Shown here one piece after another: positions 1 through 64,000 of a stretch of 64,000 nucleotides of DNA. Position 1 is the first letter of the stretch, and every line of letters starts with the position of its first letter. Under the pieces are notes generated by a model, which saw nothing but the letters and a program-made list of their open reading frames with translations, had not been told where the DNA came from and did no database searches. The stretch covers positions 124,001-188,000 of IMG/VR virus record IMGVR_UViG_3300023257_000007. The stretch is one strand, 5' to 3'. The translations under genes and the position numbers were made by a program.

Positions 1-153
1 TCTAAAATGAAAAAGAAAGATAACCCAGTAGATATATTAGTAACAAATGATCCTGGATCTACAACATCTAAAATGACACTTGCCAATGAATTAGGTGTTG
101 AAATTATGACTTATGAAGATCTTAAAGATTCATTCAATTTAGAGGTAGATTAA
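1..153 (+). CDS. ligA: C-terminal BRCT domain, probably of an NAD-dependent DNA ligase (5'-truncated by the window)
   Basis: Frame +1 reads ...VDILVTNDPGSTTSKMTLANELGVEIMTYEDL...EVD* (TAA 151-153), matching the LigA BRCT pattern 'D.LV.....GS.K...A.ELG..I'. Not in the ORF track. Confidence 0.6.
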   Translation, partial: SKMKKKDNPVDILVTNDPGSTTSKMTLANELGVEIMTYEDLKDSFNLEVD

Positions 154-196
154 AAACTTTTTAACTGTAAGACACTATAATATAAACCAAAAAATT

Positions 197-646
197 TTAA
201 TTGTATTTCGTTCTTCGATTTACTTTTTGAGTTATTTCAAAAAGTAAATCAAGAATATAATTGTCACATTCTTCATTTTTCGTTTCTTCTATTGGAACTG
301 GATTTTCGAAATTTGGATTTTTTTCCGCTCTTTTTTGATCATCTCTAAACCATTGATCTTCATTAATATAATATTCAAATCTCAAACCATTATCTAAAAT
401 AATAATTATCATATCATTTTTACTTTCACTAGAATCAGATGAATTACTAAGTCTAACATCTTTAATTTTACCACCAGGTAAAGTTTGTAAAACTTTCCCA
501 ATATATTCACTAAAATCTAGATCAGATCTATTATTTCTTTGAAATTCTGATTTCCAGTCATCAAATTCATGTCTATCATCTTGATTTAAAGAACCATAAA
601 TATCTTTAAGTTTATTAAAATTCTCGAATTTTTTTAAGTATTTCAT
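197..646 (-). CDS. Hypothetical protein with CTS-like leader (MKYLKKFENF), candidate internal head protein
   Basis: 149-aa ORF with the shared leader; AATATATATAA motif about 30 nt upstream. Confidence 0.7.
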   Translation of the reverse strand: MKYLKKFENFNKLKDIYGSLNQDDRHEFDDWKSEFQRNNRSDLDFSEYIGKVLQTLPGGKIKDVRLSNSSDSSESKNDMIIIILDNGLRFEYYINEDQWFRDDQKRAEKNPNFENPVPIEETKNEECDNYILDLLFEITQKVNRRTKYN

Positions 647-688
647 AATCGTTTTTTTTTTTTGTGGTTATTGATATTATATATATTA

Positions 689-961
689 TTAAGTTGAAAT
701 ATTTTTAGAGAAATTTTTTACAAATGGTATATAAATTTCTCTATAAGGTGACTCATTTTTAATTTGAGGGTGTTTATTAACTAGTTTTTTTAACCTATTT
801 AATTGTTCATCTATATCATCTATTTTAGTAATATCATCTAACATTTCTTCTAAATCTTTTATTTCTAATTTATAAAGACCAAGTTGATCGCTTACTGATT
901 TCCAATCTTTATCATTATTGAATGTATCATTCCATTCGTTGAATTTTCTTAAGTATTTCAT
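689..961 (-). CDS. Hypothetical protein with CTS-like leader (MKYLRKFNEW)
   Basis: 90-aa ORF; upstream region nearly identical to that of 197..646. Confidence 0.7.
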   Translation of the reverse strand: MKYLRKFNEWNDTFNNDKDWKSVSDQLGLYKLEIKDLEEMLDDITKIDDIDEQLNRLKKLVNKHPQIKNESPYREIYIPFVKNFSKNIST

Positions 962-1028
962 AATCTTTTTTTTGGGTTATTGATATTATATATCAACAAA
1001 AAAAAATGGTTTTTAACAAGATTGAAGA

Positions 1029-1433
1029 TTAAAATAATTCTTTTTCTAATTCTTTCATACATTGAATAACACCAAATTTGGTACCTTCCAATATAAAATC
1101 ATATAAAGAAAATATATTATTACTCTTTGGTGAATCATCAAACCAATTATTATCATTACAAATATCATCAACATCACTTTGATATTTCAAATAAAAATTA
1201 AAAATATCTCCATTCTCAACAAAATCTTGTAATTTACCTGGTTCTGGGTCATTAATGTAATCTCTGATAAAATTTTGAACATTAACCAATTCAGTTGTAT
1301 TATCAACTGAATTATCTAATAAATCTAATACTCCTCTCTTTAAAGAAATATATTGTTCGGTTAGTTTATCTTTAAGAGTATCTTCAAGATTCTCTTTTAT
1401 CATTTTTGAATATTCTTCTGTAAATTTTTTCAT
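1029..1433 (-). CDS. Hypothetical protein (weak leader MKKFTEEYSKMIKE)
   Basis: 134-aa ORF; TATATA lies 5 nt before the ATG. Confidence 0.7.
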   Translation of the reverse strand: MKKFTEEYSKMIKENLEDTLKDKLTEQYISLKRGVLDLLDNSVDNTTELVNVQNFIRDYINDPEPGKLQDFVENGDIFNFYLKYQSDVDDICNDNNWFDDSPKSNNIFSLYDFILEGTKFGVIQCMKELEKELF

Positions 1434-1456
1434 AAGACTATATATTATTATATTTT

Positions 1457-2401
1457 TTAAAAATCTGATGCATTTAATAATGTGTATTGATAAATACCAC
1501 CTTCCAATTTAGTTCGATATTTTTCACATAAAGACATAAATCTTTGAAAATCAGACCAATAATGTATTACTTGACAACCTGCAGACCATGATTTAACACC
1601 ACTCCCTGGTGATGATTTTTCGGTACCTACCTTAGTAGAATGTATATTAATACCTCCACCTTCACTACTATTAATATTATAATGAAAAGTTCCGTTTTTT
1701 GTAGGATCTCTATGAACTGGTAAATTATAAGTAGGGTTCAACGCTCTATATCTAGCAGAATTAGTTTGTTTATGATATCCAAGTTTATATGTAAATTGTC
1801 CCTCTTTTAAAATTGAACAACCTTTAGAATTTAATAATTTTTTAAGGTAATAAACTCCAGGTTTTGTAGTACATTCAAATTCTTCAACAATATCATCATA
1901 TACAACTAGCATAGTATCATTCCAATTATTCGGTTTATCAGCGTTTCTAACTCCTATTAATTGAAAAGGTTCAATCCATTTGTATTTTTTTAGTTTAAAA
2001 ATTCGTTTAAGTTGACTAACCGTAATATTTGAAGGTTTTGGTGTTGTGTTTGCTGGATTAGAACTACCATTATTTGAAGTTGATATATTTGTTTGACCAC
2101 CTTGACCTATTGATGAATCTAATTGTTTAGTAGGTGTATAAGTTCCCCATTCAGGGTTATTATATATAACATCTGATTCTCCAAAAGTATCTCCATCTAC
2201 ATACGGATCATAACTATCATCATCGGCATTAATATTACTAGAATATTGATTCATTTCAGAATAAGTAAACTCATTTGCGTCACCATATGAACCAGAATCT
2301 TCAAAATCATCAACACCACTATAAGGATCATATTCTTCTTTTATCACAGTCTCCTGTTTTTGTGTTATTGGCTTTGTTTCATCATATTTAGGTATAGCCA
2401 T
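1457..2401 (-). CDS. Putative YkuD/L,D-transpeptidase-fold cell-wall enzyme, tail-associated lysin candidate
   Basis: Acidic, low-complexity N-terminus; C-domain has INIH-x18-SAGCQV, a His...Cys pair like the YkuD HxnSxGC motif. Start overlaps the stop of the gp5-like gene (TAATG). Confidence 0.55.
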   Translation of the reverse strand: MAIPKYDETKPITQKQETVIKEEYDPYSGVDDFEDSGSYGDANEFTYSEMNQYSSNINADDDSYDPYVDGDTFGESDVIYNNPEWGTYTPTKQLDSSIGQGGQTNISTSNNGSSNPANTTPKPSNITVSQLKRIFKLKKYKWIEPFQLIGVRNADKPNNWNDTMLVVYDDIVEEFECTTKPGVYYLKKLLNSKGCSILKEGQFTYKLGYHKQTNSARYRALNPTYNLPVHRDPTKNGTFHYNINSSEGGGINIHSTKVGTEKSSPGSGVKSWSAGCQVIHYWSDFQRFMSLCEKYRTKLEGGIYQYTLLNASDF

Positions 2402-3564
2402 TATTTATATCTTATAAATTTTTTAGTTTTCTTATCAAAAATTGCAATTTTTCCATCTTCTGTTTCTCTATATATAATATCCTTTTTAGTACCAGAAGTT
2501 GGTATCGTTTTTATTATTTTAGGTTCTAAACCACTTGATTTTTTAACATTTAATTTCTTAAAATCTTTATATTGTGCGTATTCAGATTCATCTGTTTCAA
2601 TTGTCTCACCATCAACAACTTTAATATATGTTATATATTCAGTTCCGTCTTCGTTTTGACTAACAAAAGGAGCGTCATCTATAATAAATTTTGATGGTTG
2701 TGATTCTACTTCTTTATCTACAGCCTTTTCTCTTTCTTCATTAACTTTTTCTTTAAAATCTTTTGAAACATATTCAGATTTTAAAAGTTTTTTAGGTTTT
2801 GGTTCATTAAATTTATCAGTTAAATCAATTGTAAGATCATCATCATCTTTAATAACAGACGTTTCAGGTGATCTTTTCAATTTCTTAATTTTATTATCAT
2901 CATTCAAGAAAACATTATCAGAAACAAAAGTTTCTCTGATTACTTTATATTCCATTAACAACATATCTAACTCTGGTCTAATAATAGGGGCCGCTAAATT
3001 TCCTGTTAATGTTGTAGGAACCAATAATTTATTGATAAATTTATCCATCCACGCAAAAAAATTAGTTCCTAAAACAGCTTCTTGATCTGCAGTTTTATCA
3101 CCTAAATTTATTTTCTGTGAATTATCTTTTAATTCAATATTAATAGAATTATTATCTATTCTAATTTTATTATATTTATGATCTATTATAAATTCATCAC
3201 CATTTGTATATACCTGAGAAGTTTCATCAAATAATAAAGCCACAAAATTCAAATAATCATCTTCACTTAAACTCTTTAATTTTCTTTCAAGATTTATATT
3301 GTAATTCTCACTATAAATATAATGAGGATCATATATATCATCATTTAGAAAAATAACATTCACTATTTTACCAATAGCAGGAACCTCAAAAGATTTTCCA
3401 GCTAACCCCCTATATGGGGAAGAATATGGCAAATCTTCCATTGGTATAGTATCAAAAACACCTTGTACCCTAACTTTAAGTCTACCTTTTCTATTAGGAT
3501 CTTTATTATCTTCTACAATACCTACAAATATTTTATCTCTAATATCAACATTAATTTGTTGCAT
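2401..3564 (-). CDS. Baseplate hub/spike protein with gp5-like N-terminal OB domain
   Basis: GIVEDNKDPNRKGRLKVRVQGVF...FEVPAIGKIVNVIF is the Gp5/VgrG OB-fold signature; no lysozyme domain follows. Confidence 0.8.
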   Translation of the reverse strand: MQQINVDIRDKIFVGIVEDNKDPNRKGRLKVRVQGVFDTIPMEDLPYSSPYRGLAGKSFEVPAIGKIVNVIFLNDDIYDPHYIYSENYNINLERKLKSLSEDDYLNFVALLFDETSQVYTNGDEFIIDHKYNKIRIDNNSINIELKDNSQKINLGDKTADQEAVLGTNFFAWMDKFINKLLVPTTLTGNLAAPIIRPELDMLLMEYKVIRETFVSDNVFLNDDNKIKKLKRSPETSVIKDDDDLTIDLTDKFNEPKPKKLLKSEYVSKDFKEKVNEEREKAVDKEVESQPSKFIIDDAPFVSQNEDGTEYITYIKVVDGETIETDESEYAQYKDFKKLNVKKSSGLEPKIIKTIPTSGTKKDIIYRETEDGKIAIFDKKTKKFIRYK

Positions 3565-3579
3565 ATAATTCTTTTAATT

Positions 3580-5220
3580 TTATAAAATTCCAGAAAGACC
3601 AAGAAGATCGATTGTTTCACCTACAGTTGGAACAACATCTAAAAATTCATCTTCTATGTCTCCACTTAAATCTCCAATTAAATCTCCAATAACATTTTGT
3701 AGTGTTAGATCATAATAATCTTCAGCATAAACATTATTAGGATAAATTTCTGGAATACCAGTAACATCTCTAACTTGATAGACAACTTCTCTTAATAAAT
3801 CTCCCCTGAAACCTCTCAATTTATTCATAACATCACCTTTAAAATCTTGAACATTTTCATTCAATGTATTACTCAATGTTTCTAAAAATGTTGGTTGATT
3901 ATTAACAACATCTTCCCATTCAGTAGGTGCAGCATTTATAATCCAAGATTCAGTTCTATCCTTAGTACTAAATGACTTATTAACTTTTCTTTCAACTGCT
4001 TCTTTTCTAATTTGTTCAACAGATTTCTTATATCTACTAAATTCAAAGTCAGTTGAAGCCATAGATGAATCCGTCATATTTCTTATTCTATCACCCGATC
4101 GTATACGCTTACTGTAAAGTATATCCTGTGTAATCATCAATGGATTAAATAATCTTTCAACAGATTTATAATAAATATCAAATTTTAAATTCGCAGATGT
4201 AGTATTTAAAGTTGAATCAAACCCAGCCATTGATAAATCAGAACCATGTATTTGTGATTTCTCAAAATCAAAATTACAATCACGTAATATATAATATTGT
4301 GATGAAACTTCTGGATTTATTTCATAAGAACCAGTAGAATCATTCCATTTTTTAAAACTTCTAAGATCTGTTATTCTGATTACCATGTCAAATCTTAATA
4401 AATTTTCAGGAAACATATACTTTTGTAATCTATAATCATAATTTAAATTATTATATAATTCAGCTAAATATAAAGCAATCATTGTAACATCTTCATTTAA
4501 ATCAAATGTTATTTTATCTTCTTTATATTTTACAATCTTTGCATTTAACTTATCTAAACCATTAATATTCTTAATATAATAAGGTCTATTTCTATCTCTC
4601 TTTTTATTTAAAAATACATCTCCTTCTAAATTAAATAATTGACCAAGTGTTGCAATAAATTTATTATATAATATTTCTCTAACCTTAACATCTGGTATTT
4701 CAGAATATTGTGTAATAAAAGATTTTAACGATTTAGCATCTAATAAACTTGATTTTTGTGATATAAACAAATCAAAACCTAAAAATGTAGGATCTTCGTA
4801 CTTTAAAAAATCAAAATTTTTCGAAAAATCAGATAAACCATATTTAAATGTGTCTTCATCATAATTAAACATAGACTGAGTTCTTCTTGGACCATCATCA
4901 GGTATTAAAGGATTATAAACATTACCTATATTTATATTACCAGTATTGCTAGTATTTAATGAATCAGAATTAGTAGAATTAGGATTATTACCAGCATCAG
5001 TGTTTGAATTTGGGTTTGATGTAGAATTTAATTCTTTTTCAGTCCACGCAGCACCCTCATTTTTTCTAACATCAATTTCCTCAGCTAATTTTTTAGCCGC
5101 ATTAGATGACATATCTTTAGATTCTTTTAATAATGTAGAATCTTTTAATGATTTAACACTAGCTAAATCTTCTGCTACTTTTGTAGGATCTATTTTTGAA
5201 ATTTCATCTAAATAACCCAT
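3580..5220 (-). CDS. Putative baseplate/tail structural protein
   Basis: 546-aa ORF inside the baseplate operon, with beta-rich central segments (EDPTFLGFDLF, LKFDIYYKSV). Confidence 0.45.
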   Translation of the reverse strand: MGYLDEISKIDPTKVAEDLASVKSLKDSTLLKESKDMSSNAAKKLAEEIDVRKNEGAAWTEKELNSTSNPNSNTDAGNNPNSTNSDSLNTSNTGNINIGNVYNPLIPDDGPRRTQSMFNYDEDTFKYGLSDFSKNFDFLKYEDPTFLGFDLFISQKSSLLDAKSLKSFITQYSEIPDVKVREILYNKFIATLGQLFNLEGDVFLNKKRDRNRPYYIKNINGLDKLNAKIVKYKEDKITFDLNEDVTMIALYLAELYNNLNYDYRLQKYMFPENLLRFDMVIRITDLRSFKKWNDSTGSYEINPEVSSQYYILRDCNFDFEKSQIHGSDLSMAGFDSTLNTTSANLKFDIYYKSVERLFNPLMITQDILYSKRIRSGDRIRNMTDSSMASTDFEFSRYKKSVEQIRKEAVERKVNKSFSTKDRTESWIINAAPTEWEDVVNNQPTFLETLSNTLNENVQDFKGDVMNKLRGFRGDLLREVVYQVRDVTGIPEIYPNNVYAEDYYDLTLQNVIGDLIGDLSGDIEDEFLDVVPTVGETIDLLGLSGIL

Positions 5221-5228
5221 ATCTTATT

Positions 5229-6596
5229 CTATTTTTTTGAAGTGTTTGGAGTATACTCCTCATTTAAACTTCTCTTTGCTAATGTTATTTCTTGAACATT
5301 ACCATCTTTCTTTGAAAATGTGTAACTAATGCCAATTATTATCCATTCCCCTGACAATCTTTTATTAATTTTTGCATCATCAACTTTAGGATTTTTTTCA
5401 GTTGTTACAGCATCTTGATTAAAACCAACATCATCTAATTGTCCTAATGAATATAACTCAAGTAAAACTTTTTGAAATCTATTTAAACTAAAATTAGGTC
5501 TAGTTAATGTTATTAACATATTAGTTTTTTGTAACATTAACATATTATAACTATTCTGTTGATCTGCAAATAAATAATTTTCATGCATATTATCAATATC
5601 CAATTTCCCTAAATATCTACCAGATACAGGTGATAATTGTGAATATTTATCTTTATCATTCTCTTTAATAACTTTTAAATGAAAAAATTTATAACTATTT
5701 TTTAATTTATCATACCATCTAATATACCTTGAATAACCCTCTTTTAAATGAAAAGATGTTTTCTCATCTAACAAATTAAATTTATCAATATAAGTATTAG
5801 TATCATTATAATCTGGATGATTTGTTAATTTTAATTTTGTTATATTATCTTCTTCTTTAGTAGATGATGTTGTATAAGCAGACTCATTACCAACATTTTG
5901 AACTGTTGATATATCGGCTTTTAATTCTATTTCAACATTAACAAAACAAAAATTATAATAAAAATCAATATAACTAGATAAAAAACTCGAATCATTTTTA
6001 AAAGATTTAATTGTTATTTCTTTCATATAATACATTGTATAATCTGCTGGATTTAACCATGTCATTTCATCTTGAGTACCATCTATATTTGTTGCAAATC
6101 CTAATTGTGATTCTTCAGATATTTTTTTTAATATAGAATAACTAGTACCTTTATCAGATCTAAATTCTGTATTATATAAAGTATCTACATTTAATTCACC
6201 TTCTAAATAATATATTAATTTTTGATTTTCTTTTCCAACTGGTTTAGTTGGATTAAAAACTGTTATCTTAAAATCCATTCTAACTGGCATAGAAGATTCA
6301 TTTTGTGCTCTTATAAAAATACTAATTAAATCATTATCAAGTGGATAAATATCACCAAATAATTTATTACTTTTATCATTAAACTTCATTTCTAATTTAG
6401 GTAAAAAATCGTCATTTGTTAATGTTAAATATAATATGTCATCCGATTCTATACTTAATCCTTTATAATATACCAATGGATATTTACCAACATTATCACC
6501 ATAATAATCTTTTTCACTATCCTTTGCATCAGTTCTATAATCATATTCAATATCAACTAATTGTAATTTACTTCTATTTATAATTTCTAATGACAT
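5229..6596 (-). CDS. Baseplate hub protein (gp27/phage late control D-like)
   Basis: C-terminal LSGEWIIIGISYTFS...QEITLAKR is typical of gp27/GpD hubs; lies between gp53-like and gp5-like genes. Confidence 0.6.
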   Translation of the reverse strand: MSLEIINRSKLQLVDIEYDYRTDAKDSEKDYYGDNVGKYPLVYYKGLSIESDDILYLTLTNDDFLPKLEMKFNDKSNKLFGDIYPLDNDLISIFIRAQNESSMPVRMDFKITVFNPTKPVGKENQKLIYYLEGELNVDTLYNTEFRSDKGTSYSILKKISEESQLGFATNIDGTQDEMTWLNPADYTMYYMKEITIKSFKNDSSFLSSYIDFYYNFCFVNVEIELKADISTVQNVGNESAYTTSSTKEEDNITKLKLTNHPDYNDTNTYIDKFNLLDEKTSFHLKEGYSRYIRWYDKLKNSYKFFHLKVIKENDKDKYSQLSPVSGRYLGKLDIDNMHENYLFADQQNSYNMLMLQKTNMLITLTRPNFSLNRFQKVLLELYSLGQLDDVGFNQDAVTTEKNPKVDDAKINKRLSGEWIIIGISYTFSKKDGNVQEITLAKRSLNEEYTPNTSKK

Positions 6597-6597
6597 A

Positions 6598-7044
6598 TTA
6601 TTCTAATTTGTTTGTTATTCTAATTCTACCCGCTTTCTTATCATTTGTAACCTGACTTAATCCTTTAGGTTTCATAGTTGGAGATAACTTAGGAGTACCG
6701 TCTGGTTTCTTTTCTTGAAATTTTGTCAATTTATCAAAAGCAGAATCATCATCTTTTCCACCATGTAATATCATAAGATTTTCAGGAGAAAAATATAAGA
6801 TTTCATCACCTTCTTTAATATTCCATGGATTATAAATATTATTAACAACCATTAATTCTTCAATAAAATCCGTGTGAGTATATAAATAATCACATATTAA
6901 ATCGAGTCTCATTTCATGTTCAGGCAATACAACATAAACATAAAAATTCTGTTCTATATCATAAATAACAGTTGTTCCGAAAATATCATATAAACCATTA
7001 CTTGTTCTTTTAAAACCATCTAAATCATCTAAAGAATATAACAT
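6598..7044 (-). CDS. Baseplate wedge protein, gp53/LysM-like
   Basis: HEMRLDLICDYLY...ELMVVNNIYNPWNIKEGDEILY matches the gp53 'R.D.IS...YG....W.I...N.I.NP' pattern. Confidence 0.7.
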   Translation of the reverse strand: MLYSLDDLDGFKRTSNGLYDIFGTTVIYDIEQNFYVYVVLPEHEMRLDLICDYLYTHTDFIEELMVVNNIYNPWNIKEGDEILYFSPENLMILHGGKDDDSAFDKLTKFQEKKPDGTPKLSPTMKPKGLSQVTNDKKAGRIRITNKLE

Positions 7045-7073
7045 ATTAAAATTTAATTTTTAAACATCACCAT

Positions 7074-8711
7074 CTATGGTAAATACTTTTTAGTAAATTC
7101 ATCAGTTTTTTGAGGATTTGTATTAAAATCCACTTGCCATGTTTCTGAACCCGATTCACCACCTGCAGCAACATTTGAAGGGTTAGTAACATCACCAACA
7201 ATAGAACCAACCTTATAAATTCTCTTATATCCATTATTAAAATATGTCATTATTTCCTGTGCACCCATATTTCTACCCAATCTACAATCTATTTTAACAC
7301 CAATATTAATTGGAGAATCATTAAAAGATAATTGGTTTGCAAAATCAATATTAACTTTATCAACAACTATATTGTTAATTGATAATATAGGCATATATGG
7401 ATTACCAACTGTTATATGCCATGGTGTTGAAGGTAAACCTGTCATAACAGATACAGACCCTCTTAAAGGCCATTTATATTTATTTAATGTACTTGCTAAT
7501 AAACTACCAAGAAGACCATTTGCATTAATACTATCAACCCTTTTTACTGCATCCAGACCACTTTTCTTCACTTGAATTAACACATCATCAGATGTTAAAC
7601 CTACTTCATCATTTTTTTCTTCTGTGATAGTACCAGTTACTGAACCAATCACCTCTTTAACTATTTTAATAATAGCTAATACAAAAGCTCTTACCAATGT
7701 TTTAATAAACCCTAACCATGCATCAACAGAACCACTATTTGTAGCAGCTAATAATTTTTTTATAACAGAACTATTAGAATTAGATAAAACATATCTAACA
7801 TCTGATGTACCCATTTTTAATAAATTATCAATTATATCATTCATTGCAATACCTGGATCAATATTATTAATATATTTTTGTTCATAAGATGTTTCTAAAG
7901 AAATATCTAAATTAGATACTAAACCAAATGAATTTGCATCACGAGTAGCACCTTCTTGTAAAACGTTAGGATTACCAAAAGGTATTTCTTGAGAATCAAA
8001 TCCACCAGATGATTTTCCACCTTCTTCTTTATTTCTTTCTGTCATACCCATAGCCTTTAAAAACCCAAACAATAAACCTTGTGACCAACCAGGTATAGGT
8101 ATAGATTTACCAGCATCAAAATCAAATTCATTTGATAATACTTCACCTAATATTTCATGTACCATTTTTGTTTCTGTTATCCATTTCTCATTAAAAGATA
8201 AATTAAATAACTTTTCATCACCATCTTTAACCCATCCAATAACAGTAGATATAGGTTTTTTGGCATTTTCGGACATTTTCGGCCAATTATTTAAATTAGT
8301 AGGAACAATAGTACCTTCTCTATACCTTCTCAAAATTACTAATCTATTTATAGGATAAACACCTAAATCTTTTAAATATACAAAATCGGCTGCTTTTAAT
8401 TTCATAGCATTATTGTCTTTGAAATATTCAATTAATTTTAGATACGGGTTAGCACCTGTATTAGGTTTACTGAAAGAATTAATATTTATCCTATTTGAGA
8501 TAGCTTTTGTACCAGCCAATTTAGCACTAGTGCCTTTAGTTGGTTTATATACATTAACTCTCTCACCACTATCAGATTTTTTATATAAATCACCTGAAAC
8601 CCAGCCTGATCCCGGGTTATCATATATACTACCTTTATTATCCTTATTATTAAATTGGGATGGATCTAATGAAAATAAAAACTTTAATTCTGTTCCATGA
8701 CTTCTAAACAT
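7074..8711 (-). CDS. Putative baseplate/tail-tube cap protein (gp48/gp54-like)
   Basis: First gene of the baseplate operon; tube-fold-like C-terminus (PWHITVGNP...IVVDKVNIDF...PINIGVKIDCR); late-type promoter upstream. Confidence 0.4.
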   Translation of the reverse strand: MFRSHGTELKFLFSLDPSQFNNKDNKGSIYDNPGSGWVSGDLYKKSDSGERVNVYKPTKGTSAKLAGTKAISNRININSFSKPNTGANPYLKLIEYFKDNNAMKLKAADFVYLKDLGVYPINRLVILRRYREGTIVPTNLNNWPKMSENAKKPISTVIGWVKDGDEKLFNLSFNEKWITETKMVHEILGEVLSNEFDFDAGKSIPIPGWSQGLLFGFLKAMGMTERNKEEGGKSSGGFDSQEIPFGNPNVLQEGATRDANSFGLVSNLDISLETSYEQKYINNIDPGIAMNDIIDNLLKMGTSDVRYVLSNSNSSVIKKLLAATNSGSVDAWLGFIKTLVRAFVLAIIKIVKEVIGSVTGTITEEKNDEVGLTSDDVLIQVKKSGLDAVKRVDSINANGLLGSLLASTLNKYKWPLRGSVSVMTGLPSTPWHITVGNPYMPILSINNIVVDKVNIDFANQLSFNDSPINIGVKIDCRLGRNMGAQEIMTYFNNGYKRIYKVGSIVGDVTNPSNVAAGGESGSETWQVDFNTNPQKTDEFTKKYLP

Positions 8712-8730
8712 TATTTGATATAAATTTTAA

Positions 8731-8742
8731 TTATATATTAAA
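8731..8742 (-). promoter_or_regulatory. Candidate late promoter TTTAATATATAA for the baseplate operon
   Basis: The same TT[AT][AT]TATATA motif precedes most structural and leader-bearing genes (for example near 21250, 24082, 25502, 31388, 33297, 39418, 51195, 55680, 56553, 60835). Confidence 0.6.
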
Positions 8743-8771
8743 ATAATTAAACTGAAACAAAAAGAAAAAAA

Positions 8772-9185
8772 TTAATAATCTCTTATAATCTGTGAAGTAT
8801 CAAAATTATGAAGCTCACCTAAGATTTCTTCCTGTGTTTCAGAATCATCTTGAAAATCTTCATATAAATATAAAGATCCAAACTCAACTGGGAACTCAAA
8901 AATGTTCTTTATCTTAAATAAATCTGCAATATTTAATTCGGGATTTTCAAAATTTGGAATGTAATATATATCTTTTTTCTTTCTTAAAGAATGAACAATT
9001 TTAGTGTATACCAATAAATTGAAGTAATCTCTATATTTTTTAATAGTAAAATCAGGGCCTTCTTCATCTTTTAACTGATCTATTTGTTGTTTTATATCTA
9101 TAATAACTTTGTTCCTAATTCGATTTACTTTCACGTATTTATCAAATTTCTTTCTGTTCTTGCAAAATACTATATAAAATTTCAT
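8772..9185 (-). CDS. Hypothetical protein
   Basis: 137-aa ORF with a TATATA motif upstream. Confidence 0.65.
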   Translation of the reverse strand: MKFYIVFCKNRKKFDKYVKVNRIRNKVIIDIKQQIDQLKDEEGPDFTIKKYRDYFNLLVYTKIVHSLRKKKDIYYIPNFENPELNIADLFKIKNIFEFPVEFGSLYLYEDFQDDSETQEEILGELHNFDTSQIIRDY

Positions 9186-9365
9186 TTAAACATCAATCAT
9201 TTTTAGTTATATATAAGACACCCCAGGTCCAAAATTAACCAAAGTTCATGACAAAAAATGTCATTAATTAAAATTAAAAATTTCACCAACTTTTTCACAA
9301 CTTCAAAATACAAACTTGACAATCTGTGAAATATAATCTTTCACACAAAAATTAATTCATTATGA

Positions 9366-10610
9366 ATGGCTAAAAGTACAGGAAAATTTGACTTTTCCAA
9401 ATTAACAAGCGTAGTTGAAGATATTTCAAAAAAGACCGCTATTATGATTGAAAAAGATAATAAACAAACATCTTTTATTGATACTGGTATTTATACTTTC
9501 AATGCACTACTTTCTAAAAATATTCGAACTGGCGGTATTTCAAAGAATAGAATTACCGTATTAGCTGGACCCCCACAATGTGGTAAATCTTATTTATGTT
9601 ATAATATTGCTAGAAATGCTCAAAAAGAAGGATATAATATTATTTATATTGATACTGAATTTTCAATTGAAAAACATGAAATGGAAAAATTCGGTATAAA
9701 TATTAGCGAAGATAGATTAATGTTAATAAGATCAAATAAAGTAGAAGATCTTAAAATAATGTTAACGCAACTTCTAGATAATCTTAAAACACAAAAACAA
9801 GATGGTGTTGATATAGGAAAAACAATCATATTCCTAGATTCAATTGGTCAATTAGCATCCAATAAAGAAGTAGAAGATGCTTTAGGCGGTAAAATTAAAG
9901 TTGATATGTCTAGAGCAAAAGCTATCAAATCTCTCCTTAGAATTATTAATAGTGATCTTGGATATTTAGATATTCCATTAGTAGCTACTAACCATGTTTA
10001 TATGACACAAGATTTATATCCAGTTGCTGTAATGGGCGGTGGTGAAGGAATCACATATACTGCATCTACTGTAGTTTATATGAGTATAGCTAAACTTAAA
10101 ACAGGTGAAGAAAATAAAGATTATAAAATGTATGTGTCTGATATTGGGCAATCTGGTGTTATAGTAACTGCAAAATCTAGAAAGAATAGATTAGCAAAAC
10201 CAATGAAAATTAAATTCGAAATTAATCATAACGAAGGAACAAATCCTTATAGAGGACTTGAAGTATTTTGTACTCCAGAAAACTTTGATAAAGTTGGTAT
10301 TGCAAAAGTTAAAAAAGTAGAATCAGGTCGAGGTAAAGCTAAGACAATAGAATATCAAGCTGGTGGTACTAAATATTACGTTAAACATTTAGATCAAAGT
10401 TTTTATGAAAAATCATTATTTAATGGTAAAATTTTCACTGATGAAGTAATTACTGCTCTTGAACCAATCGTTCAAACATACTTTGAATATTCATCATATG
10501 ATGAACAACAGAAAATCATGGATAATTTGGACTCTGAACACGCAAAATTTGAATCAGATACTGATTTTGATATTGATGGTGATAATGATGGGCAACTTTT
10601 TGATAAATAA
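9366..10610 (+). CDS. uvsX: RecA/UvsX-family recombinase
   Basis: Walker A GPPQCGKS, YIDTE, Walker B IIFLDSIG, 'MSRAKAIKSLLR', TNHVY, MGGGEG. Confidence 0.92.
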   Translation: MAKSTGKFDFSKLTSVVEDISKKTAIMIEKDNKQTSFIDTGIYTFNALLSKNIRTGGISKNRITVLAGPPQCGKSYLCYNIARNAQKEGYNIIYIDTEFSIEKHEMEKFGINISEDRLMLIRSNKVEDLKIMLTQLLDNLKTQKQDGVDIGKTIIFLDSIGQLASNKEVEDALGGKIKVDMSRAKAIKSLLRIINSDLGYLDIPLVATNHVYMTQDLYPVAVMGGGEGITYTASTVVYMSIAKLKTGEENKDYKMYVSDIGQSGVIVTAKSRKNRLAKPMKIKFEINHNEGTNPYRGLEVFCTPENFDKVGIAKVKKVESGRGKAKTIEYQAGGTKYYVKHLDQSFYEKSLFNGKIFTDEVITALEPIVQTYFEYSSYDEQQKIMDNLDSEHAKFESDTDFDIDGDNDGQLFDK

Positions 10611-10642
10611 AAAATAGATAAATTACAAAATAAATTTTTTAA

Positions 10643-11980
10643 ATGAGTAAAGAAACCCTAAACACAGGAATGGAAAAAGTATTCTTCCATTATATATTAG
10701 AAAACCCTAACCAGTTTTCTAATGTAGAACCGTATTTTTTCAGAAATGAAAATATACAATTTATCTACACTATTCTCAGAGATAACTATCTAAATAGTAA
10801 AAAGAAAATTGTACCAACACCACAACAAATCTTTGCAATGACAAAATTGCACGATCCCAATGGTAAGATATCCGACAATTTAATTAAAATGTTACTTAAA
10901 GGAGATAATAGTCAATATGAAAATGATTGGTTAGACCCTAGATTTAAAGCCTGGAAAATTTCTAATCTTGTTAAAAATAATGTTATGAAATCAATTGACT
11001 TTGTCAGAGGAATTGATGATGTAAACTATGATAATGTTGTCGAAGTTGCATCAAAAATTAATCAAATGTTTAACGAAGTTCAACTTATTGATACAGACGA
11101 AGATGATCTCGGAGATGATTTCGATGATCCAGAATCACATAAACAAGATTTTAATAAACATAAAATATCTACAGGTTGGAATTGTTTAGACAATATGATG
11201 AATGGTGGATGGGATTATGCATCACTTATTGTTCTATTAGGTGAAACCAATGTTGGTAAATCTATGTGGCTAAATAATATAGCAGTTAATATAGCAAACC
11301 AAGGTAAAAATGTTGTTTTTGTAACTTTAGAAATGGCTTCACATAAATGTATGAAGAGAATGGGATCAATGAGATTAAAAATTCCAGTTGATAGTTATGA
11401 TGAAAAATCAAAAGATTCAATCTTCATGAAAAATAAAATAAATCAACTTAAATCGAGTAACGGTGGTGTTTTTAATTCAACATCAGGCAAAATATATGTT
11501 AAAAAATTCCCAACAGGTGCTTGTACAGTTACAGATTTAGACAATTATATAACAAAATTAGAACAAGTAAAAAAAATTAAAATTGATGCAGTTTTAGTTG
11601 ATTATATTAATATTATGGGAATTGAAAAAGGTCTCGACTTCGCTAATATGCTTTTCCTTAAAGGTAAACATTTAGCTGAAGGTTTAAGATATCTTGCTGA
11701 CAAACATAACGTAGCATTAATTACAGCAACACAAACTAATAAATCAGTATGGGGCGCTTCGGATATTTCTCTTAGAGATATTCCAGAATCAAAAGCAGTA
11801 GCAGAAACTGCTGATGCAGTGTGGGCAATCATTAGAAACAGTGAAATGAAAAGACAAAATAAATATAGACTCAAAGTTTTAAAACTTAGAGATGGTGAAT
11901 ATAAAGATGAACAAATAAGATATGATTTTAACACTACTTTTCTTTCTATGGAAAATGATGAATTTGTCGGTACTACCTAA
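10643..11980 (+). CDS. gp41: Replicative DnaB-like helicase (T4 gp41-like)
   Basis: STGW..LD, Walker A GETNVGKS, FVTLEM, LVDYIN, TATQTN, ESKAVAETAD, KLRDG. Confidence 0.92.
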   Translation: MSKETLNTGMEKVFFHYILENPNQFSNVEPYFFRNENIQFIYTILRDNYLNSKKKIVPTPQQIFAMTKLHDPNGKISDNLIKMLLKGDNSQYENDWLDPRFKAWKISNLVKNNVMKSIDFVRGIDDVNYDNVVEVASKINQMFNEVQLIDTDEDDLGDDFDDPESHKQDFNKHKISTGWNCLDNMMNGGWDYASLIVLLGETNVGKSMWLNNIAVNIANQGKNVVFVTLEMASHKCMKRMGSMRLKIPVDSYDEKSKDSIFMKNKINQLKSSNGGVFNSTSGKIYVKKFPTGACTVTDLDNYITKLEQVKKIKIDAVLVDYINIMGIEKGLDFANMLFLKGKHLAEGLRYLADKHNVALITATQTNKSVWGASDISLRDIPESKAVAETADAVWAIIRNSEMKRQNKYRLKVLKLRDGEYKDEQIRYDFNTTFLSMENDEFVGTT

Positions 11981-12007
11981 AAATTTAGGTTAAAATATCA
12001 CAAATAT

Positions 12008-12694
12008 ATGGCTAAAAAGAAATCTGAAATTAATAATTTAGATGATATTTTTGATGGATTTGAGAAAGAAATAATAAATACAGAATCAGATGCAGAATCA
12101 GAATCAGAACTAGATACAGAATCAGAATCAGAATCAGATATAGAACTAGATGATGAATTTGTAAAAGAGGAAGAAGATGATTTTGAAATTAGATTTAAAT
12201 CCATTCAAAATAAACATAAATCTGAAGGTAAACACAGTCTTAATAGAGACACAATATTTAACGGTAAATTAGAAGAAAAAGTTGAAGATGAACAATATTT
12301 AACCGATGTGGATTACTATGATGTAAATCCAGCAAAAATTGAACAAGGTACTCAATTTGAATTTGAATCAAAATTCAATGAAGATTATATTAACCTTAAA
12401 GAACTAGAAAAAGATGTCTATGATCTACTATCAGAAAATACAAAACTAGATTTTACTGCTAATAGAAGAAAACCAAATAGACAAACCTTTAATTCGTACT
12501 ACCAAATGTTACTTAACGAACTTAAATATAAATATACTAAAAGTGAAATTTTTGTAACATTATCGTTTTACTTTACCGATAATATATTTAACATGTTTAA
12601 ACTTTTAGATAAAAAACATGCAACAATAATTATCATTGAATTAAAAAACAAAGGATACCTCGAAGATATTATAGGGGACTTTGATTTTCAATAA
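12008..12694 (+). CDS. Acidic hypothetical protein; C-terminus possibly like the gp33 late-transcription coactivator
   Basis: 228 aa with ESESE repeats (gaatca tandem); C-terminal KLLDKKHATIIIIELKNKGYL aligns by eye to gp33 'KLISK......I..EA..LNFL'. Confidence 0.3.
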   Translation: MAKKKSEINNLDDIFDGFEKEIINTESDAESESELDTESESESDIELDDEFVKEEEDDFEIRFKSIQNKHKSEGKHSLNRDTIFNGKLEEKVEDEQYLTDVDYYDVNPAKIEQGTQFEFESKFNEDYINLKELEKDVYDLLSENTKLDFTANRRKPNRQTFNSYYQMLLNELKYKYTKSEIFVTLSFYFTDNIFNMFKLLDKKHATIIIIELKNKGYLEDIIGDFDFQ

Positions 12695-12710
12695 AAAATT
12701 AAACTAATAT

Positions 12711-15236
12711 ATGAATTTTTATGACAGAAACACAGTCTATGAATCTACATTAAAATATTTTAAAGGTGATCAACTCTCAGCTAATGTATGGATTAATAAA
12801 TACGCACTCAAAGACTCAAATGGAAATATATATGAACTTACACCAGATGATATGCATAAAAGATTATCTAAAGAATTACATAGAATAGAATCCAAATATA
12901 TAAACCCAATATCAGAAGAAGAAATATATGATCTTATCAAAGATTTTAAATATATAGTTCCACAAGGTGGTTCAATGTCAGGGATAGGAAATAATTTACA
13001 AACTGTTTCACTTAGCAATTGTTTCGTTGTTGGAAATGAAGCAGATTCATATGGTGGAATATTTATGGCGGATCAAGAACAAGCACAACTTATGAAAAGA
13101 AGAGGAGGAGTTGGTCACGATATGTCTCACATTAGACCAAAAGGTTTTCCTGTTAAAAATTCAGCATTATCATCAACAGGTATAGTTCCATTTATGGAAA
13201 GATATTCAAATACAACAAGAGAAGTTGCACAAGATGGTAGAAGAGGTGCTCTTATGTTATCATGTTCAATAAAACATCCAGATATTGAAGAATTTATAGA
13301 TGCTAAAATGGAACAAGGTAAAGTTACAGGTGCAAACGTATCTGTTAAAATTACCGACGACTTTATGAAAGCCGCTTTAGAAGATAGTGTATTTTTTCAA
13401 CAATATCCAATTGTTAGTGATAATCCAGTTATCGCAAAAGAAGTAAATGCTAAAAACATTTGGGATAAAATTGTGCATAATGCTTGGAAAAGTGCTGAAC
13501 CTGGTATAATGTTTTGGGATACTATGATTAATGAATCTATTCCAGATTGCTACTCAGATTTAGGCTATAAAACAGTATCAACAAATCCATGTGGTGAGAT
13601 CCCTTTATGTCCGTATGATTCTTGTAGATTACTAGCTATTAATCTTTATTCTTATGTTAAAGATCCTTTCACCAAAAATGCTAAATTTAACTATGAATTA
13701 TTTGGCGAACATGTAATAATCGCACAAAGATTTATGGATGATATTATCGATCTAGAAATAGAAAAAATTGATAGTATACTTAAAAAAATTAAAAGTGATC
13801 CAGAAAATCAATTAATCAAACAAGTAGAAATAGATCTTTGGAAAAAGATACAACATAAAGCTAAAGAAGGTAGAAGAACAGGATTAGGCGTAACAGCCGA
13901 AGGTGATATGTTAGCAGCTCTCAATATTAAATATGGTACTAAAAAAGGAACCGAATTTTCAGCAAAAATACACAAATTATTAGCTATCGAAGCATATACA
14001 TCATCTTGTATCATGGCTGAAGAAAGAGGCGCTTTTGAGATATATGATTTTGATAGAGAAAAGAACAATCCTCTTATTAAAAGATTATTTGAAGCAAAAC
14101 CAGAACTTGAAGAACTACACAAAAAACATGGTAGAAGAAATATTGCATTATTAACTATTGCACCAACTGGAACAGTATCTCTAATGACACAAACAACATC
14201 AGGAATTGAACCGGTATTTCAGTTATATTATAAAAGAAATAGAAAAGTAAATCCTAATGACAAAGATTCTAGAGTTGATTTTGTAGATGAAATAGGTGAT
14301 GCATGGGAATCATATAATGTATTTCATCCAAAATTCTTCAAATGGCTTAAAATTAATGATTACAATATTGAAAAAGTTAAGTTGATGTCAAATAATGATA
14401 TTGCTGTAGTAATTGAAAAAACACCTTGGGCTGGTGCAACATCAGCCGATGTAGATTGGCTTGAAAAAGTTAAAATGCAAGGAGAAATTCAAAAATGGGT
14501 TGATCATTCTATTAGTGTAACAGTTAATTTACCTAAAGAAGTAACAGAAGAAATGGTTTCTAAAGTATATGAAGAAGCATGGAAATCTGGTTGTAAAGGT
14601 ATAACAGTTTATAGAGAAGGTTCTAGGAGTGGTGTATTAGTTTCAACAAATGATGATGAAAAGAAAACACTTGAACAAATTATTAAAGAAAACAATGCTC
14701 CTCGAAGACCAAAAAATATGGAATGTGATATTCTTAGATTCCAAAACAAAGGCGAAAAATGGATCGGTTTTGTAGGTTTATTAGAAGGACAACCTTATGA
14801 AATATTTACTGGTATTATTGATTCTTTCAATATTCCAACATATGTAGAAAAAGGTGTGGTTAGAAAAATGAGAGATGAAAATGGTAAATCTAGATATGAT
14901 TTTGTATATGAAGATAAAGATGGATATGAAGTTATTATGACTGGTTTAAGTAGAGCCTTCAATAGAGAATATTGGAATACAGGTAAATTCATCTCTGCTA
15001 TTTTAAGACACGGTATGCCATTACCAAATGTAATTGCTTTAATGGACTCAATTAGTTTAGATGGTGATTATATAGGAACTTGGAAATCAGGTGTTAAGAG
15101 AATGCTTAAAAAATACATTAAAGATAATACAACAATATCAGCAGTTTGTCCAGAATGTGGACAAGATACATTAGTATTTAATAGTGGTTGTGTACAATGC
15201 ACAAACCCAGAATGTGTTTATTCAAAATGTGAATAA
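12711..15236 (+). CDS. nrdJ: Class II (adenosylcobalamin-dependent) ribonucleotide reductase, Bacteroidota type
   Basis: SNCFV, TNPCGEIPL, IAPTGT, GCKGITVYREGSR and a C-terminal CPECG...CVQC zinc ribbon; N-terminus 'KYFKGD.L.A.VWINKYALKD' resembles Bacteroidales NrdJ. Confidence 0.9.
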   Translation: MNFYDRNTVYESTLKYFKGDQLSANVWINKYALKDSNGNIYELTPDDMHKRLSKELHRIESKYINPISEEEIYDLIKDFKYIVPQGGSMSGIGNNLQTVSLSNCFVVGNEADSYGGIFMADQEQAQLMKRRGGVGHDMSHIRPKGFPVKNSALSSTGIVPFMERYSNTTREVAQDGRRGALMLSCSIKHPDIEEFIDAKMEQGKVTGANVSVKITDDFMKAALEDSVFFQQYPIVSDNPVIAKEVNAKNIWDKIVHNAWKSAEPGIMFWDTMINESIPDCYSDLGYKTVSTNPCGEIPLCPYDSCRLLAINLYSYVKDPFTKNAKFNYELFGEHVIIAQRFMDDIIDLEIEKIDSILKKIKSDPENQLIKQVEIDLWKKIQHKAKEGRRTGLGVTAEGDMLAALNIKYGTKKGTEFSAKIHKLLAIEAYTSSCIMAEERGAFEIYDFDREKNNPLIKRLFEAKPELEELHKKHGRRNIALLTIAPTGTVSLMTQTTSGIEPVFQLYYKRNRKVNPNDKDSRVDFVDEIGDAWESYNVFHPKFFKWLKINDYNIEKVKLMSNNDIAVVIEKTPWAGATSADVDWLEKVKMQGEIQKWVDHSISVTVNLPKEVTEEMVSKVYEEAWKSGCKGITVYREGSRSGVLVSTNDDEKKTLEQIIKENNAPRRPKNMECDILRFQNKGEKWIGFVGLLEGQPYEIFTGIIDSFNIPTYVEKGVVRKMRDENGKSRYDFVYEDKDGYEVIMTGLSRAFNREYWNTGKFISAILRHGMPLPNVIALMDSISLDGDYIGTWKSGVKRMLKKYIKDNTTISAVCPECGQDTLVFNSGCVQCTNPECVYSKCE

Positions 15237-15237
15237 T

Positions 15238-15540
15238 ATGTGGAAACCTAGAATAAAAAAGACAAAAGATGATCTCTACACAGAAATAAATCAAATTCTA
15301 ATAAAATCTGGTTTATCTGATGGAGAAAACTTCTATGGTTTAAATCACACAGAAGTTGTTACTATAGTTTACGAATATTGTAAGATATTAGAATTTAAAT
15401 TATATTTCAAATCTTTTAAAACTTTAGGAGTACCTCTAAGACAATTATATACTTGTTGTGAAAAACTTAGTATGTTAGAAAAAAAAGAAATACTGGAATT
15501 TCGAAAAACAATACCTACAAAGAAAAAAGATGACAAATAA
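15238..15540 (+). CDS. Hypothetical protein
   Basis: ATG 1 nt after the nrdJ stop (MWKPRIKK...); the ORF-track start at 15184 overlaps nrdJ and is unlikely. Confidence 0.6.
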   Translation: MWKPRIKKTKDDLYTEINQILIKSGLSDGENFYGLNHTEVVTIVYEYCKILEFKLYFKSFKTLGVPLRQLYTCCEKLSMLEKKEILEFRKTIPTKKKDDK

Positions 15541-15553
15541 AGTCATCTTTTTT
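15523..15553 (+). terminator. Intrinsic terminator
   Basis: AAAAAAGATGAC-aaataaa-GTCATCTTTTTT. Confidence 0.75.
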
Positions 15554-15659
15554 GTAAAAATAAATCACATGAAAGTTAAATATAGATTTTATTAAATTAT
15601 TAAATAAAAAATCCCAAGCTGAATCAGATTTTATAAAATTTTCTGATAAATTTGATTTC

Positions 15660-15920
15660 ATGGACTATAAAATGTGTGTTGAAATTACTAAAATTATAGA
15701 ATCTATACATAATTATGATGATTTCGATGATGATTTCGATGGTGTGTCATGTTTTACAGATATTACAAATCTTGATATATTTTGGGATATTGGTGAATTA
15801 TCAAAAATAGTAACATTGACTATTCTTATTGGTAGTTCAGAAATATTTTTATATACTATAAATAATGATGAAATATTTATGAATGAAACTTGTTTCTATG
15901 TAATTCAACAATCTTATTAA
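15660..15920 (+). CDS. Hypothetical protein, possibly frameshifted from an ATG at 15569
   Basis: The reading frame stays open upstream to 15573 (KLNIDFIKLLNKK...) but has no in-frame ATG there. Confidence 0.45.
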   Translation: MDYKMCVEITKIIESIHNYDDFDDDFDGVSCFTDITNLDIFWDIGELSKIVTLTILIGSSEIFLYTINNDEIFMNETCFYVIQQSY

Positions 15921-16626
15921 ACTCATCTAATAGTTCTTCACTATTTTCAGAATTATCAATATATTCTTTTACCAATTCCTCTACATCAAAAGATTCATCA
16001 TTGATAGTTATTGGTTCAGTTATATCTTTAGGGTAAGTAATCTTCTTAAAATCAAACTTAGATAAAACAATATCAAGTTTAAGTTTATGTTCAATAGCAT
16101 TTTCCGTTAATTCTAATTCAATCCAATTATTCTTAACCCATTCTTTGTCAATGCCTTCTAACTCATCAACATTATCAATTTTGACTTTACCAAATCTCGG
16201 ACTAGTTGTATTTTCATAGAATTTGTGAGTTCCACTATCTTCATCAATAACTACAAAGCCAATTTTTTTATAATCTCTTTTCAATTGATATAATCCATCA
16301 ATTTCATAATTTGCATCTATTTTATCATAATACTCAATATTTGGATAATATTTGAAAATATAATTTTTCTTCGAATTTTCTACTTTTACAGGTAAAATAG
16401 TTGATATATTATCTAATATTATTGCAACATAATATAATATATCTATATTAATGTTTTGTCCATTAAATATGTTGCCAGTTATATGAAGTGTGTCTTCTTT
16501 ATTTGCATTTTTATGTAATAAAGGAATGAAAATATTATTAAAATAATCTTGCATCATTTTAAAAATATCAGAATCATTATTTTTCCATCCAAACAAGGGA
16601 TTAGATATAACAAAGTTTTTAGACAT
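15877..16626 (-). CDS. Degenerate Mre11/SbcD/gp47-like protein, predicted catalytically inactive
   Basis: N-terminus 'FVISNPLFG...DYFNNIFIP...LHITGNIF' follows gp47 but with DxH changed to NPL and GD to GN; no GNH motif; gp47-like C-terminus (FYENTTSPRF...KNNWIEL). Confidence 0.55.
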   Translation of the reverse strand: MSKNFVISNPLFGWKNNDSDIFKMMQDYFNNIFIPLLHKNANKEDTLHITGNIFNGQNINIDILYYVAIILDNISTILPVKVENSKKNYIFKYYPNIEYYDKIDANYEIDGLYQLKRDYKKIGFVVIDEDSGTHKFYENTTSPRFGKVKIDNVDELEGIDKEWVKNNWIELELTENAIEHKLKLDIVLSKFDFKKITYPKDITEPITINDESFDVEELVKEYIDNSENSEELLDEFNKIVELHRNKFHS

Positions 16627-16643
16627 GTCTTTTATATTAAAAA

Positions 16644-17111
16644 TTAACCAGAAAGTTTACTTTTACAAATATTACCTAATTGTCCTAATGCTTTATAATT
16701 AATATTTTCAAACATTTCCCAAGTGACTACTTCTACATCTTCAAATCTTTGTGTTTGTGGTCCTTGTAAATTATGAATTTGTTGTGGTTTAGGGTATGAT
16801 ATAACTTCATTTAAACTATTTTCACCAATAAACTGGTTTAATCCGTTTGGATCATTGGCAGGTTTTCTTTTTTTATTTTGTTGAATATAAGGATTGCTGT
16901 TTGTTTGTGGAACACCATTAACTTTAATCTCACAATCTATATTCCATCCATCATTAAGATTTTCATTGATTTGATATTGACTCAAATCTGGAGTCTCATT
17001 TAATGATTCCATATCATCATACTGTGGAGTTTCATTTAAAGGTTTTAATTCCTCTTCACTATTATTGTTTTCTTGTACTTGTTTAAATGCTTTTAAATAT
17101 TCCTCATTCAT
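16644..17111 (-). CDS. Hypothetical protein
   Basis: 155-aa ORF behind TTTTTATATATAG. Confidence 0.6.
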   Translation of the reverse strand: MNEEYLKAFKQVQENNNSEEELKPLNETPQYDDMESLNETPDLSQYQINENLNDGWNIDCEIKVNGVPQTNSNPYIQQNKKRKPANDPNGLNQFIGENSLNEVISYPKPQQIHNLQGPQTQRFEDVEVVTWEMFENINYKALGQLGNICKSKLSG

Positions 17112-17144
17112 GACAAAATTTGTTATTTTTTCTATATATAAAAA

Positions 17145-17165
17145 AAACCAGTTATAAACTGGTTT
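17145..17165 (-). terminator. Intrinsic terminator whose U-tract abuts the next promoter
   Basis: AAACCAGTT-ata-AACTGGTTT followed on the - strand by TTTTTATATATAG. Confidence 0.6.
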
Positions 17166-17763
17166 AATTCAATGTATCTGTAAACTTAACAGTGGAAAAC
17201 TTTTTATTAAGTTGATTCTTTATTTTGTTCTTAAATGTATCATCCCATTCACCATCATATTTCAAATCATTAACAACAGATTTTTTAAAATCATTAAATT
17301 GTCTTTGAATAACTTCATAAGGTACATTTGATCTAATTTCACCATTATCAATTTGACTTCTTATTCTATGATTAGATATTTCTACACCAGGTCTAAAAAC
17401 AATAGCTGTTTTCTTAACATCAAGAAACTGTTTAATAGAGCTATTTCTTGTTGTACTATTTGTATTAATAGCATCTAAAACAGCCACACCATATTCTTTT
17501 AATAATACTTTAATTCTAGCATATGCAACTTCCCATGCTTTTTTAGATCTCCACCAATCTCCACTGTTTCCAGCATTTATGTCACCGTATAATTCTAATC
17601 TAATATCATCTGGCGCAATTCGAATATCATCAATTGTTAAGCCGTTCTTATCTAATATTTTTTTAACTTCTGGAAAATCATTTAAAAATACATTATTAAA
17701 ATAAGTTGATTTTCCGGAACCTGAAATTCCAATTGGAAAATATAGAATTGGTTTATTTGCCAT
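17164..17763 (-). CDS. P-loop kinase (AAA_33 / polynucleotide-kinase-like)
   Basis: GISGSGKS, 'APDDIRLEL', 'VLDAINTN...R', 'RIRSQ...VPYEVIQRQF'; no phosphatase domain. Confidence 0.75.
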   Translation of the reverse strand: MANKPILYFPIGISGSGKSTYFNNVFLNDFPEVKKILDKNGLTIDDIRIAPDDIRLELYGDINAGNSGDWWRSKKAWEVAYARIKVLLKEYGVAVLDAINTNSTTRNSSIKQFLDVKKTAIVFRPGVEISNHRIRSQIDNGEIRSNVPYEVIQRQFNDFKKSVVNDLKYDGEWDDTFKNKIKNQLNKKFSTVKFTDTLN

Positions 17764-17822
17764 ATTATTACGTTTTTTGATTTAACTTTAATTTATATAT
17801 AAAACAAATATAATAAATTTAT

Positions 17823-18683
17823 ATGAAAGAACCTGATGAAATTGAAAATTTTTTTACTTTTGAAAATGAAGATGAAGATGAAGAAAATAAAAAAGAAGCA
17901 AAAGAAGTTAAAAAAAGAATTGAAGAAGATCATATTAAAGAAGTAAAATCTAATATCTCTGAACTTGAAGATAATATTCAAAATATACTTGATGAAATAG
18001 AAGAACCCGTCGAAAACCTTTTTCCTACCAATGATTTATTACCAGATCTCGATATGGAAATTGATATTCATGATTATGAAAAAGATATTCAAATGGTTAA
18101 AATTGCAGCAAGTGAAACAATTACTTGTTTAGCTAATCTTTATCTTGATGGAGAAACAATGAAAAATAAAAATATTAATAGTATTATTAAAGACGACGCT
18201 AATAAATTATCAGAACTTAATTTTAATGTAACTCAAACTAAAAGAGCATTAATAATGTGTATGAGACAATTAGATTTAGGTATAAATGATCCTGAAATGT
18301 TTCAATCTGTTACTATGTTTCAAAAAGAAATGAGGGAAACAATCAAAATGGCGTATGGATTACAAATTCAAATGAAAGACTTCTATAAAGGACTTAAAAG
18401 TGAATTAGATGAACTTAATAAAGGTGACGATTTAGAAGATGAATTAGGTGTAAGTGAAATGAATATTATAGGTGACCCTAAAGAACTTAATAATATACTT
18501 GAAGCAATGCAAAATGATAGAACACTTTTAACTTATAATGAAGAAAGAAAAGAAAGAGAAGAAAGAGAAAGGCTAGAAGATGAAGAGTTCGAAGAAAATA
18601 GAAAAAGAAGATTAAAAGAAAAAGAATCTGAAGAAAAAGAAACTAAAAAAGAAAATATACCTAAAGAAGAAAATCCTGATTAA
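17823..18683 (+). CDS. Acidic coiled-coil protein, possibly terminase small subunit (gp16-like)
   Basis: Central 'GINDPEMFQSVTMFQKEMRETIK' resembles gp16 'HPRAFEV..QL.K......K'; late-type promoter upstream. Confidence 0.35.
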   Translation: MKEPDEIENFFTFENEDEDEENKKEAKEVKKRIEEDHIKEVKSNISELEDNIQNILDEIEEPVENLFPTNDLLPDLDMEIDIHDYEKDIQMVKIAASETITCLANLYLDGETMKNKNINSIIKDDANKLSELNFNVTQTKRALIMCMRQLDLGINDPEMFQSVTMFQKEMRETIKMAYGLQIQMKDFYKGLKSELDELNKGDDLEDELGVSEMNIIGDPKELNNILEAMQNDRTLLTYNEERKEREERERLEDEEFEENRKRRLKEKESEEKETKKENIPKEENPD

Positions 18684-18697
18684 AATCAGGATTTTCT
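18668..18697. terminator. Bidirectional terminator between convergent genes
   Basis: AGAAAATCCTGAT-taaa-ATCAGGATTTTCT overlaps both stop codons. Confidence 0.75.
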
Positions 18698-20134
18698 ATT
18701 TTGTAATTCCGTTAATTTAAAATAAAAATCTCGAGCTATTTTCTTTAAGTAATATGTACCCATTCCTTGCATGCCTGTTTTCTCGTTATCTGGATCTGGT
18801 ACTCTTTTACCATTTAAGTAGTTTAAACCACTAACATTTGTAATAAATTTATGACCCCCTGAATTTGATTGAATAATATCCCATGCCGTAACATACATAT
18901 CATTTAATATCTTTTTATCATTTTCACTTAATTTTATAAAAGGAACAGTCATCACAGCATCTAACACATTTTCAGATTGCTGATCTAAACCAACAATTTG
19001 ATCTTTAAATAAAGAAACTAAATCTTTAAATCTAAAACCAAATTCATTTGAAATATCTTTTGGAGCTTTATTTCTTGTACCTTTAGCAGCTCTGACCATA
19101 TCTTGTTCAGATATTCTCTTAATATTTTTAACAGTTATTTTAACGTTTTGTAAATTAGTTTTGAAATTATTTAATACATCTTGTGCAATATCGCCCAAGT
19201 TAATATGTTCAAATTTTGGATCTTTCTTTTTAAAAGGATTTGTTGAAACTTGAACTAATCCCATTGGCCAAGCCATAATAAAAAAATTAGCATCTGGATA
19301 TAATTTAAATGAAGCATATCTATCATATGAACCAGTATCAAACATTCTAGGACCACCATATTGCATCATTATATCATTCTTAACAACTAATTTTTTAAAA
19401 TTTTTAAGATTGTCAAAATATGTATTTGCATGTTTTTCAATTGATTCAGCAGGATCTAAACCTAAATCTTTAGCTAATTTCTTAATTTCTAAAAACATAC
19501 TAACTAAACTAGGTTTTGAATTTTCAACTAAACCTACTAAAAAACCAGGTTTATTTTTATAAGCCAATAATAGTTTATTTACAACAAATCCTAATTTCAT
19601 TCTATTTGATTTAGTTGATATATCTTTATTGGTTTTATAGAAAAATTGAATTACATCAGAAGGAGTTATATCTTGACTTGCATAATCTGCACTATCAACA
19701 GTATCAATCATATTAACATCTTCTGCTGAAAATATATCATTAGGTGAAATTTCACCGGAAATAGTACCAGCATTTGATTTAGCTTTCTTAAAATGTGCAG
19801 ACATAGTTTCTACGCCTATTTGCATATCATGGTGGTCTGTATGAATAACAAATTCTGTTTTACCGTGAGCAAAATCTACTAAAACAGCTAATGTACCGGG
19901 TTGTGGTTTATCTAAATGATATTCCATACCACCATATTGAATAGTATGATATCTTACTGTTTTAATACCATATTGTTTCAAATATTCTCTCATAGCAATA
20001 GCTGATGTAACACCATCTAAATCTACATGAAAATATATTTCAGCTTCATCAAAAGTTTTAGATATTTTTTTAATATCACGTATGCCAGATTCATTTAATT
20101 TCAGAAACTGATTATAACTTTCTAATAAACGCAT
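18686..20134 (-). CDS. DHH/DHHA1-family phosphoesterase with CTS-like leader
   Basis: HVDLDG (motif I), VDF (II), DHH (III) and a C-terminal SGGH; likely start MRLLESYNQFLKLNE (20134) rather than 20146. Confidence 0.8.
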   Translation of the reverse strand: MRLLESYNQFLKLNESGIRDIKKISKTFDEAEIYFHVDLDGVTSAIAMREYLKQYGIKTVRYHTIQYGGMEYHLDKPQPGTLAVLVDFAHGKTEFVIHTDHHDMQIGVETMSAHFKKAKSNAGTISGEISPNDIFSAEDVNMIDTVDSADYASQDITPSDVIQFFYKTNKDISTKSNRMKLGFVVNKLLLAYKNKPGFLVGLVENSKPSLVSMFLEIKKLAKDLGLDPAESIEKHANTYFDNLKNFKKLVVKNDIMMQYGGPRMFDTGSYDRYASFKLYPDANFFIMAWPMGLVQVSTNPFKKKDPKFEHINLGDIAQDVLNNFKTNLQNVKITVKNIKRISEQDMVRAAKGTRNKAPKDISNEFGFRFKDLVSLFKDQIVGLDQQSENVLDAVMTVPFIKLSENDKKILNDMYVTAWDIIQSNSGGHKFITNVSGLNYLNGKRVPDPDNEKTGMQGMGTYYLKKIARDFYFKLTELQNRKS

Positions 20135-20138
20135 GAAA

Positions 20139-20696
20139 TTAAACATTTTTTAACAGATTCATTAAATCATCATTTAATATCTGTAACACTTTTTTACCAT
20201 TTAGTTCAATTTGTGGGACATTCTTAATTATAGAAAAAACATCATTGCCCTCAACAACTATTTCACTAAATAATTTATCAAGTTGTGGATTTCTTCTATA
20301 ATAAGAAACTAAATTATCAACAAACTCTTTTAATTTTAATTCATGATTTTCATTATATTTCAAAACTAATAAAGATTTATCAGTTTGCTCTATTATCATG
20401 AAATGTAAATCATCTTTAGAATGATTATTTGATTCTAAAAGAGAATAAGCATCAGAAGGTTTATAATTATCTAAAAATTTAGCGACTTTGCCATTAAGTT
20501 TAAACCTAGGTTTTTTCCTACTAACATTTGGATCTCTGTTATCTCTTCTTGGAGGTTTAGATAACTCTTGAGCCATTGCAGCCAAATTAGCCTTCTTAAT
20601 CGGAATTTCCTTTGGAATTTCAGGAACAGAACTAGTAATAGTTTTTGAACTACCACCACCTGTTGATGCAAAATCACTATATTTTTTTAAGCCCAT
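20139..20696 (-). CDS. Hypothetical protein with leader-like N-terminus (MGLKKYSDF)
   Basis: 185-aa ORF in the same operon as the DHH gene. Confidence 0.65.
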   Translation of the reverse strand: MGLKKYSDFASTGGGSSKTITSSVPEIPKEIPIKKANLAAMAQELSKPPRRDNRDPNVSRKKPRFKLNGKVAKFLDNYKPSDAYSLLESNNHSKDDLHFMIIEQTDKSLLVLKYNENHELKLKEFVDNLVSYYRRNPQLDKLFSEIVVEGNDVFSIIKNVPQIELNGKKVLQILNDDLMNLLKNV

Positions 20697-20706
20697 TTTT
20701 TAATTT

Positions 20707-21228
20707 TTAAATTTCTTGACTACCTTGTTGTAACTGTTGACCTTGTTGTTGTAATTTCTGGCCTTGTTGTTGTAATTGCTGCCCTTGTGTTTGTAGATTT
20801 TGACCTTGTGCTTGTAAACCATCATCCTGTGCAGGAATATCCTGTGCAGTTTGTTGAGCTTGAGTTTCATCTGGAACATCTTGTAATGGTTGAACTTGTT
20901 GCGTTTGAGCTTGTTGCATTTGAGGTTGAACTTGTGCACCTTTTGCATAATTAGAACCCATTGCCATTGTAACAGGCAAATTCTCAATGTTCATATATGA
21001 TGAAGCGATATAGTTAACAATCATTTCAGCCATTTGTTCTGCACCATAAAGATCTTTAACATCTCTACCTGTCTCATCTTTAACTTTTTTAGTAAAAGCG
21101 TTAATTAATGATTTAGGTACATCAACGTTTGGTAATACTCTATAAACATCATCAATAGCAAATACAGTTTCTTGAACTTTATTTCCTTTTGAATTTTTAA
21201 AATCATTTAGATTTGTTAAATGTTTCAT
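20707..21228 (-). CDS. Hypothetical protein with CTS-like leader and Gln-rich heptad tail
   Basis: MKHLTNLNDF...; QGQNLQT/QGQQLQQ/QGQKLQQ/QGQQLQQ repeats (21-nt tandem, about 20737-20820); TTAATATATAA upstream. Confidence 0.7.
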   Translation of the reverse strand: MKHLTNLNDFKNSKGNKVQETVFAIDDVYRVLPNVDVPKSLINAFTKKVKDETGRDVKDLYGAEQMAEMIVNYIASSYMNIENLPVTMAMGSNYAKGAQVQPQMQQAQTQQVQPLQDVPDETQAQQTAQDIPAQDDGLQAQGQNLQTQGQQLQQQGQKLQQQGQQLQQGSQEI

Positions 21229-21281
21229 AATCGGATTTTTTATTTTTTATTATATATTAAACTTTATTTCTCATTTTTCTT

Positions 21282-22109
21282 TTAGAATATATTCTTAATA
21301 TCCTGCCATGTGGTTCTTCTAGTAATTCCTAAACCTATACCAATATAAGGACCTACTCCTTTATTCATAGGATTATACATAAAACCAACTGAAAACGTTG
21401 GACCAATTCCCCATCTATATTTAGGCATAATAGCTTTTAATACTTTAGATTTTTGTGGATCTATCAAAGCACCATCCAAATTAGCAATACTGAAACCTGG
21501 ATAATCAGATTTAATAAATATTTTTAATTGACCTTTTTCTTCAATTAAACCAGTTGTTAAACCTAAACTAAATTCATCTTTTAATAATGTTGTTATAATA
21601 GGTTTTACAATTTTACCACTATCTATCATAAATCTAGATTCACCAACTAATGTTCTACTATTATATTTATCAAACTGTTTAAAATAATCCCATTTCAACC
21701 CATTTGAACCATCAGGATAAACAGTATCAGTAGTGTGTATTATAATAGGTTCTTTATTTTTAATCTTAGCTAAAGCAGTTGCTAGATAAATAACATCACC
21801 CCTTTGTTTTTTAACTTCATCATATAATTCTTTATTCTTTTCTTTTAGTTCTTTCTTATCAGCAATTAATACAGCTCTCTCATATTGTAATTCATTATTC
21901 TTATTATAAACCTTTATTAAAGTATCTTTATAATATGATTCATTTTGTTCTTTAATTATTAATTTATCTTGTAATTTTCCAACTTTATCACATTTCTGAA
22001 TAAAAAGTAATATTACAATCGCACCAGCAATTAATAAAACTGTTCTTTGATTTTTAGGATCTGAAATAAAACCCCATATTTTCTTTAATATTTCCCAAAA
22101 TTTACCCAT
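21282..22109 (-). CDS. Membrane-anchored coiled-coil protein with C-terminal amphipathic beta-hairpin (spanin-like, Bacteroidota DUF6808-like)
   Basis: TM segment VLLIAGAIVILLFIQ, coiled coil, and end RWGIGPTFSVGFMY...GVGPYIGIGLGI. Confidence 0.45.
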   Translation of the reverse strand: MGKFWEILKKIWGFISDPKNQRTVLLIAGAIVILLFIQKCDKVGKLQDKLIIKEQNESYYKDTLIKVYNKNNELQYERAVLIADKKELKEKNKELYDEVKKQRGDVIYLATALAKIKNKEPIIIHTTDTVYPDGSNGLKWDYFKQFDKYNSRTLVGESRFMIDSGKIVKPIITTLLKDEFSLGLTTGLIEEKGQLKIFIKSDYPGFSIANLDGALIDPQKSKVLKAIMPKYRWGIGPTFSVGFMYNPMNKGVGPYIGIGLGITRRTTWQDIKNIF

Positions 22110-22111
22110 TC

Positions 22112-24064
22112 TTATAAACTATTTTTTGACGAATCTATTGGTGGTGTACCATCTCTAGAAGTTTTATTACTTGGATTAAACACCGCACTCATAGAACTAT
22201 TTGGTATTGAATTATCACCAGTAATTTTATTTTCACCTAGTACCCAATAACCTTTATTCCAAATTCCATTATACCAATTACCAAGATAAAATTTTCCATT
22301 AATAAAAGTTCCATTATACCAATCACCAGACCAAAAATATCCATCATTAAATGTACCACCACTCCATCTACTAAAAAATATATTAGTTTTTGTTGATGAA
22401 CCATTTTTCCAATCAGCATATATTATATCGCTATTTTCTGCTATACCATTTTCCCAAATTGTATTTGTTGTTCCTGTCATGCCTAAAATCGGATCATAAA
22501 TATTCTCTGTTTCAGAATTGAAAAATTTACCATTTTTCCATGTACCATGACTCCATGTTGAATTATTAAACTCGCCTTGATACCAAGTACCAGAACTCCA
22601 TGTAGAATTTATCATTTTTCCATTATACCATGAACCATCTCTCCAACCACCATTATTAAAAGTTCCACCATACCACACACCGTCATACCACGTACCAGTT
22701 TCAAATATTCCATTATTCCAGATTCCATTATTCCATGTAGATCCACTACCTTTAAAAGCACCATTATTAAAAATTCCATCATACCATGTAACATAATTAA
22801 TTATATTACCATTATTAAAAGTTCCATCATACCAGTATATTTTATAATAATATATCAATAATTTTAAATCTCCACTCATATCACCACCATTAAATGTACC
22901 ACCTGACCACATACAATCTATATTATCTGCATTAAAATTGCCATTATTAAAAACACCATTATACCATTGTGAATCTACAAATGTTCCATCATTAAAAGTA
23001 CCACCAGTCCAATTTGATCTATAAAAATACCCATCATTAAAAATACCATTTAACCAAGTTTTTGAACTATTAAAATAACCAAATATCCCATTATTCCAAA
23101 TACCATCATACCAAACACTTGGTCCAAATTTTTGACTTTCTTCACTTAATAAAGAATAATCTTCACCTATATCATATTCCCATGTACCATAACTCCAAAT
23201 ACAATTATTTTCCACCGTACAATTTTTAAAATATCCACCAGTAATTATGTAATCACTTATCACACATTCTTCAAAATATCCACCACTTATAATATGATTA
23301 GAGCCATTAAAAACTCCATTATAATAAATACCAGATTCTATATTAGTTATATAAATATTTGAACTAATTGAATTTTCACAACCAATATAACTATAACCAT
23401 TATTATTATTATTTTTACTTATAGATAAAGATAATATATCATCTTCAGTATTAACTAATGTAGGATACATATAATCATATTTTAATTCAAATGTTGTACC
23501 AGTAGAATTACAAACAAAAAAGATACCTTGATTTACATTAACATCACCAATCAAATCACATTCTTTTATAATAGCTGCATCTATATAACCATCATTTATT
23601 GTGATATTTTCACATTTAACCAAACTAATATAATGATTTGTTAAATTAACATTTGAAGGTAAATCTTCATATTTTTTATTAATAATAATTAGATTTCTAT
23701 TACTATCTACATATATTACTTTATATCCATTATCTTTAACATAAGGAAAATTTAAATCATATCTTCTTTCATAAAATGTATCAATATTACCAGTTGCATC
23801 ATCAAAACTTGAAATATAAACTATATCTCCTATTTTAATATTAGAATCTAACATTGTATAAAACCCAAGATATTCATTATATCTTTCTGGTATGTTTACA
23901 ATCTTAACAGAATTTCTTGTTTCAGGATATTTTGCAAGTTCTCTTTTTCTAACAGGATCAATAGGATCTGATAAATTAACATTAATACCCAATTCTAATG
24001 ATAGACCCTTTATAATTCCATTTGAATTTAATGTGTCAACAGGTATGTTTGTTATTCTAGCCAT
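22112..24064 (-). CDS. Pentapeptide-periodic (W/F-x-x-G-x) repeat protein, probable beta-solenoid
   Basis: Long WYDGIWNNGIF/WTGGTFNDGTF run; likely start MARITNIP (24064), just downstream of palindromic TTTTATATATAAAA at 24082-24095. Confidence 0.7.
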   Translation of the reverse strand: MARITNIPVDTLNSNGIIKGLSLELGINVNLSDPIDPVRKRELAKYPETRNSVKIVNIPERYNEYLGFYTMLDSNIKIGDIVYISSFDDATGNIDTFYERRYDLNFPYVKDNGYKVIYVDSNRNLIIINKKYEDLPSNVNLTNHYISLVKCENITINDGYIDAAIIKECDLIGDVNVNQGIFFVCNSTGTTFELKYDYMYPTLVNTEDDILSLSISKNNNNNGYSYIGCENSISSNIYITNIESGIYYNGVFNGSNHIISGGYFEECVISDYIITGGYFKNCTVENNCIWSYGTWEYDIGEDYSLLSEESQKFGPSVWYDGIWNNGIFGYFNSSKTWLNGIFNDGYFYRSNWTGGTFNDGTFVDSQWYNGVFNNGNFNADNIDCMWSGGTFNGGDMSGDLKLLIYYYKIYWYDGTFNNGNIINYVTWYDGIFNNGAFKGSGSTWNNGIWNNGIFETGTWYDGVWYGGTFNNGGWRDGSWYNGKMINSTWSSGTWYQGEFNNSTWSHGTWKNGKFFNSETENIYDPILGMTGTTNTIWENGIAENSDIIYADWKNGSSTKTNIFFSRWSGGTFNDGYFWSGDWYNGTFINGKFYLGNWYNGIWNKGYWVLGENKITGDNSIPNSSMSAVFNPSNKTSRDGTPPIDSSKNSL

Positions 24065-24482
24065 TAATAATCTTAATTTAGTTTTATATATAAAATATTG
24101 ATTAGTGATAAAAAAATTTTTCAAAAATTTCCTTGAATTCTCTAAGATGTTGATTTTATTGTATTTGAATTTTCAACAAATCCTTTAAATATAATAGTTT
24201 TAGAAATTTTAAAAAAGTGAAAAATTTTTTAAATATATAAATAGTGTAGTATTTAAACAGAATTTAGATTGAAAAGTATTAAAAAAATTAAAAACTTTTA
24301 TTTGAATTCGTTTTATATGATTTAAGATAAATTTTAAAACGCTTTAAAGTTTTTCAGTTGAACTAAACAACATTAAAAATTAGTATTATGAAGATTCAAA
24401 TAATTCAAAGGCAATTAATAGCAATCAAAGGATTTTTTAAGAATTACAAGAATTTTCATACAAAAAAAGGCAATTATAGGCA

Positions 24483-25439
24483 ATGAAAGAATTAGAAAAC
24501 GTTGATCTTTTCAACATGACAGCTGACGACGAATCGTTAAATGTCTTCGACAAACCGACTACAAATCAAGACGGAATTTACAGACCAAAATTAGATGAGG
24601 CAAAAGATAAGAAAACTGGATATCGTTCAGTTATTAGATTTTTACCTAACCTCTTCGAAAATGGTAAAATAGGACCTAGTGCAATAGAAAAACATGTACA
24701 TTACGCTGACCTAAAAAACGAACCGGGATTAGCTAATTATTACGACTGTGCAAAAAACTGGGATCCTAAATGTCCACTCTGTACAATATATTGGAAACTT
24801 AAAAATTCCAAAAATCAAGCAGATGTTGAGAAATCTCAACTCATCAATAGAACAACTAAGTATTATTCTTATGTTCAAATTATTGAAGATGACCAAAACA
24901 CCGATTTAATAGGAAAAATTTTAGTATTCCCTTATGGATATACTATTAAAGAAAAAATTAACAGTGAACGTAATGGTGATGTTACTGGGGAACCCTGTAA
25001 TGTGTTTGACTTAGCAACAGGCAAAGATTTTGTTCTTATTATCAAAGAAAAAGGTGGATTTCCAAATTATGAAGGATCACAATTTAAAGATAGTTCACCT
25101 ATCAAATTGTATGATGCTAATAAAGCTAAATTCCTATCAGCTCCTGTAGATGAGAATGGTAGAATAACAAATGCTAAAGTGCAAAAGAAAGTCAAAGATT
25201 TCTTACTTGAAAGAACTGTAACACTTGATGAACATGCACCAGTACAATGGAATGAAGAAGTAAAAGGTAAAATTGAAAACATTTTAGCTATACTTAATGG
25301 TGAAGAAATAGTTAAAGCAGAAAGATCTTCTAATAAGGCAACAACTGATTCAACAAATGATAACAAAGATCTACCAACTGACTTTGGTGGTGATGAAACA
25401 GACGCTGAAGATTTCTTTAGTATAGAAGATGAAGATTAA
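24483..25439 (+). CDS. gp32: Single-stranded DNA-binding protein (T4 gp32-like)
   Basis: VIRFLP, C...CPLC zinc ligands, KYYSYVQIIED, GKILVF.YG..I..KI, FDL..GKDF, NYEGSQF, acidic tail. Confidence 0.88.
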   Translation: MKELENVDLFNMTADDESLNVFDKPTTNQDGIYRPKLDEAKDKKTGYRSVIRFLPNLFENGKIGPSAIEKHVHYADLKNEPGLANYYDCAKNWDPKCPLCTIYWKLKNSKNQADVEKSQLINRTTKYYSYVQIIEDDQNTDLIGKILVFPYGYTIKEKINSERNGDVTGEPCNVFDLATGKDFVLIIKEKGGFPNYEGSQFKDSSPIKLYDANKAKFLSAPVDENGRITNAKVQKKVKDFLLERTVTLDEHAPVQWNEEVKGKIENILAILNGEEIVKAERSSNKATTDSTNDNKDLPTDFGGDETDAEDFFSIEDED

Positions 25440-25460
25440 TCCTCTTTTTATATGATATTT

Positions 25461-25490
25461 AAAAGCCTCGCAATAATGTGAGGCTTTTTT
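25461..25490 (+). terminator. Intrinsic terminator after the SSB gene
   Basis: AAAGCCTCGCA-ataa-TGTGAGGCTTTTTT. Confidence 0.8.
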
Positions 25491-25516
25491 ATTTTAAAAT
25501 ATTAATATATAGGTGC

Positions 25517-26491
25517 ATGAAAATATATAAATTTAATTCTTTTATATTTGAAAAAAGTTCTCTAACTTCAATTGGAATACCAAATGAAGTTCTTAAACAA
25601 ATTCAAATAGATTACGAATTACCACATAATATAAAATGGGAAGAACTTACATTTTCAAACACCATCAAATCATCACTAGAAAATGATGACAAAAATCTAT
25701 ATATTGAAATAAATAAAGAAGGCACTAAAGTAAACGTAATAACATCAATAAGAAAAAATAAAAAGAAAATCTACATATTAGACGAATATAAATATAATTT
25801 CGGATGGGAAAAATCAGAAAGAATTGATATAACATTCGCACCAATTGTACAAAAAATGTCATTTAAAAGTATATATTATCACTGTGAATCTAAAAACTTT
25901 AAACTCACATCCAAAAAAGAAAGATCACTTGAAAATATAAATGTCCAATATGAAAATTTTAATACACAATTTAAAAAAGACTTTACTAACAAATTCATAA
26001 GTATAATTAAAAAAGATAAATATAATCTACTAGACAATACTATAAAAGAAAACGGTCTAACAACATTTGATGAATATTTATATGATTTTGAATCACAATG
26101 TTCAGAAGAATTAAAAAGATATTTAACAATTAAAGAACTTATTTCTAGATATGGTAAAGATAAAATATTTAGATCATTTATGTATTTCATTAAAACAAAT
26201 AACTTAAAATTATTTGAATCAAATACTTCATTAAAACAAACAATAAGTTTATTCGTTGACGATTATTGGTATGCAATGGACGAATTAGAAGGAGTATTAC
26301 ATGACTTAGGATATAAAAGAATGAGTGATAGTGGTAAAGATGTTCTTTTTGTAGAAAAAGAAGGCGAAACTAGATTATATTGGTACGGAAAAGCTTTTGA
26401 AATTAAAAATGAACCACATTATAAAATGCCAGAAGACTGGGCAACTTTTGTTAAAGAAATAACACAAAATTTTGAAGATATAAAAATATGA
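25517..26491 (+). CDS. Hypothetical protein with CTS-like leader (MKIYKFNSFIFE) and an internal second leader-like motif
   Basis: TTAATATATA 5 nt before ATG 25517; internal LKLFES near 26204. Confidence 0.7.
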   Translation: MKIYKFNSFIFEKSSLTSIGIPNEVLKQIQIDYELPHNIKWEELTFSNTIKSSLENDDKNLYIEINKEGTKVNVITSIRKNKKKIYILDEYKYNFGWEKSERIDITFAPIVQKMSFKSIYYHCESKNFKLTSKKERSLENINVQYENFNTQFKKDFTNKFISIIKKDKYNLLDNTIKENGLTTFDEYLYDFESQCSEELKRYLTIKELISRYGKDKIFRSFMYFIKTNNLKLFESNTSLKQTISLFVDDYWYAMDELEGVLHDLGYKRMSDSGKDVLFVEKEGETRLYWYGKAFEIKNEPHYKMPEDWATFVKEITQNFEDIKI

Positions 26492-26700
26492 AACATATAA
26501 AAACTTTTGAACAACATGCTGCAGATTATTATGAAGGAGAAACTTCATCTTCACCTTCAGGACCAGTTAAAATGAACTGTCCTAATTGTGGTAATGAAAT
26601 GAATGTAATGTTCCATGAAATTAGTCCAAAACCAATCACTTGTGAATTTTGTGGTGATAAAATAGAATATCCATATGGTCAAAGTTGGCGTTGGGCATAA
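26488..26700 (+). CDS. Small zinc-ribbon protein with CTS-like leader (MKHIKTFEQH)
   Basis: CPNC...CEFC; ATGA overlap with the upstream stop. Confidence 0.7.
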   Translation: MKHIKTFEQHAADYYEGETSSSPSGPVKMNCPNCGNEMNVMFHEISPKPITCEFCGDKIEYPYGQSWRWA

Positions 26701-26701
26701 T

Positions 26702-27187
26702 ATGAAACATTTAAAAACATATAATGAAAAATTTTCTTTTAGGAAAGATGATCAAAGAGAAATTAGAAAATGGCTTTTTAATTATATATGTAATGAATAT
26801 TTTGGCGAAAAACAAGAATCATTAAAAAAATATGATAGAAAAATTCGTTTTTCACCAGGTTCTAATGGTAACGATATATATAAAATATATAAAATATTTA
26901 ATGATAATAGATATAGATTTGACATTATATGTGAACTAACAGACGAAGAAATTAAAGATGATATCTATCTCAGTGCAAGTATTGTAAAATTCAAAGATAT
27001 GTATGATATCTCACTTAGACAGACATACAATGAAACAGAAAAACAAATAGAAATTAAAGGTATTGCTTTTGAAGTAAGAGCAATATTAAAAAAGGGAATG
27101 GACAAATCAAAATTTAAATCTGAATTATCTGATAAATTAAGAGAAACTGTTGAACATGAATTCAGCATTATGACTCATTATTTATGA
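26702..27187 (+). CDS. Hypothetical protein with CTS-like leader (MKHLKTYNE)
   Basis: ATG 1 nt after the upstream stop; the leader marks the true start. Confidence 0.7.
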   Translation: MKHLKTYNEKFSFRKDDQREIRKWLFNYICNEYFGEKQESLKKYDRKIRFSPGSNGNDIYKIYKIFNDNRYRFDIICELTDEEIKDDIYLSASIVKFKDMYDISLRQTYNETEKQIEIKGIAFEVRAILKKGMDKSKFKSELSDKLRETVEHEFSIMTHYL

Positions 27188-27636
27188 AATATTTCGGTCC
27201 GGGTAAGTGGAAGATACCAGAAAATGATCGTTTTAAAAATTTTTATAACCTTAAACATTACGAACCACTTTTACTTGACCTTATGAAGGGTTGTGTAATA
27301 GATGATAATTATATACCTAAAGATTTAAAAAAAATTATTTTAGGTGATTATCCATATGGTATCACTAATGATGAAATTAGAAAATATTTATTTAAATTAA
27401 TACATCCAGATGAGGTTAAAGCATACCTTAGAGGATGGTATAAAGTAAGTAAATCTAAAAAGTTAGATTTCACAAAACAAATCTATAAAGATCTTGAATA
27501 TCAAAAAAATAGTAGATTCGAATCTAAAAAAGATTTTAAACCTTTAACTGAAAAATATCCAGAATTTTGGAATGATGTCAAAAAATTATATATCGGAACA
27601 GCTAAAGATATGTTCCAAAATTTAAAATGGAATTAA
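27184..27636 (+). CDS. Hypothetical protein
   Basis: 150-aa ORF, coupled by an ATGA overlap. Confidence 0.6.
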   Translation: MKYFGPGKWKIPENDRFKNFYNLKHYEPLLLDLMKGCVIDDNYIPKDLKKIILGDYPYGITNDEIRKYLFKLIHPDEVKAYLRGWYKVSKSKKLDFTKQIYKDLEYQKNSRFESKKDFKPLTEKYPEFWNDVKKLYIGTAKDMFQNLKWN

Positions 27637-27694
27637 AAATAATTGTTTTTTCTTGAAATTTTTAGTATATTAATGTAAATTAAAACTAAAAATT

Positions 27695-28459
27695 ATGAGA
27701 ATAGGATACCATACTTCAATCTCCGAAGGACTTAAAAAAACTGCAAAATATATTAAAGATACAGGAATGAGCGCAACACAAATTTTCGCAGGCTCACCTA
27801 GAACATATTATGTATCAAAAAACCAATCAGAAAGACACTACATAAAAGAACTAAATTGTTATAAAGTAGTTCATATAAATTACCTAGTAAATCCAGCAAA
27901 ATCAAGACCAGCCATACCTAAATCTATTATTGATAATATTAGATTTTGTAGAGACATTGATGCTGATGGTATTGTAATTCATTGGGGTTCAAATGAAAAT
28001 CTTAAAGAAGCATTGCACTATTCATATGAAAACTTTTTAGCAGTAAGAAATAAAATAGGATTAGAAACAAAAATATTAATAGAAACAACAGCCGAAGGTG
28101 GAAACAAATTAAAATTTAATACACTAATAGACTTTTATGACAAATATAAAGATGAATTAAACTTAGGATTATGTTTTGACACCGCTCACCTTTATGCAGC
28201 AGGTTATAACGTATTTAAATTAATTGAAAAACATGGAAAAAATATAGATGTAATGCATTTAAATAACCCAAGTCCAGATGTAGTTTTCGGAAAACATCTA
28301 GATAGACATAATATGTCTCTTTTTGATGAAGCAGGAAAATTTACAAGAGAAGAAATATATGAATTAATGAGACTTGGCACAAAATATGATATACCAATGA
28401 TTTTAGAAACAGGAGAACCACATAATGATTTCATGATTTGTGAATCAATAAAACTATAG
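27695..28459 (+). CDS. nfo: Endonuclease IV-like AP endonuclease (TIM barrel)
   Basis: VHINYLVN, VIHWG, IETTA, CFDTAHLYAAGY, MHLNN, DRH, ILET metal ligands. Confidence 0.8.
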   Translation: MRIGYHTSISEGLKKTAKYIKDTGMSATQIFAGSPRTYYVSKNQSERHYIKELNCYKVVHINYLVNPAKSRPAIPKSIIDNIRFCRDIDADGIVIHWGSNENLKEALHYSYENFLAVRNKIGLETKILIETTAEGGNKLKFNTLIDFYDKYKDELNLGLCFDTAHLYAAGYNVFKLIEKHGKNIDVMHLNNPSPDVVFGKHLDRHNMSLFDEAGKFTREEIYELMRLGTKYDIPMILETGEPHNDFMICESIKL

Positions 28460-28497
28460 ATCTTTTTAACTCATTTGAATTAAAAAAATTCACATTT

Positions 28498-28531
28498 AAT
28501 TTTTAATTTTTGAAAAAATTCACTATATTTA
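28498..28531 (+). promoter_or_regulatory. Candidate early/middle promoter, near-identical copy at 60875..60908
   Basis: AATTTTTAATTTTTGAAAAAATTC-NN-TATATTTA at both loci (32 of 34 positions identical). Confidence 0.5.
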
Positions 28532-28589
28532 TAGTAGATAAAAAAGAAAAAAAGGTTAACAAAAGTTCATAGTTTAGTAGTTTAGTGGT

Positions 28590-28618
28590 GAAAGGGCGGA
28601 CAGATAGTTCGCCTTTTC
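28590..28618 (+). terminator. GC-rich hairpin or terminator closing a short non-coding transcript
   Basis: GAAAGGGCGGAC-agata-GTTCGCCTTTTC followed by a T-rich tail. Confidence 0.6.
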
Positions 28619-28670
28619 TATTTTACTGTTTTTCGTAATTAAACTAATCATTTATTTTTTAGTAAATATT

Positions 28671-29096
28671 ATGTTTGAAAAATTTAACGAGAAAATGAAA
28701 ATTGATTTTATAGAAGTAATTAATAGATTATTTAAAAACAAAATAGATTATAAATTACTGATAGATAAAGATAAAGAAGATAATTTCTTTATGGTTAATA
28801 GAAAAATTGCAACCAAATATATTAAAGGTGCACAATTTTTTAATTCTAGATATGTTGATAAAGCAACTGCTTTAGATATTTGGAAATATTTTTTTAGAAA
28901 TGCTCAAGGGATACCTTCTTGGTATTGGGCTCCAAAAAATAGAACAAAAACACCCAAAACAAAAACTCCTAAAAAAGATATTGAAAAAATAACATCATTT
29001 TATGATTTAAATAATGATGATTTTTTATTTTTAGAAAAATATTTCAAGGATAACGTTGATTACGAGATTAAAAAACTAAAAAGATTTGAAGAATGA
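28671..29096 (+). CDS. Hypothetical protein, possibly clamp-loader small subunit (gp62-like)
   Basis: 'NFFMVNRKIATKY...AQFFN' resembles gp62 'F.INR.LS......A..MN'; W...PK basic stretch. Confidence 0.35.
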   Translation: MFEKFNEKMKIDFIEVINRLFKNKIDYKLLIDKDKEDNFFMVNRKIATKYIKGAQFFNSRYVDKATALDIWKYFFRNAQGIPSWYWAPKNRTKTPKTKTPKKDIEKITSFYDLNNDDFLFLEKYFKDNVDYEIKKLKRFEE

Positions 29097-29146
29097 AAAT
29101 TTGGATATTTCAATAGAAATATATAAATAAAAATAATTCAAAAAGA

Positions 29147-29437
29147 ATGGCAAAAATAAATACAGAATATATTCATTTTATACTAGAACAGTTTGAAAAA
29201 ACATTTGAAGAAAAACTTTATGATGTATATGTAGGACATAAAAAAACCAGTGATGATGACAAGGATGTCAAAATCTATACTGCAAAACCAGAAGAATGGG
29301 AACAAGTCATTGATACATTATTAGAAAAAGGTGTAAATCTAGAAGAATATGAACTATGTTCAAAAATACAAGGATTAAAACCTAAAGTATTGGAAGAAGC
29401 AAAGAAAAGACTTGAACAAAAAGAAAATATAGATTAA
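29147..29437 (+). CDS. Hypothetical protein with UVR-like C-terminal helix pair
   Basis: 'LEEYELCSKIQ' resembles the UVR 'E.YE.AA.IRD' motif. Confidence 0.5.
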   Translation: MAKINTEYIHFILEQFEKTFEEKLYDVYVGHKKTSDDDKDVKIYTAKPEEWEQVIDTLLEKGVNLEEYELCSKIQGLKPKVLEEAKKRLEQKENID

Positions 29438-30091
29438 TTATCTACTTAATAAACCTATTTTAGAATAAACATTTTTCCAATCATCCTCATTGTTTATTAT
29501 ATATTCAGGTTCTCTGGAATCTAAAATAGTTTCAGCATTTTCAATTGTTACATAATCAACGGCTTTTATTTTAATTCCATCATTAATTCTAACTCTATAA
29601 GTTTTAAATGTTTCACTCAAAATTTGTGCTATATATAAAGGAAAAGTACCATCATCAATATACATAACAGCAGAAAGTTTTGCATTTGGCATCTCAACGT
29701 ACAACTTATTCTCTGTATCTATCAAATGATATTTGGATAAGCTTTCTTTAATTCCGTTATGTTTAATAACATCACTATTCTTAACATAATAATAAGAATC
29801 TGTAGAAGTTTCTTTAAAAACTAATGATGCATCAATTTTTTTACAGAATTGATTTAACATTTTTCTTTGAAAATTGCCTTTATCTAATAAATTACTATTA
29901 ATTAATCCACTAAACTTATATTTATCTTCTAATATAACAACAATTTTTCTATTTGCATTATCATAATACAAACAATCTATATCCAACATATAATTAGATC
30001 TAGATAAACTTCTATGTCCTTCAGAAAAGACATTACTTTTACCCCATTTTCTTTTATAATCTTCAAATATGTTTTTAATTCTTTGTATCAT
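29438..30091 (-). CDS. Hypothetical protein
   Basis: 217-aa ORF overlapping the end of the CCA gene. Confidence 0.6.
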   Translation of the reverse strand: MIQRIKNIFEDYKRKWGKSNVFSEGHRSLSRSNYMLDIDCLYYDNANRKIVVILEDKYKFSGLINSNLLDKGNFQRKMLNQFCKKIDASLVFKETSTDSYYYVKNSDVIKHNGIKESLSKYHLIDTENKLYVEMPNAKLSAVMYIDDGTFPLYIAQILSETFKTYRVRINDGIKIKAVDYVTIENAETILDSREPEYIINNEDDWKNVYSKIGLLSR

Positions 30092-31382
30092 TACTCATAT
30101 ATTCATTTTTAAATCTTTCGTATTCTATTCTTCTCATTTCTTCACCTAAAGCCTTTCCATGAAATCCCTTTTGCATTAACTCTTGTGAATTTTTTAAAAA
30201 ACCATCACTACAATATTTAATGAAAGCTTCAGTTATATTTGAATATAATCCCTGAGACTTAGTATATAATCTTAATATATTATCATCAATACCAAATCTA
30301 GTCTTATTTTTAGCTAACTGATAAATATTTGTCATCCACATATCACCTGTAGATTCTTCTATTATCTTTTTCTCATAATTAAATAGAAAAATAATATAAT
30401 CAATCAAATTATTTTGCAACTTACAATCAATTAATTTGTTGGTTAAATTCGAATCATCTGAACTTGGAGTCATCAAAATAGGTAAAATTATCCTATTATC
30501 GAAAAGTGAAAAATTCACCCAAGGAACCTCTATTTTAATTCCAGGGAAAATCTCATCAAACATATCAAATTCATCAAGTAATCTTAAATATTTAATAAAC
30601 ATAGACATATCATTTGCATCTCTCGCATGACCTAACATTTTATTCCATTCACCATTTTTAGTGTCAAATATTCTTTCAAATGAAACATCATCTTTCTCAG
30701 ATATTCCATGTAATCTATGATCCATAGTTAATGCATTCTTTACATTTTCACTTATTTTACCATTAGTTCTTGCACAAAATCTAAACAATCTTAATATTCT
30801 CAATCTATCTTCATTAAACCTTTCATAAGGTTCACCAACAGTTTTAATAAGTCCTTTCTTTAAATCTTCAATACCACCAACATAATCAATGATTTTCTTA
30901 CTACCAAGATCATAAAACATTGCATTAATTGTTAAATCTCTTCTTAAAACATCATCTTGTATTGTAACATTTGAACCAATTTCTACTTTTTGATCATCAC
31001 CTTTAACATCTCTACCTTTAGCAATATCTTTTCTATAGGTTGCTAATTCATGACCTAATGGTTCTAAATCTGTATAAATTCTTAATACTCCAAAATTTTG
31101 TCCTTGCTCTTCTTCAGAAACATAACCACCATTCCAATCTTCTAATATCTCTTTAGATTCATCTGGCATTGCATCTGTAACTAAATCAAAATCTTTAGGT
31201 TTTTTTCCTTGTAAATAATCTCTAGGAGCGCCACCTACAACATATAATTCCTTACCATACTTTTTAAATCTTTCATATATTTCTACAATATCTTCGGGTA
31301 TGAACATATCTTTAGCTTTAACAGTTTTCTTTTGCATTTTATTTTCATTTAAAAATTCAGAATATTTATACAATTTATTCAT
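30075..31382 (-). CDS. cca: CCA-adding enzyme / tRNA nucleotidyltransferase (class II NTase) with CTS-like leader
   Basis: VVGGAPRD...DFDLVTD, ELATYR, RRDLTINAM, RFNEDRLRILR; N-terminus MNKLYKYSEFLNE. Confidence 0.85.
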   Translation of the reverse strand: MNKLYKYSEFLNENKMQKKTVKAKDMFIPEDIVEIYERFKKYGKELYVVGGAPRDYLQGKKPKDFDLVTDAMPDESKEILEDWNGGYVSEEEQGQNFGVLRIYTDLEPLGHELATYRKDIAKGRDVKGDDQKVEIGSNVTIQDDVLRRDLTINAMFYDLGSKKIIDYVGGIEDLKKGLIKTVGEPYERFNEDRLRILRLFRFCARTNGKISENVKNALTMDHRLHGISEKDDVSFERIFDTKNGEWNKMLGHARDANDMSMFIKYLRLLDEFDMFDEIFPGIKIEVPWVNFSLFDNRIILPILMTPSSDDSNLTNKLIDCKLQNNLIDYIIFLFNYEKKIIEESTGDMWMTNIYQLAKNKTRFGIDDNILRLYTKSQGLYSNITEAFIKYCSDGFLKNSQELMQKGFHGKALGEEMRRIEYERFKNEYMSNDTKN

Positions 31383-31402
31383 GACAATATATATTAAATT
31401 AA

Positions 31403-31431
31403 AAAACCATCGTTTAAATTACGATGGTTTT
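31403..31431 (-). terminator. Intrinsic terminator after phoH, directly upstream of the cca promoter
   Basis: AAAACCATCGT-ttaaatt-ACGATGGTTTT. Confidence 0.7.
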
Positions 31432-31449
31432 ATTATAAGACATTATTTA

Positions 31450-32196
31450 TTAATCTTTTAAATCATATCTTTGTAAAATTCCTGCAATTATAGGATTTCT
31501 AACAATATCTTCAGGTCTATCTACTATAAATTCATAAACTCCAACACCTTTAGCACCTTTCATTAAAGTGAATGCGTCATATAAACCACTACTATTCTTT
31601 TTATTATACCTATCAGTTTGTTCTAAATCACCACTAATAATAAATTTACTATTAAAACCAATTCTAGTTAAAACAGTTTTCATTTGTTTTGGTGTACAAT
31701 TCTGTGCTTCTTCAAATATTAAAATACTATTATCTATATTCCAACCTCTTAAATAAGCTAAAGCTAAAGGTTTAATTATTTCAGATTCAACTAATTTTTT
31801 TCTATTTTCAATGCCTATTATTTTGTCAATAAGTTTATAAGTTGAATATAAATAAGGTTCTAATTTATCTTCTAAATCACCAGGTAAATAACCTAATTTC
31901 TCTTCTGATTCAACAGCTGGTGTAATAATATAAATATTATGATAATTGTTAGAAGAATCAGCTAATAATTGTAATGCCTTAATTATACTAATATAACTTT
32001 TTCCTACACCGGCAGGTCCTATACAAATTGATATTTGATTACTATCAATTATTTTTATAAAATCTTTTTGTTTTTCATTTTTACATCTAATCTTAACTTT
32101 TTTGCCATATAATATATCTGCAAGTTGTTTATTATTTAACAACTCTTTATCTTTACTTTTTACATTTAATTTTGTTGTTATTATTGGTTTTCTCAT
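31450..32196 (-). CDS. phoH: PhoH-family ATPase
   Basis: GPAGVGKS, PAVESEEKLGYLPGDL, LAYLRGWN, FEEAQN, TRIG..SK.IISGD, RNPII. Confidence 0.92.
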   Translation of the reverse strand: MRKPIITTKLNVKSKDKELLNNKQLADILYGKKVKIRCKNEKQKDFIKIIDSNQISICIGPAGVGKSYISIIKALQLLADSSNNYHNIYIITPAVESEEKLGYLPGDLEDKLEPYLYSTYKLIDKIIGIENRKKLVESEIIKPLALAYLRGWNIDNSILIFEEAQNCTPKQMKTVLTRIGFNSKFIISGDLEQTDRYNKKNSSGLYDAFTLMKGAKGVGVYEFIVDRPEDIVRNPIIAGILQRYDLKD

Positions 32197-32399
32197 ATAA
32201 ATATTTTATTTTTAACCAAAAACAAAAAAACCACTCGTTGCAATATCGCATTTTAAGTGGCTTAAAAAAATATGTTTTTAGTATTCTTAATTTTCATTCA
32301 TTATTATATATTTTTAAAAATAGATGAAATTTTCACAATATTTTTAAAATAGTTTAAACAAAAAGTTTAATATATAAATAATATAATAACAAAAAATAT

Positions 32400-32633
32400 A
32401 TGAAATATTTAAAGACATACGAAGAATTAACCGATTCACAAAAAGAATCTGAATATAATAAAAAATTAGAAGAACTAGAAGATAAAAAAGAAAGACTTCA
32501 GAAAAAACTCCAATATTCAGAAGATGTAAGAGATCCAGAAAAAACAGAACAAATAAGAAAAGAAAAGAAAGAAGAAATTGAAAAGAATAAAAAGAAAAAG
32601 AGTTCTGAAGATCAAAACTCTTTTGTATCCTAA
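32400..32633 (+). CDS. Small charged protein with CTS-like leader (MKYLKTYEEL)
   Basis: 77 aa, K/E-rich; TTTAATATATAA upstream. Confidence 0.65.
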   Translation: MKYLKTYEELTDSQKESEYNKKLEELEDKKERLQKKLQYSEDVRDPEKTEQIRKEKKEEIEKNKKKKSSEDQNSFVS

Positions 32634-33274
32634 TTTTTACATAATAAATCTGCAGCACTAGTAGAAGCATATGCTTTAGGTTTACATTCAACCTTAAATC
32701 CATAACCACACAACATACCCATCATAGCTTTATAAACTTTATTAGATTTATTTCTACCATTTCCATCATCTGAATTAAAATCAACATGTAATACAGGTAA
32801 TCTATAAGGCATAGAACCATCATATTCATTTAATTCATGATCTTTAAAATATTTACCTTTTAATTTTTCATCTAAATATAAAGCAAGTTCAAGTAAATAT
32901 AAACCTTCTGTATATAATCTATTAAAAATTGCTTCATTAGAACCTGAACTAATTAATTTTGAATTATCTGGTTTATTTTCTTTATACCATTGATCAAATT
33001 TATAACCTCTAGCAGCTAAATATTTAGGTATATTAATTCTTTTAAAAATACAATGCGCACCATTATGCTTAAAATTATCATAAAATACGATAGTTATAGC
33101 ATATTGTGTTTTTCGTCTCTTATTTTTAGAATCACAACCAACAGAAATTGTAACATCACTTGGTACTGAATAATTACCAGATTTATCCCCTAAATATTCC
33201 ATTATGTAATCAATTTCATTATCAACGAAATCACCACCAAACCTTTTAAAGTAAATTTTATTTTTCATTTTCAT
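32630..33274 (-). CDS. RNase H-like YkuK (DUF458) family protein
   Basis: VGCDS, AITIV, LHVDFN, SN, G.LCGYG...CKP.AYAST.AAD. Confidence 0.7.
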   Translation of the reverse strand: MKMKNKIYFKRFGGDFVDNEIDYIMEYLGDKSGNYSVPSDVTISVGCDSKNKRRKTQYAITIVFYDNFKHNGAHCIFKRINIPKYLAARGYKFDQWYKENKPDNSKLISSGSNEAIFNRLYTEGLYLLELALYLDEKLKGKYFKDHELNEYDGSMPYRLPVLHVDFNSDDGNGRNKSNKVYKAMMGMLCGYGFKVECKPKAYASTSAADLLCKN

Positions 33275-33304
33275 TATTTTACAATTTTTAAAAAATTATA
33301 TATT

Positions 33305-33333
33305 AAAAAATCCCACTGAGAGTGGGATTTTTT
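33305..33333. terminator. Intrinsic terminator after the S1-like gene; U-tract fused to the next promoter
   Basis: AAAAAATCCCACT-gag-AGTGGGATTTTTT; the - strand continues ...TTTTTTAATATATAA. Confidence 0.8.
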
Positions 33334-33335
33334 AT

Positions 33336-34487
33336 TTAATTAGGAAAGTCTAAATAAATCTTTCTATCGTCCCGTATAACAGAAATCACTTTAACTTTCA
33401 CCTCTTTTCCCACTTCCAACTTTTTATCAGCCTTCTGTATATAAGTGTTCTGAATTAACCCTGTTGTCTCTGGATCCAATTCTACTAAAACACCAAATGA
33501 CTTGATAGATTTAACCTTGCCATCTTTAATTTGTCCAACTTTAATCTTATCCCACAAAGATTCTCTCAAAAATTGAGATAAAATAATCTTATTACCTTTC
33601 AAAATATCTCTAACATAGAATGTTACTTCCATACCAGGTTGAACTTGATCAATCTTCCATTCAGGATTAAGATTGACTTTATGTATCATACCAGTTAAAC
33701 ATTCATTAAACTGAACAAATACACCGTAAGCCATTGTGCCTGTTACTGTTCCTTTATAAGCAATTGTTTTCTTAAGTTTACTAATTTCTACTGGAATTAG
33801 AGTTTTAAGATATTTCTTGCGTGAAACAACATATACACCTTTCTCTTGTTGTAAAGATTCTAATAACACATTAATTCTACTACCAACTAAATTACTAGAT
33901 TGTTCATCTGTTAATTTATTAATTCCAGCCAAAATATTTGGCATAAAAGATTTAATAGTTATATTATCCAACTCAATATCCAACATGAAACCTGCTGGTA
34001 TTCTTTCAATAACTTTTACAACTAACTGACGATTTTCTTTATAATAATCTTTCAATTTGTGCGAAACCTTCGCTTTAATAAGATCTGTTATTGAACCTTT
34101 AATTTGAAACGGATTATCTATCACCTTTATTATCATAACATCAATTTCATCACCAACCTTCAAATTTTGAATAATTTTAAAATCAGATAACTTATTCTCA
34201 ACATAAATACTATCTTTATAATTTATATTAATCTTAAGTTCCCTTTTAGAAATCGTTTCAATTTGACCAGTAACAATGTCACCTATTTTCACCTCATTAT
34301 ATGAAGATTCATTTTCAGACATCATATCTAACATCTCTTTATACTTATCATTAAAAGCTGATGTATCCATATCATCAGTCCACTTGATAATTTTATTATC
34401 TTCTTTCTCTAATTCATTCCAAAACGCATCATCATCAATAATCGATGTATAATCTAAATTTTCTGGATTTTCTGAATTTTCTTTCAT
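33336..34487 (-). CDS. rpsA: Ribosomal protein S1-like multi-S1-domain protein
   Basis: About four S1 repeats: VKIGDIVTGQI, LKVGDEIDVMI, YKGTVTGTMAYGVFVQF..CLTGMIH, KDGKVKSIKSFGVLVEL...TTGLI...GKEVKVKVISV. Confidence 0.8.
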   Translation of the reverse strand: MKENSENPENLDYTSIIDDDAFWNELEKEDNKIIKWTDDMDTSAFNDKYKEMLDMMSENESSYNEVKIGDIVTGQIETISKRELKININYKDSIYVENKLSDFKIIQNLKVGDEIDVMIIKVIDNPFQIKGSITDLIKAKVSHKLKDYYKENRQLVVKVIERIPAGFMLDIELDNITIKSFMPNILAGINKLTDEQSSNLVGSRINVLLESLQQEKGVYVVSRKKYLKTLIPVEISKLKKTIAYKGTVTGTMAYGVFVQFNECLTGMIHKVNLNPEWKIDQVQPGMEVTFYVRDILKGNKIILSQFLRESLWDKIKVGQIKDGKVKSIKSFGVLVELDPETTGLIQNTYIQKADKKLEVGKEVKVKVISVIRDDRKIYLDFPN

Positions 34488-34543
34488 AAATTAATTTTTT
34501 TGGTTAAACTTCTTTTATCTTTACATATACTTAAACAATAAAA

Positions 34544-34572
34544 AAAAGTTGTTAAAAAAATTAACAACTTTT
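34544..34572. terminator. AT-rich inverted repeat, probable terminator
   Basis: AAAAGTTGTTAA-aaaaa-TTAACAACTTTT. Confidence 0.5.
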
Positions 34573-34593
34573 CTTAATTATATTAAAAATGTT

Positions 34594-34989
34594 TCAATAA
34601 CTAATTTCTAGTTTTTGTAAATAATTATTTAATACTGATGCCCTTTCATAATCTTCAATTTCTAAATAATATTTCATTTTTTTGATAAGATCCTGTTCGC
34701 TGTCATTATATGAAAAAACGTTATTTTTTGTAATGTCTACAACATATTTCTTTCTTTTTTTGTTGTAAGTAACATCATAGTCTTTTAATTTTTGTCTGAC
34801 ATCTTCTATCGTATAATTATAGTCAGAATTTTCATCAAGTTTATTTAAACTCTCCGATTCTATCAACATTAACATAAACTCTTCTGAGAATGCCTTTTTC
34901 TCACATAAAAAATCACACAGAATTTCAGGATCTGTGCCAATAATCTTTAATAGTGAGTTGAAATTTTCCTTAAATCTTCTTGTAGCCAT
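34594..34989 (-). CDS. Hypothetical protein with UVR-like C-terminus
   Basis: 'LEIEDYERASVLNNYL'. Confidence 0.55.
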   Translation of the reverse strand: MATRRFKENFNSLLKIIGTDPEILCDFLCEKKAFSEEFMLMLIESESLNKLDENSDYNYTIEDVRQKLKDYDVTYNKKRKKYVVDITKNNVFSYNDSEQDLIKKMKYYLEIEDYERASVLNNYLQKLEISY

Positions 34990-35036
34990 GATAATATGGT
35001 TATTTTCTGCCCAATAAGAAACTTATTAGGCAAATA

Positions 35037-35333
35037 TTAATCATCAAATTGTGTGTACTCATTAGGTTGATTCAATAAACCTAAACTTTTGTAAATACAC
35101 ACTTTATTATTATCAATATAATATTTATCATAAGACGTAAAATTACATAAACTTATAAAAGATTCAAACCAAACCTCTTTTCCTGTAATAATATCATTTA
35201 ATTCAATTGTTATCATCTGATTTTCTTCAATTAAATTAATATCAATGTCAAGATCTTCAAAAAAATTATATAAATTTGATTTCAATGAAACATACTGTGT
35301 TTCATTTATAAATTGATTAAATTTTGTTTTCAT
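35037..35333 (-). CDS. Hypothetical protein with CTS-like leader (MKTKFNQFINE)
   Basis: 98 aa; TAATG coupling to the upstream gene. Confidence 0.65.
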   Translation of the reverse strand: MKTKFNQFINETQYVSLKSNLYNFFEDLDIDINLIEENQMITIELNDIITGKEVWFESFISLCNFTSYDKYYIDNNKVCIYKSLGLLNQPNEYTQFDD

Positions 35334-36025
35334 TATCTAAATGTTTTATAAAATTTACCTAAATTGTTCTTCTTATATATTAATTCTTTTTCTCTTCTAT
35401 CTAATTCTTCTAAAAATTCTTCATCATTAGAAACACCAAAATCTTTATAATGTTTCTCTCTAGAAGGCGCGGATGTCGTATAACTACCGTAAGTCGCAAT
35501 TGAGTCTGGTTTTGTAGTTTCAGGTAAATTTCTTTTTATAATTAACCCAGCCATTCTATTATCAATTTGATTAATTATTGGATCTTTTAAATGTTTAACA
35601 ATTTTCTTATTATTTTTAGTTTCTGGATAAAATGCAATAAATTCATCAAAAACGCCAATATCAAAAAGTCTACTTTTATTACTAGATTTAGTACTCGTTA
35701 TTCCTTCACTATATTCATAATCTGCAATTAAAGGAAATATATCATTAATATCTTTTGATTTTGAATTCATAAAATCATATAGAGGTTGTATGGCTTTTTT
35801 ATAAGCTTTTTGATTTTCTTCTTCTATACCAACTTTATTTCTTTCATACCAATTCGTACTCAAAGATCTCCATTTATCCTTGATCTTATCATATCCTTGA
35901 TAAGTACTATAATCTTTTTTAAGTTTTTGAAGACTTTTTAATACAACATCATCATCAACAATATTTTCAATTTCTTCCAATCTAATTTCAAGATCTTCAA
36001 GATCATTACTACAATATATTTTCAT
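35333..36025 (-). CDS. Hypothetical protein
   Basis: 230 aa; TAATG-coupled at both ends. Confidence 0.65.
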   Translation of the reverse strand: MKIYCSNDLEDLEIRLEEIENIVDDDVVLKSLQKLKKDYSTYQGYDKIKDKWRSLSTNWYERNKVGIEEENQKAYKKAIQPLYDFMNSKSKDINDIFPLIADYEYSEGITSTKSSNKSRLFDIGVFDEFIAFYPETKNNKKIVKHLKDPIINQIDNRMAGLIIKRNLPETTKPDSIATYGSYTTSAPSREKHYKDFGVSNDEEFLEELDRREKELIYKKNNLGKFYKTFR

Positions 36026-36447
36026 TAAAATAAACCTAATTTATTTGATTCAGTTGAATATTTGTATTGTGGATATTTATCCAAAAACTCATCTAATTCA
36101 AAATTGTTTTTTGTTTTAGTTTTTTGTAAAATTTCATTAAGACTATCTTCAACACTAACACCTAAAACTTCGAAATCTTTGTAGATACCAGTTGATAGTT
36201 TATTCTTATATTCAGAATTAGGATTATAAGATATATAACCTTTATTTTCAGAAGGTTTAAAATTCTTTTTATCATTAACAAAATCTAACCATTCTATATT
36301 AAATTTTTCATCACCATTATAAATATCACAAAAAATAGTGTAAATAATTTTCAATTTATCAGGTTTAATATTATATAATGTTAAATCGTTCCCTGTATAA
36401 TCAAGATTAATGTTTTCAAACATTTTATATAAAACTAAATATTTCAT
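36025..36447 (-). CDS. Hypothetical protein with leader-like N-terminus (MKYLVLYKMFEN)
   Basis: TATATA 5 nt before the ATG; ends ESNKLGLF. Confidence 0.65.
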   Translation of the reverse strand: MKYLVLYKMFENINLDYTGNDLTLYNIKPDKLKIIYTIFCDIYNGDEKFNIEWLDFVNDKKNFKPSENKGYISYNPNSEYKNKLSTGIYKDFEVLGVSVEDSLNEILQKTKTKNNFELDEFLDKYPQYKYSTESNKLGLF

Positions 36448-36503
36448 AATATTATATATTTAAATTAAATTCTAACTTTTTGTTTTTTCTTTTGTAAGGT
36501 TTT

Positions 36504-37208
36504 TTAGATATTCACATCACCTTGTTCCTTAATATAACTAATTAAATCAGGTCTTCTTTCACCGCCACGAGGATATGGATCATTTCCAAATGCTTTATCT
36601 AAAGTGCCTTGTTGGAAATTTATAGGAATATCATAAATTGAAGTACTAGTCGCAACATCATCATCGTCAATTTCCCAAAATATATCAATCCAATTAAATC
36701 TAAATGTTATAGTAAATGTAATTTCTTGAACCTCTTGAATTTGATATGCTAAACTAATAGAAGATATATTTTTTAATAAAACATCCCTAAATGATACAGT
36801 ATAAATCAAATCCCCATCTTTATTCAAAACATGTAATAAAAATAAGGGTAAATGAGTCTTCTTAGGGTTTAAATAACTCTCAATTAATACCTGTAATAAT
36901 ATAAAATAATTTAAATGAGAATCAACAGATCTAAAAGTTATATCTAAATCATTACTAAATTTATCCTGTACATTTTGAGCCTCTCTCCATGAATATTTCT
37001 TACCATATTTTAATCTCTGCTCTGGATTATCTAATGTAAAAGAAGGAAAAGATATTTCCTTTATCGTAGAATTAACATAATCAATAACAGAATCATATGC
37101 TACAAAATTTTTATCCATTAACTTCTTAAAATCTCTGTATAAATACTCTTCGATAAAATCAACCGGTAAGTTGAATATAAACTGATTGTTTTGTGAACTT
37201 AATCTCAT
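36504..37208 (-). CDS. Tail-tube-fold protein (gp19/gp3/gp54-like)
   Basis: 'IKEISFPSFTL...LDITFRSVD..LNYF...LHVLNKDG..IYTVSFRDV....ISSISLAY...TFTITFRF' matches the T4 tube-family pattern. Confidence 0.55.
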   Translation of the reverse strand: MRLSSQNNQFIFNLPVDFIEEYLYRDFKKLMDKNFVAYDSVIDYVNSTIKEISFPSFTLDNPEQRLKYGKKYSWREAQNVQDKFSNDLDITFRSVDSHLNYFILLQVLIESYLNPKKTHLPLFLLHVLNKDGDLIYTVSFRDVLLKNISSISLAYQIQEVQEITFTITFRFNWIDIFWEIDDDDVATSTSIYDIPINFQQGTLDKAFGNDPYPRGGERRPDLISYIKEQGDVNI

Positions 37209-37212
37209 AATT

Positions 37213-39393
37213 TTATGTTAATATTTCATATGCCTTATCAATACCACCTTCACTACTAATACCTTCAAGTTTTAGTATTTCATCTTTCATTGCATTTGTA
37301 ATGTTTTCTATTATATAGGTGAAATTATACATTGTCTTAACTTTAGAAAAATCTCCAATAATTTGTTCCAATTGTGAATTAAATGATGTTTGATTATAAG
37401 TACTTTTCACAAATAAAACAAAATATCTAATATTAGAACTTGTACCATCACTTGCACCACCTTGTCCAGATTCTGCAGCTATACCACCTTGTTTATAACC
37501 TTCATCATAACCTGCATCATAATTTACATTAACTTTAATATCATTATAATTTCCAACAACACCATCATTATAACCAGCTAAAAAACCATCAGCATAATCA
37601 GCAGAAGCACCACCTCCACCTCCAGTAACATCATTAATACCAGGTCCGGTATTTGGTTTTAAATTAGAATATACAGGTGATGTTACTCCAACATTTATTT
37701 GATCTTGTAAACTTGAACCAACAGCAGCTTGACTAGACGCACTATCTAAAAAAGTAACATTTTCATAAATAGCAAACTTACCAGAATAAATAAGAGTCTT
37801 AGTTCCACTAAACTGTCCGTTTAAAGTAATATAAAAATTAGTATTATTTTCACTTATAGTTTTTAATGTTTGTACATCTCTTTGACTAACCTTAAATACT
37901 ATTTGACCTTTATCATATAAATTTTGATCTGTTTCATAAAATATATCCTTCTCTAAAAACTCCTCATCAGATTTAAATGATAATACTATTTTTGAATTAA
38001 ACATTAATTCTGATAAATCATAAGGGGCTACACTAGCATCCGCTGATAATATACCCATAGAAAATTTAATAATATTATCAAATGGAGTAATCATTATCTC
38101 TAATAAACCATTGCCCTTATAACCGGAAACAGACTTAGAACTACCAACCATTATTTTATACTTATCTATTAATATAGGATAATTAACCTTACTAACAGAT
38201 AAATCAGGTAAAAATTTACTTGTAATATTACCTCTATTCAAACTTTCAACTGGGTTTGAATTATATAAAGTAGGCAAATAAGCATCCGCAATATCTATCC
38301 TAGTTAAATTAATACCATATTTAAATAAATTAGTAGTTAAACCCAATGAAGCACTTCTTTCAATTTGACTTAAATCTGTTAAATCTATAACTTTCATTAA
38401 TACATCTATAGCTGCAGTAGTATTAGAAAATGTAATAACAGGTCTGTAATAAACCTCCTGTGCAAAATTTTCAGTCACAGTAAATGTTTGTGTTCTCTGT
38501 CTTATATTTTCTTCATATAATGTAACATCATATTCTAATCTTATAATTTTTCCTTTAGCTCTTAAATCAGCAACAAAATCATCCATATTTTCATTTGAAC
38601 CATTATAAGTTCCCTGAATTATGAAAAAATCTCCAACATCAGACTCTGCAATCTCACAACCCAATGTTTCATATTCTGGTGATTGAGACAATGAAGCGGT
38701 ATACCAATTATCAGTATAATAATACTTAGTTCCAAATGTTGTTTCAGTATCAGTTATATATGTAAATTGAATAAATATAGGAGCAGTCTCACTTAAACCA
38801 ACACCATTAGTTAAATTGTAATTAATAGTATCTGGTAACGCAGCGTTATTTTGATTTAAAAATGTTGTTCTTTGTGGTGATAAAACTCTCACTGAAGGTA
38901 CATCTAACTCAATATATTTAATCCAAACTTGTTCGTCATAGTATTGAGGCACTCCAAATTGTACTTCATTTTGTCTATTAGGATCTTCATTATCAAAGAA
39001 ATAATTAGATAATTCATATACATTATTATTATTATAATCATAAGTATAAACCTTAATTAAAAAACCTTTATAAGTTCCATCATCTATTGTGTTATTTTGA
39101 GATAATTTAATTTTTATTTTATCATATAAAACTGGACTAGAATTATATGTTTGTGATTTTATAAAATTGTATGTTGTACTTAATTGAGCATATTTTCTAG
39201 ATATAGGATCAATATTAATTAATTGGTTATTTGGAATATTAATAGCAGTTGCTCTATTAGATGTGAACAACCTTTTACTATTATCATTTAGATTAGTGTA
39301 TACTTGATATTGCTCAGATATATTGTTATCATTATCATAAGTCCATTCAAGTAGAATATTAGTATCTAATTTTAAATATTTGTTCAACGACAT
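37213..39393 (-). CDS. Putative virion structural protein
   Basis: 726 aa, beta-rich; TTAATATATAG upstream; Gly-rich/GYxxGY segment near the C-terminus. Confidence 0.5.
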   Translation of the reverse strand: MSLNKYLKLDTNILLEWTYDNDNNISEQYQVYTNLNDNSKRLFTSNRATAINIPNNQLINIDPISRKYAQLSTTYNFIKSQTYNSSPVLYDKIKIKLSQNNTIDDGTYKGFLIKVYTYDYNNNNVYELSNYFFDNEDPNRQNEVQFGVPQYYDEQVWIKYIELDVPSVRVLSPQRTTFLNQNNAALPDTINYNLTNGVGLSETAPIFIQFTYITDTETTFGTKYYYTDNWYTASLSQSPEYETLGCEIAESDVGDFFIIQGTYNGSNENMDDFVADLRAKGKIIRLEYDVTLYEENIRQRTQTFTVTENFAQEVYYRPVITFSNTTAAIDVLMKVIDLTDLSQIERSASLGLTTNLFKYGINLTRIDIADAYLPTLYNSNPVESLNRGNITSKFLPDLSVSKVNYPILIDKYKIMVGSSKSVSGYKGNGLLEIMITPFDNIIKFSMGILSADASVAPYDLSELMFNSKIVLSFKSDEEFLEKDIFYETDQNLYDKGQIVFKVSQRDVQTLKTISENNTNFYITLNGQFSGTKTLIYSGKFAIYENVTFLDSASSQAAVGSSLQDQINVGVTSPVYSNLKPNTGPGINDVTGGGGGASADYADGFLAGYNDGVVGNYNDIKVNVNYDAGYDEGYKQGGIAAESGQGGASDGTSSNIRYFVLFVKSTYNQTSFNSQLEQIIGDFSKVKTMYNFTYIIENITNAMKDEILKLEGISSEGGIDKAYEILT

Positions 39394-39466
39394 AAATTTT
39401 TACTATAATTTTAAACTATATATTAAAATGACAAATATGAAACTAGAAAATTTATAGATTATTAAA

Positions 39467-41023
39467 TTAAATTGTAATAGTTAATTCATCATATGGATAT
39501 TCCTGTTTTTTATAAATATTATCCCTTCTCGATAAATAGTGATTATATAATGTATTAGTATATTGCTTTGAAAATCTATCAACTATATCAAATACAATTA
39601 ATTTACTTTTTTCAGAATGTAATCTTAATCCACGTCCAATAGACTGACGTATAATTTGATCAGATTTAAAAGAATCAGCAAATACAATATTAACAATTGA
39701 TTTTATATTAACACCTGTACTTAATGTACCATAACTCGCTACAAGTATTTTTGGATTACCACTTGTAATCTCCATATATTTTTTAATTTGTATTCTAACA
39801 TCCGATTTAACAGAACCATCTATATAATAAAAATCTTTTCCCTGTATATTATTTCTAAAAAAATCATATAATTGTGTACCATAGTCAATACTATGAAACA
39901 AAACTAACGAATTTTGTTTAAATTTAGTAACCAATTTAGTTAAAAATAATTTTCTTTTTTCTGAATTATGAATATATTGTTTCTCTAATTCAAAAGCTTT
40001 CTTACCACCGCCCCTCTTCTTAATCATAAAAACATTTTCTGCAAATTCATGATCATCATAATTTAATTGTAAAGACTTTATTTTTAAATTACTTATAACA
40101 CCAATCTCCTGTAGTTTTTTAGCTCTCACAGTTAAAAGTTTAGGACCCATTAATGATTCAATAGTCATTAATTCTGAAGTTCCATTTAATGGATATGTAC
40201 CAGACATACCAAATCTATATCTAGCATAACCAAATGTTCTTTCTAGAATAGTATTAATAGTTTTAGCTTTAGCTTTATGTGCTTCATCAGTACCTATTAA
40301 ATAAAATTGTTTGAAAAATTCTTTTGGATATTTCTCTAAAGATTGATATGTGCCAATATAAATATTCGGTTCAACATTATCTCTATTTTTTCTTGGTTTA
40401 TCAGACATAATCTCTTGTATCTTAATATCTAAAGGTTCTTTTTGTTCTTTATTATAACCCTCATTATAATCTAAAATATCATCATAAAATTGTGTCACCA
40501 AAGATATATTAGGAACAATTAACAAAAATTTAGCTTCAGGGTCAATATATTTTAATATGAAAAATACAACAGTCGCAAACACTAATGACTTACCACCCGC
40601 TGTAGCAATTTCTACTAAACCATACCTGTGTTTTAACAACTTAAACATCGCATCTATCTGATGTTCATACGGGAAAAATATTTCTCCTTTATCAGTTTTA
40701 TATCCTGTATAAAACTCATTACAAAAATTTTCAATTTCAATTTTTTTAATATCATTGTTCCTAGGAAAGTTTTCTTTATTTTCTATCTCAAACGGATACC
40801 CATATTCTTTACAAATTTCATATACATAGTTCCATAAACCAAAATTTATAAAACCATTTTTGAAAAAATCAATTTTACCATCCCAAACACCTAATTTATA
40901 TCTTTTCATAAATCGATAATTATTAACGAATGGATTTAATAAATGTTTTAATTGATTGTATTCTTCTCGGGTAGATTCTTGTAATATTATCTTAGTGTTG
41001 TGTTCATTCAACTTAAATTTCAT
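39467..41023 (-). CDS. uvsW: UvsW-like SF2 helicase
   Basis: WDGKIDFF, ATAGGKS, DEAH, SGT, STGVNI, QSIGRGLR. Confidence 0.9.
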   Translation of the reverse strand: MKFKLNEHNTKIILQESTREEYNQLKHLLNPFVNNYRFMKRYKLGVWDGKIDFFKNGFINFGLWNYVYEICKEYGYPFEIENKENFPRNNDIKKIEIENFCNEFYTGYKTDKGEIFFPYEHQIDAMFKLLKHRYGLVEIATAGGKSLVFATVVFFILKYIDPEAKFLLIVPNISLVTQFYDDILDYNEGYNKEQKEPLDIKIQEIMSDKPRKNRDNVEPNIYIGTYQSLEKYPKEFFKQFYLIGTDEAHKAKAKTINTILERTFGYARYRFGMSGTYPLNGTSELMTIESLMGPKLLTVRAKKLQEIGVISNLKIKSLQLNYDDHEFAENVFMIKKRGGGKKAFELEKQYIHNSEKRKLFLTKLVTKFKQNSLVLFHSIDYGTQLYDFFRNNIQGKDFYYIDGSVKSDVRIQIKKYMEITSGNPKILVASYGTLSTGVNIKSIVNIVFADSFKSDQIIRQSIGRGLRLHSEKSKLIVFDIVDRFSKQYTNTLYNHYLSRRDNIYKKQEYPYDELTITI

Positions 41024-41086
41024 AATGCCTAAAAATTTTTATCACCGTGCCATAAATGATTATTATATTTTAAAGTGATTGTTTCA

Positions 41087-41548
41087 CTACATATCTAATC
41101 CAGTAATATTATGGATTTCTATCTTATTCTTAATAGACCATATAACATGATCTACACTTTTTCTAGATTCTCCTAAAAATTGTATATGATTTTCATACAA
41201 TTCTAACTTAGCCTTTTGCCAAGCTAAATCAGATTCTATTAACTTACCTTTTTCACTACCATTAGTCTTAATTTGATATTTAGTAGCATAATATTCAAAT
41301 CTAGCCTTAGTCATTTGTTTCAATTTAGGAACATCTTTATATATTCTATAAGTATATATTGCAATTTCATCATTTAATATTTGTCTATAAGATATAGCTT
41401 CAGATTCTAATTGCATTGCATCTTTCAAATCACTGGTGATTCTGTTAGTTAAATTTTGAATAATTCTATTACATTTATTTCTTTGTTCCTCTAACTTATC
41501 AGCCAATTGTTCAATTATTTCTTCAAAATTAACTTCATTTTCTTTCAT
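41087..41548 (-). CDS. uvsY: UvsY-like recombination mediator
   Basis: Helical 153 aa next to uvsW; 'FEYY...K...IESD...L..Y...IQFL......V....WSIKN.IE'. Confidence 0.6.
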   Translation of the reverse strand: MKENEVNFEEIIEQLADKLEEQRNKCNRIIQNLTNRITSDLKDAMQLESEAISYRQILNDEIAIYTYRIYKDVPKLKQMTKARFEYYATKYQIKTNGSEKGKLIESDLAWQKAKLELYENHIQFLGESRKSVDHVIWSIKNKIEIHNITGLDM

Positions 41549-41578
41549 GACAATTATAATATAAATTCAATTTTGGGT

Positions 41579-42328
41579 TTAAATTTTTTGATAATTGATA
41601 TCAAAATAATAATTAAACTTATAATTCTTAGAAGATTCAGTTTGATTATATGTCATAAACAATTCACCTAAACCATTACTAGGAAACTTCTTAACAACAT
41701 TTAAATTACTTTCCAAATCACCTTTTTGCTTCGCTTCAAATGTGTATTCTGGGTTATATTTCAAAACTGAACTTGTACCTATTTTTTGATCATTTTCAAT
41801 AGAAATATATTCAATATACATATCAATATTTAAAAATTTATATCTATCTAAAACATTCTTTTCTATATAATAATAAATAGATTGATTAATATCTTTATTT
41901 AACAAATCATCATAATAGACAGATTTAAATGCTCTATTCTCTTTAATTTTAACAAATAAATATTCCTTTAAAATTGTCTTAACATCAATGGTATATTCCC
42001 ATATAGTACTAATTTCTCTAATTTTGACGTTTTGTTGGGATTCTTTTATAGTATGATTATCATTTTTTAAAGACGTTAAATTCAATGTAAATACAGTTTC
42101 ATCTCCTACATGTGTTTCACAATCATAATATTGAAATCCATTATTTTTTACTAGATCTCTATCACCAGAAGTGAAAAATTGAGAATATTGTATTGTCTCA
42201 TTATCAATAATAACATCATCTTCGATTTCTAACATTTTAGAACCAAAAAAAGATTTCTCCTCTATCATATTAAGAGTACCAGGTACTCTAGAAGTTTTAA
42301 ATTTTCTTAGTATAAGATTATTTTTCAC
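41579..42328 (-). CDS. Putative structural protein
   Basis: 249 aa, coupled to the 1825-aa gene. Confidence 0.5.
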   Translation of the reverse strand: MKNNLILRKFKTSRVPGTLNMIEEKSFFGSKMLEIEDDVIIDNETIQYSQFFTSGDRDLVKNNGFQYYDCETHVGDETVFTLNLTSLKNDNHTIKESQQNVKIREISTIWEYTIDVKTILKEYLFVKIKENRAFKSVYYDDLLNKDINQSIYYYIEKNVLDRYKFLNIDMYIEYISIENDQKIGTSSVLKYNPEYTFEAKQKGDLESNLNVVKKFPSNGLGELFMTYNQTESSKNYKFNYYFDINYQKI

Positions 42329-45300
42329 TATGTTAAATTCTTTTTTGTATCATCTTTAGATGTATCTAAAACTTCTTTATCTGTAAATATGTAATATTCT
42401 TTATCCCAAGTTGATTTAAATATAAATCTTTCTACATAACTATAACCAAACTCATCAACCATAGGGTAAATTGATCTATCTTCTTCTGTATTTCTTATCT
42501 TTAATACATTTTCCACTGGGTTTATTTTAGAATAAATAATCTCAGAAACCTTACCAAAATCTTCCAGATTTTCATTAAACTTATAATTTCTTTCTAATGC
42601 ATTAAAATAATATTCACCTTCTGTTACTCTTGGCATAGTATAACATACTTGAACTTCAACATTATCAAAATATGCATTATAAGTTGGACTTGATATTGGT
42701 GTAGCCAAAAATACAACATCAAAATCACAATACACACTAAAATCTATATTTATTTCAATGTTACTAGAAGTAACTGCAGAACTTATATCTATACCAGAAA
42801 TTGTATATTTATCTATAATCCAATATGGATTATAAATTGTTGTTTTAGATAAATTATCAGAACTCGTATTATTTATCAAAATATCAACGAGATAGTCTTT
42901 AAAAAACAAATTCTTTTCAATGGATATTAACTTATAATATATAAAATCACCCTTTTTTTTAATAATAACATTAATTTCTGATATAATTGCCTCATTGGGA
43001 ATGTCAAAATTAAAATTAGATAATCTTAATGTATCTGAATATCCTGTTAATGTTACAACAAGACCCGCTGAAATATCAGGTATTAAAAAATCAATTTTAG
43101 CAGAAATATTATCACTTTTATCTAAAATATTTTCTTCATCAACCCAATTTATAACAGTAGTATAACCTGATGTACCACCAGTTAATCCATTTGTAGTTAT
43201 TTCAACATCACTAGCAAAAGATTTTTGACAAAATATTCCATTATGAGATGAATAATCTGTACCATCAAATAATTCAATATTTTTGAAAATAGGTTCATAT
43301 GGCCCACTATATCTATATATTTCTTTATTATAAATTTGTGTTTCACCATGTTGTTGAACCTTTTTACTTATGTCTTTCTCATTTATAGTAATTTTTCTTG
43401 AAATAGGTTCATTAATGTCATAATTAACAGACGCACTAGCATCTACAGGTTTATATTTATCATAAATATTAGTTCTTGGACCTTTCAATGCACTATGATT
43501 AAATGATTGTTTCTTGATAGTTAATAAATCTGGTCTACTAATAGAAACCATATATGGTGGGAAATCTTTGCCCCAAGACTCTAATTCTTCCATGGTACCA
43601 TTTGTAGTGGCACTTGGAACCATATTCATATAAGCATAATTACCATTTTCATCAATATAATGATAATATACATTTCTATCAAATCCATAAGTATTATTTA
43701 AATCATTTAAAGCAGATATTACATTTGAAGCAGTCAATGTAACAGTATTATAACTAATACCTGTATTATTATATGGTGTTCCATCTAATGCCTTAGCATA
43801 ATAATATCCATAATTCTCACCAAATATTTTAATATTATTTAAATCATATAAATCCTTAAACATTGTTAATTTTGTATTAACAACAATTAATAAATTTTTA
43901 TACTTATCATTTAAAAATATATCAATACCAGTATCAGATGTATCAATATAATTTTCATTAATAATTGCAGAACTTTCAAAATCTAATTCATTTACAACTT
44001 CATATAACTCATATGTAGCACCACAAACAACAAAATCAGAAAAATTAGATGTCATATCATCTTCCTCCCAATTATCTAATGAAACATAAATAGTACAACC
44101 AGTATCACCACTAAATTGATATATTTGTGCAGTTAATCTAGTAGAATCAATATAATAAGAACTTCCAGTTGAATAAAAATGAGAATAATCTCCAGTTGTG
44201 TCTATATCATAAAAATCATATAAAGGTAGAGTTAAACCTGCAAATGTAAAACCTGTGGTTTTTATATAATAATCTTTATAATCTATAAAACTAGCATCAT
44301 ATGATCTTTTTAATTTTAAAGGGCCATTGTTAACATAAGCTAAATCTGTAAAACTTGTTAAAGTCATAGTTTGTCCAGTAATAAAACCCCTAATACCTAA
44401 ATTTTCATAATGCCAATTCACAGTATCCATGTATCTTGTTTGATAAAAACTATATCCAGACACATCAACATAATCTGCAATAGTTCTTCCACTATCACCA
44501 TCACTATTATAAACTGTTTCAATATACTGATAACAAGGATTAAATATAATACTACACTTATATTCATCATATTTCTTTTTACCGGAAATTATATTATAAA
44601 TTTTATAATTAGAATCTCTAAATAAATTTGCAACAGAATCTAAATCAATTCTCAAACCTTTAAAAAGAGTTGAAGCTGCATTATAATTATTTGTTGTTTT
44701 AAATATTGAATATTTAGTAGTAGATTTAATATATAGTTGACTCTCATATTCATAATACATCTTATTCTTGAAAAAATAATCAAAATAATCAAAAGTAGAA
44801 CCAACATATAAACTCAAATTAAATTTTTGACTATCATCATTCATTAAATTTGTTTCAATATTAGTACTTTGTTGAACATACTTTTCATTAGTACCATTAT
44901 CATGCAAACCACCAACACGATACATATAATCCATATTTTTATCTGTTACACTTGGAGTATCTTTATAAATATTAGTTGTTTTATTGAATTGTGAGCCTAC
45001 TTTATTATTATTATTTAATTTGTATGAATAATCACTGTGACTTATACTATTCATAAAACCCCATTTACAAACTGTCTCATTTTTAATCCACATAGGATTA
45101 ATATCTTTTGTTTCTGTTATTTGATATAATTCATCTGTAGAAATATACTCTGACGAAACATTCATTATCTTATTTTGACCAGGAACACCTTCTGGCATAA
45201 CTTTAAATTGTTTAGGAGTTGAATTATCTCTAAATTCAGTTGTATATAATTTATGTTCATCAGTATCAACATATTCTGTTTTCTCATAATCAAAATCAGC

Positions 45301-47805
45301 ATAATGTGTATCAACTCTATCAAAATCCCAATCTTTAATATCACTAAATTTAACTCTATAAACAGGATACATTAACGGTTTTCTTAATTTCTTATTTACT
45401 CTTATATCTTTAACTACAGAATATTCTGAATCATTTGATTTAATCCAATATTCTAATTTGGAACTATTAGATTTTATAGCATAATCAGTATCTATATAAT
45501 ACTTTAACTCAATTTCATCATTTTGATCTATCGGCAAATTATATATATTTACATATGTTAATGAAGTATTAGAATCAGTTAAAGCTACAATATTTTCATT
45601 ATAAAACACACCACCAGAATATATATTATCATAATCAATACTAGGACTTAATAAATAATCAGTTAAAGTATCAGTTAAAGTATCATATTTCATTAATCCA
45701 GTACTAGCACTATTTTCAAACCACTTAAAAATTACATTATTATTATTATCATAAAAAACATGAGATGTTGAACCAGTAATATCATAACTAGTTGTTTGTG
45801 TAATATTTTTTTCATAATATTCTTTTTTAATAAACAAACCTTCAGTAGTACCCAAAAAAATTGTTCCATCATCTTTTAAATCAAATGTTAAAGGAATACC
45901 TTCCATAGACGTATTTGCAGAATTATATTCAACAGAAGCTATAGGTTCTAAATCATAATAAACTGTAAAAATACCTGCATCTAATCCATTACTAATAACA
46001 CTATATAAATTATTATTTTGTACTTCAATTTTACAATTAAAAACATCTCCTGTTACATTTGTATTATAAAATGTAACATCATATTTATTAGAAAGTTTTA
46101 CAGACCAAGATACAGTTAAAGTACCACCAGATCGAGCACAGGCAAAAATTGTAGAACCTGTAACAAAAATACTTTTAATTTGTTCAGCATCTTCTATACC
46201 AGAATTTAAATTAGTAATTGTATCTTCTACACCACTATCAAAATCTTTAATCCACATTCCTTCATATGTACCAACATACAATACATTATTATCTAAAAAT
46301 AATGATTGCACACCTGAATTTGGTAATGAAGAATTTGAAGTAGTATATGAATTTAATAAAACTAAATCTATATCATATATGAATAAACCATCATCAGCAC
46401 CAATGTAAATCTTATCATCATTAAAATAAACTACATTAAATGGTGGAATTGATTCTGTGATTGATGTATAAGAATAAGCAATATCTGATTTCTCAATAAT
46501 ATTTTGTTCAACTTTTAAAACATGAAACTTGTTGTCAATATCAACTAAATACAAATCACCATATAATCCCTTGAAATATCCATCATCATCAATATACGTA
46601 TCACAAGTAAATTCACCAGTTCTGCCATTTACAACATTTATATAAGATGTACCAGTATTTTGAAAAACAATATCAACAATATTATCACTATGAATATCTG
46701 TAATAGATAAATCATAATCACTTATAATTTTATATGTATCAACATTATCATCACTCTTTTTAACTACTCTATATAAATCTTCTAAAGCATAAATATAATA
46801 CTCATTATTATTATCCCAAGTATTAATAAAAGGCATGGTTGAACCAGTTGTTCCACTAACAACAAATATATTATTTACAATATCTAAACCATCTATTAAT
46901 GTAGGTGGTTGATATGAAGTTAAGTTACAAACCTCATCCATTTGTTCCACATAAAAACCATAATATCTATTAACAGAATATTTATTTAAACCGAAAGGTG
47001 ATGCAGGTGTATCATCATATAAAAATTTAAAGTTGACAATGCTTGGAAATATCAAATTATTTAATTGATACCCCTCCGTTATAAATTGTTCTAATTGAAA
47101 ATGTGGTTGTTCATAATATAATTTATCATCTAAAAAGAAATCCTTTTCAGTATAAGTACCATAATCATAATCAATACCATACCATCTACTAAAATTATAT
47201 TTTTTAGCATCAAACTCAAATGGAGATTCAGGAAATCTGTCATTTTCAGTAAAATTTCTATACATCCAATATCCTAAAGGTGATTGATAAGTTAAATCAA
47301 ATGTTGTAACACATTTCCATTTATCCACAATCTCACTTCTAAAATTATTTTTAGTTAAATTTACTATTTCATATGAATTACTATCATAAACTGCAGAATC
47401 ATCAACTCTTAATATAATAAAATTTGAAGGTAAATTGTTAGGTCTAATATATAGAGGAGCCAAATATTCAAATTCTTCTTCATACCACTGATCTTGAATA
47501 TTTTTAGCACCAGCATAATAAATATCATCAAATTGACAATCATATGTATTATACATTTTATCACTATCATCTTCATATTTAACTTTAAAAGCTAAATTAG
47601 AAGGCAAACCTTTATAAAATATAGGTAATTGATCCTCCAAATAAGTATTCTTATTCATAGAAAAATGTTTAAATCTTTCATCACTTAATTGTCTATTAAC
47701 CTTGAAAGATTCTAAATATAAGTTATAATCAGTATTAACCACTACACTTACATTTGTTGTAAGTGTAGGATTAGTTCTTATTATTTGAAAACTTTTATCT
47801 ATCAT
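42328..47805 (-). CDS. Very large putative virion protein with a central beta-propeller-like segment
   Basis: 1825 aa; blade-like repeats 'NSSLPNSGVQSLFLDNNVLYVGTYEGM', 'DDKIYIGADDGLFI', 'DDGTIFLGTTEGLFI'. Confidence 0.55.
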   Translation of the reverse strand: MIDKSFQIIRTNPTLTTNVSVVVNTDYNLYLESFKVNRQLSDERFKHFSMNKNTYLEDQLPIFYKGLPSNLAFKVKYEDDSDKMYNTYDCQFDDIYYAGAKNIQDQWYEEEFEYLAPLYIRPNNLPSNFIILRVDDSAVYDSNSYEIVNLTKNNFRSEIVDKWKCVTTFDLTYQSPLGYWMYRNFTENDRFPESPFEFDAKKYNFSRWYGIDYDYGTYTEKDFFLDDKLYYEQPHFQLEQFITEGYQLNNLIFPSIVNFKFLYDDTPASPFGLNKYSVNRYYGFYVEQMDEVCNLTSYQPPTLIDGLDIVNNIFVVSGTTGSTMPFINTWDNNNEYYIYALEDLYRVVKKSDDNVDTYKIISDYDLSITDIHSDNIVDIVFQNTGTSYINVVNGRTGEFTCDTYIDDDGYFKGLYGDLYLVDIDNKFHVLKVEQNIIEKSDIAYSYTSITESIPPFNVVYFNDDKIYIGADDGLFIYDIDLVLLNSYTTSNSSLPNSGVQSLFLDNNVLYVGTYEGMWIKDFDSGVEDTITNLNSGIEDAEQIKSIFVTGSTIFACARSGGTLTVSWSVKLSNKYDVTFYNTNVTGDVFNCKIEVQNNNLYSVISNGLDAGIFTVYYDLEPIASVEYNSANTSMEGIPLTFDLKDDGTIFLGTTEGLFIKKEYYEKNITQTTSYDITGSTSHVFYDNNNNVIFKWFENSASTGLMKYDTLTDTLTDYLLSPSIDYDNIYSGGVFYNENIVALTDSNTSLTYVNIYNLPIDQNDEIELKYYIDTDYAIKSNSSKLEYWIKSNDSEYSVVKDIRVNKKLRKPLMYPVYRVKFSDIKDWDFDRVDTHYADFDYEKTEYVDTDEHKLYTTEFRDNSTPKQFKVMPEGVPGQNKIMNVSSEYISTDELYQITETKDINPMWIKNETVCKWGFMNSISHSDYSYKLNNNNKVGSQFNKTTNIYKDTPSVTDKNMDYMYRVGGLHDNGTNEKYVQQSTNIETNLMNDDSQKFNLSLYVGSTFDYFDYFFKNKMYYEYESQLYIKSTTKYSIFKTTNNYNAASTLFKGLRIDLDSVANLFRDSNYKIYNIISGKKKYDEYKCSIIFNPCYQYIETVYNSDGDSGRTIADYVDVSGYSFYQTRYMDTVNWHYENLGIRGFITGQTMTLTSFTDLAYVNNGPLKLKRSYDASFIDYKDYYIKTTGFTFAGLTLPLYDFYDIDTTGDYSHFYSTGSSYYIDSTRLTAQIYQFSGDTGCTIYVSLDNWEEDDMTSNFSDFVVCGATYELYEVVNELDFESSAIINENYIDTSDTGIDIFLNDKYKNLLIVVNTKLTMFKDLYDLNNIKIFGENYGYYYAKALDGTPYNNTGISYNTVTLTASNVISALNDLNNTYGFDRNVYYHYIDENGNYAYMNMVPSATTNGTMEELESWGKDFPPYMVSISRPDLLTIKKQSFNHSALKGPRTNIYDKYKPVDASASVNYDINEPISRKITINEKDISKKVQQHGETQIYNKEIYRYSGPYEPIFKNIELFDGTDYSSHNGIFCQKSFASDVEITTNGLTGGTSGYTTVINWVDEENILDKSDNISAKIDFLIPDISAGLVVTLTGYSDTLRLSNFNFDIPNEAIISEINVIIKKKGDFIYYKLISIEKNLFFKDYLVDILINNTSSDNLSKTTIYNPYWIIDKYTISGIDISSAVTSSNIEINIDFSVYCDFDVVFLATPISSPTYNAYFDNVEVQVCYTMPRVTEGEYYFNALERNYKFNENLEDFGKVSEIIYSKINPVENVLKIRNTEEDRSIYPMVDEFGYSYVERFIFKSTWDKEYYIFTDKEVLDTSKDDTKKNLT

Positions 47806-47819
47806 AATTTATAATAATT

Positions 47820-50800
47820 TTATTGAAAACCTACTGATACTTGTGATTGTGTTGATATATAATTAGCCGTTCTGTGTTGTTTCATATTAAATATCAAAGT
47901 AAATTGGAACGGTCTAATACTGTTCTCAGTTTCTACAAATATTTTCAACGGTCTCTTTAATATACGTGAAACAGGTTTTTCAGTTGGATTTATAGTAAAT
48001 GAACTTCCACTTACAGCATCAAACTTAAAATATAAATTTATTGGTATAATCATCTCTTCTTGACCATTTATTAATTTCAACTTTTCCTGTCCTGTGTCAA
48101 TTAAATCTGATATATCTATAACTAATGGATATATACTAGATAAAAATGCATTTTGGTTTGTTAATGTCCCATCAGTCCAACTAATACCAGTTAACAAATT
48201 GAACGTATAATCATCTCTAGTAAAAGTTGTCCCTGTTAATCCAAGATTTGAACCATATGTTCCACCATCAGCATTTAACCAATTATAAGCAGTTGCTTTA
48301 TCAGACTCTGTTATACCTGAATATAAATTCTGTCCGTTGTGATTATCAGAAAACCAAAGAAATTGATTGTCTTCTTGATTATGTAGATAACCATCAGCAT
48401 CAATATAACAGGATGAATCATCTGTAAATTGAAAGAAACTATTTGTTCCACCAACTGTATAATTTCTATCAGAAAATAAACCTAATGGGTTATTTTGTGC
48501 AATATTCTTCAAACTAATATAATAATCTTTTATAACATAAATATTATTATAATAAATTCTATCTGCAGTAGCACCACTTATTTCTCCATAATCTTCACAT
48601 TCAACTATAATATTAGTTTCCGAATTATTACCAATTTCAGTTTCTGTTGTACCTTTAAATAATGTAACAAGAAGTTCACCTTTAGCTCTACTAACTTGTT
48701 CTTCTAAAGAAGATATCTTATTTGTTAATGTTTCTAAATAATCAAATAAATTAATTAAATTACCTTGAGCATCTCTAAATGACGTTGCCAAAGTTTTATC
48801 ATTATGTGCATAATAACTATCATTTTGAGTAAAACTATCTCTAACGTGTCTATAAACACCTTTAGCATCCATTTCATTATCAAATTCAACTCTTACTGAT
48901 TCTTGACTATTTTGTAATGTTATTAATTGAGAATCATCATTAGTGTTTTCATATTCATCAGGAAAATCAATCTTAACAATATCCGACCATTCTGATTCAA
49001 TCAAAGCATCGGGCCAACCAACCTCAGAAATAGATTTAACTTTTATTTCAATAGATTCATTTTCCTTAATGGGAATATCTACTTGATTTATATTTGGTTT
49101 TTCTGCATTTGCAACATCTTCAACAACCCAATACCACACATTTTTGGTACTATCAAAACTTCTCTCTCTAGGTTTTGTTACATATTCTTTCCAATTAGAA
49201 AAGAAACCATTAGTATTTTGTGTTTGTAATATAGTTTGATTACTTAAAGGTATTTTTTGACCAGATGCAGTTGTTATAACTGTATTAGTTGGTGATGGTG
49301 TCATACCAATAGAAGGTGCATTAATTTGTGAACTTCTAGGAGTAAATTCAGCACTACTACTTTCAGGATTATTTATAACCGATCCACTTGTTGTTGGATC
49401 TGGTTTTAAGTTTGGTTGCGTTAATAAACTTGTATCAATAGTTAAACCTTGTTGACCAGATAAATCTTCTAAATTCACAGTAGGTTTAATATCAAAACTC
49501 TCTATTGGATTAGTTTGACCATCTTTAGCACTATATCTATACTGAATTTTAAATGCAACCACATCTTGTATTTTATCTTCAAGACTTCTAGCCATTGGAA
49601 TATCAAAGAAACCTCTTAATCTATATTTAGGGCTTGCAGATAAAGTTGTAACAACATTAGAAATTTGATTAACAATTGAGCCATATTGTTTAGATTCACT
49701 CTCTTGTTGTGTTATAAGTCTATTTAACTCATTTTGAGATTTATTTTTTTCACCAATACTTTTATATTGTTTTGTGTTTAATTCTTTATTTTTTTCAATA
49801 ATAGAATCATTTAATTGGTTTAATCTAGACTTAATAGATTCTTTTCTTGTATGTAAATCTTTCTTTTCTTTTGAATTTCCATTATCTGTAAGATGTTTAT
49901 TAATTTGTACAACTTTAAAATTATCTATTTCCAATACTGGTTTATTTGGAATTAATGCCTCATCAGTTGGTGTTTGTCTTCTTATTAAATCTTTTAATAA
50001 TTTACCATAATCATATATATTATCTAAATAATAACTTGTCAAATCTATCGTATTATCCGTATTTAATACTAAATCATTTGTATAAAATGCACTACCTTGA
50101 GACCAAACACTACCAATTATATTATTATCAGTATTTACAGGTTTCATAAATACAAGATTATATTCATTATAACCCACACCAATATTAACAGATTTATCTA
50201 ACTCACCAGCTGAGTATATCTTTAAAACATCTGTTCCAACAGGAATAGGATCATAACCTTCAACTCTTTCAACTATTATCTTAGGCGTAGATGAAGCTTT
50301 ACTAATTTCAATTATTTTATATCTAGTATTACTTTCTTTTTTATTTATTATTATTTCATCATTAATAGATAATTCTTTATTAACACCATCTTTAGTTCTA
50401 TAAGTTAGAGTATTTAAGTGATACCAAAATTTCTTTCTTATTGTATCATCCTCTGTATTTAAAACACTAAAAAAACCAACATTATTTAATGTTTGTAAAT
50501 TAATATCATAAATATCTTCATCCAAATATTTATAAGGGTCCAAATTATCAACAACACCTGGTTGAGCCAAGTACCAATTAATAAAAGTGTCATAATTAAT
50601 ATCTGATTTATTCAAAAATGTGTCTATAAAACTATTTAAAGAATTTCTTCCTGTCTCTGTTAATTGTCCATAACTACCAACTTGAAATTTTACAATATGT
50701 CTCCTTACCAAAACTTTCTTATTCCTATCATCAATTTTACCAGTTAAATCAAAATTTACATGTATGTTAGGGTTAATTAATTCTTCGAAAAACCAGTTAG

Positions 50801-51170
50801 TTTTACTTTCAAATTTATCAATGTTATTTAAATTACTAATAGGTACAGGTTCTCTATTAAGATCAACTTGATAGATCTTTTTTGTAGTTTGTCCATCTAT
50901 AATATAAGTTGAACCTTGACCTTCTCCGCCTGTTAATTTTTTAATATTTTGATTTAGTAAATCTATTTGTGATTTCAAATAACCAACTGTAGGCATCTGA
51001 AATGTTGAATTAGTATAATTACCACTATTATCTTTTATCACCCAATCAACTGTTACATTACTATCATTAGTTGATAGTAGATCATTTATTGATGATAAAA
51101 TTTCTATACTATTTTTATTAAGAATAGCAATATCTTCTAATAATTTAACAAAGGAATTTTCTTGACTCAT
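47820..51170 (-). CDS. Large putative virion/baseplate protein with coiled coils
   Basis: 1116 aa; late-type promoter TTTAATATATAA upstream; S/T/P-rich insert near 49230-49420. Confidence 0.5.
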   Translation of the reverse strand: MSQENSFVKLLEDIAILNKNSIEILSSINDLLSTNDSNVTVDWVIKDNSGNYTNSTFQMPTVGYLKSQIDLLNQNIKKLTGGEGQGSTYIIDGQTTKKIYQVDLNREPVPISNLNNIDKFESKTNWFFEELINPNIHVNFDLTGKIDDRNKKVLVRRHIVKFQVGSYGQLTETGRNSLNSFIDTFLNKSDINYDTFINWYLAQPGVVDNLDPYKYLDEDIYDINLQTLNNVGFFSVLNTEDDTIRKKFWYHLNTLTYRTKDGVNKELSINDEIIINKKESNTRYKIIEISKASSTPKIIVERVEGYDPIPVGTDVLKIYSAGELDKSVNIGVGYNEYNLVFMKPVNTDNNIIGSVWSQGSAFYTNDLVLNTDNTIDLTSYYLDNIYDYGKLLKDLIRRQTPTDEALIPNKPVLEIDNFKVVQINKHLTDNGNSKEKKDLHTRKESIKSRLNQLNDSIIEKNKELNTKQYKSIGEKNKSQNELNRLITQQESESKQYGSIVNQISNVVTTLSASPKYRLRGFFDIPMARSLEDKIQDVVAFKIQYRYSAKDGQTNPIESFDIKPTVNLEDLSGQQGLTIDTSLLTQPNLKPDPTTSGSVINNPESSSAEFTPRSSQINAPSIGMTPSPTNTVITTASGQKIPLSNQTILQTQNTNGFFSNWKEYVTKPRERSFDSTKNVWYWVVEDVANAEKPNINQVDIPIKENESIEIKVKSISEVGWPDALIESEWSDIVKIDFPDEYENTNDDSQLITLQNSQESVRVEFDNEMDAKGVYRHVRDSFTQNDSYYAHNDKTLATSFRDAQGNLINLFDYLETLTNKISSLEEQVSRAKGELLVTLFKGTTETEIGNNSETNIIVECEDYGEISGATADRIYYNNIYVIKDYYISLKNIAQNNPLGLFSDRNYTVGGTNSFFQFTDDSSCYIDADGYLHNQEDNQFLWFSDNHNGQNLYSGITESDKATAYNWLNADGGTYGSNLGLTGTTFTRDDYTFNLLTGISWTDGTLTNQNAFLSSIYPLVIDISDLIDTGQEKLKLINGQEEMIIPINLYFKFDAVSGSSFTINPTEKPVSRILKRPLKIFVETENSIRPFQFTLIFNMKQHRTANYISTQSQVSVGFQ

Positions 51171-51289
51171 TTTGAAATGAATTTATTTTTTATTATATAT
51201 TAAATTGAATCAATTAAAAGAAGGAAAATGATAATTATTATTTATCATAATTTTACGCCATTTTTAGCTAATGATAATAAGTTAAGTAA

Positions 51290-52045
51290 TTATAAATGCG
51301 GATCAAAATTAAAAAAAGTTATCTGTTCTTCTATTATTCTAAAAAAGAATTTTACTTCATTATTTTCTTTGTCAACATTTGTATATGGTGTAACTTTTTC
51401 AATCCAAGATTTATCTTGTGCAAAATGTATTAACGATTGGTTTAAAAGTGTTTCATCTTTGTGATCTTCTTTAAATAAATCTAAAGACATAGTTTTACTA
51501 ATTCTTAATTCATCTAATATTTTAACTTCAGATTTTACATTAGACCACCAATCCACAAAATCTTTTTTAACTTGATGTAATAAATTTAAATTCTTAAGAT
51601 TAGAATCTTTTAATCTCAACTTAATTGATTTAACACATTGGTGTCTTGGAAAATCATACCTTAAAAATCTATCATTAATTTTAAATTTCCCTATTTTATA
51701 GACTAGATTTTTTATACTATTATAGAATCCATATTCTAAAATTTTATTCTTTATACCTATAAAAAATGATAATTTATCGTCTTTAATACTTCTTAATGTC
51801 AAAAATGCAGTTTCTAAACTTTTCTTCATTTCTAATTCACCAAGTAATTCATTAATCTTCGTTATTCTATCAGTTGAAAAAAAATAGTAAAAACTACCAG
51901 TATTTAAATAGTTTTGGAAAGCAAAATCATTACCATGTTTATTAACCAAATCAAAAAAAATTCTAAATCCTTCTTTACCAGCTAACAATGGTTCTATTTG
52001 TATTTGTTCATTTATAAATTGTATATATGTATTAATAACTTTCAT
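51290..52045 (-). CDS. Hypothetical protein with CTS-like leader (MKVINTYIQFINE)
   Basis: 251 aa; ATGA coupling. Confidence 0.65.
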   Translation of the reverse strand: MKVINTYIQFINEQIQIEPLLAGKEGFRIFFDLVNKHGNDFAFQNYLNTGSFYYFFSTDRITKINELLGELEMKKSLETAFLTLRSIKDDKLSFFIGIKNKILEYGFYNSIKNLVYKIGKFKINDRFLRYDFPRHQCVKSIKLRLKDSNLKNLNLLHQVKKDFVDWWSNVKSEVKILDELRISKTMSLDLFKEDHKDETLLNQSLIHFAQDKSWIEKVTPYTNVDKENNEVKFFFRIIEEQITFFNFDPHL

Positions 52046-52377
52046 AATAATCCAAGTTTAATTGCTTCTATTTTTGTATTTAAATCATTAATATTTTTAA
52101 TATCCTCAGATTTACAAAATACATAGTTCGATTCACCACCCAAATTCTCTTCAATGCCAGTGTATGTTATTAAATTGTAATCTAGTTGATAAATTATACC
52201 TTTTATATAATTTTTAAAAGATTTTGGTTGTTGATCTGAATAACCATGCCCATCTTGCCAATATATCTTATTATTGAAAAACATTTCTTGCAATCTATAA
52301 AATTCTGATTTATCACACGATATAATTAAATATTTTTCATTCGTTGTTCTTTCATTATATGTTTTTAAATACTTCAT
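52042..52377 (-). CDS. Hypothetical protein with CTS-like leader (MKYLKTYNE)
   Basis: 111 aa; ends IEAIKLGLL. Confidence 0.65.
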   Translation of the reverse strand: MKYLKTYNERTTNEKYLIISCDKSEFYRLQEMFFNNKIYWQDGHGYSDQQPKSFKNYIKGIIYQLDYNLITYTGIEENLGGESNYVFCKSEDIKNINDLNTKIEAIKLGLL

Positions 52378-52862
52378 TAATAACTTTCATATCCATAAAC
52401 ACTATTCAAATATTCCTCTTTACTTACTTTTGTTTCTTTACCATTTTTGTAAATATAATACTCACTTGGTGCAGTTTTAATTTTATCTTCATTAACAAAA
52501 TTATTATATCGCATAATATTATTCTCATTATTCATGCCTGTCTCACCAACTAATGAATTTGGACTGCTTTCATCACTTCTATTAAATTTCTGATCATAAT
52601 CAGCATTTACAATAGATTTTTCATAGAATTGATCTACAATAGCCTTAGCAATATCATAATCACCTTTACCAATATTCTCATCGAATATTTTTTTGATTCT
52701 GTTCTGATTTTCAGCCATCATCATATTAAGAAAATCGTTAGCTTCCTGGTCATTATACTCAGTACCAGCATCTCTCTTATTTTCTTTAATGATATCCTTG
52801 ATAATTTCTTGGATAGTCTGAAATTTATTGTCAACTTCTTTTGGTGTGAATTCTGTATACAT
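52377..52862 (-). CDS. Hypothetical protein with an internal leader-like motif (MRYNNFVNE)
   Basis: 161 aa; TTTTATATATAC upstream; internal ATG at 52514. Confidence 0.6.
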   Translation of the reverse strand: MYTEFTPKEVDNKFQTIQEIIKDIIKENKRDAGTEYNDQEANDFLNMMMAENQNRIKKIFDENIGKGDYDIAKAIVDQFYEKSIVNADYDQKFNRSDESSPNSLVGETGMNNENNIMRYNNFVNEDKIKTAPSEYYIYKNGKETKVSKEEYLNSVYGYESY

Positions 52863-52964
52863 ATCTTTTAAATTTTATTTTCATTCAACAGTATATATAA
52901 AAATTTAATTGTAAACTAAATATCCAATGATTAATATAATTTTAAATAAAAGAAAAACATACAA

Positions 52965-54596
52965 ATGATCACAATAAACGATCTTAACATACACTTCCCA
53001 CTAAAACTTATACCAAGAAACCAACAAATAGAATCACTACATTTTGTTAAAGAATCAATTAATACTGGTAATAAATTTGTACTTCTTAATATACCAACAG
53101 GTGTGGGTAAATCATATTTCGCAATAATGTTTATGAACTGGTATAGAAACTTTGTTAATGAAGATGCAAAATTTGATATTTTAACAAACTCTAAAGTACT
53201 ACAAAACCAATATATAAAAGATTATGTTTTTATAGAAAATTTTAAAGGTAGAAGTAATTATAAATGTGAACCTTTTAACACAGACTGTGAACAAGGAAAA
53301 GAATTATGTTCAATTATGAAAAGAAAATGTTCAGATTGTCCATATGATATGGCAAAAGAAAAATGGAAAAACAGTAATATCTCACTTACAAACTTCCATT
53401 TATTTAACACAATTGCATTATATTTGCCATCTTTATTAAAAGAAAGATCTTCTAATGTTCTATTAATAGATGAAGCACACGATTTTGAAAATGTTTTTTG
53501 TGATTTCATTTCAACAAGATTAAATGTTAGAGGTCTTAAAATGATGGGTTTTACATTATCAGAATTAGAAAAAATAGACAAACAAATACAAAAAGTAAAA
53601 AGGATTGACCAATATGTTAATTTACTTGAACGAGTTATAATACCAGACTTAAATGAAAAAGATGTACTATTTTCAAAAGAGGTTATAGAAAAATCAATTA
53701 CATCAAAAAGAAAAACAGAAATAACTAAATATATATCTCAAATACAAACAAACAAATTAAAATATAAAAACTTTATCGAAGAATTCAAAAAAAATAAAAA
53801 TAACTGGGTTCTAGATATTAATCTTAACAAAAAAGCCAAAATATATTCCGGAATTGAATTAATAACACAACCAGTATGGGGTAATGAATATTTAAAAGAA
53901 TCTATATGGGATAAATATGACCATGTTATATTTATGTCTGGCACCATTCTAAATAAAGAAATGTTTAGCTATATAAATGGACTGGATAAAGAAGTTTCAA
54001 CATATTATGAAATGAATAGTCCATTTTCTATTAAAAGAAGACCAATATATTATATAAAAGCTGGTAAAATGACTTATAATGAAAAAATAGAAACATTCAA
54101 AAATCAAAAAGAATGGATTAAAAAAATTATAAAGAAAAACGCTAAAAGAAAAGGTATAATACATACAACTACATATGAATTCGCAGATATGTTAAAAACC
54201 CAAATTTATAACAAAAGATTAATTTTTCATGAAACAAAAAACCGTGAAGAAATGTTAAATAAACATATTGATAGCAAACAACCGACAATATTAGTAAGCC
54301 CAAGTATGAATAGTGGTGTTGATTTAAAAGATGATTTAAGCAGATTTCAAATTATAATGAAAATACCTTTCCCAAATATTAGTAGCAATAAGATTAAGCA
54401 AAGACAAAAAACAAATAAAGAATGGTATAACTGGAAAACATGTGTTGATTTTATTCAATCTTATGGTAGGTCATTGCGATCTGAAGAGGACTGGGCTGAA
54501 ACGTATGTACTAGATTCTAGTTTATCAACGTTACTTAAATATAATAGTAATTTAATTCCGAGATATATCACTGACGCTATTAAAGTTCTAAAATAA
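52965..54596 (+). CDS. DinG/XPD-like SF2 helicase
   Basis: PTGVGKS, Cys cluster (CEP...C...C...CSDCPY), DEAH, MSGT, GVDL, KIPFP, QSYGRSLR. Confidence 0.85.
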   Translation: MITINDLNIHFPLKLIPRNQQIESLHFVKESINTGNKFVLLNIPTGVGKSYFAIMFMNWYRNFVNEDAKFDILTNSKVLQNQYIKDYVFIENFKGRSNYKCEPFNTDCEQGKELCSIMKRKCSDCPYDMAKEKWKNSNISLTNFHLFNTIALYLPSLLKERSSNVLLIDEAHDFENVFCDFISTRLNVRGLKMMGFTLSELEKIDKQIQKVKRIDQYVNLLERVIIPDLNEKDVLFSKEVIEKSITSKRKTEITKYISQIQTNKLKYKNFIEEFKKNKNNWVLDINLNKKAKIYSGIELITQPVWGNEYLKESIWDKYDHVIFMSGTILNKEMFSYINGLDKEVSTYYEMNSPFSIKRRPIYYIKAGKMTYNEKIETFKNQKEWIKKIIKKNAKRKGIIHTTTYEFADMLKTQIYNKRLIFHETKNREEMLNKHIDSKQPTILVSPSMNSGVDLKDDLSRFQIIMKIPFPNISSNKIKQRQKTNKEWYNWKTCVDFIQSYGRSLRSEEDWAETYVLDSSLSTLLKYNSNLIPRYITDAIKVLK

Positions 54597-54603
54597 ACAA
54601 GAA

Positions 54604-54627
54604 AACCTCCTATTAATATAGGAGGTT
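54604..54627. terminator. Terminator between convergent genes
   Basis: AACCTCCTAT-taat-ATAGGAGGTT. Confidence 0.65.
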
Positions 54628-54630
54628 ATA

Positions 54631-54996
54631 TTATTTATTGTATGATCCTGTGTTTGTCCAATCTCTTTTAGTTACCAATCCTGTTTGTTTTTTAAATTCT
54701 GTTTCTTGTGTTATTGATAAATTTTTATAACCATTTACAAGATTTGTAACTTTATCTAAACCTTTTTGATATGTTTCATCCGTTTCATCTTCAAATTTTT
54801 TATACCATTTTTTAGTAATAGCTGACCACATAGGTTCACTACCCACCTCCGGATGATTTTCCTTATAATCTTGTAAATATTTTGTGCATTCTTCATAATC
54901 ACCACAATTATCTATGTAATCCAACACATCTTGTAAATCATTATCATCTTGTAAATCATTATCTTGTAAATTTTCAAATTTTTTTAAGTGTTTCAT
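54631..54996 (-). CDS. Hypothetical protein with CTS-like leader (MKHLKKFENL)
   Basis: True start probably 54996; upstream AAAAAAAACGATT is shared with the 646 gene; LQD(D)ND mini-repeats. Confidence 0.65.
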   Translation of the reverse strand: MKHLKKFENLQDNDLQDDNDLQDVLDYIDNCGDYEECTKYLQDYKENHPEVGSEPMWSAITKKWYKKFEDETDETYQKGLDKVTNLVNGYKNLSITQETEFKKQTGLVTKRDWTNTGSYNK

Positions 54997-55030
54997 AATC
55001 GTTTTTTTTTTGTTGTCATTTGACATATAT

Positions 55031-55651
55031 TTAAAATTTTTGGATAAACCAAAAATTATCTCTTCCCCAAGTGGTCTTTACAATTTTCCCTTTAGCTTGT
55101 AAATCAGTTAAAACATTATTAACATCAGCTTCAGAAAAACCAACATGACCAGCAATAGTATAAGAACTCATCTTAACACCTTTATCTTTCATAACATGTA
55201 AAACATCATTACCTATTTCATTAATATCTTTAGAAATACCTTTAGTTTTTCCTAAAGTATTTAAACCTTTTGGTCCTTCACTTTGTAAATCATTAATAGT
55301 CTTAGAAATACCTAAAACTGGTTTTGCAATAGCTGGTCCTTTAGCTTTTGTATCATTCAATTGATCTAAACTATAACCTGGTTGATTACCTTCAAATTTT
55401 TGAATAAATTCAAATTTATCGTGTCCTAATATATTATTCTTAACGATATGACCACCGTCTTCTAGACCTTTTAGTATATTGTTAACTTGAGCTACAGTAA
55501 CAGCACCACCCAAAGCGGTTTTAATTGACATAGCAGTTGCAGGAACGCCTTTATCTTTCATTGCTGATATAACTTGATCTTTTAAATCACCTATTTCTTT
55601 TGCTACTTTATTAGCTTCTGTGATAAACTCTGTTAATGTTTTAATTTTCAT
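55031..55651 (-). CDS. Tandem winged-helix (Z-alpha-like) protein with CTS-like leader
   Basis: Leader MKIKTLTEFITE|A; two similar domains each containing MKDKGV...VNN(I/V)L..L...G.IVK...F.FIQKF. Confidence 0.6.
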   Translation of the reverse strand: MKIKTLTEFITEANKVAKEIGDLKDQVISAMKDKGVPATAMSIKTALGGAVTVAQVNNILKGLEDGGHIVKNNILGHDKFEFIQKFEGNQPGYSLDQLNDTKAKGPAIAKPVLGISKTINDLQSEGPKGLNTLGKTKGISKDINEIGNDVLHVMKDKGVKMSSYTIAGHVGFSEADVNNVLTDLQAKGKIVKTTWGRDNFWFIQKF

Positions 55652-55696
55652 AATAACAATTATTATTTTTTCTTTTACTTATATATAAAAGTTAAA

Positions 55697-55755
55697 AATT
55701 CATTTTTTTAATTCAATACTATATATAAAATTCGATTACCTAAAATTTTTAAACT
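55697..55755. repeat. 59-bp exact direct repeat, copy 1, containing a late-type promoter
   Basis: aattcatttttttaattcaatactatatataaaattcgattacctaaaatttttaaact, identical to 56531..56589. Confidence 0.95.
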
Positions 55756-55756
55756 A

Positions 55757-56530
55757 TCATAATTTTATATTTGGAAATAGGTTTTTAACATTATCATAAT
55801 AAAGATTTCTAATATCATCTATAGATATATTAAATTCTTCTAATAAATTAGTTGGAGAATGTTTAGTTTTACCTGTCAGAACATCTTCAAAAAAATTTAA
55901 TTTTTCGTCTAATAAAGTTTTAAAATCTGATTTTTGTCTTTTTGCCATTTTATTTATACCTCTTAAGTATGCTAAAATTTCATCTGGTGTGATGATTTTA
56001 TTTAATAATCCATTTTTTTCTTTAATCATTATGTTATATAAATGTTTATTATTATAAGTAATATTATATCTTTTAGATAATTTATCATTATAATCTGATT
56101 TAACCATGTCGATTATTTCATCTGTAAAGTATTTTTGGAAATGTGACATTTCATGATCAACTAATTCAGATATTTTATAAGATAATTCCTCATATATTTT
56201 TTTAATATTGAGTGGATTTAATTTAATTTCTTCAATAGGAATACTAAATGTTATTACACTTACAAATATCATAAAATTTGTAGTTTTTGGTAAAATTTGA
56301 CCACCAACTTTAACTGAATAATTATCACTTTTTTTAAAATTGATATCAATATCAAAATAAAATCTAATATCATCAAATTTTTTTTCCTCTTTAATTTTTA
56401 TACTCTTTGAATCATTAATATTTTCAACATTCTCAATTATATCAACACATTTATTAAAAAAATATTTTTGTAATGATTTTCTAATCTCTCTCTTTAAATT
56501 AAAATATTCGTAATATTTAATATACTTCAT
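55757..56530 (-). CDS. Putative zincin metalloprotease (HExxH) with CTS-like leader
   Basis: MKYIKYYEYF leader; ELVDHEMSHFQ and a downstream helix DEILAY. Confidence 0.55.
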   Translation of the reverse strand: MKYIKYYEYFNLKREIRKSLQKYFFNKCVDIIENVENINDSKSIKIKEEKKFDDIRFYFDIDINFKKSDNYSVKVGGQILPKTTNFMIFVSVITFSIPIEEIKLNPLNIKKIYEELSYKISELVDHEMSHFQKYFTDEIIDMVKSDYNDKLSKRYNITYNNKHLYNIMIKEKNGLLNKIITPDEILAYLRGINKMAKRQKSDFKTLLDEKLNFFEDVLTGKTKHSPTNLLEEFNISIDDIRNLYYDNVKNLFPNIKL

Positions 56531-56589
56531 AATTCATTTTTTTAATTCAATACTATATATAAAATTCGATTACCTAAAATTTTTAAACT
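56531..56589. repeat. 59-bp exact direct repeat, copy 2
   Basis: Abuts the ATG of 55757..56530. Confidence 0.95.
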
Positions 56590-56645
56590 TATAACTCTTA
56601 TTAATATATATTTTTCGGAGAAACACATAAAATTCAATAAATATT

Positions 56646-59600
56646 ATGACGAAAAAACTTGAAGAACGATATAAAAAATTAACCCATCGTGAGCATATTC
56701 TACAACGACCAGAAACATATATTGGTTCAACTGTCACAGAACTTAAAAAAATGTTCATTATCGAAGATATAAATGATATTAAAAATTTAAATATTGTAAA
56801 TCAAATGGTACATTATAATCCAGGTTTTATTAAAATATTTGATGAAATAATTACAAATGCATCAGATCATTATATTAGAACAAAAAAAGTCAAATATATT
56901 AAAGTTATTATAGAAAAAGATCATATTTCAATTGAAAATGATGGTCCTGGCATACCAGTAGAAATACATAAAAAAGAAAAAATTTATGTACCAGAATTAA
57001 TATTCGGTCACCTTTTAACTGGAGAAAATTATGACGATACAGAAGAAAGAATAGTAGGCGGTAGAAACGGATATGGTTCAAAACTCACTAATACATACTC
57101 AACGAAATTTATTGTAGAAACTGCAGATGGTACAAATAAATATAAACAAGAATTTTCAAATAATCTTGAAATAAAAGGTAAACCAAAAATTACAAAAAAT
57201 AAAAAGAATTTTACAAAAATAACATTCTATCCAGATTTTAATAGATTTGGTCTAACAGAAATTACAGAAGAACTTCAACAAATAATGCTGAAAAGATGTG
57301 TGGACATATCTGTATATTGTCCAAATGTAAAAGTATATTATAACAATACATTAATACCTGTTAAAACATTTAAAGACTATATGAAAATGTATGTTGAAGA
57401 CCAAGACTATTTTTATGAAAAAGTAAACACATCATGGGAGATTGGAGTATCCAAATCCGAAGACGATTTATTCCAACAAATATCAATGGTAAATAGTATA
57501 TCAACTTATCAAGGTGGAACTCATGTTAATTTTATAACTAAACAAATAACAAAAGGTGTTGCTGATATCTTAAATAAGAAATATAAAAATATTAATATTA
57601 AAGAAGCAGATATTAAAAGAAACCTTTTCATATTCGTTAATTCTAAAATAGTAAATCCTTCTTTTGATACACAAACAAAAGAAAACCTAATAACAAGAAT
57701 GACACAGAAAAACACTGAAGGTGTAAACATATCAGATAAATTCTTGAAATTGCTAGCTTCTTCAGAAATAATGGAGAGCGTTCTTAGATATATCGAAGCA
57801 AAAGAAAAATCATCATTGGCTAAAGAAAGTGGTAAGAAGGTTTCTAAAGTTAGGATTAAAAAACTTGACGATGCAAATAAAGCAGGTACTACTCAATCAC
57901 AAAAATGTATGTTATTCTTAACAGAAGGTGATTCAGCTTTATCTACGGCTTTATCAGGATTCGCAGTAACAGGTAGAGATTATTATGGAGCATTCCCCTT
58001 GAAAGGAAAACCTTTGAATGTCAGAGACATCGCAATGGATAAAATACGAGCCAATGAAGAAATTAAAAACATAGTATCAGCATTAGGATTAGAATATGGT
58101 AAAAAATATAAATCAACAAAAGATCTGAGATATGGCAAAGTTGTTATTATGTCTGACCAAGATTTGGATGGATATCACATTAAAGGATTATTAATAAATC
58201 TATTTGATACATTTTGGCCCGAATTATTACAATTAGATTTTTTATATGAATTTATAACACCAATTGTTAAAGTAACAAAAGGAAAACAATATAAATATTT
58301 CTACAGATTAGAAGAATATAGAAAATGGAAAAATAGCTCAGATACAAAAGGATTTTTTGTTAAATATTATAAAGGTCTTGGTACAATAGAACCAAAGGAA
58401 TCTAAAAGATTTTTCAAAAATATCGCAAAACACTTAATAAGATTTAATTATAAAGATGAAGAAAAAACCGAAAATCTTATTGATTTAGCTTTCAATAAAA
58501 AAAGAGCAGAAGATAGGAAAAAATGGTTACTTAACTATAATCCAGCCAACGAAATAGATAAATTCACAACAAAAACAACTATTGATTCATTTATAGACGA
58601 TGAACTAATAGAATTTTCAATGGCAGATAATATAAGATCAATACCTTCATTGTTAGATGGTTTAAAACCATCACAAAGGAAAATCTTATTTACAATGTTT
58701 TTGAATAATTATAAAAATGAAGTTAAAGTCAATCAACTAAGTGGTTCTATTATTGATAAATCAGCATATCACCATGGACCTGCTAGTTTAGAACAAGGCA
58801 TAGTTGGAATGGCACAAAATTTTGTTGGTTCCAATAATATAAACTTATTAGTACCAAATGGTCAATTTGGTACAAGAATAACTGGTGGTAAAGATAGCTC
58901 TGCGTCAAGATATATCTTCACAAAATTAAATAAAATATCTAATGTTATTTTTGATAAAAGAGATACAGATGTTTTAAATCACAATTATGATGATGGTAAG
59001 AAAATAGAACCTGAATATTATATACCAGTAATACCAATGATACTTGTAAATGGTGCAAAAGGAATCGGAACAGGTTATTCTACAGATATTACACAATTTA
59101 ATCCTGTTGATATAATAGAATATTATGAAAACAAACTCACTAAAAAGAAAACAGACAAAATAATAAAGCCTTGGTTCAATGGATTTAAAGGTGAAATTAA
59201 ATGGGATGAAGAAAATGGTAGATATCTAACAAAAGGTATTTATGAGAAATTAAATGCAACAACAATTAGAATAACAGAATTACCAATCGGTACCTGGAAT
59301 GATAAATATTTTGATCATTTAGATAAATTAATTGATAGAAAAGTTATTAAAGATTATACCAAAAATTGTACTGATATAGAAATAGATATTACTATTAATA
59401 TAGGTAGAGAAGAAATCCAAAATATTGATAGTATTAATAAAGTTTTTAATCTTATTAGTTATATAAGCCTAGACAACTTAAACGTGATGGATAAAGAAGG
59501 TAAAATAAAGAAATATAAAGATCAATATGAAATATTAGATGATTTCTTAGTTATAAGATTAAATTATTATAAATTAAGAAAAGAAAATATGTTAGCTAAA

Positions 59601-59909
59601 TTAAAACGTGAAAAATCTATTCTTTATAATAAAATGAAATTTATCAAATATATTCTAGAAGATAAACTGGATTTTAAAAACAAAAAAAGAGTAACAATAG
59701 AAAAATCCATGATCGAATTAGGCTTAAAAAAAATTGATGATAATCTAGATTATTTGTTAAATATGAACTTTTTATCATTAAGTAATGAAAAATTACGTGA
59801 TTTAAAAAACACATATGAAAATAAAAAGAGTGAAATTGATGTTATTCAAAATATATCAATAAATAAAATGTGGTTAACTGATTTACAAAATGTTAAAAAA
59901 TTATTATAA
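56646..59909 (+). CDS. Single-polypeptide type IIA DNA topoisomerase
   Basis: REHILQRPETYIGS, DEIITNASD, GGRNGYGSKL, TEGDSA, PLKGK, DQDLDG, RSIPSLLDGLKPSQRK, AYHHG, SASRYIF. Confidence 0.93.
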   Translation: MTKKLEERYKKLTHREHILQRPETYIGSTVTELKKMFIIEDINDIKNLNIVNQMVHYNPGFIKIFDEIITNASDHYIRTKKVKYIKVIIEKDHISIENDGPGIPVEIHKKEKIYVPELIFGHLLTGENYDDTEERIVGGRNGYGSKLTNTYSTKFIVETADGTNKYKQEFSNNLEIKGKPKITKNKKNFTKITFYPDFNRFGLTEITEELQQIMLKRCVDISVYCPNVKVYYNNTLIPVKTFKDYMKMYVEDQDYFYEKVNTSWEIGVSKSEDDLFQQISMVNSISTYQGGTHVNFITKQITKGVADILNKKYKNINIKEADIKRNLFIFVNSKIVNPSFDTQTKENLITRMTQKNTEGVNISDKFLKLLASSEIMESVLRYIEAKEKSSLAKESGKKVSKVRIKKLDDANKAGTTQSQKCMLFLTEGDSALSTALSGFAVTGRDYYGAFPLKGKPLNVRDIAMDKIRANEEIKNIVSALGLEYGKKYKSTKDLRYGKVVIMSDQDLDGYHIKGLLINLFDTFWPELLQLDFLYEFITPIVKVTKGKQYKYFYRLEEYRKWKNSSDTKGFFVKYYKGLGTIEPKESKRFFKNIAKHLIRFNYKDEEKTENLIDLAFNKKRAEDRKKWLLNYNPANEIDKFTTKTTIDSFIDDELIEFSMADNIRSIPSLLDGLKPSQRKILFTMFLNNYKNEVKVNQLSGSIIDKSAYHHGPASLEQGIVGMAQNFVGSNNINLLVPNGQFGTRITGGKDSSASRYIFTKLNKISNVIFDKRDTDVLNHNYDDGKKIEPEYYIPVIPMILVNGAKGIGTGYSTDITQFNPVDIIEYYENKLTKKKTDKIIKPWFNGFKGEIKWDEENGRYLTKGIYEKLNATTIRITELPIGTWNDKYFDHLDKLIDRKVIKDYTKNCTDIEIDITINIGREEIQNIDSINKVFNLISYISLDNLNVMDKEGKIKKYKDQYEILDDFLVIRLNYYKLRKENMLAKLKREKSILYNKMKFIKYILEDKLDFKNKKRVTIEKSMIELGLKKIDDNLDYLLNMNFLSLSNEKLRDLKNTYENKKSEIDVIQNISINKMWLTDLQNVKKLL

Positions 59910-59947
59910 TATTTTATTTTTTTGAATAATTATTATATATTTGTATT

Positions 59948-60337
59948 ATGGAAAGGGAATATGAAAAATTAAAATTTATACTTAATAAAAAACCCCATAA
60001 AAGAGGTATAACTAACTATAATAAATATTGGGATAGTTTAAGAAAAGAATCAGAAGAAGAATATTTTAGACAACAATATGAATTAGTAGAAGATGAATTA
60101 CATGTGTGGTTTAGTAGAAAAACTGTTACTTCATTTATGTATAAATTATTTATTGGTTTATCTATAGTATTTATATTTTTGAATGTTATATTAGCTTTAA
60201 TTTTCTTAGTGTTATCTTTTATTTCACAATTATATATGAAACACAGTGACCAAAAAATTATAAGTACACAATTTTTTTACCGACTATTAGAAATAGATGA
60301 AAAAACTGAACCTTTTTCAGAAATAGATAAAAATTGA
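59948..60337 (+). CDS. Two-TM membrane protein
   Basis: Hydrophobic stretch FMYKLFIGLSIVFIFLNVILALIFLVLSFISQLY. Confidence 0.65.
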   Translation: MEREYEKLKFILNKKPHKRGITNYNKYWDSLRKESEEEYFRQQYELVEDELHVWFSRKTVTSFMYKLFIGLSIVFIFLNVILALIFLVLSFISQLYMKHSDQKIISTQFFYRLLEIDEKTEPFSEIDKN

Positions 60338-60364
60338 AAACTTAAAAAATTGTTTAAAAAAATT

Positions 60365-60392
60365 AAAACCAATCTGGTATCAGATTGGTTTT
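60365..60392. terminator. Bidirectional terminator
   Basis: AAAACCAATCTG-gtat-CAGATTGGTTTT. Confidence 0.75.
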
Positions 60393-60416
60393 AAAATTTA
60401 TATTAAATTTATTACT

Positions 60417-60809
60417 TTATAATGTAGGTAAATTTGAAGTTGGTCCTGACATTAATCGACCAGATTGTTTTGCTGGCATATAAACCCATTTTGTATGTTT
60501 TTTATCAATACCAATCAATCCTCTAAATTTATCTACTTCTGCTTCTTTTACTAATTCATCAACATCTTTTTTAGTTAACTTTAATTTAGTTCTATGTGTT
60601 TGTAAAATCTTTTGTTTATGTTTAGTATTTTTATTTAGTTTATTAAATTTTTCTAATATATCACCTTCTACACCAAGTTTTGTCATCAATTCAGTCCAAC
60701 CTTTTTTTACTTTTTCTAAATTTGCTTTATCTTCTTTTGACATAAATGAAAAACCTTCATCTATTTGATTCTCTTTTGAGAATGATTCATATGTCATTAA
60801 ATGTTTCAT
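60417..60809 (-). CDS. Basic hypothetical protein with CTS-like leader (MKHLMTYESF...IDE|G)
   Basis: 130 aa; TTTAATATATAA upstream. Confidence 0.7.
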   Translation of the reverse strand: MKHLMTYESFSKENQIDEGFSFMSKEDKANLEKVKKGWTELMTKLGVEGDILEKFNKLNKNTKHKQKILQTHRTKLKLTKKDVDELVKEAEVDKFRGLIGIDKKHTKWVYMPAKQSGRLMSGPTSNLPTL

Positions 60810-60927
60810 AATTTTAATTTTATTTTTCTTTATTTTATATATTAAACAAAAAAATTCATTTTTTAATCCATTGAAATTTTTAATTTTTGAAAAAATTCCG
60901 TATATTTAATTAAACTAAAACACTAAA

Positions 60928-61296
60928 ATGAAAAAATTAATTAAAATATTGATAACAATTTATAACGTAATATCAATACCTAGTATATTAATACACGAAC
61001 TTCTACACATAATTGCAACCTATTTAACAGGAAACACAGTTAATTGGTATAATTCAGAATTTAGATGTTATCTAGACACCGGTGAAATGTATGCCTCTGT
61101 AGTAATTAATAAAAAATTAACAAAGGTAAAATCAGCAATAATATCTATGGCTCCTATATTTGCGGTATTGTTAACTCTATCTTTAAGTTTTATTTCCCCT
61201 TTCTTTATATATATATTAGCTTACCAAGCAACAACTTTCATATATTCATTACCAAGCAAAACCGATTTTGAAGATTTTTTAGACTTATTAGAATAA
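60928..61296 (+). CDS. Small membrane-embedded HExxH metallopeptidase (DUF3267/M50-like)
   Basis: LIHELLHIIA within a hydrophobic helix; 'SMAP' and 'LPSKTDF'. Confidence 0.55.
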   Translation: MKKLIKILITIYNVISIPSILIHELLHIIATYLTGNTVNWYNSEFRCYLDTGEMYASVVINKKLTKVKSAIISMAPIFAVLLTLSLSFISPFFIYILAYQATTFIYSLPSKTDFEDFLDLLE

Positions 61297-61331
61297 TTAT
61301 TATATATTAAATATAAAATAAAATTTTATTA

Positions 61332-61826
61332 ATGATCGGCCCTTTTGAAGGTAAATATGAGTTTCTAAGTAATTTCTACAATTTTTATAAGAAACATGGA
61401 ATTATGATTTCATTCAATGGTATTGAATGTGAAACATCTGAACATGCATATCAAGCTGCAAAATCAACCACTTTTGATGATTTCATGTATGTTATGAATT
61501 CATCTACAGCATCAAAATCTAAAAAAAGAGGCAAAGAAATTAAGAAAAGAATTGATTGGAGAGAAGCTAAATTTAAAGTTATGTATGAAGTTTGTAGAAG
61601 AAAATTTGAAATACCAGAACTTAAACAACTTTTGTTAAATACAGAAGAAGAAGAACTCATAGAACTTAATTGGTGGGGAGATGAAGTATTTGGTGTCAAT
61701 AGCAATACAATGAAAGGCGAAAATCATCTCGGTAAAATATTAATGAAAATAAGAGATGAGTTTAACGGTAAAGTTGATGAAAATAAATCAACTGGACTCG
61801 GCAAAATATTATTTCCAGATGAATGA
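61332..61826 (+). CDS. NADAR (YbiA-like) family hydrolase
   Basis: LSNFY, SEHAYQAAK, DW...K..VM......KF, LLNT....LIE...D..FG, GENHLGKILMKIR. Confidence 0.9.
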   Translation: MIGPFEGKYEFLSNFYNFYKKHGIMISFNGIECETSEHAYQAAKSTTFDDFMYVMNSSTASKSKKRGKEIKKRIDWREAKFKVMYEVCRRKFEIPELKQLLLNTEEEELIELNWWGDEVFGVNSNTMKGENHLGKILMKIRDEFNGKVDENKSTGLGKILFPDE

Positions 61827-62386
61827 TAATTATTGGTATTAGTGGAAAAATTGGTAGTGGTAAAGATACTGTCACCAATTCAATTATTAAAAACTTCAAA
61901 GAATACAAATTTAAAAATAAAAAATTTGCACATTATGTTAAAAAAATCTGTGCACTTCTCACAGGTATAAATCTTAAAGTGCTCACTAATAGACAAACAA
62001 AAGAAAAATATCTAGAAGATTGGGGAATGACAGTTGGTAGGATGTTTCAATTAATAGGAACAGAATCAATTAGAAATAATTTACACCCTGATGCCTGGAT
62101 TTTAACACTAGTTGCCAACAGCAAAGGACAAAATGTTATTATATCAGATGTAAGATTTAAAAATGAAGCAAATTACATAAAAAATAATGGTGGTATTCTA
62201 ATAAGATTGGAAGGCGATCCAAAAGAAATAAGAGGAAAAGATGGTAGAGATTTAAATCATATATCAGAAACAGATTTAGACGATTATGAAGATTTTGACA
62301 TAATATGGAACAACAAACCACCCATCGAAAATCTCAAAAACTTAATGAAAATAATAAAAGATAAGATAAATGAAAAATATAACTAA
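61823..62386 (+). CDS. Deoxynucleoside monophosphate kinase (T4 gp1-like)
   Basis: GISGKIGSGKDT, FA..VK, R.FQLIGTE..R....D.WI, ISDVRFKNEA, H.SET.LD. Confidence 0.85.
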   Translation: MIIIGISGKIGSGKDTVTNSIIKNFKEYKFKNKKFAHYVKKICALLTGINLKVLTNRQTKEKYLEDWGMTVGRMFQLIGTESIRNNLHPDAWILTLVANSKGQNVIISDVRFKNEANYIKNNGGILIRLEGDPKEIRGKDGRDLNHISETDLDDYEDFDIIWNNKPPIENLKNLMKIIKDKINEKYN

Positions 62387-62687
62387 AGTTTATGAAATAA
62401 AAGACTCTAAAATTGATATAACAATCAATTATGGTTTAGATAAAGAACAAATATTAAATCACCCAATATCTTTTGATGAAAAAAATCCACATATATTATA
62501 TGTATTTCTTTCAAGTAAAGAAATGGAAAAACATACAGATTGGTTATGGGAAAATAAAGAAAATAATCCTTTCGTAGTTGTTATGTTAACACAATACGAA
62601 GAAAAAGATTTCGATGAAATAGAATCAAGCATAGATTTATTATATACTTCTGTAAAAGAAAAATTTGAAAATAAGAATGACAATTAG
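62370..62687 (+). CDS. Hypothetical protein
   Basis: 105 aa, in the operon. Confidence 0.55.
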   Translation: MKNITKVYEIKDSKIDITINYGLDKEQILNHPISFDEKNPHILYVFLSSKEMEKHTDWLWENKENNPFVVVMLTQYEEKDFDEIESSIDLLYTSVKEKFENKNDN

Positions 62688-62931
62688 TGAACTATTTGAA
62701 AAAGAAAGACCAATGTATGTTATTTGTGTAAAATCAGATTCAGCTTATAATGTATCTGAAGGTACAAAATATAAAATTGAATCTTATACTACTAGAAGTC
62801 TTAAATTATTCATGTTATTTAAAAATGATAATAATGATGAATTAGAATTACAAGTAGGTGAATCTTCAAAACATTTTATACCAATTATTTCTGATAGAAA
62901 AAGAAAATTAGATAGAGTGAGAGGATTATAA
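62677..62931 (+). CDS. Hypothetical protein
   Basis: ATG at 62677, in frame with the track ORF. Confidence 0.5.
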   Translation: MTISELFEKERPMYVICVKSDSAYNVSEGTKYKIESYTTRSLKLFMLFKNDNNDELELQVGESSKHFIPIISDRKRKLDRVRGL

Positions 62932-63216
62932 TTATCTTTTAACATCTCTAATAACTTTATCCATTCCTTTTTTCATATCTTCTATTAAAGATAATATAGT
63001 TTTATATTGTGGATCTTTTTTATGATATTTATCTAATTCTTGATATAATCTTTGTAATTCTTCTTCAAAATCTGGTCGTTTATTTTGTTTGCCAGTTTTT
63101 ATTCCTTTAGTATAAACAGTTCCTTCCTCATCTACAAACCTATTTCTCCAATTCCAACCTATAGGCCCAATTTTATTTTCATTAACATAATCATCAAAAT
63201 TACAAATATGTTTCAT
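62932..63216 (-). CDS. Hypothetical protein with CTS-like leader (MKHICNFDDYVNE)
   Basis: 94-aa lone - strand gene within a + strand block. Confidence 0.65.
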   Translation of the reverse strand: MKHICNFDDYVNENKIGPIGWNWRNRFVDEEGTVYTKGIKTGKQNKRPDFEEELQRLYQELDKYHKKDPQYKTILSLIEDMKKGMDKVIRDVKR

Positions 63217-63298
63217 AATATTTAGATATTTTTATCTAAATATTAAAAAACTTAAATTATTTTTTATACTAAGTAAGTAAATCTAAAATTTTAACTTC

Positions 63299-63730
63299 AT
63301 GAAAAAAACTATGACGATTGATTATAACGAATATATGTCTTTAATCAATAGTAAAGATGAACTTCGAAAACAAATGGAAATACTTAAAAAAGAAGTCTTT
63401 AAGAAAAACGAAGAATTATCTTTTATTAAAGATAATGCGGAAGAAATATTAGTAATTGAAAAAACAGAAGATGGTTCAAAAATAGAAAGCAGAAGAAAAG
63501 AAAAAGATGTTATATCAAGTATTGTTAATGAAAATATGAAATTAATGGAAAAATTAGAAAAGACAAAAGAAAAATTATCAGAACTTAAAGATGAGTTTGA
63601 TTTAATAAAATATGAATATGAAGATTATTTAAAACTAAACCATGAATTAAAAATAAATAATTTTGAAAATAAAATTCAAAAATTAGAAAAAAGAAATATT
63701 CTACAAAGAATAATAAATAAAAAACAATGA
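63299..63730 (+). CDS. Coiled-coil hypothetical protein
   Basis: 143 aa, K/E/L heptads. Confidence 0.6.
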   Translation: MKKTMTIDYNEYMSLINSKDELRKQMEILKKEVFKKNEELSFIKDNAEEILVIEKTEDGSKIESRRKEKDVISSIVNENMKLMEKLEKTKEKLSELKDEFDLIKYEYEDYLKLNHELKINNFENKIQKLEKRNILQRIINKKQ

Positions 63731-64000
63731 AAATGGCTTTTATCTATTTAATTGAAAGTGACAACGAACATGAAAAATTATATAAGATAGGTTTTACAAG
63801 AAATAACGATGTCAAAAAAAGATTAAAACAACTTAAAATTGGTAATACATCTAAATTAACAATAATAGAAAAATTTGAAACAAACCACAATAGAAAAGTA
63901 GAAATTACACTACACAATATTTATTCAGTAAAAAATATTGATGGAGAATGGTTTAAACTTGAAAATTATGATGTTGATAATTTTTTAGAAAATTGTTCTA
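63727..64000 (+). CDS. GIY-YIG-like T5orf172/MUG113-family protein (3'-truncated by the window)
   Basis: FIYLIES...YKIGFT...KKRLKQL..GN......VE..LH......GEWF. Not in the ORF track. Confidence 0.8.
   Translation, partial: MKMAFIYLIESDNEHEKLYKIGFTRNNDVKKRLKQLKIGNTSKLTIIEKFETNHNRKVEITLHNIYSVKNIDGEWFKLENYDVDNFLENCS

What the first reader, a model, noticed from the sequence alone, without database searches (positions are those of the whole stretch)
197..63216. About 20 unrelated proteins share a T4 capsid-targeting-like leader: a candidate large injected-effector system
Seen: ORFs starting at 646, 961, 1433, 20134, 20696, 21228, 25517, 26488, 26702, 31382, 32400, 35333, 36447, 52045, 52377, 54996, 55651, 56530, 60809 and 63216 begin with a related 9-15 aa leader. 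Examples are MKYLKKFENF, MKHIKTFEQH, MKHLKTYNE, MKYLKTYEE, MNKLYKYSEFLNE, MKTKFNQFINE, MKVINTYIQFINE, MKIKTLTEFITE and MKHICNFDDYVNE. The bodies behind the leaders are unrelated, and the core replication and baseplate genes lack the leader. Known: T4 internal proteins carry a 10-aa capsid-targeting sequence (MKTYQEFIAE) that directs packaging into the prohead and is removed by protease gp21 after [IL]-x-E; the proteins are then ejected with the DNA. Inference: this phage has expanded such a tag into a general cargo system, and the tagged set includes real enzymes (CCA-adding, DHH, HExxH protease) that could act before any phage transcription.
Basis: partly seen in the sequence, partly recalled or inferred. 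Interest (0 to 1): 0.9.

Follow-up and report, generated by a model that had tools for sequence, protein, structure and literature searches.

The report
Capsid-targeting-like leaders on many huge-phage proteins
About a quarter of the genes in this stretch of a 345-kb uncultivated phage start with a short shared peptide resembling the tag phage T4 uses to load proteins into its capsid, and the same genome has the T4-type protease and capsid that such a tag needs, so the phage may pack dozens of different proteins with its DNA.

Summary
The class A core occurs 9-10 times at residue 2 and nowhere else in about 20,000 residues.

There are two forms. Class A is MK[YH][LI]K[TK][FY][EN]. Class B is [FY]xx[FY][ILV]xE ending at residue 10-15, which is the pattern of the T4 capsid-targeting sequence.

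Conservation is at the peptide level, since synonymous codons vary. The leader persists in orthologues at about 35% identity, is missing from some homologues that begin just after the Glu, and is almost absent from cellular genomes.

The window's own genome (IMG/VR contig of 344,634 bp) encodes a T4-type portal, a gp23-type capsid protein and a gp21-fold protease fused to a scaffold. The capsid protein has a conserved MNE|N site at the position of the T4 gp23 cut. The scaffold holds about 11 repeats with the class B core.

Class B is therefore very probably a prohead-targeting, protease-removed propeptide. Class A mostly lacks a canonical cut site, so its role is less certain. Packaging and injection are untested.

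Verdict: a greatly expanded variant of the T4 system, with confidence about 0.55.

The parts
197..646 (-). Gene with class A leader MKYLKKFENF; 149 aa, no family match
689..961 (-). Gene with class A leader MKYLRKFNEW; 90 aa
1029..1433 (-). Gene with weak class B-like leader MKKFTEEYSKMIKE|N; its LR745206 orthologue starts MIKKYLQFIKE
18686..20134 (-). DHH-like phosphoesterase (below Pfam cut-off) with class B leader ...SYNQFLKLNE|S; the orthologue starts MISKYNQFINE
20139..20696 (-). Doubtful member, MGLKKYSDFAST, with no Glu
20707..21228 (-). Class A variant MKHLTNLNDFKN. Across 52 homologues the family keeps a leader, a variable linker and then a conserved [IV]xE before the body
25517..26491 (+). 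Gene with class B leader MKIYKFNSFIFE|K; 324 aa; TTAATATATA lies 15 nt upstream
26488..26700 (+). Class A leader MKHIKTFEQH on a 70-aa zinc-ribbon-like protein
26702..27187 (+). Class A leader MKHLKTYNEK; N-terminal half of a paralogue of 55757-56530
29147..29437 (+).
30075..31382 (-). CCA-type tRNA nucleotidyltransferase with class B leader MNKLYKYSEFLNE|N. The Pfam domain starts at residue 46, and AlphaFold confidence is low for about the first 20 residues and high from about residue 21
32400..32633 (+). Class A leader MKYLKTYEEL; 77 aa
35037..35333 (-). Class B leader MKTKFNQFINE|T; 98 aa; in the gene run just downstream of the tail tube gene
36025..36447 (-). Partial class A leader MKYLVLYKMFEN; 140 aa
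51290..52045 (-). Class B leader MKVINTYIQFINE|Q; 251 aa
52042..52377 (-). Class A leader MKYLKTYNER; 111 aa
54631..54996 (-). Class A leader MKHLKKFENL. The start at 54996 is preferred over 55026, whose ATG lies inside the promoter-like motif
55031..55651 (-). Class B leader MKIKTLTEFITE|A on a winged-helix protein (DUF7343)
55757..56530 (-). Class A leader MKYIKYYEYF; 257 aa; HEMSH motif at residue 126, no family match
60417..60809 (-). Class A leader MKHLMTYESF; 130 aa
62932..63216 (-). Mixed leader MKHICNFDDYVNE|N; 94 aa

Best explanation
The leader is the counterpart in this phage lineage of the T4 capsid-targeting sequence. It is a short N-terminal propeptide that makes otherwise unrelated accessory proteins join the scaffolding core of the prohead.

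In class B leaders, and in the minority of class A leaders that end in [ILV]xE, the phage's gp21-type prohead protease then cuts after the Glu. It cuts the capsid protein's N-terminal domain and chops the repeat-rich scaffold in the same way. The mature proteins stay in the head with the DNA and probably enter the host with it.

Shown: the leader, its peptide-level conservation and modularity, the T4-type head genes in the same genome, and the matching cut-site motifs.

Inferred: targeting, cleavage, residence in the virion and ejection.
For: 1. The leader is specific to N-termini. The class A core is at residue 2 in 94 of 3,327 proteins from loci not fetched by the leader itself. Class B sits near the start in 78 more.

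2. Conservation is of the peptide. Codon choice at conserved positions mirrors body usage, for example all six Leu codons at position 4 and AAA/AAG of 63/15 at position 2.

3. The leader is modular.
- 62 of 69 aligned CCA-enzyme homologues (about 43-82% identical to the window's enzyme) carry a leader-like N-terminal extension, nearly all with the class B pattern. Seven start at or just after the predicted cut.
- AlphaFold gives residues 1-20 low confidence and the body above 90.
- Orthologue pairs between the window and LR745206 keep leaders at about 35% identity.

4. The same genome has a T4-type head module (L317; the contig is 100% identical to the window).
- Portal_T4 at 3.8e-67 and Gp23 at 6.4e-27.
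- A protease-scaffold fusion with the motifs NRNERIY, GEFDHP and VSSRAAG aligned to T4 gp21.
- hhalign of the clade's protease alignment (built from LR745206 and its relatives) against T4 gp21 gives 1.4e-5.
- Foldseek's top hit for the protease domain is 5JBL at E 2.4e-7, TM 0.70.

5. The cut-site motifs match.
- The capsid protein's N-terminal domain ends in H[QS][ILM]NE|N in the stretch whose flanking motifs (KKW.PVL, WM.EYAE) match those around T4 gp23's FLTE|A cut. That reading is mine, by eye from the printed sequences.
- [LI]NES after the protease domain is invariant.
- The scaffold holds 11-13 matches to [FY]xx[FY][ILV]xE, about 11 of them in 14-residue tandem repeats.

6. The leader is virus-specific. 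A 27-nt degenerate pattern for it finds 61 loci in IMG/VR. It finds only 16 in 596 Gb of cellular genomes, all in MAGs. At least 10 of the leader-bearing contigs also carry the gp23-type capsid gene.

7. Genomic arrangement is like the T4 internal-protein locus.
- Six leader genes stand in tandem a few kb downstream of the terminase gene, and others flank the head module.
- Tagged genes are clustered in LR745206: 14 adjacent pairs against 5 expected, P = 0.0002.

8. Literature. T4 internal proteins are a diverse set that share only the CTS. gp21 removes 10-20-residue propeptides, and the CTS loads foreign proteins into the head (PMC3012670; PMC5694885).
Against: - No virion proteome exists for any phage carrying these leaders.
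- Class A, the majority, usually has an aromatic residue rather than I/L at P3. Only 11 of 94 have [ILVM]xE ending at residues 10-12.
- [ILVM]xE is not enriched at residues 6-40 of class A proteins.
- Leaders do not score as copies of the scaffold repeat. Only the seven-residue pattern is shared.
- The ATATATA promoter-like motif shared with the capsid and protease genes precedes a third of all genes, so it does not prove late expression.
- Dozens of cargo species per capsid is far beyond T4.
- Many tagged proteins are acidic, unlike the basic T4 internal proteins (the T4 side is from my own knowledge).
- The Pfam S77 score for the protease is below the gathering cut-off (21.9 against 27 bits).
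Confidence: 0.55

Rival explanations
1. Only class B is a capsid-targeting, cleavable propeptide. Class A is a separate, uncleaved N-terminal module with another job, such as docking on a shared phage or host partner (a chaperone, AAA+ machine or ribosome), or acting as a stability or degradation signal for small accessory proteins.
For: - Class A lacks the canonical [ILVM]xE in 83 of 94 cases, with no downstream enrichment.
- Only one full A/B hybrid was seen.
- Class A proteins are shorter (median 145 aa, against 193 for class B).
- The phage encodes a ClpB-like AAA+ protein and IF3.
Against: - Class A shares MK..K.[FY] and a Glu at position 8 or 9 (79 of 94) with class B and with the first half of the T4 CTS.
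- [FY]NES resembles the invariant [LI]NES protease junction.
- Hybrids such as MKHLKQYESFLNE and the ...YK[ILV]FES forms link the two classes.
- Class A arrays lie near the terminase gene and flank the capsid gene.
Confidence: 0.25
2. The leader improves expression. It would be a favourable start of the coding region or nascent peptide for ribosomes of a host without Shine-Dalgarno sequences (Bacteroidota), with no sorting role.
For: - The genome is A/T-rich and upstream regions are A-rich without Shine-Dalgarno sequences.
- MK at the start is common among the window's other N-termini too.
- Four genes share the untranslated leader AAAAAAA(C)GATT before the ATG.
Against: - Synonymous codons vary freely while the residues are fixed, out to position 9-13.
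- The most highly expressed gene types (capsid, sheath, tube, baseplate) lack the leader.
- The pattern is almost absent from 185,579 cellular genomes, A/T-rich ones included.
- Leaderless homologues exist.
Confidence: 0.07
3. The shared start is mainly a DNA-level recombination junction. It would let accessory gene cassettes be swapped between related phages, and the peptide would be a by-product.
For: - Tagged genes are accessory, clustered and often have their own promoter-like motif.
- From my own knowledge, shuffling at conserved CTS-coding sequence has been proposed for the internal-protein locus of T-even phages.
Against: - Codon variation breaks up nucleotide identity.
- The residues stay conserved over orthologues at 35-50% identity, where DNA homology is gone.
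- This could be a secondary effect, but it does not explain the cut-site match.
Confidence: 0.05

Closest known systems
Capsid-targeting sequence of phage T4 internal proteins (IPI, IPII, IPIII, Alt) with prohead protease gp21
   Same: - A 10-20-residue N-terminal leader is the only thing shared by diverse proteins.
- The class B core [FY]xx[FY][IL]xE equals the T4 CTS pattern and the gp23 cut site.
- The protease has the gp21 fold, and the capsid protein (gp23-type) and portal (gp20-type) are T4-like.
- Tagged genes stand in variable arrays.
   Different: - The scale is far larger: about 20 in 64 kb, 24 of 164 sampled proteins in this genome and 68 of 907 in a 635-kb relative, against a handful in T4.
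- A second leader form (class A) has no canonical I/L at P3.
- The cargo includes enzymes, a CCA-type nucleotidyltransferase and a DHH-like protein.
- The protease is fused to a scaffold with tandem 14-residue repeats.
- Nothing has been shown experimentally.
Head and ejection-protein propeptides of giant phages phiKZ and SPN3US (S80 protease)
   Same: These are large capsids with many internal proteins, processed after Glu by a distant gp21 relative. The propeptides are thought to target proteins into the prohead (PMC5694885).
   Different: Their propeptides are mostly over 100 residues and the cut motif is S/A/G-x-E. Here the leaders are 9-15 residues with hydrophobic-x-E, and the head genes are of T4 type.
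Tenacibaculum phage PTm1 (Shirahamavirus), a cultured jumbo phage of Bacteroidota
   Same: It has a fused 'prohead core scaffolding protein and protease' gene directly upstream of a related capsid gene. Its capsid N-terminal domain carries ...LTINE|N.
   Different: - Its capsid protein is only about 31% identical over half its length.
- Its scaffold repeats are different.
- No class A leaders were seen in the 11 kb of its head region that I read. The rest of its genome was not examined.
Mahaphage clade of huge phages (Al-Shayeb et al. 2020), including LR756501 (735 kb) and LR745206 (635 kb)
   Same: These are the closest records: capsid protein 64% and 50% identical, sheath 33-39% across the five. 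LR745206 carries 68 leader genes. The hosts are predicted to be Bacteroidetes (PMC7162821).
   Different: The records are unannotated. Neither of my two literature searches aimed at this found a paper describing the leaders.

Membership tests
T4-type capsid-targeting propeptide (CTS) | Short leader at the extreme N-terminus, shared by proteins with unrelated bodies | tested here: met
   The motif occurs only at residue 2. The bodies are unrelated by BLASTP. Pfam and PHROGs place three tagged proteins in three different families and give the rest no match.
T4-type capsid-targeting propeptide (CTS) | Leader ends in the protease motif [L/I]-x-Glu | tested here: inconclusive
   Class B: met by definition, with I/L at P3 in 92% of cases and the Glu at residue 10-13 in most. 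Class A: met in only 11 of 94. The rest have [FY]-[NE]-E.
T4-type capsid-targeting propeptide (CTS) | The genome encodes a gp21-type prohead protease, a scaffold core and a gp23-type capsid protein cut at a like site | tested here: met
   Found on L317 of the same contig. The capsid site MNE|N lies where T4 gp23 has FLTE|A. The scaffold repeats carry the motif.
T4-type capsid-targeting propeptide (CTS) | The leader is a separable extension, not part of the fold | tested here: met
   Leaderless CCA homologues start just after the Glu. AlphaFold pLDDT is 46-63 for residues 1-20 and above 90 beyond.
T4-type capsid-targeting propeptide (CTS) | Tagged proteins are present in virions, trimmed after the Glu, and the leader suffices to load a foreign protein | not testable with these tools
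   There is no cultured carrier and no proteome. This needs virion mass spectrometry and reporter fusions.
Peptidase S77 (T4 gp21 prohead protease) | gp21 fold with catalytic His and Ser in conserved motifs | tested here: met
   - BLASTP against gp21 gives 3e-8, with GEFDHP aligned to GELNHP and VSSRAAG to VSSRGLG.
- hhalign of the clade's protease alignment (from LR745206 and relatives) gives 1.4e-5.
- Foldseek hits 5JBL at E 2.4e-7, probability 1.00, target TM 0.70.
- The His and Ser are invariant in 17 sequences.
Peptidase S77 (T4 gp21 prohead protease) | Pfam PF03420 gathering score | tested here: not met
   21.9 bits (own genome) and 16.8 bits (LR745206), against a cut-off of 27. It is a distant member by sequence.
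phiKZ-type head propeptides (S80 protease) | Long propeptides with an S/A/G-x-E cut motif | tested here: not met
   The leaders are 9-15 residues with a hydrophobic P3. The defining features are taken from PMC5694885.
Secretion signal peptides (Sec, Tat, lipoprotein) | Hydrophobic core of 10 or more residues after a basic N-region | tested here: not met
   The leaders are charged and polar (K, E, N, with single aromatics) and have no hydrophobic stretch.

The most novel reading that the evidence does not exclude
The leader is a general cargo code of Mahaphage-type huge phages. Some 50-70 different proteins per genome would be loaded onto a repeat-built scaffold, released by the head protease and injected with the DNA. 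They include tRNA-repair and phosphoesterase enzymes and many small proteins of unknown function. The phage would then arrive with a ready-made early proteome, and the injected set of uncultivated phages could be read from sequence alone.
Probability: 0.3. Interest if true: 0.85.

Novelty: new variant of a known kind. Interest (0 to 1): 0.72.

Why it matters
If the leader works as in T4, a simple sequence rule would predict which proteins uncultivated huge phages carry in their capsids and deliver on infection. Such proteins are likely counter-defence and take-over factors, and most have no known relatives.

It would also:
- show that a system known from a few T4 proteins can expand to 7-15% of a genome;
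- give part of an answer to what huge capsids hold besides DNA;
- offer new short tags for loading proteins into phage heads.

The scaffold made of tandem repeats carrying the same seven-residue pattern suggests a testable idea of how the tag is recognised. That question is still open for T4 itself.

Tried and rejected
- A position matrix built from 172 scaffold repeat units did not pick out the leaders. Only the scaffold-like 209-aa protein scored. The leaders are therefore not copies of the repeat, and only the seven-residue pattern is shared.
- I tested whether class A proteins have a canonical [ILVM]xE cut site further downstream, as one family suggested. There is no enrichment at residues 6-40.
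- The promoter argument is weak. ATATATA about 30 nt upstream precedes the capsid, protease, sheath and baseplate genes. It precedes 15 of 29 tagged genes but also 38 of 132 others (Fisher P = 0.03), so it is the phage's common promoter type and not proof of late timing.
- Sequence-only searches of the PDB with the protease domain or its profile found nothing. BLASTP, hhalign and the fold search did.
- Walking along the ENA contig from the terminase gene did not reach the capsid gene. Two pattern scans also missed it. It was found through a sister clade's capsid protein.
- Literal searches of the literature for six leader strings gave no paper. A topic search gave nothing on expanded CTS systems.
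- PHROGs gave no 'internal virion protein' match for the ten tagged proteins scanned.
- The head region of the cultured phage PTm1 showed no class A leaders.
- No tRNA genes are in the window.

Full report
**What the window is.** The window has 25% G+C. It encodes T4-like replication genes (UvsX/RecA-like, DnaB-like, gp32-like, RNR, fused topoisomerase II) and tail genes (gp5-like hub, sheath, tube). It is 100% identical to part of IMG/VR contig IMGVR_UViG_3300022868_000009, which is 344,634 bp, and to an ENA contig of 239,722 bp. The nearest public records are the unannotated huge phages of Al-Shayeb et al. 2020. The capsid protein is 64% identical to that of the 735-kb LR756501 and 50% to that of LR745206, and the sheath is 33-39% identical across the five records. 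That paper places these genomes in its Mahaphage clade with predicted Bacteroidetes hosts (PMC7162821).

**The observation.** All 20 listed coordinates are ATG starts with the quoted N-termini. They fall into two forms.
- Class A is MK[YH][LI]K[TK][FY][EN]. Its core occurs 10 times in 20,173 residues, always at residue 2.
- Class B is [FY]xx[FY][ILV]xE ending at residue 10-15. Examples are ...FNQFINE, ...YIQFINE, ...TEFITE, ...SEFLNE and ...NSFIFE.
- The start at 20696 is doubtful, 1433 and 36447 are weak, and 29147 is an extra class B member.
- The bodies are unrelated by BLASTP apart from one split paralogue.
- Pfam confirms a CCA-type nucleotidyltransferase and gives a sub-threshold DHH match and a winged-helix domain. 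It gives no support for an HExxH protease beyond the motif itself.

**Not a composition or initiation artefact.**
- In 3,327 proteins from loci that were not fetched by the leader, class A sits at residue 2 in 94, and class B near the start in 78.
- At the conserved positions, synonymous codons follow ordinary body usage. All six Leu codons appear at position 4, and AAA/AAG is 63/15 at position 2. Selection is therefore on the peptide.
- A 27-nt degenerate pattern for the leader finds 61 loci in IMG/VR. All are at ORF starts, in contigs of 20-33% G+C, with diverse bodies.
- The same pattern finds only 16 loci in 596 Gb of cellular genomes, all in MAGs. Most of those are in one bin with tandem paralogue arrays.

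**The leader is a module.**
- The 120 best homologues of the CCA enzyme are 42-82% identical and almost all metagenomic. They nearly all start M..K.[YF]..F[IL].E[NK].
- In an alignment of 69 of them, seven lack the leader and begin at or just after the Glu.
- AlphaFold gives residues 1-20 low confidence and the body above 90.
- Orthologues in LR745206 of the DHH-like protein, the CCA enzyme and two small proteins keep leaders at about 35% identity.
- A 52-member class A family keeps the leader, then a variable linker, then the body.
- LR745206 has 68 tagged genes out of 907. They are clustered, with 14 adjacent pairs against 5 expected (P = 0.0002).
- In the window's own genome, 24 of 164 sampled proteins are tagged. 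Six stand in tandem a few kb downstream of the terminase gene and others flank the head module.

**The head machinery.** On the same contig (L317) lie three head genes.
- A T4-type portal (Portal_T4, 3.8e-67).
- A gp23-type capsid protein (6.4e-27).
- Directly upstream of the capsid gene, an 811-residue protein. Its first 175 or so residues align to T4 gp21 (BLASTP 3e-8), with NRNERIY, GEFDHP and VSSRAAG opposite the gp21 motifs that carry the catalytic His and Ser.

A profile of the clade's proteases, built from LR745206 and its relatives, matches gp21 by hhalign at 1.4e-5. The predicted structure of the own-genome domain has T4 gp21 (5JBL) as its top Foldseek hit (E 2.4e-7, target TM 0.70), followed distantly by herpesvirus proteases. 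The Pfam score stays below the gathering cut-off. The cultured distant relative PTm1 has the same fused gene, which its authors annotated 'prohead core scaffolding protein and protease'.

**Matching cut sites.**
- T4 gp23, read from the T4 record, is cut at ...FGSFLTE|A. The T4 CTS, as given in the finding and in a paper, has the same [FY]xx[FY][IL]xE pattern.
- The capsid N-terminal domain in this clade shares the T4 motifs (KKW.PVL, WM.EYAE). It ends in H[QS][ILM]NE|N in that same stretch; I compared the sequences by eye.
- [LI]NES after the protease domain is invariant.
- The scaffold part has 11-13 matches to [FY]xx[FY][ILV]xE, about 11 of them inside 14-residue tandem repeats.
- Class B leaders therefore end in what looks like the extended recognition site of this phage's own head protease.

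**Limits.**
- Class A mostly has F or Y at P3. Only 11 of 94 end in [ILVM]xE at residues 10-12, and there is no downstream enrichment.
- A Glu at position 8 or 9 is present in 79 of 94 class A leaders, and [FY]NES echoes the [LI]NES junction. Whether class A leaders are cut is unknown.
- Leaders are not copies of the scaffold repeat.
- The ATATATA motif upstream of the capsid and protease genes also precedes a third of all genes.
- No proteome exists for any carrier.

**Verdict.**
- The capsid-targeting reading is well supported for class B and plausible for class A.
- Packaging and injection are inferred.
- Against the literature I could search, this is an unreported and greatly expanded variant of the T4 CTS system, found in huge phages.

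Noticed in passing
L317:7428-9863 (same IMG/VR contig as the window; outside the window): A protease-scaffold fusion of 811 aa. It has a gp21-like domain, then about 11 tandem 14-residue repeats (consensus KNIAYSEY[IL]AE[NH]LD), then a Gln-rich stretch. The LR745206 homologue is built the same way.
   Followed up: partly
L282:10001-10537 and L282:8285-8914 (own genome, about 10 kb downstream of the terminase gene): A 178-aa 'mini capsid protein' keeps the gp23-like N-terminal domain motifs but lacks the Glu of the cut site. Nearby, on the other side of a clamp-loader-like AAA gene, is a 209-aa protein with degenerate scaffold repeats. The LR745206 clade has 230-255-aa capsid-like paralogues about 6 kb downstream of the capsid gene.
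   Followed up: partly
window 26702-27187 and 27184-27636, against 55757-56530: The two adjacent ORFs overlap by ATGA. Together they match the single 257-aa HEMSH-motif protein, so this is a split paralogue or a programmed or accidental frame break.
   Followed up: no
window 647-662, 962-975, 21229-21245, 54997-55012: Four class A genes share the untranslated leader AAAAAAA(C)GATT directly before the ATG. This points to recent duplication or a shared initiation region.
   Followed up: no
L372, L377, L383 (MAG 'Ca. Muiribacterium halophilum' JALOAD01 contigs): The two arrays read in full (L372, L383) each hold eight paralogues of 245-350 aa, all starting MKY[LI][KR].FNE[SN].N.SEI..ICEKYNI, at 26% G+C. 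L377 carries four more leader matches. Here the leader heads one expanded family. The contigs are probably phage DNA mis-binned into the MAG.
   Followed up: partly
window 197-646, about residues 44-51: This class A protein contains DFSEYIGK, close to one scaffold repeat unit.
   Followed up: no
L162, L282, L283 (own genome outside the window): The phage encodes translation initiation factor IF3, a ClpB-like double AAA+ protein, IMPDH, NUDIX proteins, and DNA polymerase B pieces with intein hits.
   Followed up: no
window 8741, 39426, 51203, 21260, 32367 and about 15 more sites: The motif TT[TA]ATATATA lies 15 or 30-40 nt upstream of many starts. It is the likely main phage promoter. The replication cluster 9366-15236 and the gp32-like gene lack it.
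   Followed up: partly

What the first reader, a model, noticed from the sequence alone, without database searches (positions are those of the whole stretch)
623..993. Promoter + UTR + leader is copied as a DNA cassette onto different cargo genes
Seen: the 5' ends of adjacent genes 646 and 961 share near-identical DNA (...AATATATA(TA)ATATCAATAACC-c/a-AAAAAAAA(C)GATT-ATGAAATACTTAA(A/G)AAAATT...). The same AAAAAAAACGATT-ATGAAA(C/T)ACTTAAAAAAATT(C/T)GA(A/G)AAT block recurs 54 kb away at about 54970-55012, and CGATT-ATGAAACATTTAA recurs at 21228. After about 10 codons the sequences diverge completely. Inference: recombination at a short promoter/leader module lets new ORFs become late-expressed and capsid-targeted, loosely analogous to promoter-mediated ORF shuffling described in T4-like phages.
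Basis: partly seen in the sequence, partly recalled or inferred. Interest (0 to 1): 0.7.

Follow-up and report, generated by a model that had tools for sequence, protein, structure and literature searches.

The report
Shared 5′ module on small phage genes
Four small genes of a huge, AT-rich T4-like phage share a block of up to about 60 bases (the phage's ordinary promoter box, an A-rich leader and the first 8-10 codons); those codons encode an N-terminal peptide tag carried by about 7% of this phage's genes and by many related uncultured phages, so the block is mostly a conserved family feature, with one clear case of recent DNA copying onto an unrelated gene.

Summary
The repeat is real. All copies lie on the minus strand: copy A at 626-686, B at 941-994, C at 54976-55032 and a weak copy D at 21216-21261. 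A pattern scan found 4 hits against 0.04 expected.

The "cassette" has three layers.
1. The promoter part is the genome-wide box TTTTAATATATA[AG]. It precedes about 120 of 493 ORFs, including the capsid protein, the prohead protease and a topoisomerase II gene.
2. The leader is an unstructured A-rich stretch that fits Shine-Dalgarno-independent initiation.
3. The codons encode MK[YH]L[KR]KF[EN]. This belongs to an N-terminal peptide motif on 31-37 ORFs here and in about 30 other low-GC viral contigs. Synonymous codons vary freely, so the peptide is what is selected.

Genes B and C are true, distant paralogs (profile E 3e-14). Their relatives in other metagenomes all carry the same N-terminus, so that part is ordinary paralogy. 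Gene A shares a sharp-edged 59-61 nt block with its neighbour B, including non-coding spacer and rare codons, but has an undetectably related body. That points to recent local copying or gene conversion.

"Late" expression and "capsid-targeted" are untested. The peptide does resemble the T4 capsid-targeting sequence in a phage with T4-type head genes. Interest is moderate.

The parts
626..686 (-). Module copy A. It consists of a promoter-like box ATATATATAA (677-686), spacer TATCAATAACC (666-676), A12 tract (652-663), CGATT (647-651), and the ATG plus 6 further codons, ATGAAATACTTAAAAAAATTC (626-646).
   Evidence: A variant strain has A11 instead of A12 at position 652.
197..646 (-). Gene A, 149 aa, starting MKYLKKFENF. 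The body is an ORFan and is not detectably related to B, C or any other ORF of the genome.
   Evidence: AF2 and ESM models have low confidence.
941..994 (-). Module copy B. It consists of the box GATATATAA (986-994), the identical spacer TATCAATAACC (975-985), an A8 tract with its flanking C and G (965-974), GATT (962-965), and ATGAAATACTTAAGAAAATTC (941-961).
689..961 (-). Gene B, 90 aa, starting MKYLRKFNEW. It belongs to a small helical-protein family with the signature ..L..[IV].xHP[EQ]I..ES.[WY]..I...[WF].K.F.
   Evidence: A profile built without B, with N-termini masked, hits B at E 3.3e-14.
54976..55032 (-). Module copy C. It consists of a degenerate box AAATATATG (55024-55032, overlapping the stop codon of the upstream gene), spacer TCAAATGACAAC (55012-55023), A10 tract (55002-55011), CGATT (54997-55001), and ATGAAACACTTAAAAAAATTT (54976-54996).
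   Evidence: Contigs holding the C locus cross-map onto copy A in read laying.
54631..54996 (-). Gene C, 121 aa, starting MKHLKKFENL, from the same family as B. The ORF list also offers an upstream in-frame ATG at 55026, giving a 131-aa form. That ATG lies inside the box, spacer and A-tract, so it is probably not the real start.
   Evidence: In the AF2 model residues 21-70 form helices at pLDDT 83-87, while residues 1-18 score below 50.
21216..21261 (-). Weak copy D. It consists of the consensus box TTTAATATATAA (21250-21261), an A-rich leader, CGATT, and ATGAAACATTTAA.
   Evidence: (73% identity over 44 nt)
20707..21228 (-). Gene D, 173 aa, starting MKHLTNLNDF. The body has no paralog in the genome.

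Best explanation
The block is the conserved 5' expression-and-tag module of a fast-evolving set of small phage proteins. It is not a free-standing mobile cassette. It has three stacked functional layers.

1. Promoter box. This is the phage's generic single-box promoter-like element, TTTTAATATATA[AG].
2. Leader. This is a short, unstructured, A-rich stretch with A at -3, suited to Shine-Dalgarno-independent initiation.
3. N-terminal peptide. Eight to ten codons encode MK[YH]L[KR]KF[EN]. This is a flexible peptide tag selected at the protein level, found on many unrelated bodies in this phage and in related low-GC phages.

Origin of the copies. B and C carry the module by descent, because they are diverged paralogs of a family in which this N-terminus is ancestral. 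The near-identity of A and B includes an otherwise unconstrained spacer and two rare codons. It reflects a recent local event between neighbours: a partial tandem duplication, or gene conversion limited to about 60 nt. That event put the family's module in front of a body (A) that is unrelated or unrecognisably diverged.

Function of the peptide (inferred, about 30%). My leading candidate is a T4-CTS-like prohead-targeting or propeptide signal.

Shown: the anatomy, the statistics, the paralogy of B and C, protein-level selection on the peptide, and the generic nature of the box.
Inferred: promoter activity, the mode of translation, the copying event, and the peptide's function.
For: Promoter box is generic.
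- ATATATAA occurs 89 times in the 60 nt upstream of ORFs against 9.5 expected, a 9.4-fold enrichment.
- 122 of 493 ORFs have the box within 70 nt upstream, mostly 5-35 nt from the ATG. They include the gp23-like capsid protein, the gp21-like protease ORF and topoisomerase II.

Leader.
- Shine-Dalgarno-like motifs are not enriched: 45 of 493 against 33 in a control window.
- A makes up 55-62% of bases at -10 to -20 and 63% at -3. This matches the Kozak-like rule described for Bacteroidetes (PMC6847099).
- The leader RNAs fold at only -0.9 to -2.9 kcal/mol, with z-scores of 0 or above.

Peptide.
- The core motif occurs 30 times at N-termini and 10 times internally, a 64-fold enrichment per position. 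With the following E it is 28 against 2, about 250-fold.
- Synonymous codons vary about as in the whole genome: TTA/CTT/TTG, AAA/AAG, TAT/TAC, ACA/ACT.
- A degenerate DNA pattern for the motif hits 45 loci, about 30 of them other viral contigs, all 20-30% GC. Almost every hit sits at an ORF start.
- The flanks of those foreign loci hold 95 motif ORFs.
- Bodies behind the motif include LRR, ankyrin and methyltransferase domains.

Paralogy.
- An exhaustive profile search finds relatives that all begin MK[HY]L[KR]KF or a close variant.
- Gene B hits a profile built without it, N-termini masked, at E 3.3e-14.
- In the AF2 model of C the helical core is confident, while residues 1-18 (the motif plus an acidic linker) are not. 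This suggests a tethered linear motif.

Recent copying between A and B.
- A and B share 19/19 bases of box plus spacer, although spacers of other genes are arbitrary.
- The 11-mer spacer occurs only 3 times in the genome.
- A and B share the rare codons TAC (9% of Tyr codons) and TTC (15% of Phe codons).
- hhalign aligns A to the family only over residues 1-12.

The same pattern elsewhere.
- g477/g478 share a 47-nt block at 96% identity on an LRR body and an unrelated body.
- g112/g113 share their first 32-33 nt at 100%.
- A foreign contig, L065, holds two adjacent family genes with identical UTR and 12 identical codons, but bodies only about 55% identical.
- Genome-wide, 21 short repeats span a start codon in both copies, against 0.9 expected.
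Against: - No transcript data exist. All runs found are DNA, so promoter activity and timing are unproven.
- No closely related genome covers the A/B locus. The two assemblies that do are identical, so the copying event cannot be dated or polarised.
- A might be a paralog diverged beyond detection.
- Copy C keeps partial similarity in the spacer. A gene-specific operator constraint on the spacer, rather than recency, therefore cannot be excluded.
- Population contigs show no cassette-to-cassette deletion or swap.
- Against a CTS-like function: at least 31 genes, or 50 or more counting the second class, is many for packaged proteins. Most are small and acidic (median pI 5.8). The MK[YH]LK.[YF].E class lacks the (I/L)xE processing site of T4. 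The protease match is below Pfam's cut-off. No virion proteome exists.
Confidence: 0.55

Rival explanations
1. The block is a mobile regulatory cassette, loosely like the PeSLs of T4-type phages. It recombines onto new ORFs and so recruits them to late expression and capsid packaging.
For: - A and B have unrelated bodies behind a sharp-edged shared block.
- A second such pair exists, g477/g478.
- A 59-nt promoter-region duplication at 100% identity lies upstream of two adjacent genes at 55697-55755 and 56531-56589.
- Start-spanning repeats are 23-fold over expectation.
- UvsX-type recombinase is encoded in the window.
Against: - Only three good copies exist. Two of them (B, C) sit on paralogs that carry the N-terminus by descent.
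- There is no stem-loop and no sigma-70 -35/-10 promoter.
- The exact UTR block occurs in no other viral or metagenome contig.
- No recombinant joints appear in population contigs.
- Most motif genes have unrelated upstream DNA or lie inside operons.
- The box is not specific to a timing class.
Confidence: 0.2
2. Pure paralogy with purifying selection and no recent DNA copying. A, B, C and D are all old duplicates of one gene. Every base of the 5' module is functionally constrained while the bodies diverge under diversifying selection.
For: - B, C, g112 and g113 are demonstrable paralogs with very diverged bodies.
- The foreign pair in L065 shows an intermediate stage, with identical 5' ends and bodies about 55% identical.
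- Copy C keeps partial spacer similarity.
- In SPN3US, gp53 and gp54 are paralogs with identical N-termini but 34% overall identity (PMC5694885).
Against: - A and D have no detectable body homology, even by profile comparison.
- Spacers downstream of the box are otherwise arbitrary.
- Synonymous sites of the motif are free genome-wide, yet A and B share two rare codons.
- g112 and g113 share C's body type but have a different N-terminal variant and different upstream DNA. Module and body histories therefore disagree.
Confidence: 0.15
3. The shared codons are an mRNA-level translation-initiation feature (an AU-rich, unstructured start region) and not a protein tag.
For: - The genome uses SD-independent, A-rich leaders.
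- The region is unstructured.
- AAA as the second codon is very common: K at position 2 in 172 of 493 ORFs.
Against: - The motif includes non-AU codons: ACA, GAA and CAT.
- Leu at position 4 is encoded by TTA, CTT or TTG, and Ile appears as a conservative replacement. K/R and Y/F/H replacements are also conservative.
- The motif is 64- to 250-fold enriched over internal positions of the same AT-rich proteins.
- The same peptide is kept across about 30 other viral contigs.
Confidence: 0.1
4. The similarity arises by chance in low-complexity AT-rich DNA.
For: - The genome is 25% GC.
- Copy D is only 73% identical over 44 nt.
- Short matches of about 37 nt at 84% identity to the A-tract region occur in unrelated metagenome contigs.
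Against: - 4 hits against 0.04 expected in dinucleotide-preserving shuffles.
- All copies are anchored on start codons, on the same strand as their genes.
- A and C are 93% identical over 44 nt.
Confidence: 0.02

Closest known systems
T4 capsid-targeting sequence (CTS, MKTYQEFIAE) on the internal proteins IPI/II/III and Alt
   Same: - Both are an N-terminal peptide of about 10 residues placed on otherwise unrelated or fast-diverging proteins.
- In T4, residues 4 and 7 carry the targeting (PMC9026906). Here positions 4 ([LI]) and 7 ([YF]) are the most conserved hydrophobic positions.
- This genome encodes a gp23-type capsid protein and a weak gp21-type protease.
- A second class of 21 N-termini here fits [FY]..[FY][ILV].E, the full T4 pattern including the I-x-E processing site.
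- T4 Alt has propeptides at both ends (PMC9026906). Many proteins here also have a conserved C-terminal motif.
   Different: - Packaging and cleavage are untested here.
- The MK[YH]LK.[YF].E class, which includes A, B and C, has no (I/L)xE site.
- The number of tagged genes (31-37, or 50 or more with the second class) far exceeds T4's handful.
- Most tagged proteins are small and acidic, whereas T4 internal proteins are basic.
- There is no sequence homology beyond the pattern.
PeSLs (promoter-early stem-loops) of T4-type phages (PMC2839356, PMC4122927)
   Same: - Both are short repeated regulatory blocks at gene boundaries of small ORFan-rich regions, ending at the start codon.
- Both are proposed substrates for homologous recombination and modular shuffling.
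   Different: - PeSLs are defined by a sigma-70 -35/-10 promoter plus a stable stem-loop terminator, and they end at the SD and ATG.
- The block here has a single AT box, no stem-loop, no SD, and extends 8-10 codons into the gene.
- No mini-circles or swaps were observed.
SPN3US gp53/gp54 and other giant-phage head-protein paralogs with conserved N-terminal propeptides (PMC5694885)
   Same: Both are adjacent paralogs whose N-termini stay identical while the rest diverges strongly. The authors interpret this as a CTS-like assembly signal.
   Different: - The SPN3US propeptides are about 125 residues long and are shown by mass spectrometry to be cleaved.
- Here the conserved part is about 10 residues, and no protein data exist.
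Kozak-like, SD-independent translation-initiation regions of Bacteroidetes (PMC6847099)
   Same: Both have A at -3, A-rich unstructured leaders and no SD enrichment.
   Different: - The host is unknown.
- The A8-A12 homopolymer is an extreme form and is length-polymorphic between strains.

Membership tests
PeSL regulatory cassette | Sigma-70-type promoter with -35 and -10 hexamers | tested here: not met
   The consensus scan of 1-1600 finds no site at the blocks, and its total count equals the shuffle expectation: 14 against 14.3. Only a single AT box is present.
PeSL regulatory cassette | Stable stem-loop (terminator or attenuator) within the motif | tested here: not met
   The three leaders fold at -0.9 to -2.9 kcal/mol with z-scores of 0.04 to 1.03. 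No terminator-like site lies at the blocks.
PeSL regulatory cassette | Repeated upstream of ORFans in plastic regions, with evidence of recombination between copies | tested here: inconclusive
   The copies do precede ORFans, and start-spanning repeats are enriched. However, no recombinant joints or alternative cargo were found.
T4-type capsid-targeting sequence | N-terminal peptide of about 10 residues with key hydrophobic or aromatic residues at positions 4 and 7 | tested here: met
   Position 4 is L or I in 31 of 31 motif genes and position 7 is Y or F in 31 of 31. The motif is strictly N-terminal.
T4-type capsid-targeting sequence | Prohead-protease processing site (I/L)-x-E at residues 8-10 | tested here: not met
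   A, B and C read FEN, FNE and FEN at residues 7-9. There is no I/L-x-E. A separate class of 21 other N-termini does carry it.
T4-type capsid-targeting sequence | T4-type head machinery (gp23 capsid protein, gp21 protease) in the same genome | tested here: met
   PF07068 (Gp23) matches at E 4.7e-25, above the cut-off. PF03420 (Peptidase_S77) matches at E 6e-6 to 1e-4, below the cut-off.
T4-type capsid-targeting sequence | Tagged proteins are found inside heads and the tag is removed | not testable with these tools
   This needs virion mass spectrometry. The phage is uncultured.
Ordinary paralogous gene family | Homology extends through the gene bodies | tested here: inconclusive
   Met for B, C, g112 and g113. 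Not met for A, where hhalign aligns only residues 1-12, or for D.

The most novel reading that the evidence does not exclude
The N-terminal tag MK[YH]LK[TK][YF].E, together with a C-terminal tail K[LM]GL[LM]/K[YF]N[IL], may mark a large repertoire of small cargo proteins in huge low-GC T4-like phages. The bodies include LRR, ankyrin, methyltransferase and many ORFan domains. Under this reading the proteins are loaded into the prohead, or otherwise sorted, by their termini and delivered to the host. The conserved gene-boundary DNA that encodes these termini (the end of one gene, a short junction, and the start of the next) would also serve as the homology on which whole genes are shuffled, duplicated and replaced. 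This would be an integron-like or T4 ip-locus-like system, scaled up to 10% or more of the genome.
Probability: 0.2. Interest if true: 0.8.

Novelty: new variant of a known kind. Interest (0 to 1): 0.45.

Why it matters
If the N-terminal peptide is a sorting tag, it gives a sequence handle for predicting which proteins a whole clade of uncultured huge phages treats as one functional class, possibly packaged effectors. Neither the peptide nor the C-terminal tail turned up in the literature held here. The locus also offers a concrete example of how phage ORFans can acquire a ready-made promoter, leader and tag by a copying event of about 60 nt. Practically, the module helps correct start-codon calls, for example in gene C. 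It also documents the promoter box and the SD-independent initiation context of this phage group.

Tried and rejected
- Homolog search for A found only itself among 5.8 billion proteins. The same search for C found nothing.
- The search for related loci with A and with the baseplate hub protein found only the same phage.
- 'relatives' are not available for a virus record.
- Exact-pattern scans for the UTR block in IMG/VR and JGI metagenomes found only the two assemblies of this phage. They are identical at these loci.
- Sequencing runs: no RNA runs were found.
- Logan contigs of 6 salt-lake or marine DNA runs show a 99%-like strain with A11 instead of A12. They show no block-to-block deletions. 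Short 37-nt matches at 84% in unrelated contigs were judged uninformative.
- Pfam and PHROGs on A-D and on 58 motif proteins show no common family.
- AF2 of A alone gives pLDDT 44, and the ESM Atlas gives no usable lead.
- Foldseek of the C model against BFVD gives no hit at E 0.001 or better.
- Rfam and tRNA scans of the region are negative.
- I considered that the C-terminal G codon doubles as an SD for the next gene, and rejected it as the main cause. SD motifs are not enriched and the G codon varies among GGA, GGT, GGG and GGC, although GGA is over-used.
Full report
**Context**

The window is bases 209,476-273,475 of a single 344,634-bp contig with 25.3% GC. A second assembly of the same virus is 348,222 bp and is identical at the loci studied. 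It comes from salt-lake metagenomes.

It is a tailed phage with T4-type parts:
- a gp23-family capsid protein (PF07068, E 4.7e-25);
- a weak gp21-type prohead-protease domain inside an 811-aa ORF (PF03420, below cut-off);
- a gp5-type baseplate hub OB domain at window 2401-3564(-);
- UvsX, DnaB, ribonucleotide reductase and helicases.

CheckV completeness is 48%. The only nucleotide-level relative in GenBank phages is a 735-kb uncultured phage.

I called 493 ORFs with a simple longest-ORF procedure. Counts below depend on that call set.

**1. The observation**

The genes lie on the minus strand.
- A: 197-646, 149 aa.
- B: 689-961, 90 aa.
- C: 54631-54996, 121 aa.
- D: 20707-21228, 173 aa.

A 24-nt degenerate pattern across the start codon hits exactly these four places, against 0.04 expected by chance. 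The repeat finder returns them as one family. The 44-nt copies are 77% (B), 73% (D) and 93% (C) identical to copy A.

A and B share, in order:
- ATATATAA plus TATCAATAACC, 19/19 identical;
- an A-tract, A12 in A and A8 in B;
- (C)GATT;
- ATG and six to seven further codons.

Both edges are sharp. C shares the A-tract, CGATT and the codons, plus a degenerate box and spacer. D shares little beyond generic features and CGATTATGAAACATTTAA.

**2. The 'promoter' is generic**

ATATATAA and AATATATA are the most enriched 8-mers in the 60 nt upstream of ORFs, with 89-90 occurrences against about 10 expected. The consensus is TTTTAATATATA[AG].

It lies within 70 nt upstream of 122 of 493 ORFs, mostly 5-35 nt from the ATG. 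These include the capsid gene, the protease ORF, several ORFs above 1000 aa, and the topoisomerase II gene at window 56646.

Sharing this box is therefore not evidence for a cassette, and it does not indicate late timing. No sigma-70-type -35/-10 promoter stands out.

**3. The leader**

Shine-Dalgarno-like motifs are not enriched upstream of ORFs (45 against 33 in a control window). In contrast, A reaches 55-62% at -10 to -20 and 63% at -3. This is the SD-independent, Kozak-like pattern described for Bacteroidetes (PMC6847099).

The A8-A12 tract at roughly -5 to -17, with A at -3, is an extreme form of that pattern.

The leaders do not fold: -0.9 to -2.9 kcal/mol, with z-scores of 0 or above. 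No Rfam family matches. A nearly identical strain in another run has A11 instead of A12.

The string A(8 or more)-C?-GATT-ATG occurs only at A, B and C in the genome. It occurs in no other contig of IMG/VR or the JGI metagenomes.

**4. The 'leader peptide' is a widespread N-terminal motif selected at the protein level**

Depending on the stringency of the pattern, 31-37 ORFs begin M[KR][HYF][LI][KR].[FY], usually followed by [NE]E. Most have unrelated upstream DNA, and several lie directly behind the stop codon of the preceding gene.

The core motif is 64-fold more frequent per position at N-termini than inside proteins. With the following E it is 250-fold.

Synonymous codons vary about as in the genome as a whole, and replacements are conservative:
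- Leu4 is TTA 22, CTT 3, TTG 2, with Ile in 4 cases;
- K/R, Y/H/F and Y/F replacements occur at the other positions.

A degenerate DNA pattern for MK[HY]LKT[YF].[ED] finds 45 loci in IMG/VR. About 30 are contigs other than this phage, all with 20-30% GC, ranging from 4 kb to 640 kb. Almost every hit is the first ATG of an ORF.

The flanks of those foreign loci hold 95 motif ORFs, often in tandem arrays. Bodies include ankyrin repeats and a methyltransferase domain. In this genome one is an LRR protein. None of six peptide strings occurs in the literature library.

**5. Are the bodies related?**

- Pairwise BLASTP gives only the first 8-11 residues for A against B and A against C. For B against C it gives 27% identity over 45 residues.
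- With the N-terminus masked, C hits g112 (genome 81616, E 6e-8). A, B and D hit nothing.
- A profile of C, g112 and g113 hits B at E 1.7e-4.
- An exhaustive search of 1.84 billion representatives with the four-sequence profile finds a small family in other metagenomes. Every member starts with the same kind of N-terminus: MKHLRKFKQFES, MKHLRKFNEDL, MKYLKKFNEDY, MKKLKKFNENW, MENKLKKFEEFE, MKHLKNFENN, MKTIKNYNEF.
- A profile of that family built without B, with N-termini masked, hits B at E 3.3e-14.

B and C are therefore paralogs, and the tag is ancestral in their family.

A is different. hhalign aligns it to the family only over residues 1-12. It is an ORFan among 5.8 billion proteins. Its models are unreliable.

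In the AF2 model of C made with the family alignment, residues 21-70 form a confident helical core (pLDDT 83-87). Residues 1-18, the tag plus an acidic linker, score below 50. The linker varies greatly in length between relatives. The tag therefore behaves as a tethered linear motif and not as part of the fold.

**6. Evidence for DNA-level copying**

Spacers between the box and the ATG are otherwise arbitrary, yet A and B share theirs exactly. The 11-mer occurs three times in the genome. The third occurrence is an unrelated gene end, and about 0.5 occurrences are expected by chance.

A and B also share two rare codons, TAC (9% of Tyr codons) and TTC (15% of Phe codons).

Module similarity groups (A,B),C. 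Body similarity groups (C,g112,g113),B, with A outside. g112 and g113 carry another N-terminal variant and other upstream DNA.

The same pattern recurs.
- g477 (an LRR protein) and g478 share 47 nt at 96% identity: the stop codon of the preceding gene, a 22-nt junction and 7 codons. Their middles are unrelated.
- g112 and g113 share their first 32-33 nt exactly.
- A foreign 552-nt contig carries two adjacent family genes with identical UTR and 12 identical codons, but bodies only about 55% identical.
- A promoter-region repeat, 59 nt of it at 100% identity, lies before two adjacent genes at window 55697-55755 and 56531-56589.

Genome-wide, 21 of 174 short repeats span a start codon in both copies, against 0.9 expected.

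I read this as frequent local duplication or gene conversion confined to gene boundaries, on top of protein-level conservation of the termini.

I found no direct recombinants. No alternative cargo sits behind the same UTR block in other contigs, and no block-to-block joints appear in population contigs.

**7. What the tag may do**

The T4 capsid-targeting sequence is MKTYQEFIAE (PMC8442874). Its residues 4 and 7 carry targeting, and residues 8 and 10 carry processing by gp21 (PMC9026906). It sits on diverse, fast-evolving internal proteins (PMC3012670, PMC9026906).

Here positions 4 and 7 are the invariant hydrophobic positions. The phage has T4-type head genes. A second class of 21 N-termini, such as MKKYGEFINE, MKTKFNQFINE and MKIKTLTEFITE (this last one is the gene next to C), fits the full T4 pattern [FY]..[FY][ILV].E.

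Against this reading:
- the class containing A, B and C lacks an (I/L)xE site;
- the number of tagged genes is large;
- the proteins are mostly small and acidic;
- nothing has been tested.

I rate a CTS-like function at about 30%. An mRNA-level role for the codons is unlikely given the codon evidence.

**8. Comparison and verdict**

The block is not a PeSL. It lacks both defining parts, the sigma-70 promoter and the stem-loop (PMC2839356).

It works most like the T4 ip/CTS arrangement, and like the identical N-termini of the SPN3US paralogs gp53 and gp54 (PMC5694885). Membership in the CTS class is unproven.

- DNA copying of a promoter-leader-tag block is real for A and B;
- the wider sharing is a protein-level family feature;
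- B and C are ordinary paralogs;
- 'late' and 'capsid-targeted' are unsupported.

I classify it as a new variant of a known kind, of moderate interest. The genome-wide terminal motifs are the more interesting lead.

Noticed in passing
Whole genome, clustered at genome 299-343 kb and 0-2 kb. In the window: 36025-36447(-) and 52042-52377(-).: About 55 of 493 ORFs (11%) end in a C-terminal tail E..K[LM]GL[LM]*. The stop codon often overlaps the next ATG (TAATG or ATGA). 16 of these ORFs also carry the N-terminal motif. Other low-GC viral contigs show K[YF]N[IL]* at the same place. The Gly codon varies but GGA is over-used: 59% against 27% genome-wide. The function is unknown.
   Followed up: partly
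window 55697-55755 and 56531-56589 (the 76-nt family D5 spans 55680-55755 and 56514-56589): A promoter-containing intergenic block, 59 nt at 100% identity, is duplicated upstream of two adjacent minus-strand genes: 55031-55651 (winged-helix-like, DUF7343) and 55757-56530 (an N-motif protein). The first gene thus has two boxes in tandem.
   Followed up: partly
L060:9312-9358 and L060:9717-9763 (genome 337311-337357 and 337716-337762): This is a second 'UTR plus leader' block, 47 nt at 96% identity. It is shared by an LRR protein (g477) and an unrelated 127-aa protein (g478). Their similarity is confined to the first 8 and last 16 residues.
   Followed up: yes
L062:717-974 and L062:983-1381 (genome 81616-82280): The adjacent paralogs g112 and g113, which have the same body family as genes B and C, share their first 32-33 nt exactly (MKILKFKQFES). 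They then diverge, and their upstream DNA is unrelated.
   Followed up: yes
window 54997-55026: The ORF of gene C has an upstream in-frame ATG at 55026, giving a 131-aa form beginning MSNDNKKKTIMKHL.... That ATG lies inside the box, spacer and A-tract. Comparison with A and B indicates that the real start is at 54996.
   Followed up: yes
Whole genome. In the window for example 35037-35333(-), 30075-31382(-), 51290-52045(-), 55031-55651(-), 62932-63216(-).: A second class of 21 N-termini fits [FY]..[FY][ILV].E, for example MKTKFNQFINE and MKIKTLTEFITE. This is the pattern of the T4 capsid-targeting sequence including its I-x-E processing site. It is 9- to 13-fold enriched at N-termini.
   Followed up: partly
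window 652-663: The A12 tract of copy A is A11 in a contig of a roughly 99%-identical strain from another salt-lake run. That contig also has a few changes just upstream of copy B at 996-1017.
   Followed up: no
Whole genome: The distance from the promoter-like box to the ATG clusters near 5 nt and near 20 nt. The 5-nt class, for example window 1029-1433(-), would give leaderless or nearly leaderless mRNAs if the box is a -10 element. SD motifs are not enriched.
   Followed up: partly
window 22235-23011, inside ORF 22112-24064(-): Eleven copies of a 42- to 45-nt repeat encode a glycine- and aromatic-rich 15-residue repeat in a 650-aa protein. It has no Pfam or PHROG match.
   Followed up: no
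L061:1788-3440(-) and 11 other genome loci: A twelve-member paralog family of proteins mostly 550-600 aa long. The one member scanned (L061:1788-3440) matches DUF7487 at E 3e-38. One member lies next to the capsid gene.
   Followed up: no
Genome 1-146, 20805-21166, 97305-97727 and 336939-337241: DNA repeats of about 60 and 120-180 nt at 80-90% identity encode the LRR units of N-motif proteins (g133, g477 and fragments). They also reach the contig's left end, which may matter for assembly and for completeness, estimated at 48% by CheckV.
   Followed up: no

What the first reader, a model, noticed from the sequence alone, without database searches (positions are those of the whole stretch)
1457..3564. 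gp5 spike lacks its lysozyme; a coupled YkuD-like Cys/His enzyme sits in its place
Seen: the gp5-like ORF has the OB domain but no lysozyme motif. The next ORF overlaps it by 1 nt (TAATG) and has a disordered linker plus an H-x18-SAGC domain. Known: YkuD L,D-transpeptidase folds use a Cys-His pair on peptidoglycan stem peptides, and T4 gp5 uses a muramidase. Inference: a tail-associated L,D-peptidase-type lysin replaces the lysozyme.
Basis: partly seen in the sequence, partly recalled or inferred. Interest (0 to 1): 0.62.

Follow-up and report, generated by a model that had tools for sequence, protein, structure and literature searches.

The report
Huge-phage tail spike with detachable YkuD-fold lysin
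In this very large phage, the gene for the tail's puncturing spike is followed by a tightly coupled gene for a cysteine/histidine cell-wall peptidase with an L,D-transpeptidase (YkuD) fold. Related phages fuse the same or other wall-cutting enzymes directly onto the spike, so this is very probably the enzyme the tail uses to open the host wall.

Summary
On the minus strand, a 387-aa spike protein (2401-3564) has an OB domain and no lysozyme. It overlaps by one base (TAATG) a 314-aa ORF (1457-2401) that has an acidic low-complexity N-terminus and an H254-x18-S-A-G-C276 motif.

The C-terminal domain (aa 125-314) has no Pfam, NCBIfam or PDB sequence match. Its AlphaFold model matches only YkuD-fold enzymes: the top 20 PDB representatives score Z 6.6-10.0, and the next scores 3.5. 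His254, Ser273 and Cys276 are invariant in 147 diverse relatives. The family has at least 4,123 clusters, mostly ~200-aa phage proteins.

Comparative genomics supports a tail role.
- Of 119 spike homologues, most long forms are spike-lysin fusions: VanY, M23, GH19, muramidase, lysozyme, SLT.
- Two of them fuse this same YkuD-like domain. The two window ORFs map collinearly onto one of those two (P0195).
- Three of three short spikes examined are followed by a separate lysin gene.
- A 74%-identical relative keeps the junction and the N-terminal adaptor but carries an M15 peptidase instead.

Virion presence, bond specificity and His/Cys geometry remain untested. I rate it a new variant of a known kind (tail-associated lysins).

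The parts
2401..3564 (-). Central tail spike protein (387 aa, P0003), gpV/gp5/VgrG type, without any hydrolase domain
   Evidence: Pfam Phage_base_V E 5.5e-6. phrog_430 and phrog_37871. AF2 model pLDDT 83.5. Best fold matches are the phage P1 baseplate spike 9vzk_q (Z 12.5), eCIS/VgrG spikes, R2 pyocin spike, P2 gpV, and the T4 gp5 OB domain at 28-30% identity.
3325..3525 (-). OB-fold domain of the spike (aa 14-80)
   Evidence: Pfam PF04717 aa 14-80. Strands E13-19, E29-33, E47-50, E67-72.
2887..3564 (-). Conserved spike core (aa 1-226), shared with 119 homologues
   Evidence: 46-87% identity to P0125-P0243 over aa 1-230. 55% identity to the spike of 735-kb phage LR756501. Fold matches span aa 2-226.
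2404..2886 (-). Lys/Glu-rich C-terminal tail of the spike (aa 227-387). Aa 227-291 correspond to the start of the linker in fused homologues. Aa ~295-385 are predicted as a small alpha/beta domain found at similar protein length (387-396 aa) only in the closest relatives.
   Evidence: P0003 aa 8-291 align to P0195 aa 13-288. Secondary structure and pLDDT 78-94 for aa 270-350. P0125-P0127 have similar length. Function unknown; a docking role is inference only.
2399..2403 (-). TAATG stop/start overlap (1 nt) coupling spike and lysin
   Evidence: Read directly. The identical junction is kept in relative L009. A similar junction occurs in L099, and gaps are 5 nt or less in L098, L100 and L007.
1457..2401 (-). 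Spike-coupled lysin ORF (314 aa, P0002; stop at 1457-1459)
   Evidence: phrog_3000 E 1.9e-23 and phrog_33083 'endolysin' E 1.1e-13 on aa 151-312.
2135..2401 (-). Acidic N-terminal adaptor (aa 1-89) with motifs MAIPKY, DPY (twice) and P-E-W-G-T-Y-T
   Evidence: 38% identical (E 5e-12) to aa 1-78 of the L009 lysin P0394, which carries a different catalytic domain. DPY and P-x-Y-G-S-Y motifs precede the same catalytic domain in the fused spikes P0186 and P0195. Acidic composition is shared by all six separate lysins examined.
2030..2134 (-). Ser/Asn/Thr/Pro-rich flexible linker (aa 90-124)
   Evidence: Composition read. Outside the family HMM match, which starts at aa 125.
1460..2029 (-). YkuD-fold Cys/His catalytic domain (aa 125-314)
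   Evidence: Family HMM aa 125-314, E 4.7e-60. AF2 pLDDT 85.1, pTM 0.84. VIA-align top 20 are all YkuD-fold, Z 6.6-10.0. Foldseek top hits are YkuD and LDTs.
1640..1642 (-). Codon of His254, predicted general base
   Evidence: Invariant in 147/147. End of strand E114-116 of the model.
1574..1585 (-). S273-A274-G275-C276; Cys276 (1574-1576) is the predicted nucleophile
   Evidence: Ser and Cys are 147/147, Gly 141/147, Ala 136/147. hhalign places kwSAGCQV on rvSHGCvrl of bona fide YkuD domains. The alignment is local and not significant (E 0.15).
3580..9185 (-). Upstream syntenic tail/baseplate module: ORFs of 546, 455, 148, 545 and 137 aa
   Evidence: The same gene order and similar sizes precede the spike in LR756501, L009, L010 and L099/L100. 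Only weak PHROG tail hits: phrog_15542 and phrog_7145 for the 148-aa ORF. Individual roles not determined.

Best explanation
ORF 2401-3564 encodes the trimeric central spike of a contractile tail. ORF 1457-2401 encodes a tail-associated peptidoglycan peptidase that is the detached equivalent of the lysin domain fused to the spike's C-terminus in related huge phages.

Shown:
- the spike fold;
- the YkuD fold of aa 125-314;
- an invariant His/Ser-x-Gly-Cys motif;
- fusion of the same domain to homologous spikes;
- collinearity of the two ORFs with one fused protein;
- a lysin (fused or downstream) next to the spike throughout the group;
- exchange of the catalytic domain behind a conserved N-terminal adaptor.

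Inferred:
- The TAATG overlap gives coupled, roughly equimolar synthesis.
- The acidic N-terminal ~90 aa dock the enzyme on the spike or baseplate hub, so it is packaged at the tail tip.
- After sheath contraction drives the spike through the outer membrane, the domain reaches the murein on its flexible linker.
- Cys276, activated by His254, attacks the carbonyl of the L-centre of meso-DAP (the L,D bond to D-Ala4, or a 3-3 cross-link). This forms a thioester, which water resolves. Stem peptides or cross-links are cut locally and the tube can pass.

Stand-alone ~200-aa members of the same family in crAss-like, Bacteroides and P2-like phages probably act as ordinary endolysins.
For: Fold. VIA-align gives 20/20 best PDB representatives as YkuD-fold (Z 6.6-10.0), then a gap to Z 3.5. 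Foldseek's list is also led by YkuD/LDTs.

Motif. H254-x18-SAGC276 is invariant in 147 members and fits HXX14-17-(S/T)HGCh (PMC9638812).

Peptidoglycan context. phrog_33083 'endolysin'. Family members are fused to Amidase_2 and to a pesticin/lysozyme-like domain. PG_binding_1 fusions occur.

Tail association.
- P0186 (aa 451-648, E 9e-34) and P0195 (aa 442-649, E 2.5e-28) are spike-YkuD-like fusions.
- P0195 sits in the same syntenic slot.
- P0003 aa 8-291 align to P0195 aa 13-288, and P0002 aa 77-313 align to P0195 aa 395-648.

Generality. Of 119 spike homologues, 31 have VanY, 17 M23, 4 GH19+DUF5675 and 2 muramidase. 7 of 10 sampled from the 17 remaining long forms hit PHROG endolysin families. 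Short spikes are followed by separate M23, VanY or Amidase_2 genes. LR756501 has an M15-like lysin after its spike.

Cassette swap. In L009 the spike is 74% identical, the gene after the lysin is 75% identical and the junction is the same. The adaptor is 38% identical, but the catalytic domain is Peptidase_M15_4 / phrog_17001.
Against: There is no experimental or proteomic evidence that the protein is in virions.

Sequence profiles do not place the domain in YkuD. Pfam PF03734 and PF10908 give no hit at E<=1. hhalign against seven YkuD domains gives only a 13-column, non-significant match.

Foldseek E-values are weak (about 1e-2, TM about 0.4).

His-Cys distance was not measured.

The canonical second His of S-H-G-C is Ala here, and the residue after Cys is Gln rather than hydrophobic.

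Most family members are free-standing ~200-aa proteins at lysis-like positions, so an endolysin role for this one is not excluded.

The complex prediction of spike tail with adaptor gave no answer.

The closest structural matches (Csd6, Pgp2, Bd1075) are L,D-carboxypeptidases, which trim stems rather than open the mesh.
Confidence: 0.7

Rival explanations
1. It is simply the phage's holin-dependent endolysin, made late, accumulating in the cytoplasm and not packaged. Its position after the spike gene reflects late-operon organisation only.
For: Stand-alone ~200-aa homologues lie beside terminase and small ORFs in crAss-like phages. In P2/HP1-like Pseudoalteromonas phage ACA1 the homologue lies between the tube and chaperone genes, which from my memory is the slot of the HP1 lysis genes. 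phrog_33083 is labelled endolysin. No lysozyme, Amidase_2 or SLT gene was found in the 345 kb held, so another endolysin is not evident apart from one M23 gene.
Against: The same domain is covalently fused to homologous spikes. A lysin is linked to the spike throughout the group, whatever its type. The ~124-aa acidic adaptor/linker is absent from stand-alone family members (consensus) and is shared with a different lysin in L009. The genome is only about 48% complete by CheckV, so the real endolysin may lie elsewhere. Dual use is possible.
Confidence: 0.15
2. The enzyme is delivered by the tail but is not a mesh-opening lysin. It acts like DpaA (cutting outer-membrane protein-murein tethers), or like Tlde1/LD-carboxypeptidases or transpeptidases that remodel stem peptides, for example to loosen the envelope or block superinfection.
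For: The best structural neighbours are L,D-carboxypeptidases Csd6, Pgp2 and Bd1075 (Z 9.4-10.0), DpaA (Z 8.3) and Tlde1a (Z 6.6). YkuD enzymes show transpeptidase, carboxypeptidase and endopeptidase activities (PMC12729407). Tlde1a is a spike-delivered YkuD-type effector (PMC9638812).
Against: The slot is otherwise filled by bona fide murein hydrolases: M23, VanY/M15, GH19, muramidase, lysozyme, Amidase_2. That argues for functional equivalence as a wall-opening enzyme. Z-scores among YkuD subfamilies differ by less than 1-2 and cannot assign specificity.
Confidence: 0.1
3. The two ORFs are expressed as one polypeptide by a programmed -1 frameshift near the TAATG, or the split is an assembly error. 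Either would recreate the fused spike-lysin.
For: ORF2 is in the -1 frame relative to ORF1. The A-rich stretch ACT AAA AAA TTT lies 7 codons before the stop. The fused homologues are of similar total length.
Against: The -1 frame has a TAA two codons before the ATG. That leaves only the last codon before the stop for a slip, with no X XXY YYZ heptamer there. The identical split occurs on 4 contigs carrying P0003, on a second 348-kb IMG/VR contig and in the 74%-identical L009 with the same junction. Homologues P0125-P0127 keep the 387-396 aa length. So it is not an assembly artefact.
Confidence: 0.03

Closest known systems
YkuD-fold L,D-transpeptidase superfamily (B. subtilis YkuD, M. tuberculosis LdtMt2, H. 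pylori Csd6, C. jejuni Pgp2, Bdellovibrio Bd1075, E. coli DpaA)
   Same: Same overall fold (Z 8-10, 105-123 aligned residues, rmsd about 3 A). Same order of His-strand, loop, S-x-G-Cys strand, helix, strand. Spacing compatible with HXX14-17-(S/T)HGCh.
   Different: Not detected by the Pfam YkuD HMM or by profile-profile comparison. 11-18% identity. Ala replaces the second His of SHGC and Gln follows the Cys. Extra invariant His210 and Arg231. Encoded almost only by phages and prophages. Presumably hydrolytic rather than cross-linking.
Tlde1 (PF10908), T6SS L,D-carboxypeptidase/transpeptidase effector of Salmonella (PMC9638812)
   Same: An altered YkuD fold carried by a contractile-injection spike into the periplasm of a Gram-negative target. 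The split-versus-fused forms here parallel 'cargo' versus 'evolved VgrG' effectors. It is the nearest named cluster in the ESM Atlas feature search (0.78, weak).
   Different: No PF10908 hit and lower structural score (Z 6.6). No adjacent immunity gene identified. It serves phage entry, not bacterial competition.
T4 gp5 tail lysozyme and other virion-associated peptidoglycan hydrolases
   Same: An OB-fold spike at the baseplate centre associated with a murein-degrading enzyme. The T4 gp5 OB domain matches at 28-30% identity.
   Different: In T4 the lysozyme is inserted between the OB domain and a C-terminal beta-helix of one polypeptide. Here the enzyme is C-terminal or a separate gene, is a Cys/His peptidase rather than a muramidase, and is exchangeable among at least eight enzyme types within one phage group.
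P2 gpV / phage P1 / Mu gp45 / R-pyocin central spikes
   Same: Best fold matches of the spike core (Z 6.7-12.5). These spikes also lack a lysozyme.
   Different: Those spikes end at the apex domain. This one has a 160-aa Lys/Glu-rich C-terminal extension and a coupled lysin gene.
Catalogued YkuD-type phage lytic proteins (PhaLP class 'YkuD', 10 entries; PMC8310338)
   Same: Precedent that YkuD-type domains occur in phage lytic proteins.
   Different: Those are recognised by PF03734, cd16913 or PF10908. The present family (at least 4,123 clusters at 50% identity) is invisible to these models and is filed as PHROG 3000, 'unknown function'.

Membership tests
YkuD / L,D-transpeptidase catalytic-domain superfamily | YkuD beta-sandwich fold | tested here: met
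   AF2 model pLDDT 85. All 20 best PDB representatives are YkuD-fold, Z 6.6-10.0, and the next is Z 3.5. The Foldseek list is also led by YkuD/LDTs, though E is about 1e-2.
YkuD / L,D-transpeptidase catalytic-domain superfamily | Catalytic motif H-X(2)-X(14-17)-[S/T]-H-G-C-h with invariant His and Cys | tested here: met
   H254-ST-x16-S-A-G-C276-Q. His, Ser and Cys are invariant in 147/147. Deviations: Ala for the second His (2 of 147 have His) and Gln after Cys. Most family members have a spacer 4 residues shorter.
YkuD / L,D-transpeptidase catalytic-domain superfamily | Sequence-profile membership (Pfam PF03734 above cut-off) | tested here: not met
   No hit at E<=1 for the protein or the whole genome. 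hhalign against 7 YkuD domains gives only 13 columns on the Cys motif, E 0.15. hhalign against DpaA and LdtB singly gives nothing.
YkuD / L,D-transpeptidase catalytic-domain superfamily | His and Cys side chains juxtaposed as a dyad | not testable with these tools
   Model coordinates are not returned. Only secondary-structure order and motif spacing support it.
YkuD / L,D-transpeptidase catalytic-domain superfamily | Cleavage or transfer at the L,D (meso-DAP to D-Ala) bond of murein stems | not testable with these tools
   Needs enzymology.
Tlde1_dom (PF10908) | Profile match and Tlde1-type capping subdomain | tested here: not met
   No PF10908 hit. Structural Z is only 6.6 to 7uma. ESM Atlas similarity 0.78 is below the trust level.
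PHROG 3000 / 33083 (phage proteins; the latter labelled endolysin) | Profile match over the domain | tested here: met
   phrog_3000 E 1.9e-23 (aa 151-312) and phrog_33083 E 1.1e-13.
T4 gp5-type tail lysozyme | N-terminal OB domain | tested here: met
   PF04717. T4 gp5 chains match aa ~1-95 at 28-30% identity.
T4 gp5-type tail lysozyme | Internal T4-lysozyme-like (PF00959) domain | tested here: not met
   No PF00959 hit in the spike or anywhere in the 345-kb record. No lysozyme among the fold matches.
gpV/VgrG-type central spike (Phage_base_V) | OB domain followed by spike/beta-helical region, in the baseplate gene neighbourhood | tested here: met
   Z 12.5 to the P1 spike over aa 7-152. VgrG, Afp8/Pvc8, R2 pyocin, P2 gpV and Mu gp45 all match. 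Conserved synteny.
Virion-associated peptidoglycan hydrolase (tail lysin) | Genetic or physical linkage to a tail structural protein | tested here: met
   1-nt overlap with the spike gene. The same domain is fused to homologous spikes. Lysins of other types are fused or adjacent in relatives.
Virion-associated peptidoglycan hydrolase (tail lysin) | Presence in the mature virion and role in entry | not testable with these tools
   The phage is uncultured and no proteome is available. The complex prediction gave no answer.

The most novel reading that the evidence does not exclude
A very large, so far unannotated branch of the YkuD superfamily (at least 4,000 clusters; PHROG 3000; no Pfam) is a major class of Cys/His L,D-peptidase lysins of phages of Gram-negative bacteria, crAss-like phages included. 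In addition, the central spike of these huge phages is a plug-and-play delivery platform. A conserved acidic adaptor lets interchangeable wall-degrading 'cargo' enzymes ride on the spike, either fused or non-covalently. This would be the phage counterpart of evolved-VgrG versus cargo effectors of the type VI secretion system.
Probability: 0.45. Interest if true: 0.65.

Novelty: new variant of a known kind. Interest (0 to 1): 0.55.

Why it matters
Tail-associated lysins are known, and YkuD domains are listed as a rare curiosity among phage lytic proteins (10 entries in PhaLP). Three things follow if this finding holds.

- It gives a probable function to a family of thousands of 'hypothetical' phage proteins, including genes of crAss-like gut phages. 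It also adds a thiol L,D-peptidase chemistry to the lysin repertoire, which matters for enzybiotic discovery against Gram-negative bacteria.
- It shows how the largest known phages equip their puncturing device. One slot after the spike core takes at least eight different wall-degrading domains, fused or detached, with clear cassette exchange between close relatives.
- It draws a concrete parallel with T6SS effector loading (evolved VgrG versus cargo; Tlde1), which can be tested by pull-downs and cryo-EM.

Tried and rejected
- **Sequence searches of the domain.** Pfam, NCBIfam and PDB, both single sequence and 121-sequence profile, gave nothing meaningful.
- **Pfam HMMs on the genome.** PF03734 and PF10908 gave no hit.
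- **Profile comparisons.** hhalign of the family against E. coli DpaA and LdtB singly gave nothing. Against an alignment of seven YkuD domains (E. coli plus three genomes) it gave only a short non-significant match on the Cys motif.
- **Complex prediction.** Spike aa 225-387 with lysin aa 1-140 returned 'no answer' (score 0.00). This is evidence neither for nor against binding. The tool noted that the partner's own fold was uncertain.
- **Programmed frameshift.** Considered and judged unlikely from the sequence.
- **Assembly error.** Rejected because the split recurs on independent contigs and in a diverged relative.
- **Weak T4_gp9_10_N hit.** The hit on aa 65-114 (E 0.0077, below cut-off) lies in low-complexity sequence, and I disregard it.
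- **Literature.** Searches found no description of this family or of the spike-lysin slot in huge phages. The library is incomplete, so this is not proof of novelty.
- **Search limit.** The word search for spike homologues saw only proteins of 213-677 aa, so longer fusions are not counted.
Full report
**Setting.** The window is bases 209,476-273,475 of a 344,634-bp linear IMG/VR virus record that CheckV estimates as 48% complete. GC content is 25.3%. DNA of the first 8 kb is about 70% identical to metagenomic 'uncultured phage' records of 462-735 kb (LR756500-LR756504). So this is part of a huge phage. The rest of the window encodes replication and nucleotide-metabolism genes and no tRNA.

**Observation.** Both ORFs are on the minus strand.
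- The spike ORF (2401-3564, 387 aa, P0003) has a Phage_base_V OB domain at aa 14-80 (E 5.5e-6). It matches PHROG baseplate-hub/spike families on its N-terminus only.
- Its stop (TAA, 2403-2401) shares one base with the ATG (2401-2399) of the next ORF (1457-2401, 314 aa, P0002), giving TAATG.
- An in-frame TAA two codons upstream fixes that start.
- P0002 begins with about 124 acidic, Ser/Asn-rich residues.
- It contains His254, then 18 residues, then Ser-Ala-Gly-Cys276.

**The spike has no lysozyme.** No hydrolase family hits P0003. PF00959 finds nothing in the whole record. The AF2 model is confident (pLDDT 83.5). Aa 2-226 match central spikes:
- phage P1 baseplate spike (Z 12.5);
- cyanophage A-1(L);
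- eCIS Afp8/Pvc8-type and T6SS VgrG spikes;
- R2 pyocin spike, P2 gpV and Mu gp45;
- the OB domain of T4 gp5 at 28-30% identity.

Nothing lysozyme-like appears. The last 160 residues are Lys/Glu-rich. A small alpha/beta domain is predicted around aa 295-345. Its fold was not searched separately.

**What the second protein is.** The C-terminal domain has no Pfam, NCBIfam or PDB sequence match. It does match phrog_3000 (unknown function, E 1.9e-23) and phrog_33083 ('endolysin', E 1.1e-13).

A word-index search returned 247 relatives (best 120 listed), mostly about 200 aa and without annotation. A profile search of 1.84 billion representatives found 4,123 clusters at E<=1e-3, of which 1,116 are at E<=1e-30.

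An AF2 model built on 121 homologues (pLDDT 85.1, pTM 0.84) was compared with 48,161 PDB representatives. The 20 best are all YkuD-fold enzymes:
- Csd6 (Z 10.0), Pgp2 (9.9), LdtMt5 (9.5), Bd1075 (9.4);
- LDTs of several species;
- DpaA (8.3), B. subtilis YkuD (8.2), Tlde1a (6.6).

Rank 21 falls to Z 3.5. Foldseek ranks B. subtilis YkuD first, and its list is almost entirely L,D-transpeptidases, though with weak E-values (about 1e-2, TM about 0.4). The ESM Atlas shape search finds only unannotated viral clusters and one PG_binding_1-containing cluster.

In an alignment of 147 diverse members, His254, Ser273 and Cys276 are invariant. His210, Arg231, Gly275 and Gln277 are at least 92% conserved.

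The motif fits the published L,D-transpeptidase signature HXX14-17-(S/T)HGCh (PMC9638812). It has 16 spacer residues, Ala for the second His, and Gln after Cys. In the model the order is strand (His), loop, S-x-G-Cys strand, helix, terminal strand. From my own knowledge, this is the order in YkuD.

Sequence profiles, however, do not connect the family to Pfam YkuD or Tlde1. My hhalign against seven bona fide YkuD domains aligned only 13 columns, non-significantly, although exactly on the S-x-G-C motif. I therefore call it a YkuD-fold Cys/His enzyme. It is probably a very divergent branch of the superfamily, but it is not a demonstrated Pfam-level member.

**Link to peptidoglycan.**
- Family members occur fused to Amidase_2 (P0272) and to a pesticin/lysozyme-like domain (P0321).
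- One crAss-like homologue is annotated as carrying a peptidoglycan-binding domain.
- An Atlas cluster with the same shape carries PG_binding_1.
- Stand-alone copies sit next to the terminase in crAss-like phages.
- In P2/HP1-like Pseudoalteromonas phage ACA1 the copy sits between the tube and chaperone genes. From memory, that is where HP1 keeps its lysis genes.
- Copies in bacterial assemblies, probably prophage-borne, are mainly in Bacteroidota. They also occur in Pseudomonadota, Myxococcota and Desulfobacterota.

**Link to the tail.** This is the decisive comparative evidence. The spike core (aa 1-230) has 119 listed homologues of 213-677 aa; the search is limited to that length range. My count from that table, with spot checks, is as follows:

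| Class | Number |
|---|---|
| C-terminal VanY | 31 |
| M23 (one also with Phage_lysozyme, one with SLT) | 17 |
| GH19 plus DUF5675 | 4 |
| PF11860 muramidase | 2 |
| Long forms without a Pfam domain, carrying this YkuD-like domain | 2 |
| Other long forms without a Pfam domain | 17 |
| Short forms (261 aa or less) | 36 |
| Intermediate length | 10 |

- Of the 17 other long forms, 7 of the 10 tested hit PHROG endolysin families at their C-terminus.
- An HMM of the YkuD-like family finds the domain at the C-terminus of the two long spikes counted in that class. These are P0186 (aa 451-648, E 9e-34) and P0195 (aa 442-649, E 2.5e-28; carried on contigs up to 614 kb).
- P0195 occupies the same syntenic position as the window's two ORFs.
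- P0003 aa 8-291 align to P0195 aa 13-288 (46% identity). P0002 aa 77-313 align to P0195 aa 395-648 (E 1e-11). So the two window ORFs are collinear with one fused spike-linker-lysin protein.
- All three short spikes I examined are followed at once by a separate lysin gene: M23 (385 aa), VanY (729 aa, 1-nt overlap) or Amidase_2 (360 aa).
- In the 735-kb phage LR756501 the spike is 55% identical. One base after it comes a 291-aa protein with an acidic N-terminus and an M15/LAS-type domain (phrog_894; HxxGxAxD and WxH motifs).

**Cassette exchange.** In contig L009:
- the spike is 74% identical;
- the gene after the lysin is 75% identical;
- the TAATG junction is the same;
- the first ~89 residues of the lysin (MAIPKY..., two DPY motifs, P-x-W-G-T-Y-T) are 38% identical (E 5e-12);
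- the catalytic domain is a Peptidase_M15_4 / phrog_17001 endolysin (E 1.2e-67) with no similarity to the YkuD-like domain.

DPY and P-x-Y-G-S-Y motifs also precede the YkuD-like domain in the fused spikes, and some VanY domains as well. All six detached lysins have acidic N-terminal regions. The N-terminal module thus behaves as a conserved adaptor or linker behind which catalytic domains are swapped.

**Mechanism proposed.**

Shown:
- the spike fold;
- the YkuD fold;
- the invariant His/Cys motif;
- spike fusion in relatives;
- collinearity;
- slot conservation;
- domain swapping.

Inferred:
- coupled translation at TAATG;
- docking of the acidic adaptor on the spike or hub;
- packaging at the tail tip;
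- release into the periplasm on contraction;
- thiol attack by Cys276 (with His254) on the L,D bond at meso-DAP, as in YkuD enzymes, which act as L,D-transpeptidases, carboxypeptidases or endopeptidases (PMC12729407, PMC9638812);
- hydrolysis of the acyl-enzyme, opening the wall locally.

Which bond is cut, and whether that suffices to open the mesh, is open. The nearest structures are carboxypeptidases, but the Z differences are too small to assign specificity.

**Rivals.**
- An ordinary non-packaged endolysin. This is possible because most family members are free-standing, and because only one other wall enzyme was found in the held half of the genome. That enzyme is an M23 peptidase at G000:C1:282613-283497.
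- A delivered but non-lytic remodelling or tether-cutting enzyme, like DpaA or Tlde1.
- A frameshift fusion or assembly artefact. This is unlikely. The -1 frame has a stop two codons before the ATG, and the split recurs on independent contigs and in diverged relatives.

**Comparison with the known.** Functionally this is a tail-associated murein hydrolase, like T4 gp5 lysozyme, but with three differences. The spike is gpV/VgrG-like. The enzyme is C-terminal or detached. The chemistry is Cys/His L,D-peptidase-like.

The closest conceptual parallel is the T6SS. There, peptidoglycan effectors are either fused to VgrG or ride as cargo, and Tlde1 is a YkuD-type effector (PMC9638812).

YkuD domains are catalogued in phage lytic proteins but are rare (10 in PhaLP; PMC8310338). 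The present family escapes those models. I found no paper describing it or the lysin slot of huge-phage spikes. The library is incomplete, so that is not proof of novelty.

**Verdict.** Novelty: a new variant of a known kind. Interest 0.55. Confidence in the tail-associated YkuD-fold lysin reading is 0.7. Nothing in this work called for a referred step.

Noticed in passing
G000:C1:282613-283497 (minus strand), about 9 kb beyond the window's right end: A second peptidoglycan peptidase gene in the same phage: a 295-aa frame with Peptidase_M23 (PF01551, E 7.7e-31). It could be the true endolysin or another virion enzyme.
   Followed up: partly
Proteins P0176, P0181, P0194, P0203 (spike homologues), aa ~290-420: DUF5675 (PF18925) sits between the spike core and a GH19 domain and has an I-R-I-H-x9-G-C-L-L-V-G motif. 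The ESM Atlas placed DUF5675 near the YkuD-like domain (0.76, weak). It may be another small His/Cys, Tlde1/YkuD-like peptidase domain.
   Followed up: no
L099:3312-6864: One relative has two tandem Phage_base_V spike genes (229 and 224 aa), followed with a 1-nt overlap by a 729-aa VanY lysin.
   Followed up: no
window 2404-2680 (spike aa ~295-387): The spike's C-terminal extension is predicted to fold into a small alpha/beta domain (pLDDT about 80-90 for aa 270-350). Only the closest relatives (P0125-P0127) share the 387-396 aa length; conservation of the domain itself was not checked. It is a candidate docking site for the detached lysin. Its fold was not searched on its own.
   Followed up: partly
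window 1029-1433 (minus strand): The 134-aa helical ORF after the lysin is 75% identical in L009. It has no detectable counterpart after the fused spike of L010, and no family match. Its role is unknown (chaperone or tip protein?).
   Followed up: partly
window 56646-59909 (plus strand): A single 1,087-aa ORF combines GyrB-type (HATPase_c, DNA_gyraseB, Toprim) and GyrA-type (DNA_topoisoIV) domains: a fused type II topoisomerase.
   Followed up: no
window 42328-47805 and 47820-51170 (minus strand): Two adjacent giant ORFs (1,825 and 1,116 aa) have no Pfam match. The second hits only phrog_29329 (unknown function, E 7e-85).
   Followed up: partly
window 9366-15236 (plus strand); L010:1213-2154: A RecA-like ATPase, a DnaB-like helicase and the class I ribonucleotide reductase large subunit lie divergently next to the tail module. 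In relative L010 the RecA-like gene shows weak Hint/intein hits.
   Followed up: no
Loci L012-L091 (bacterial and a few archaeal MAG contigs): Stand-alone copies of the YkuD-like family occur in many Bacteroidota, Pseudomonadota, Myxococcota and Desulfobacterota assemblies. A few occur in bins labelled as archaea (Woesearchaeota, Nanoarchaeota, Nitrosopelagicus); these are probably mis-binned phage contigs.
   Followed up: no
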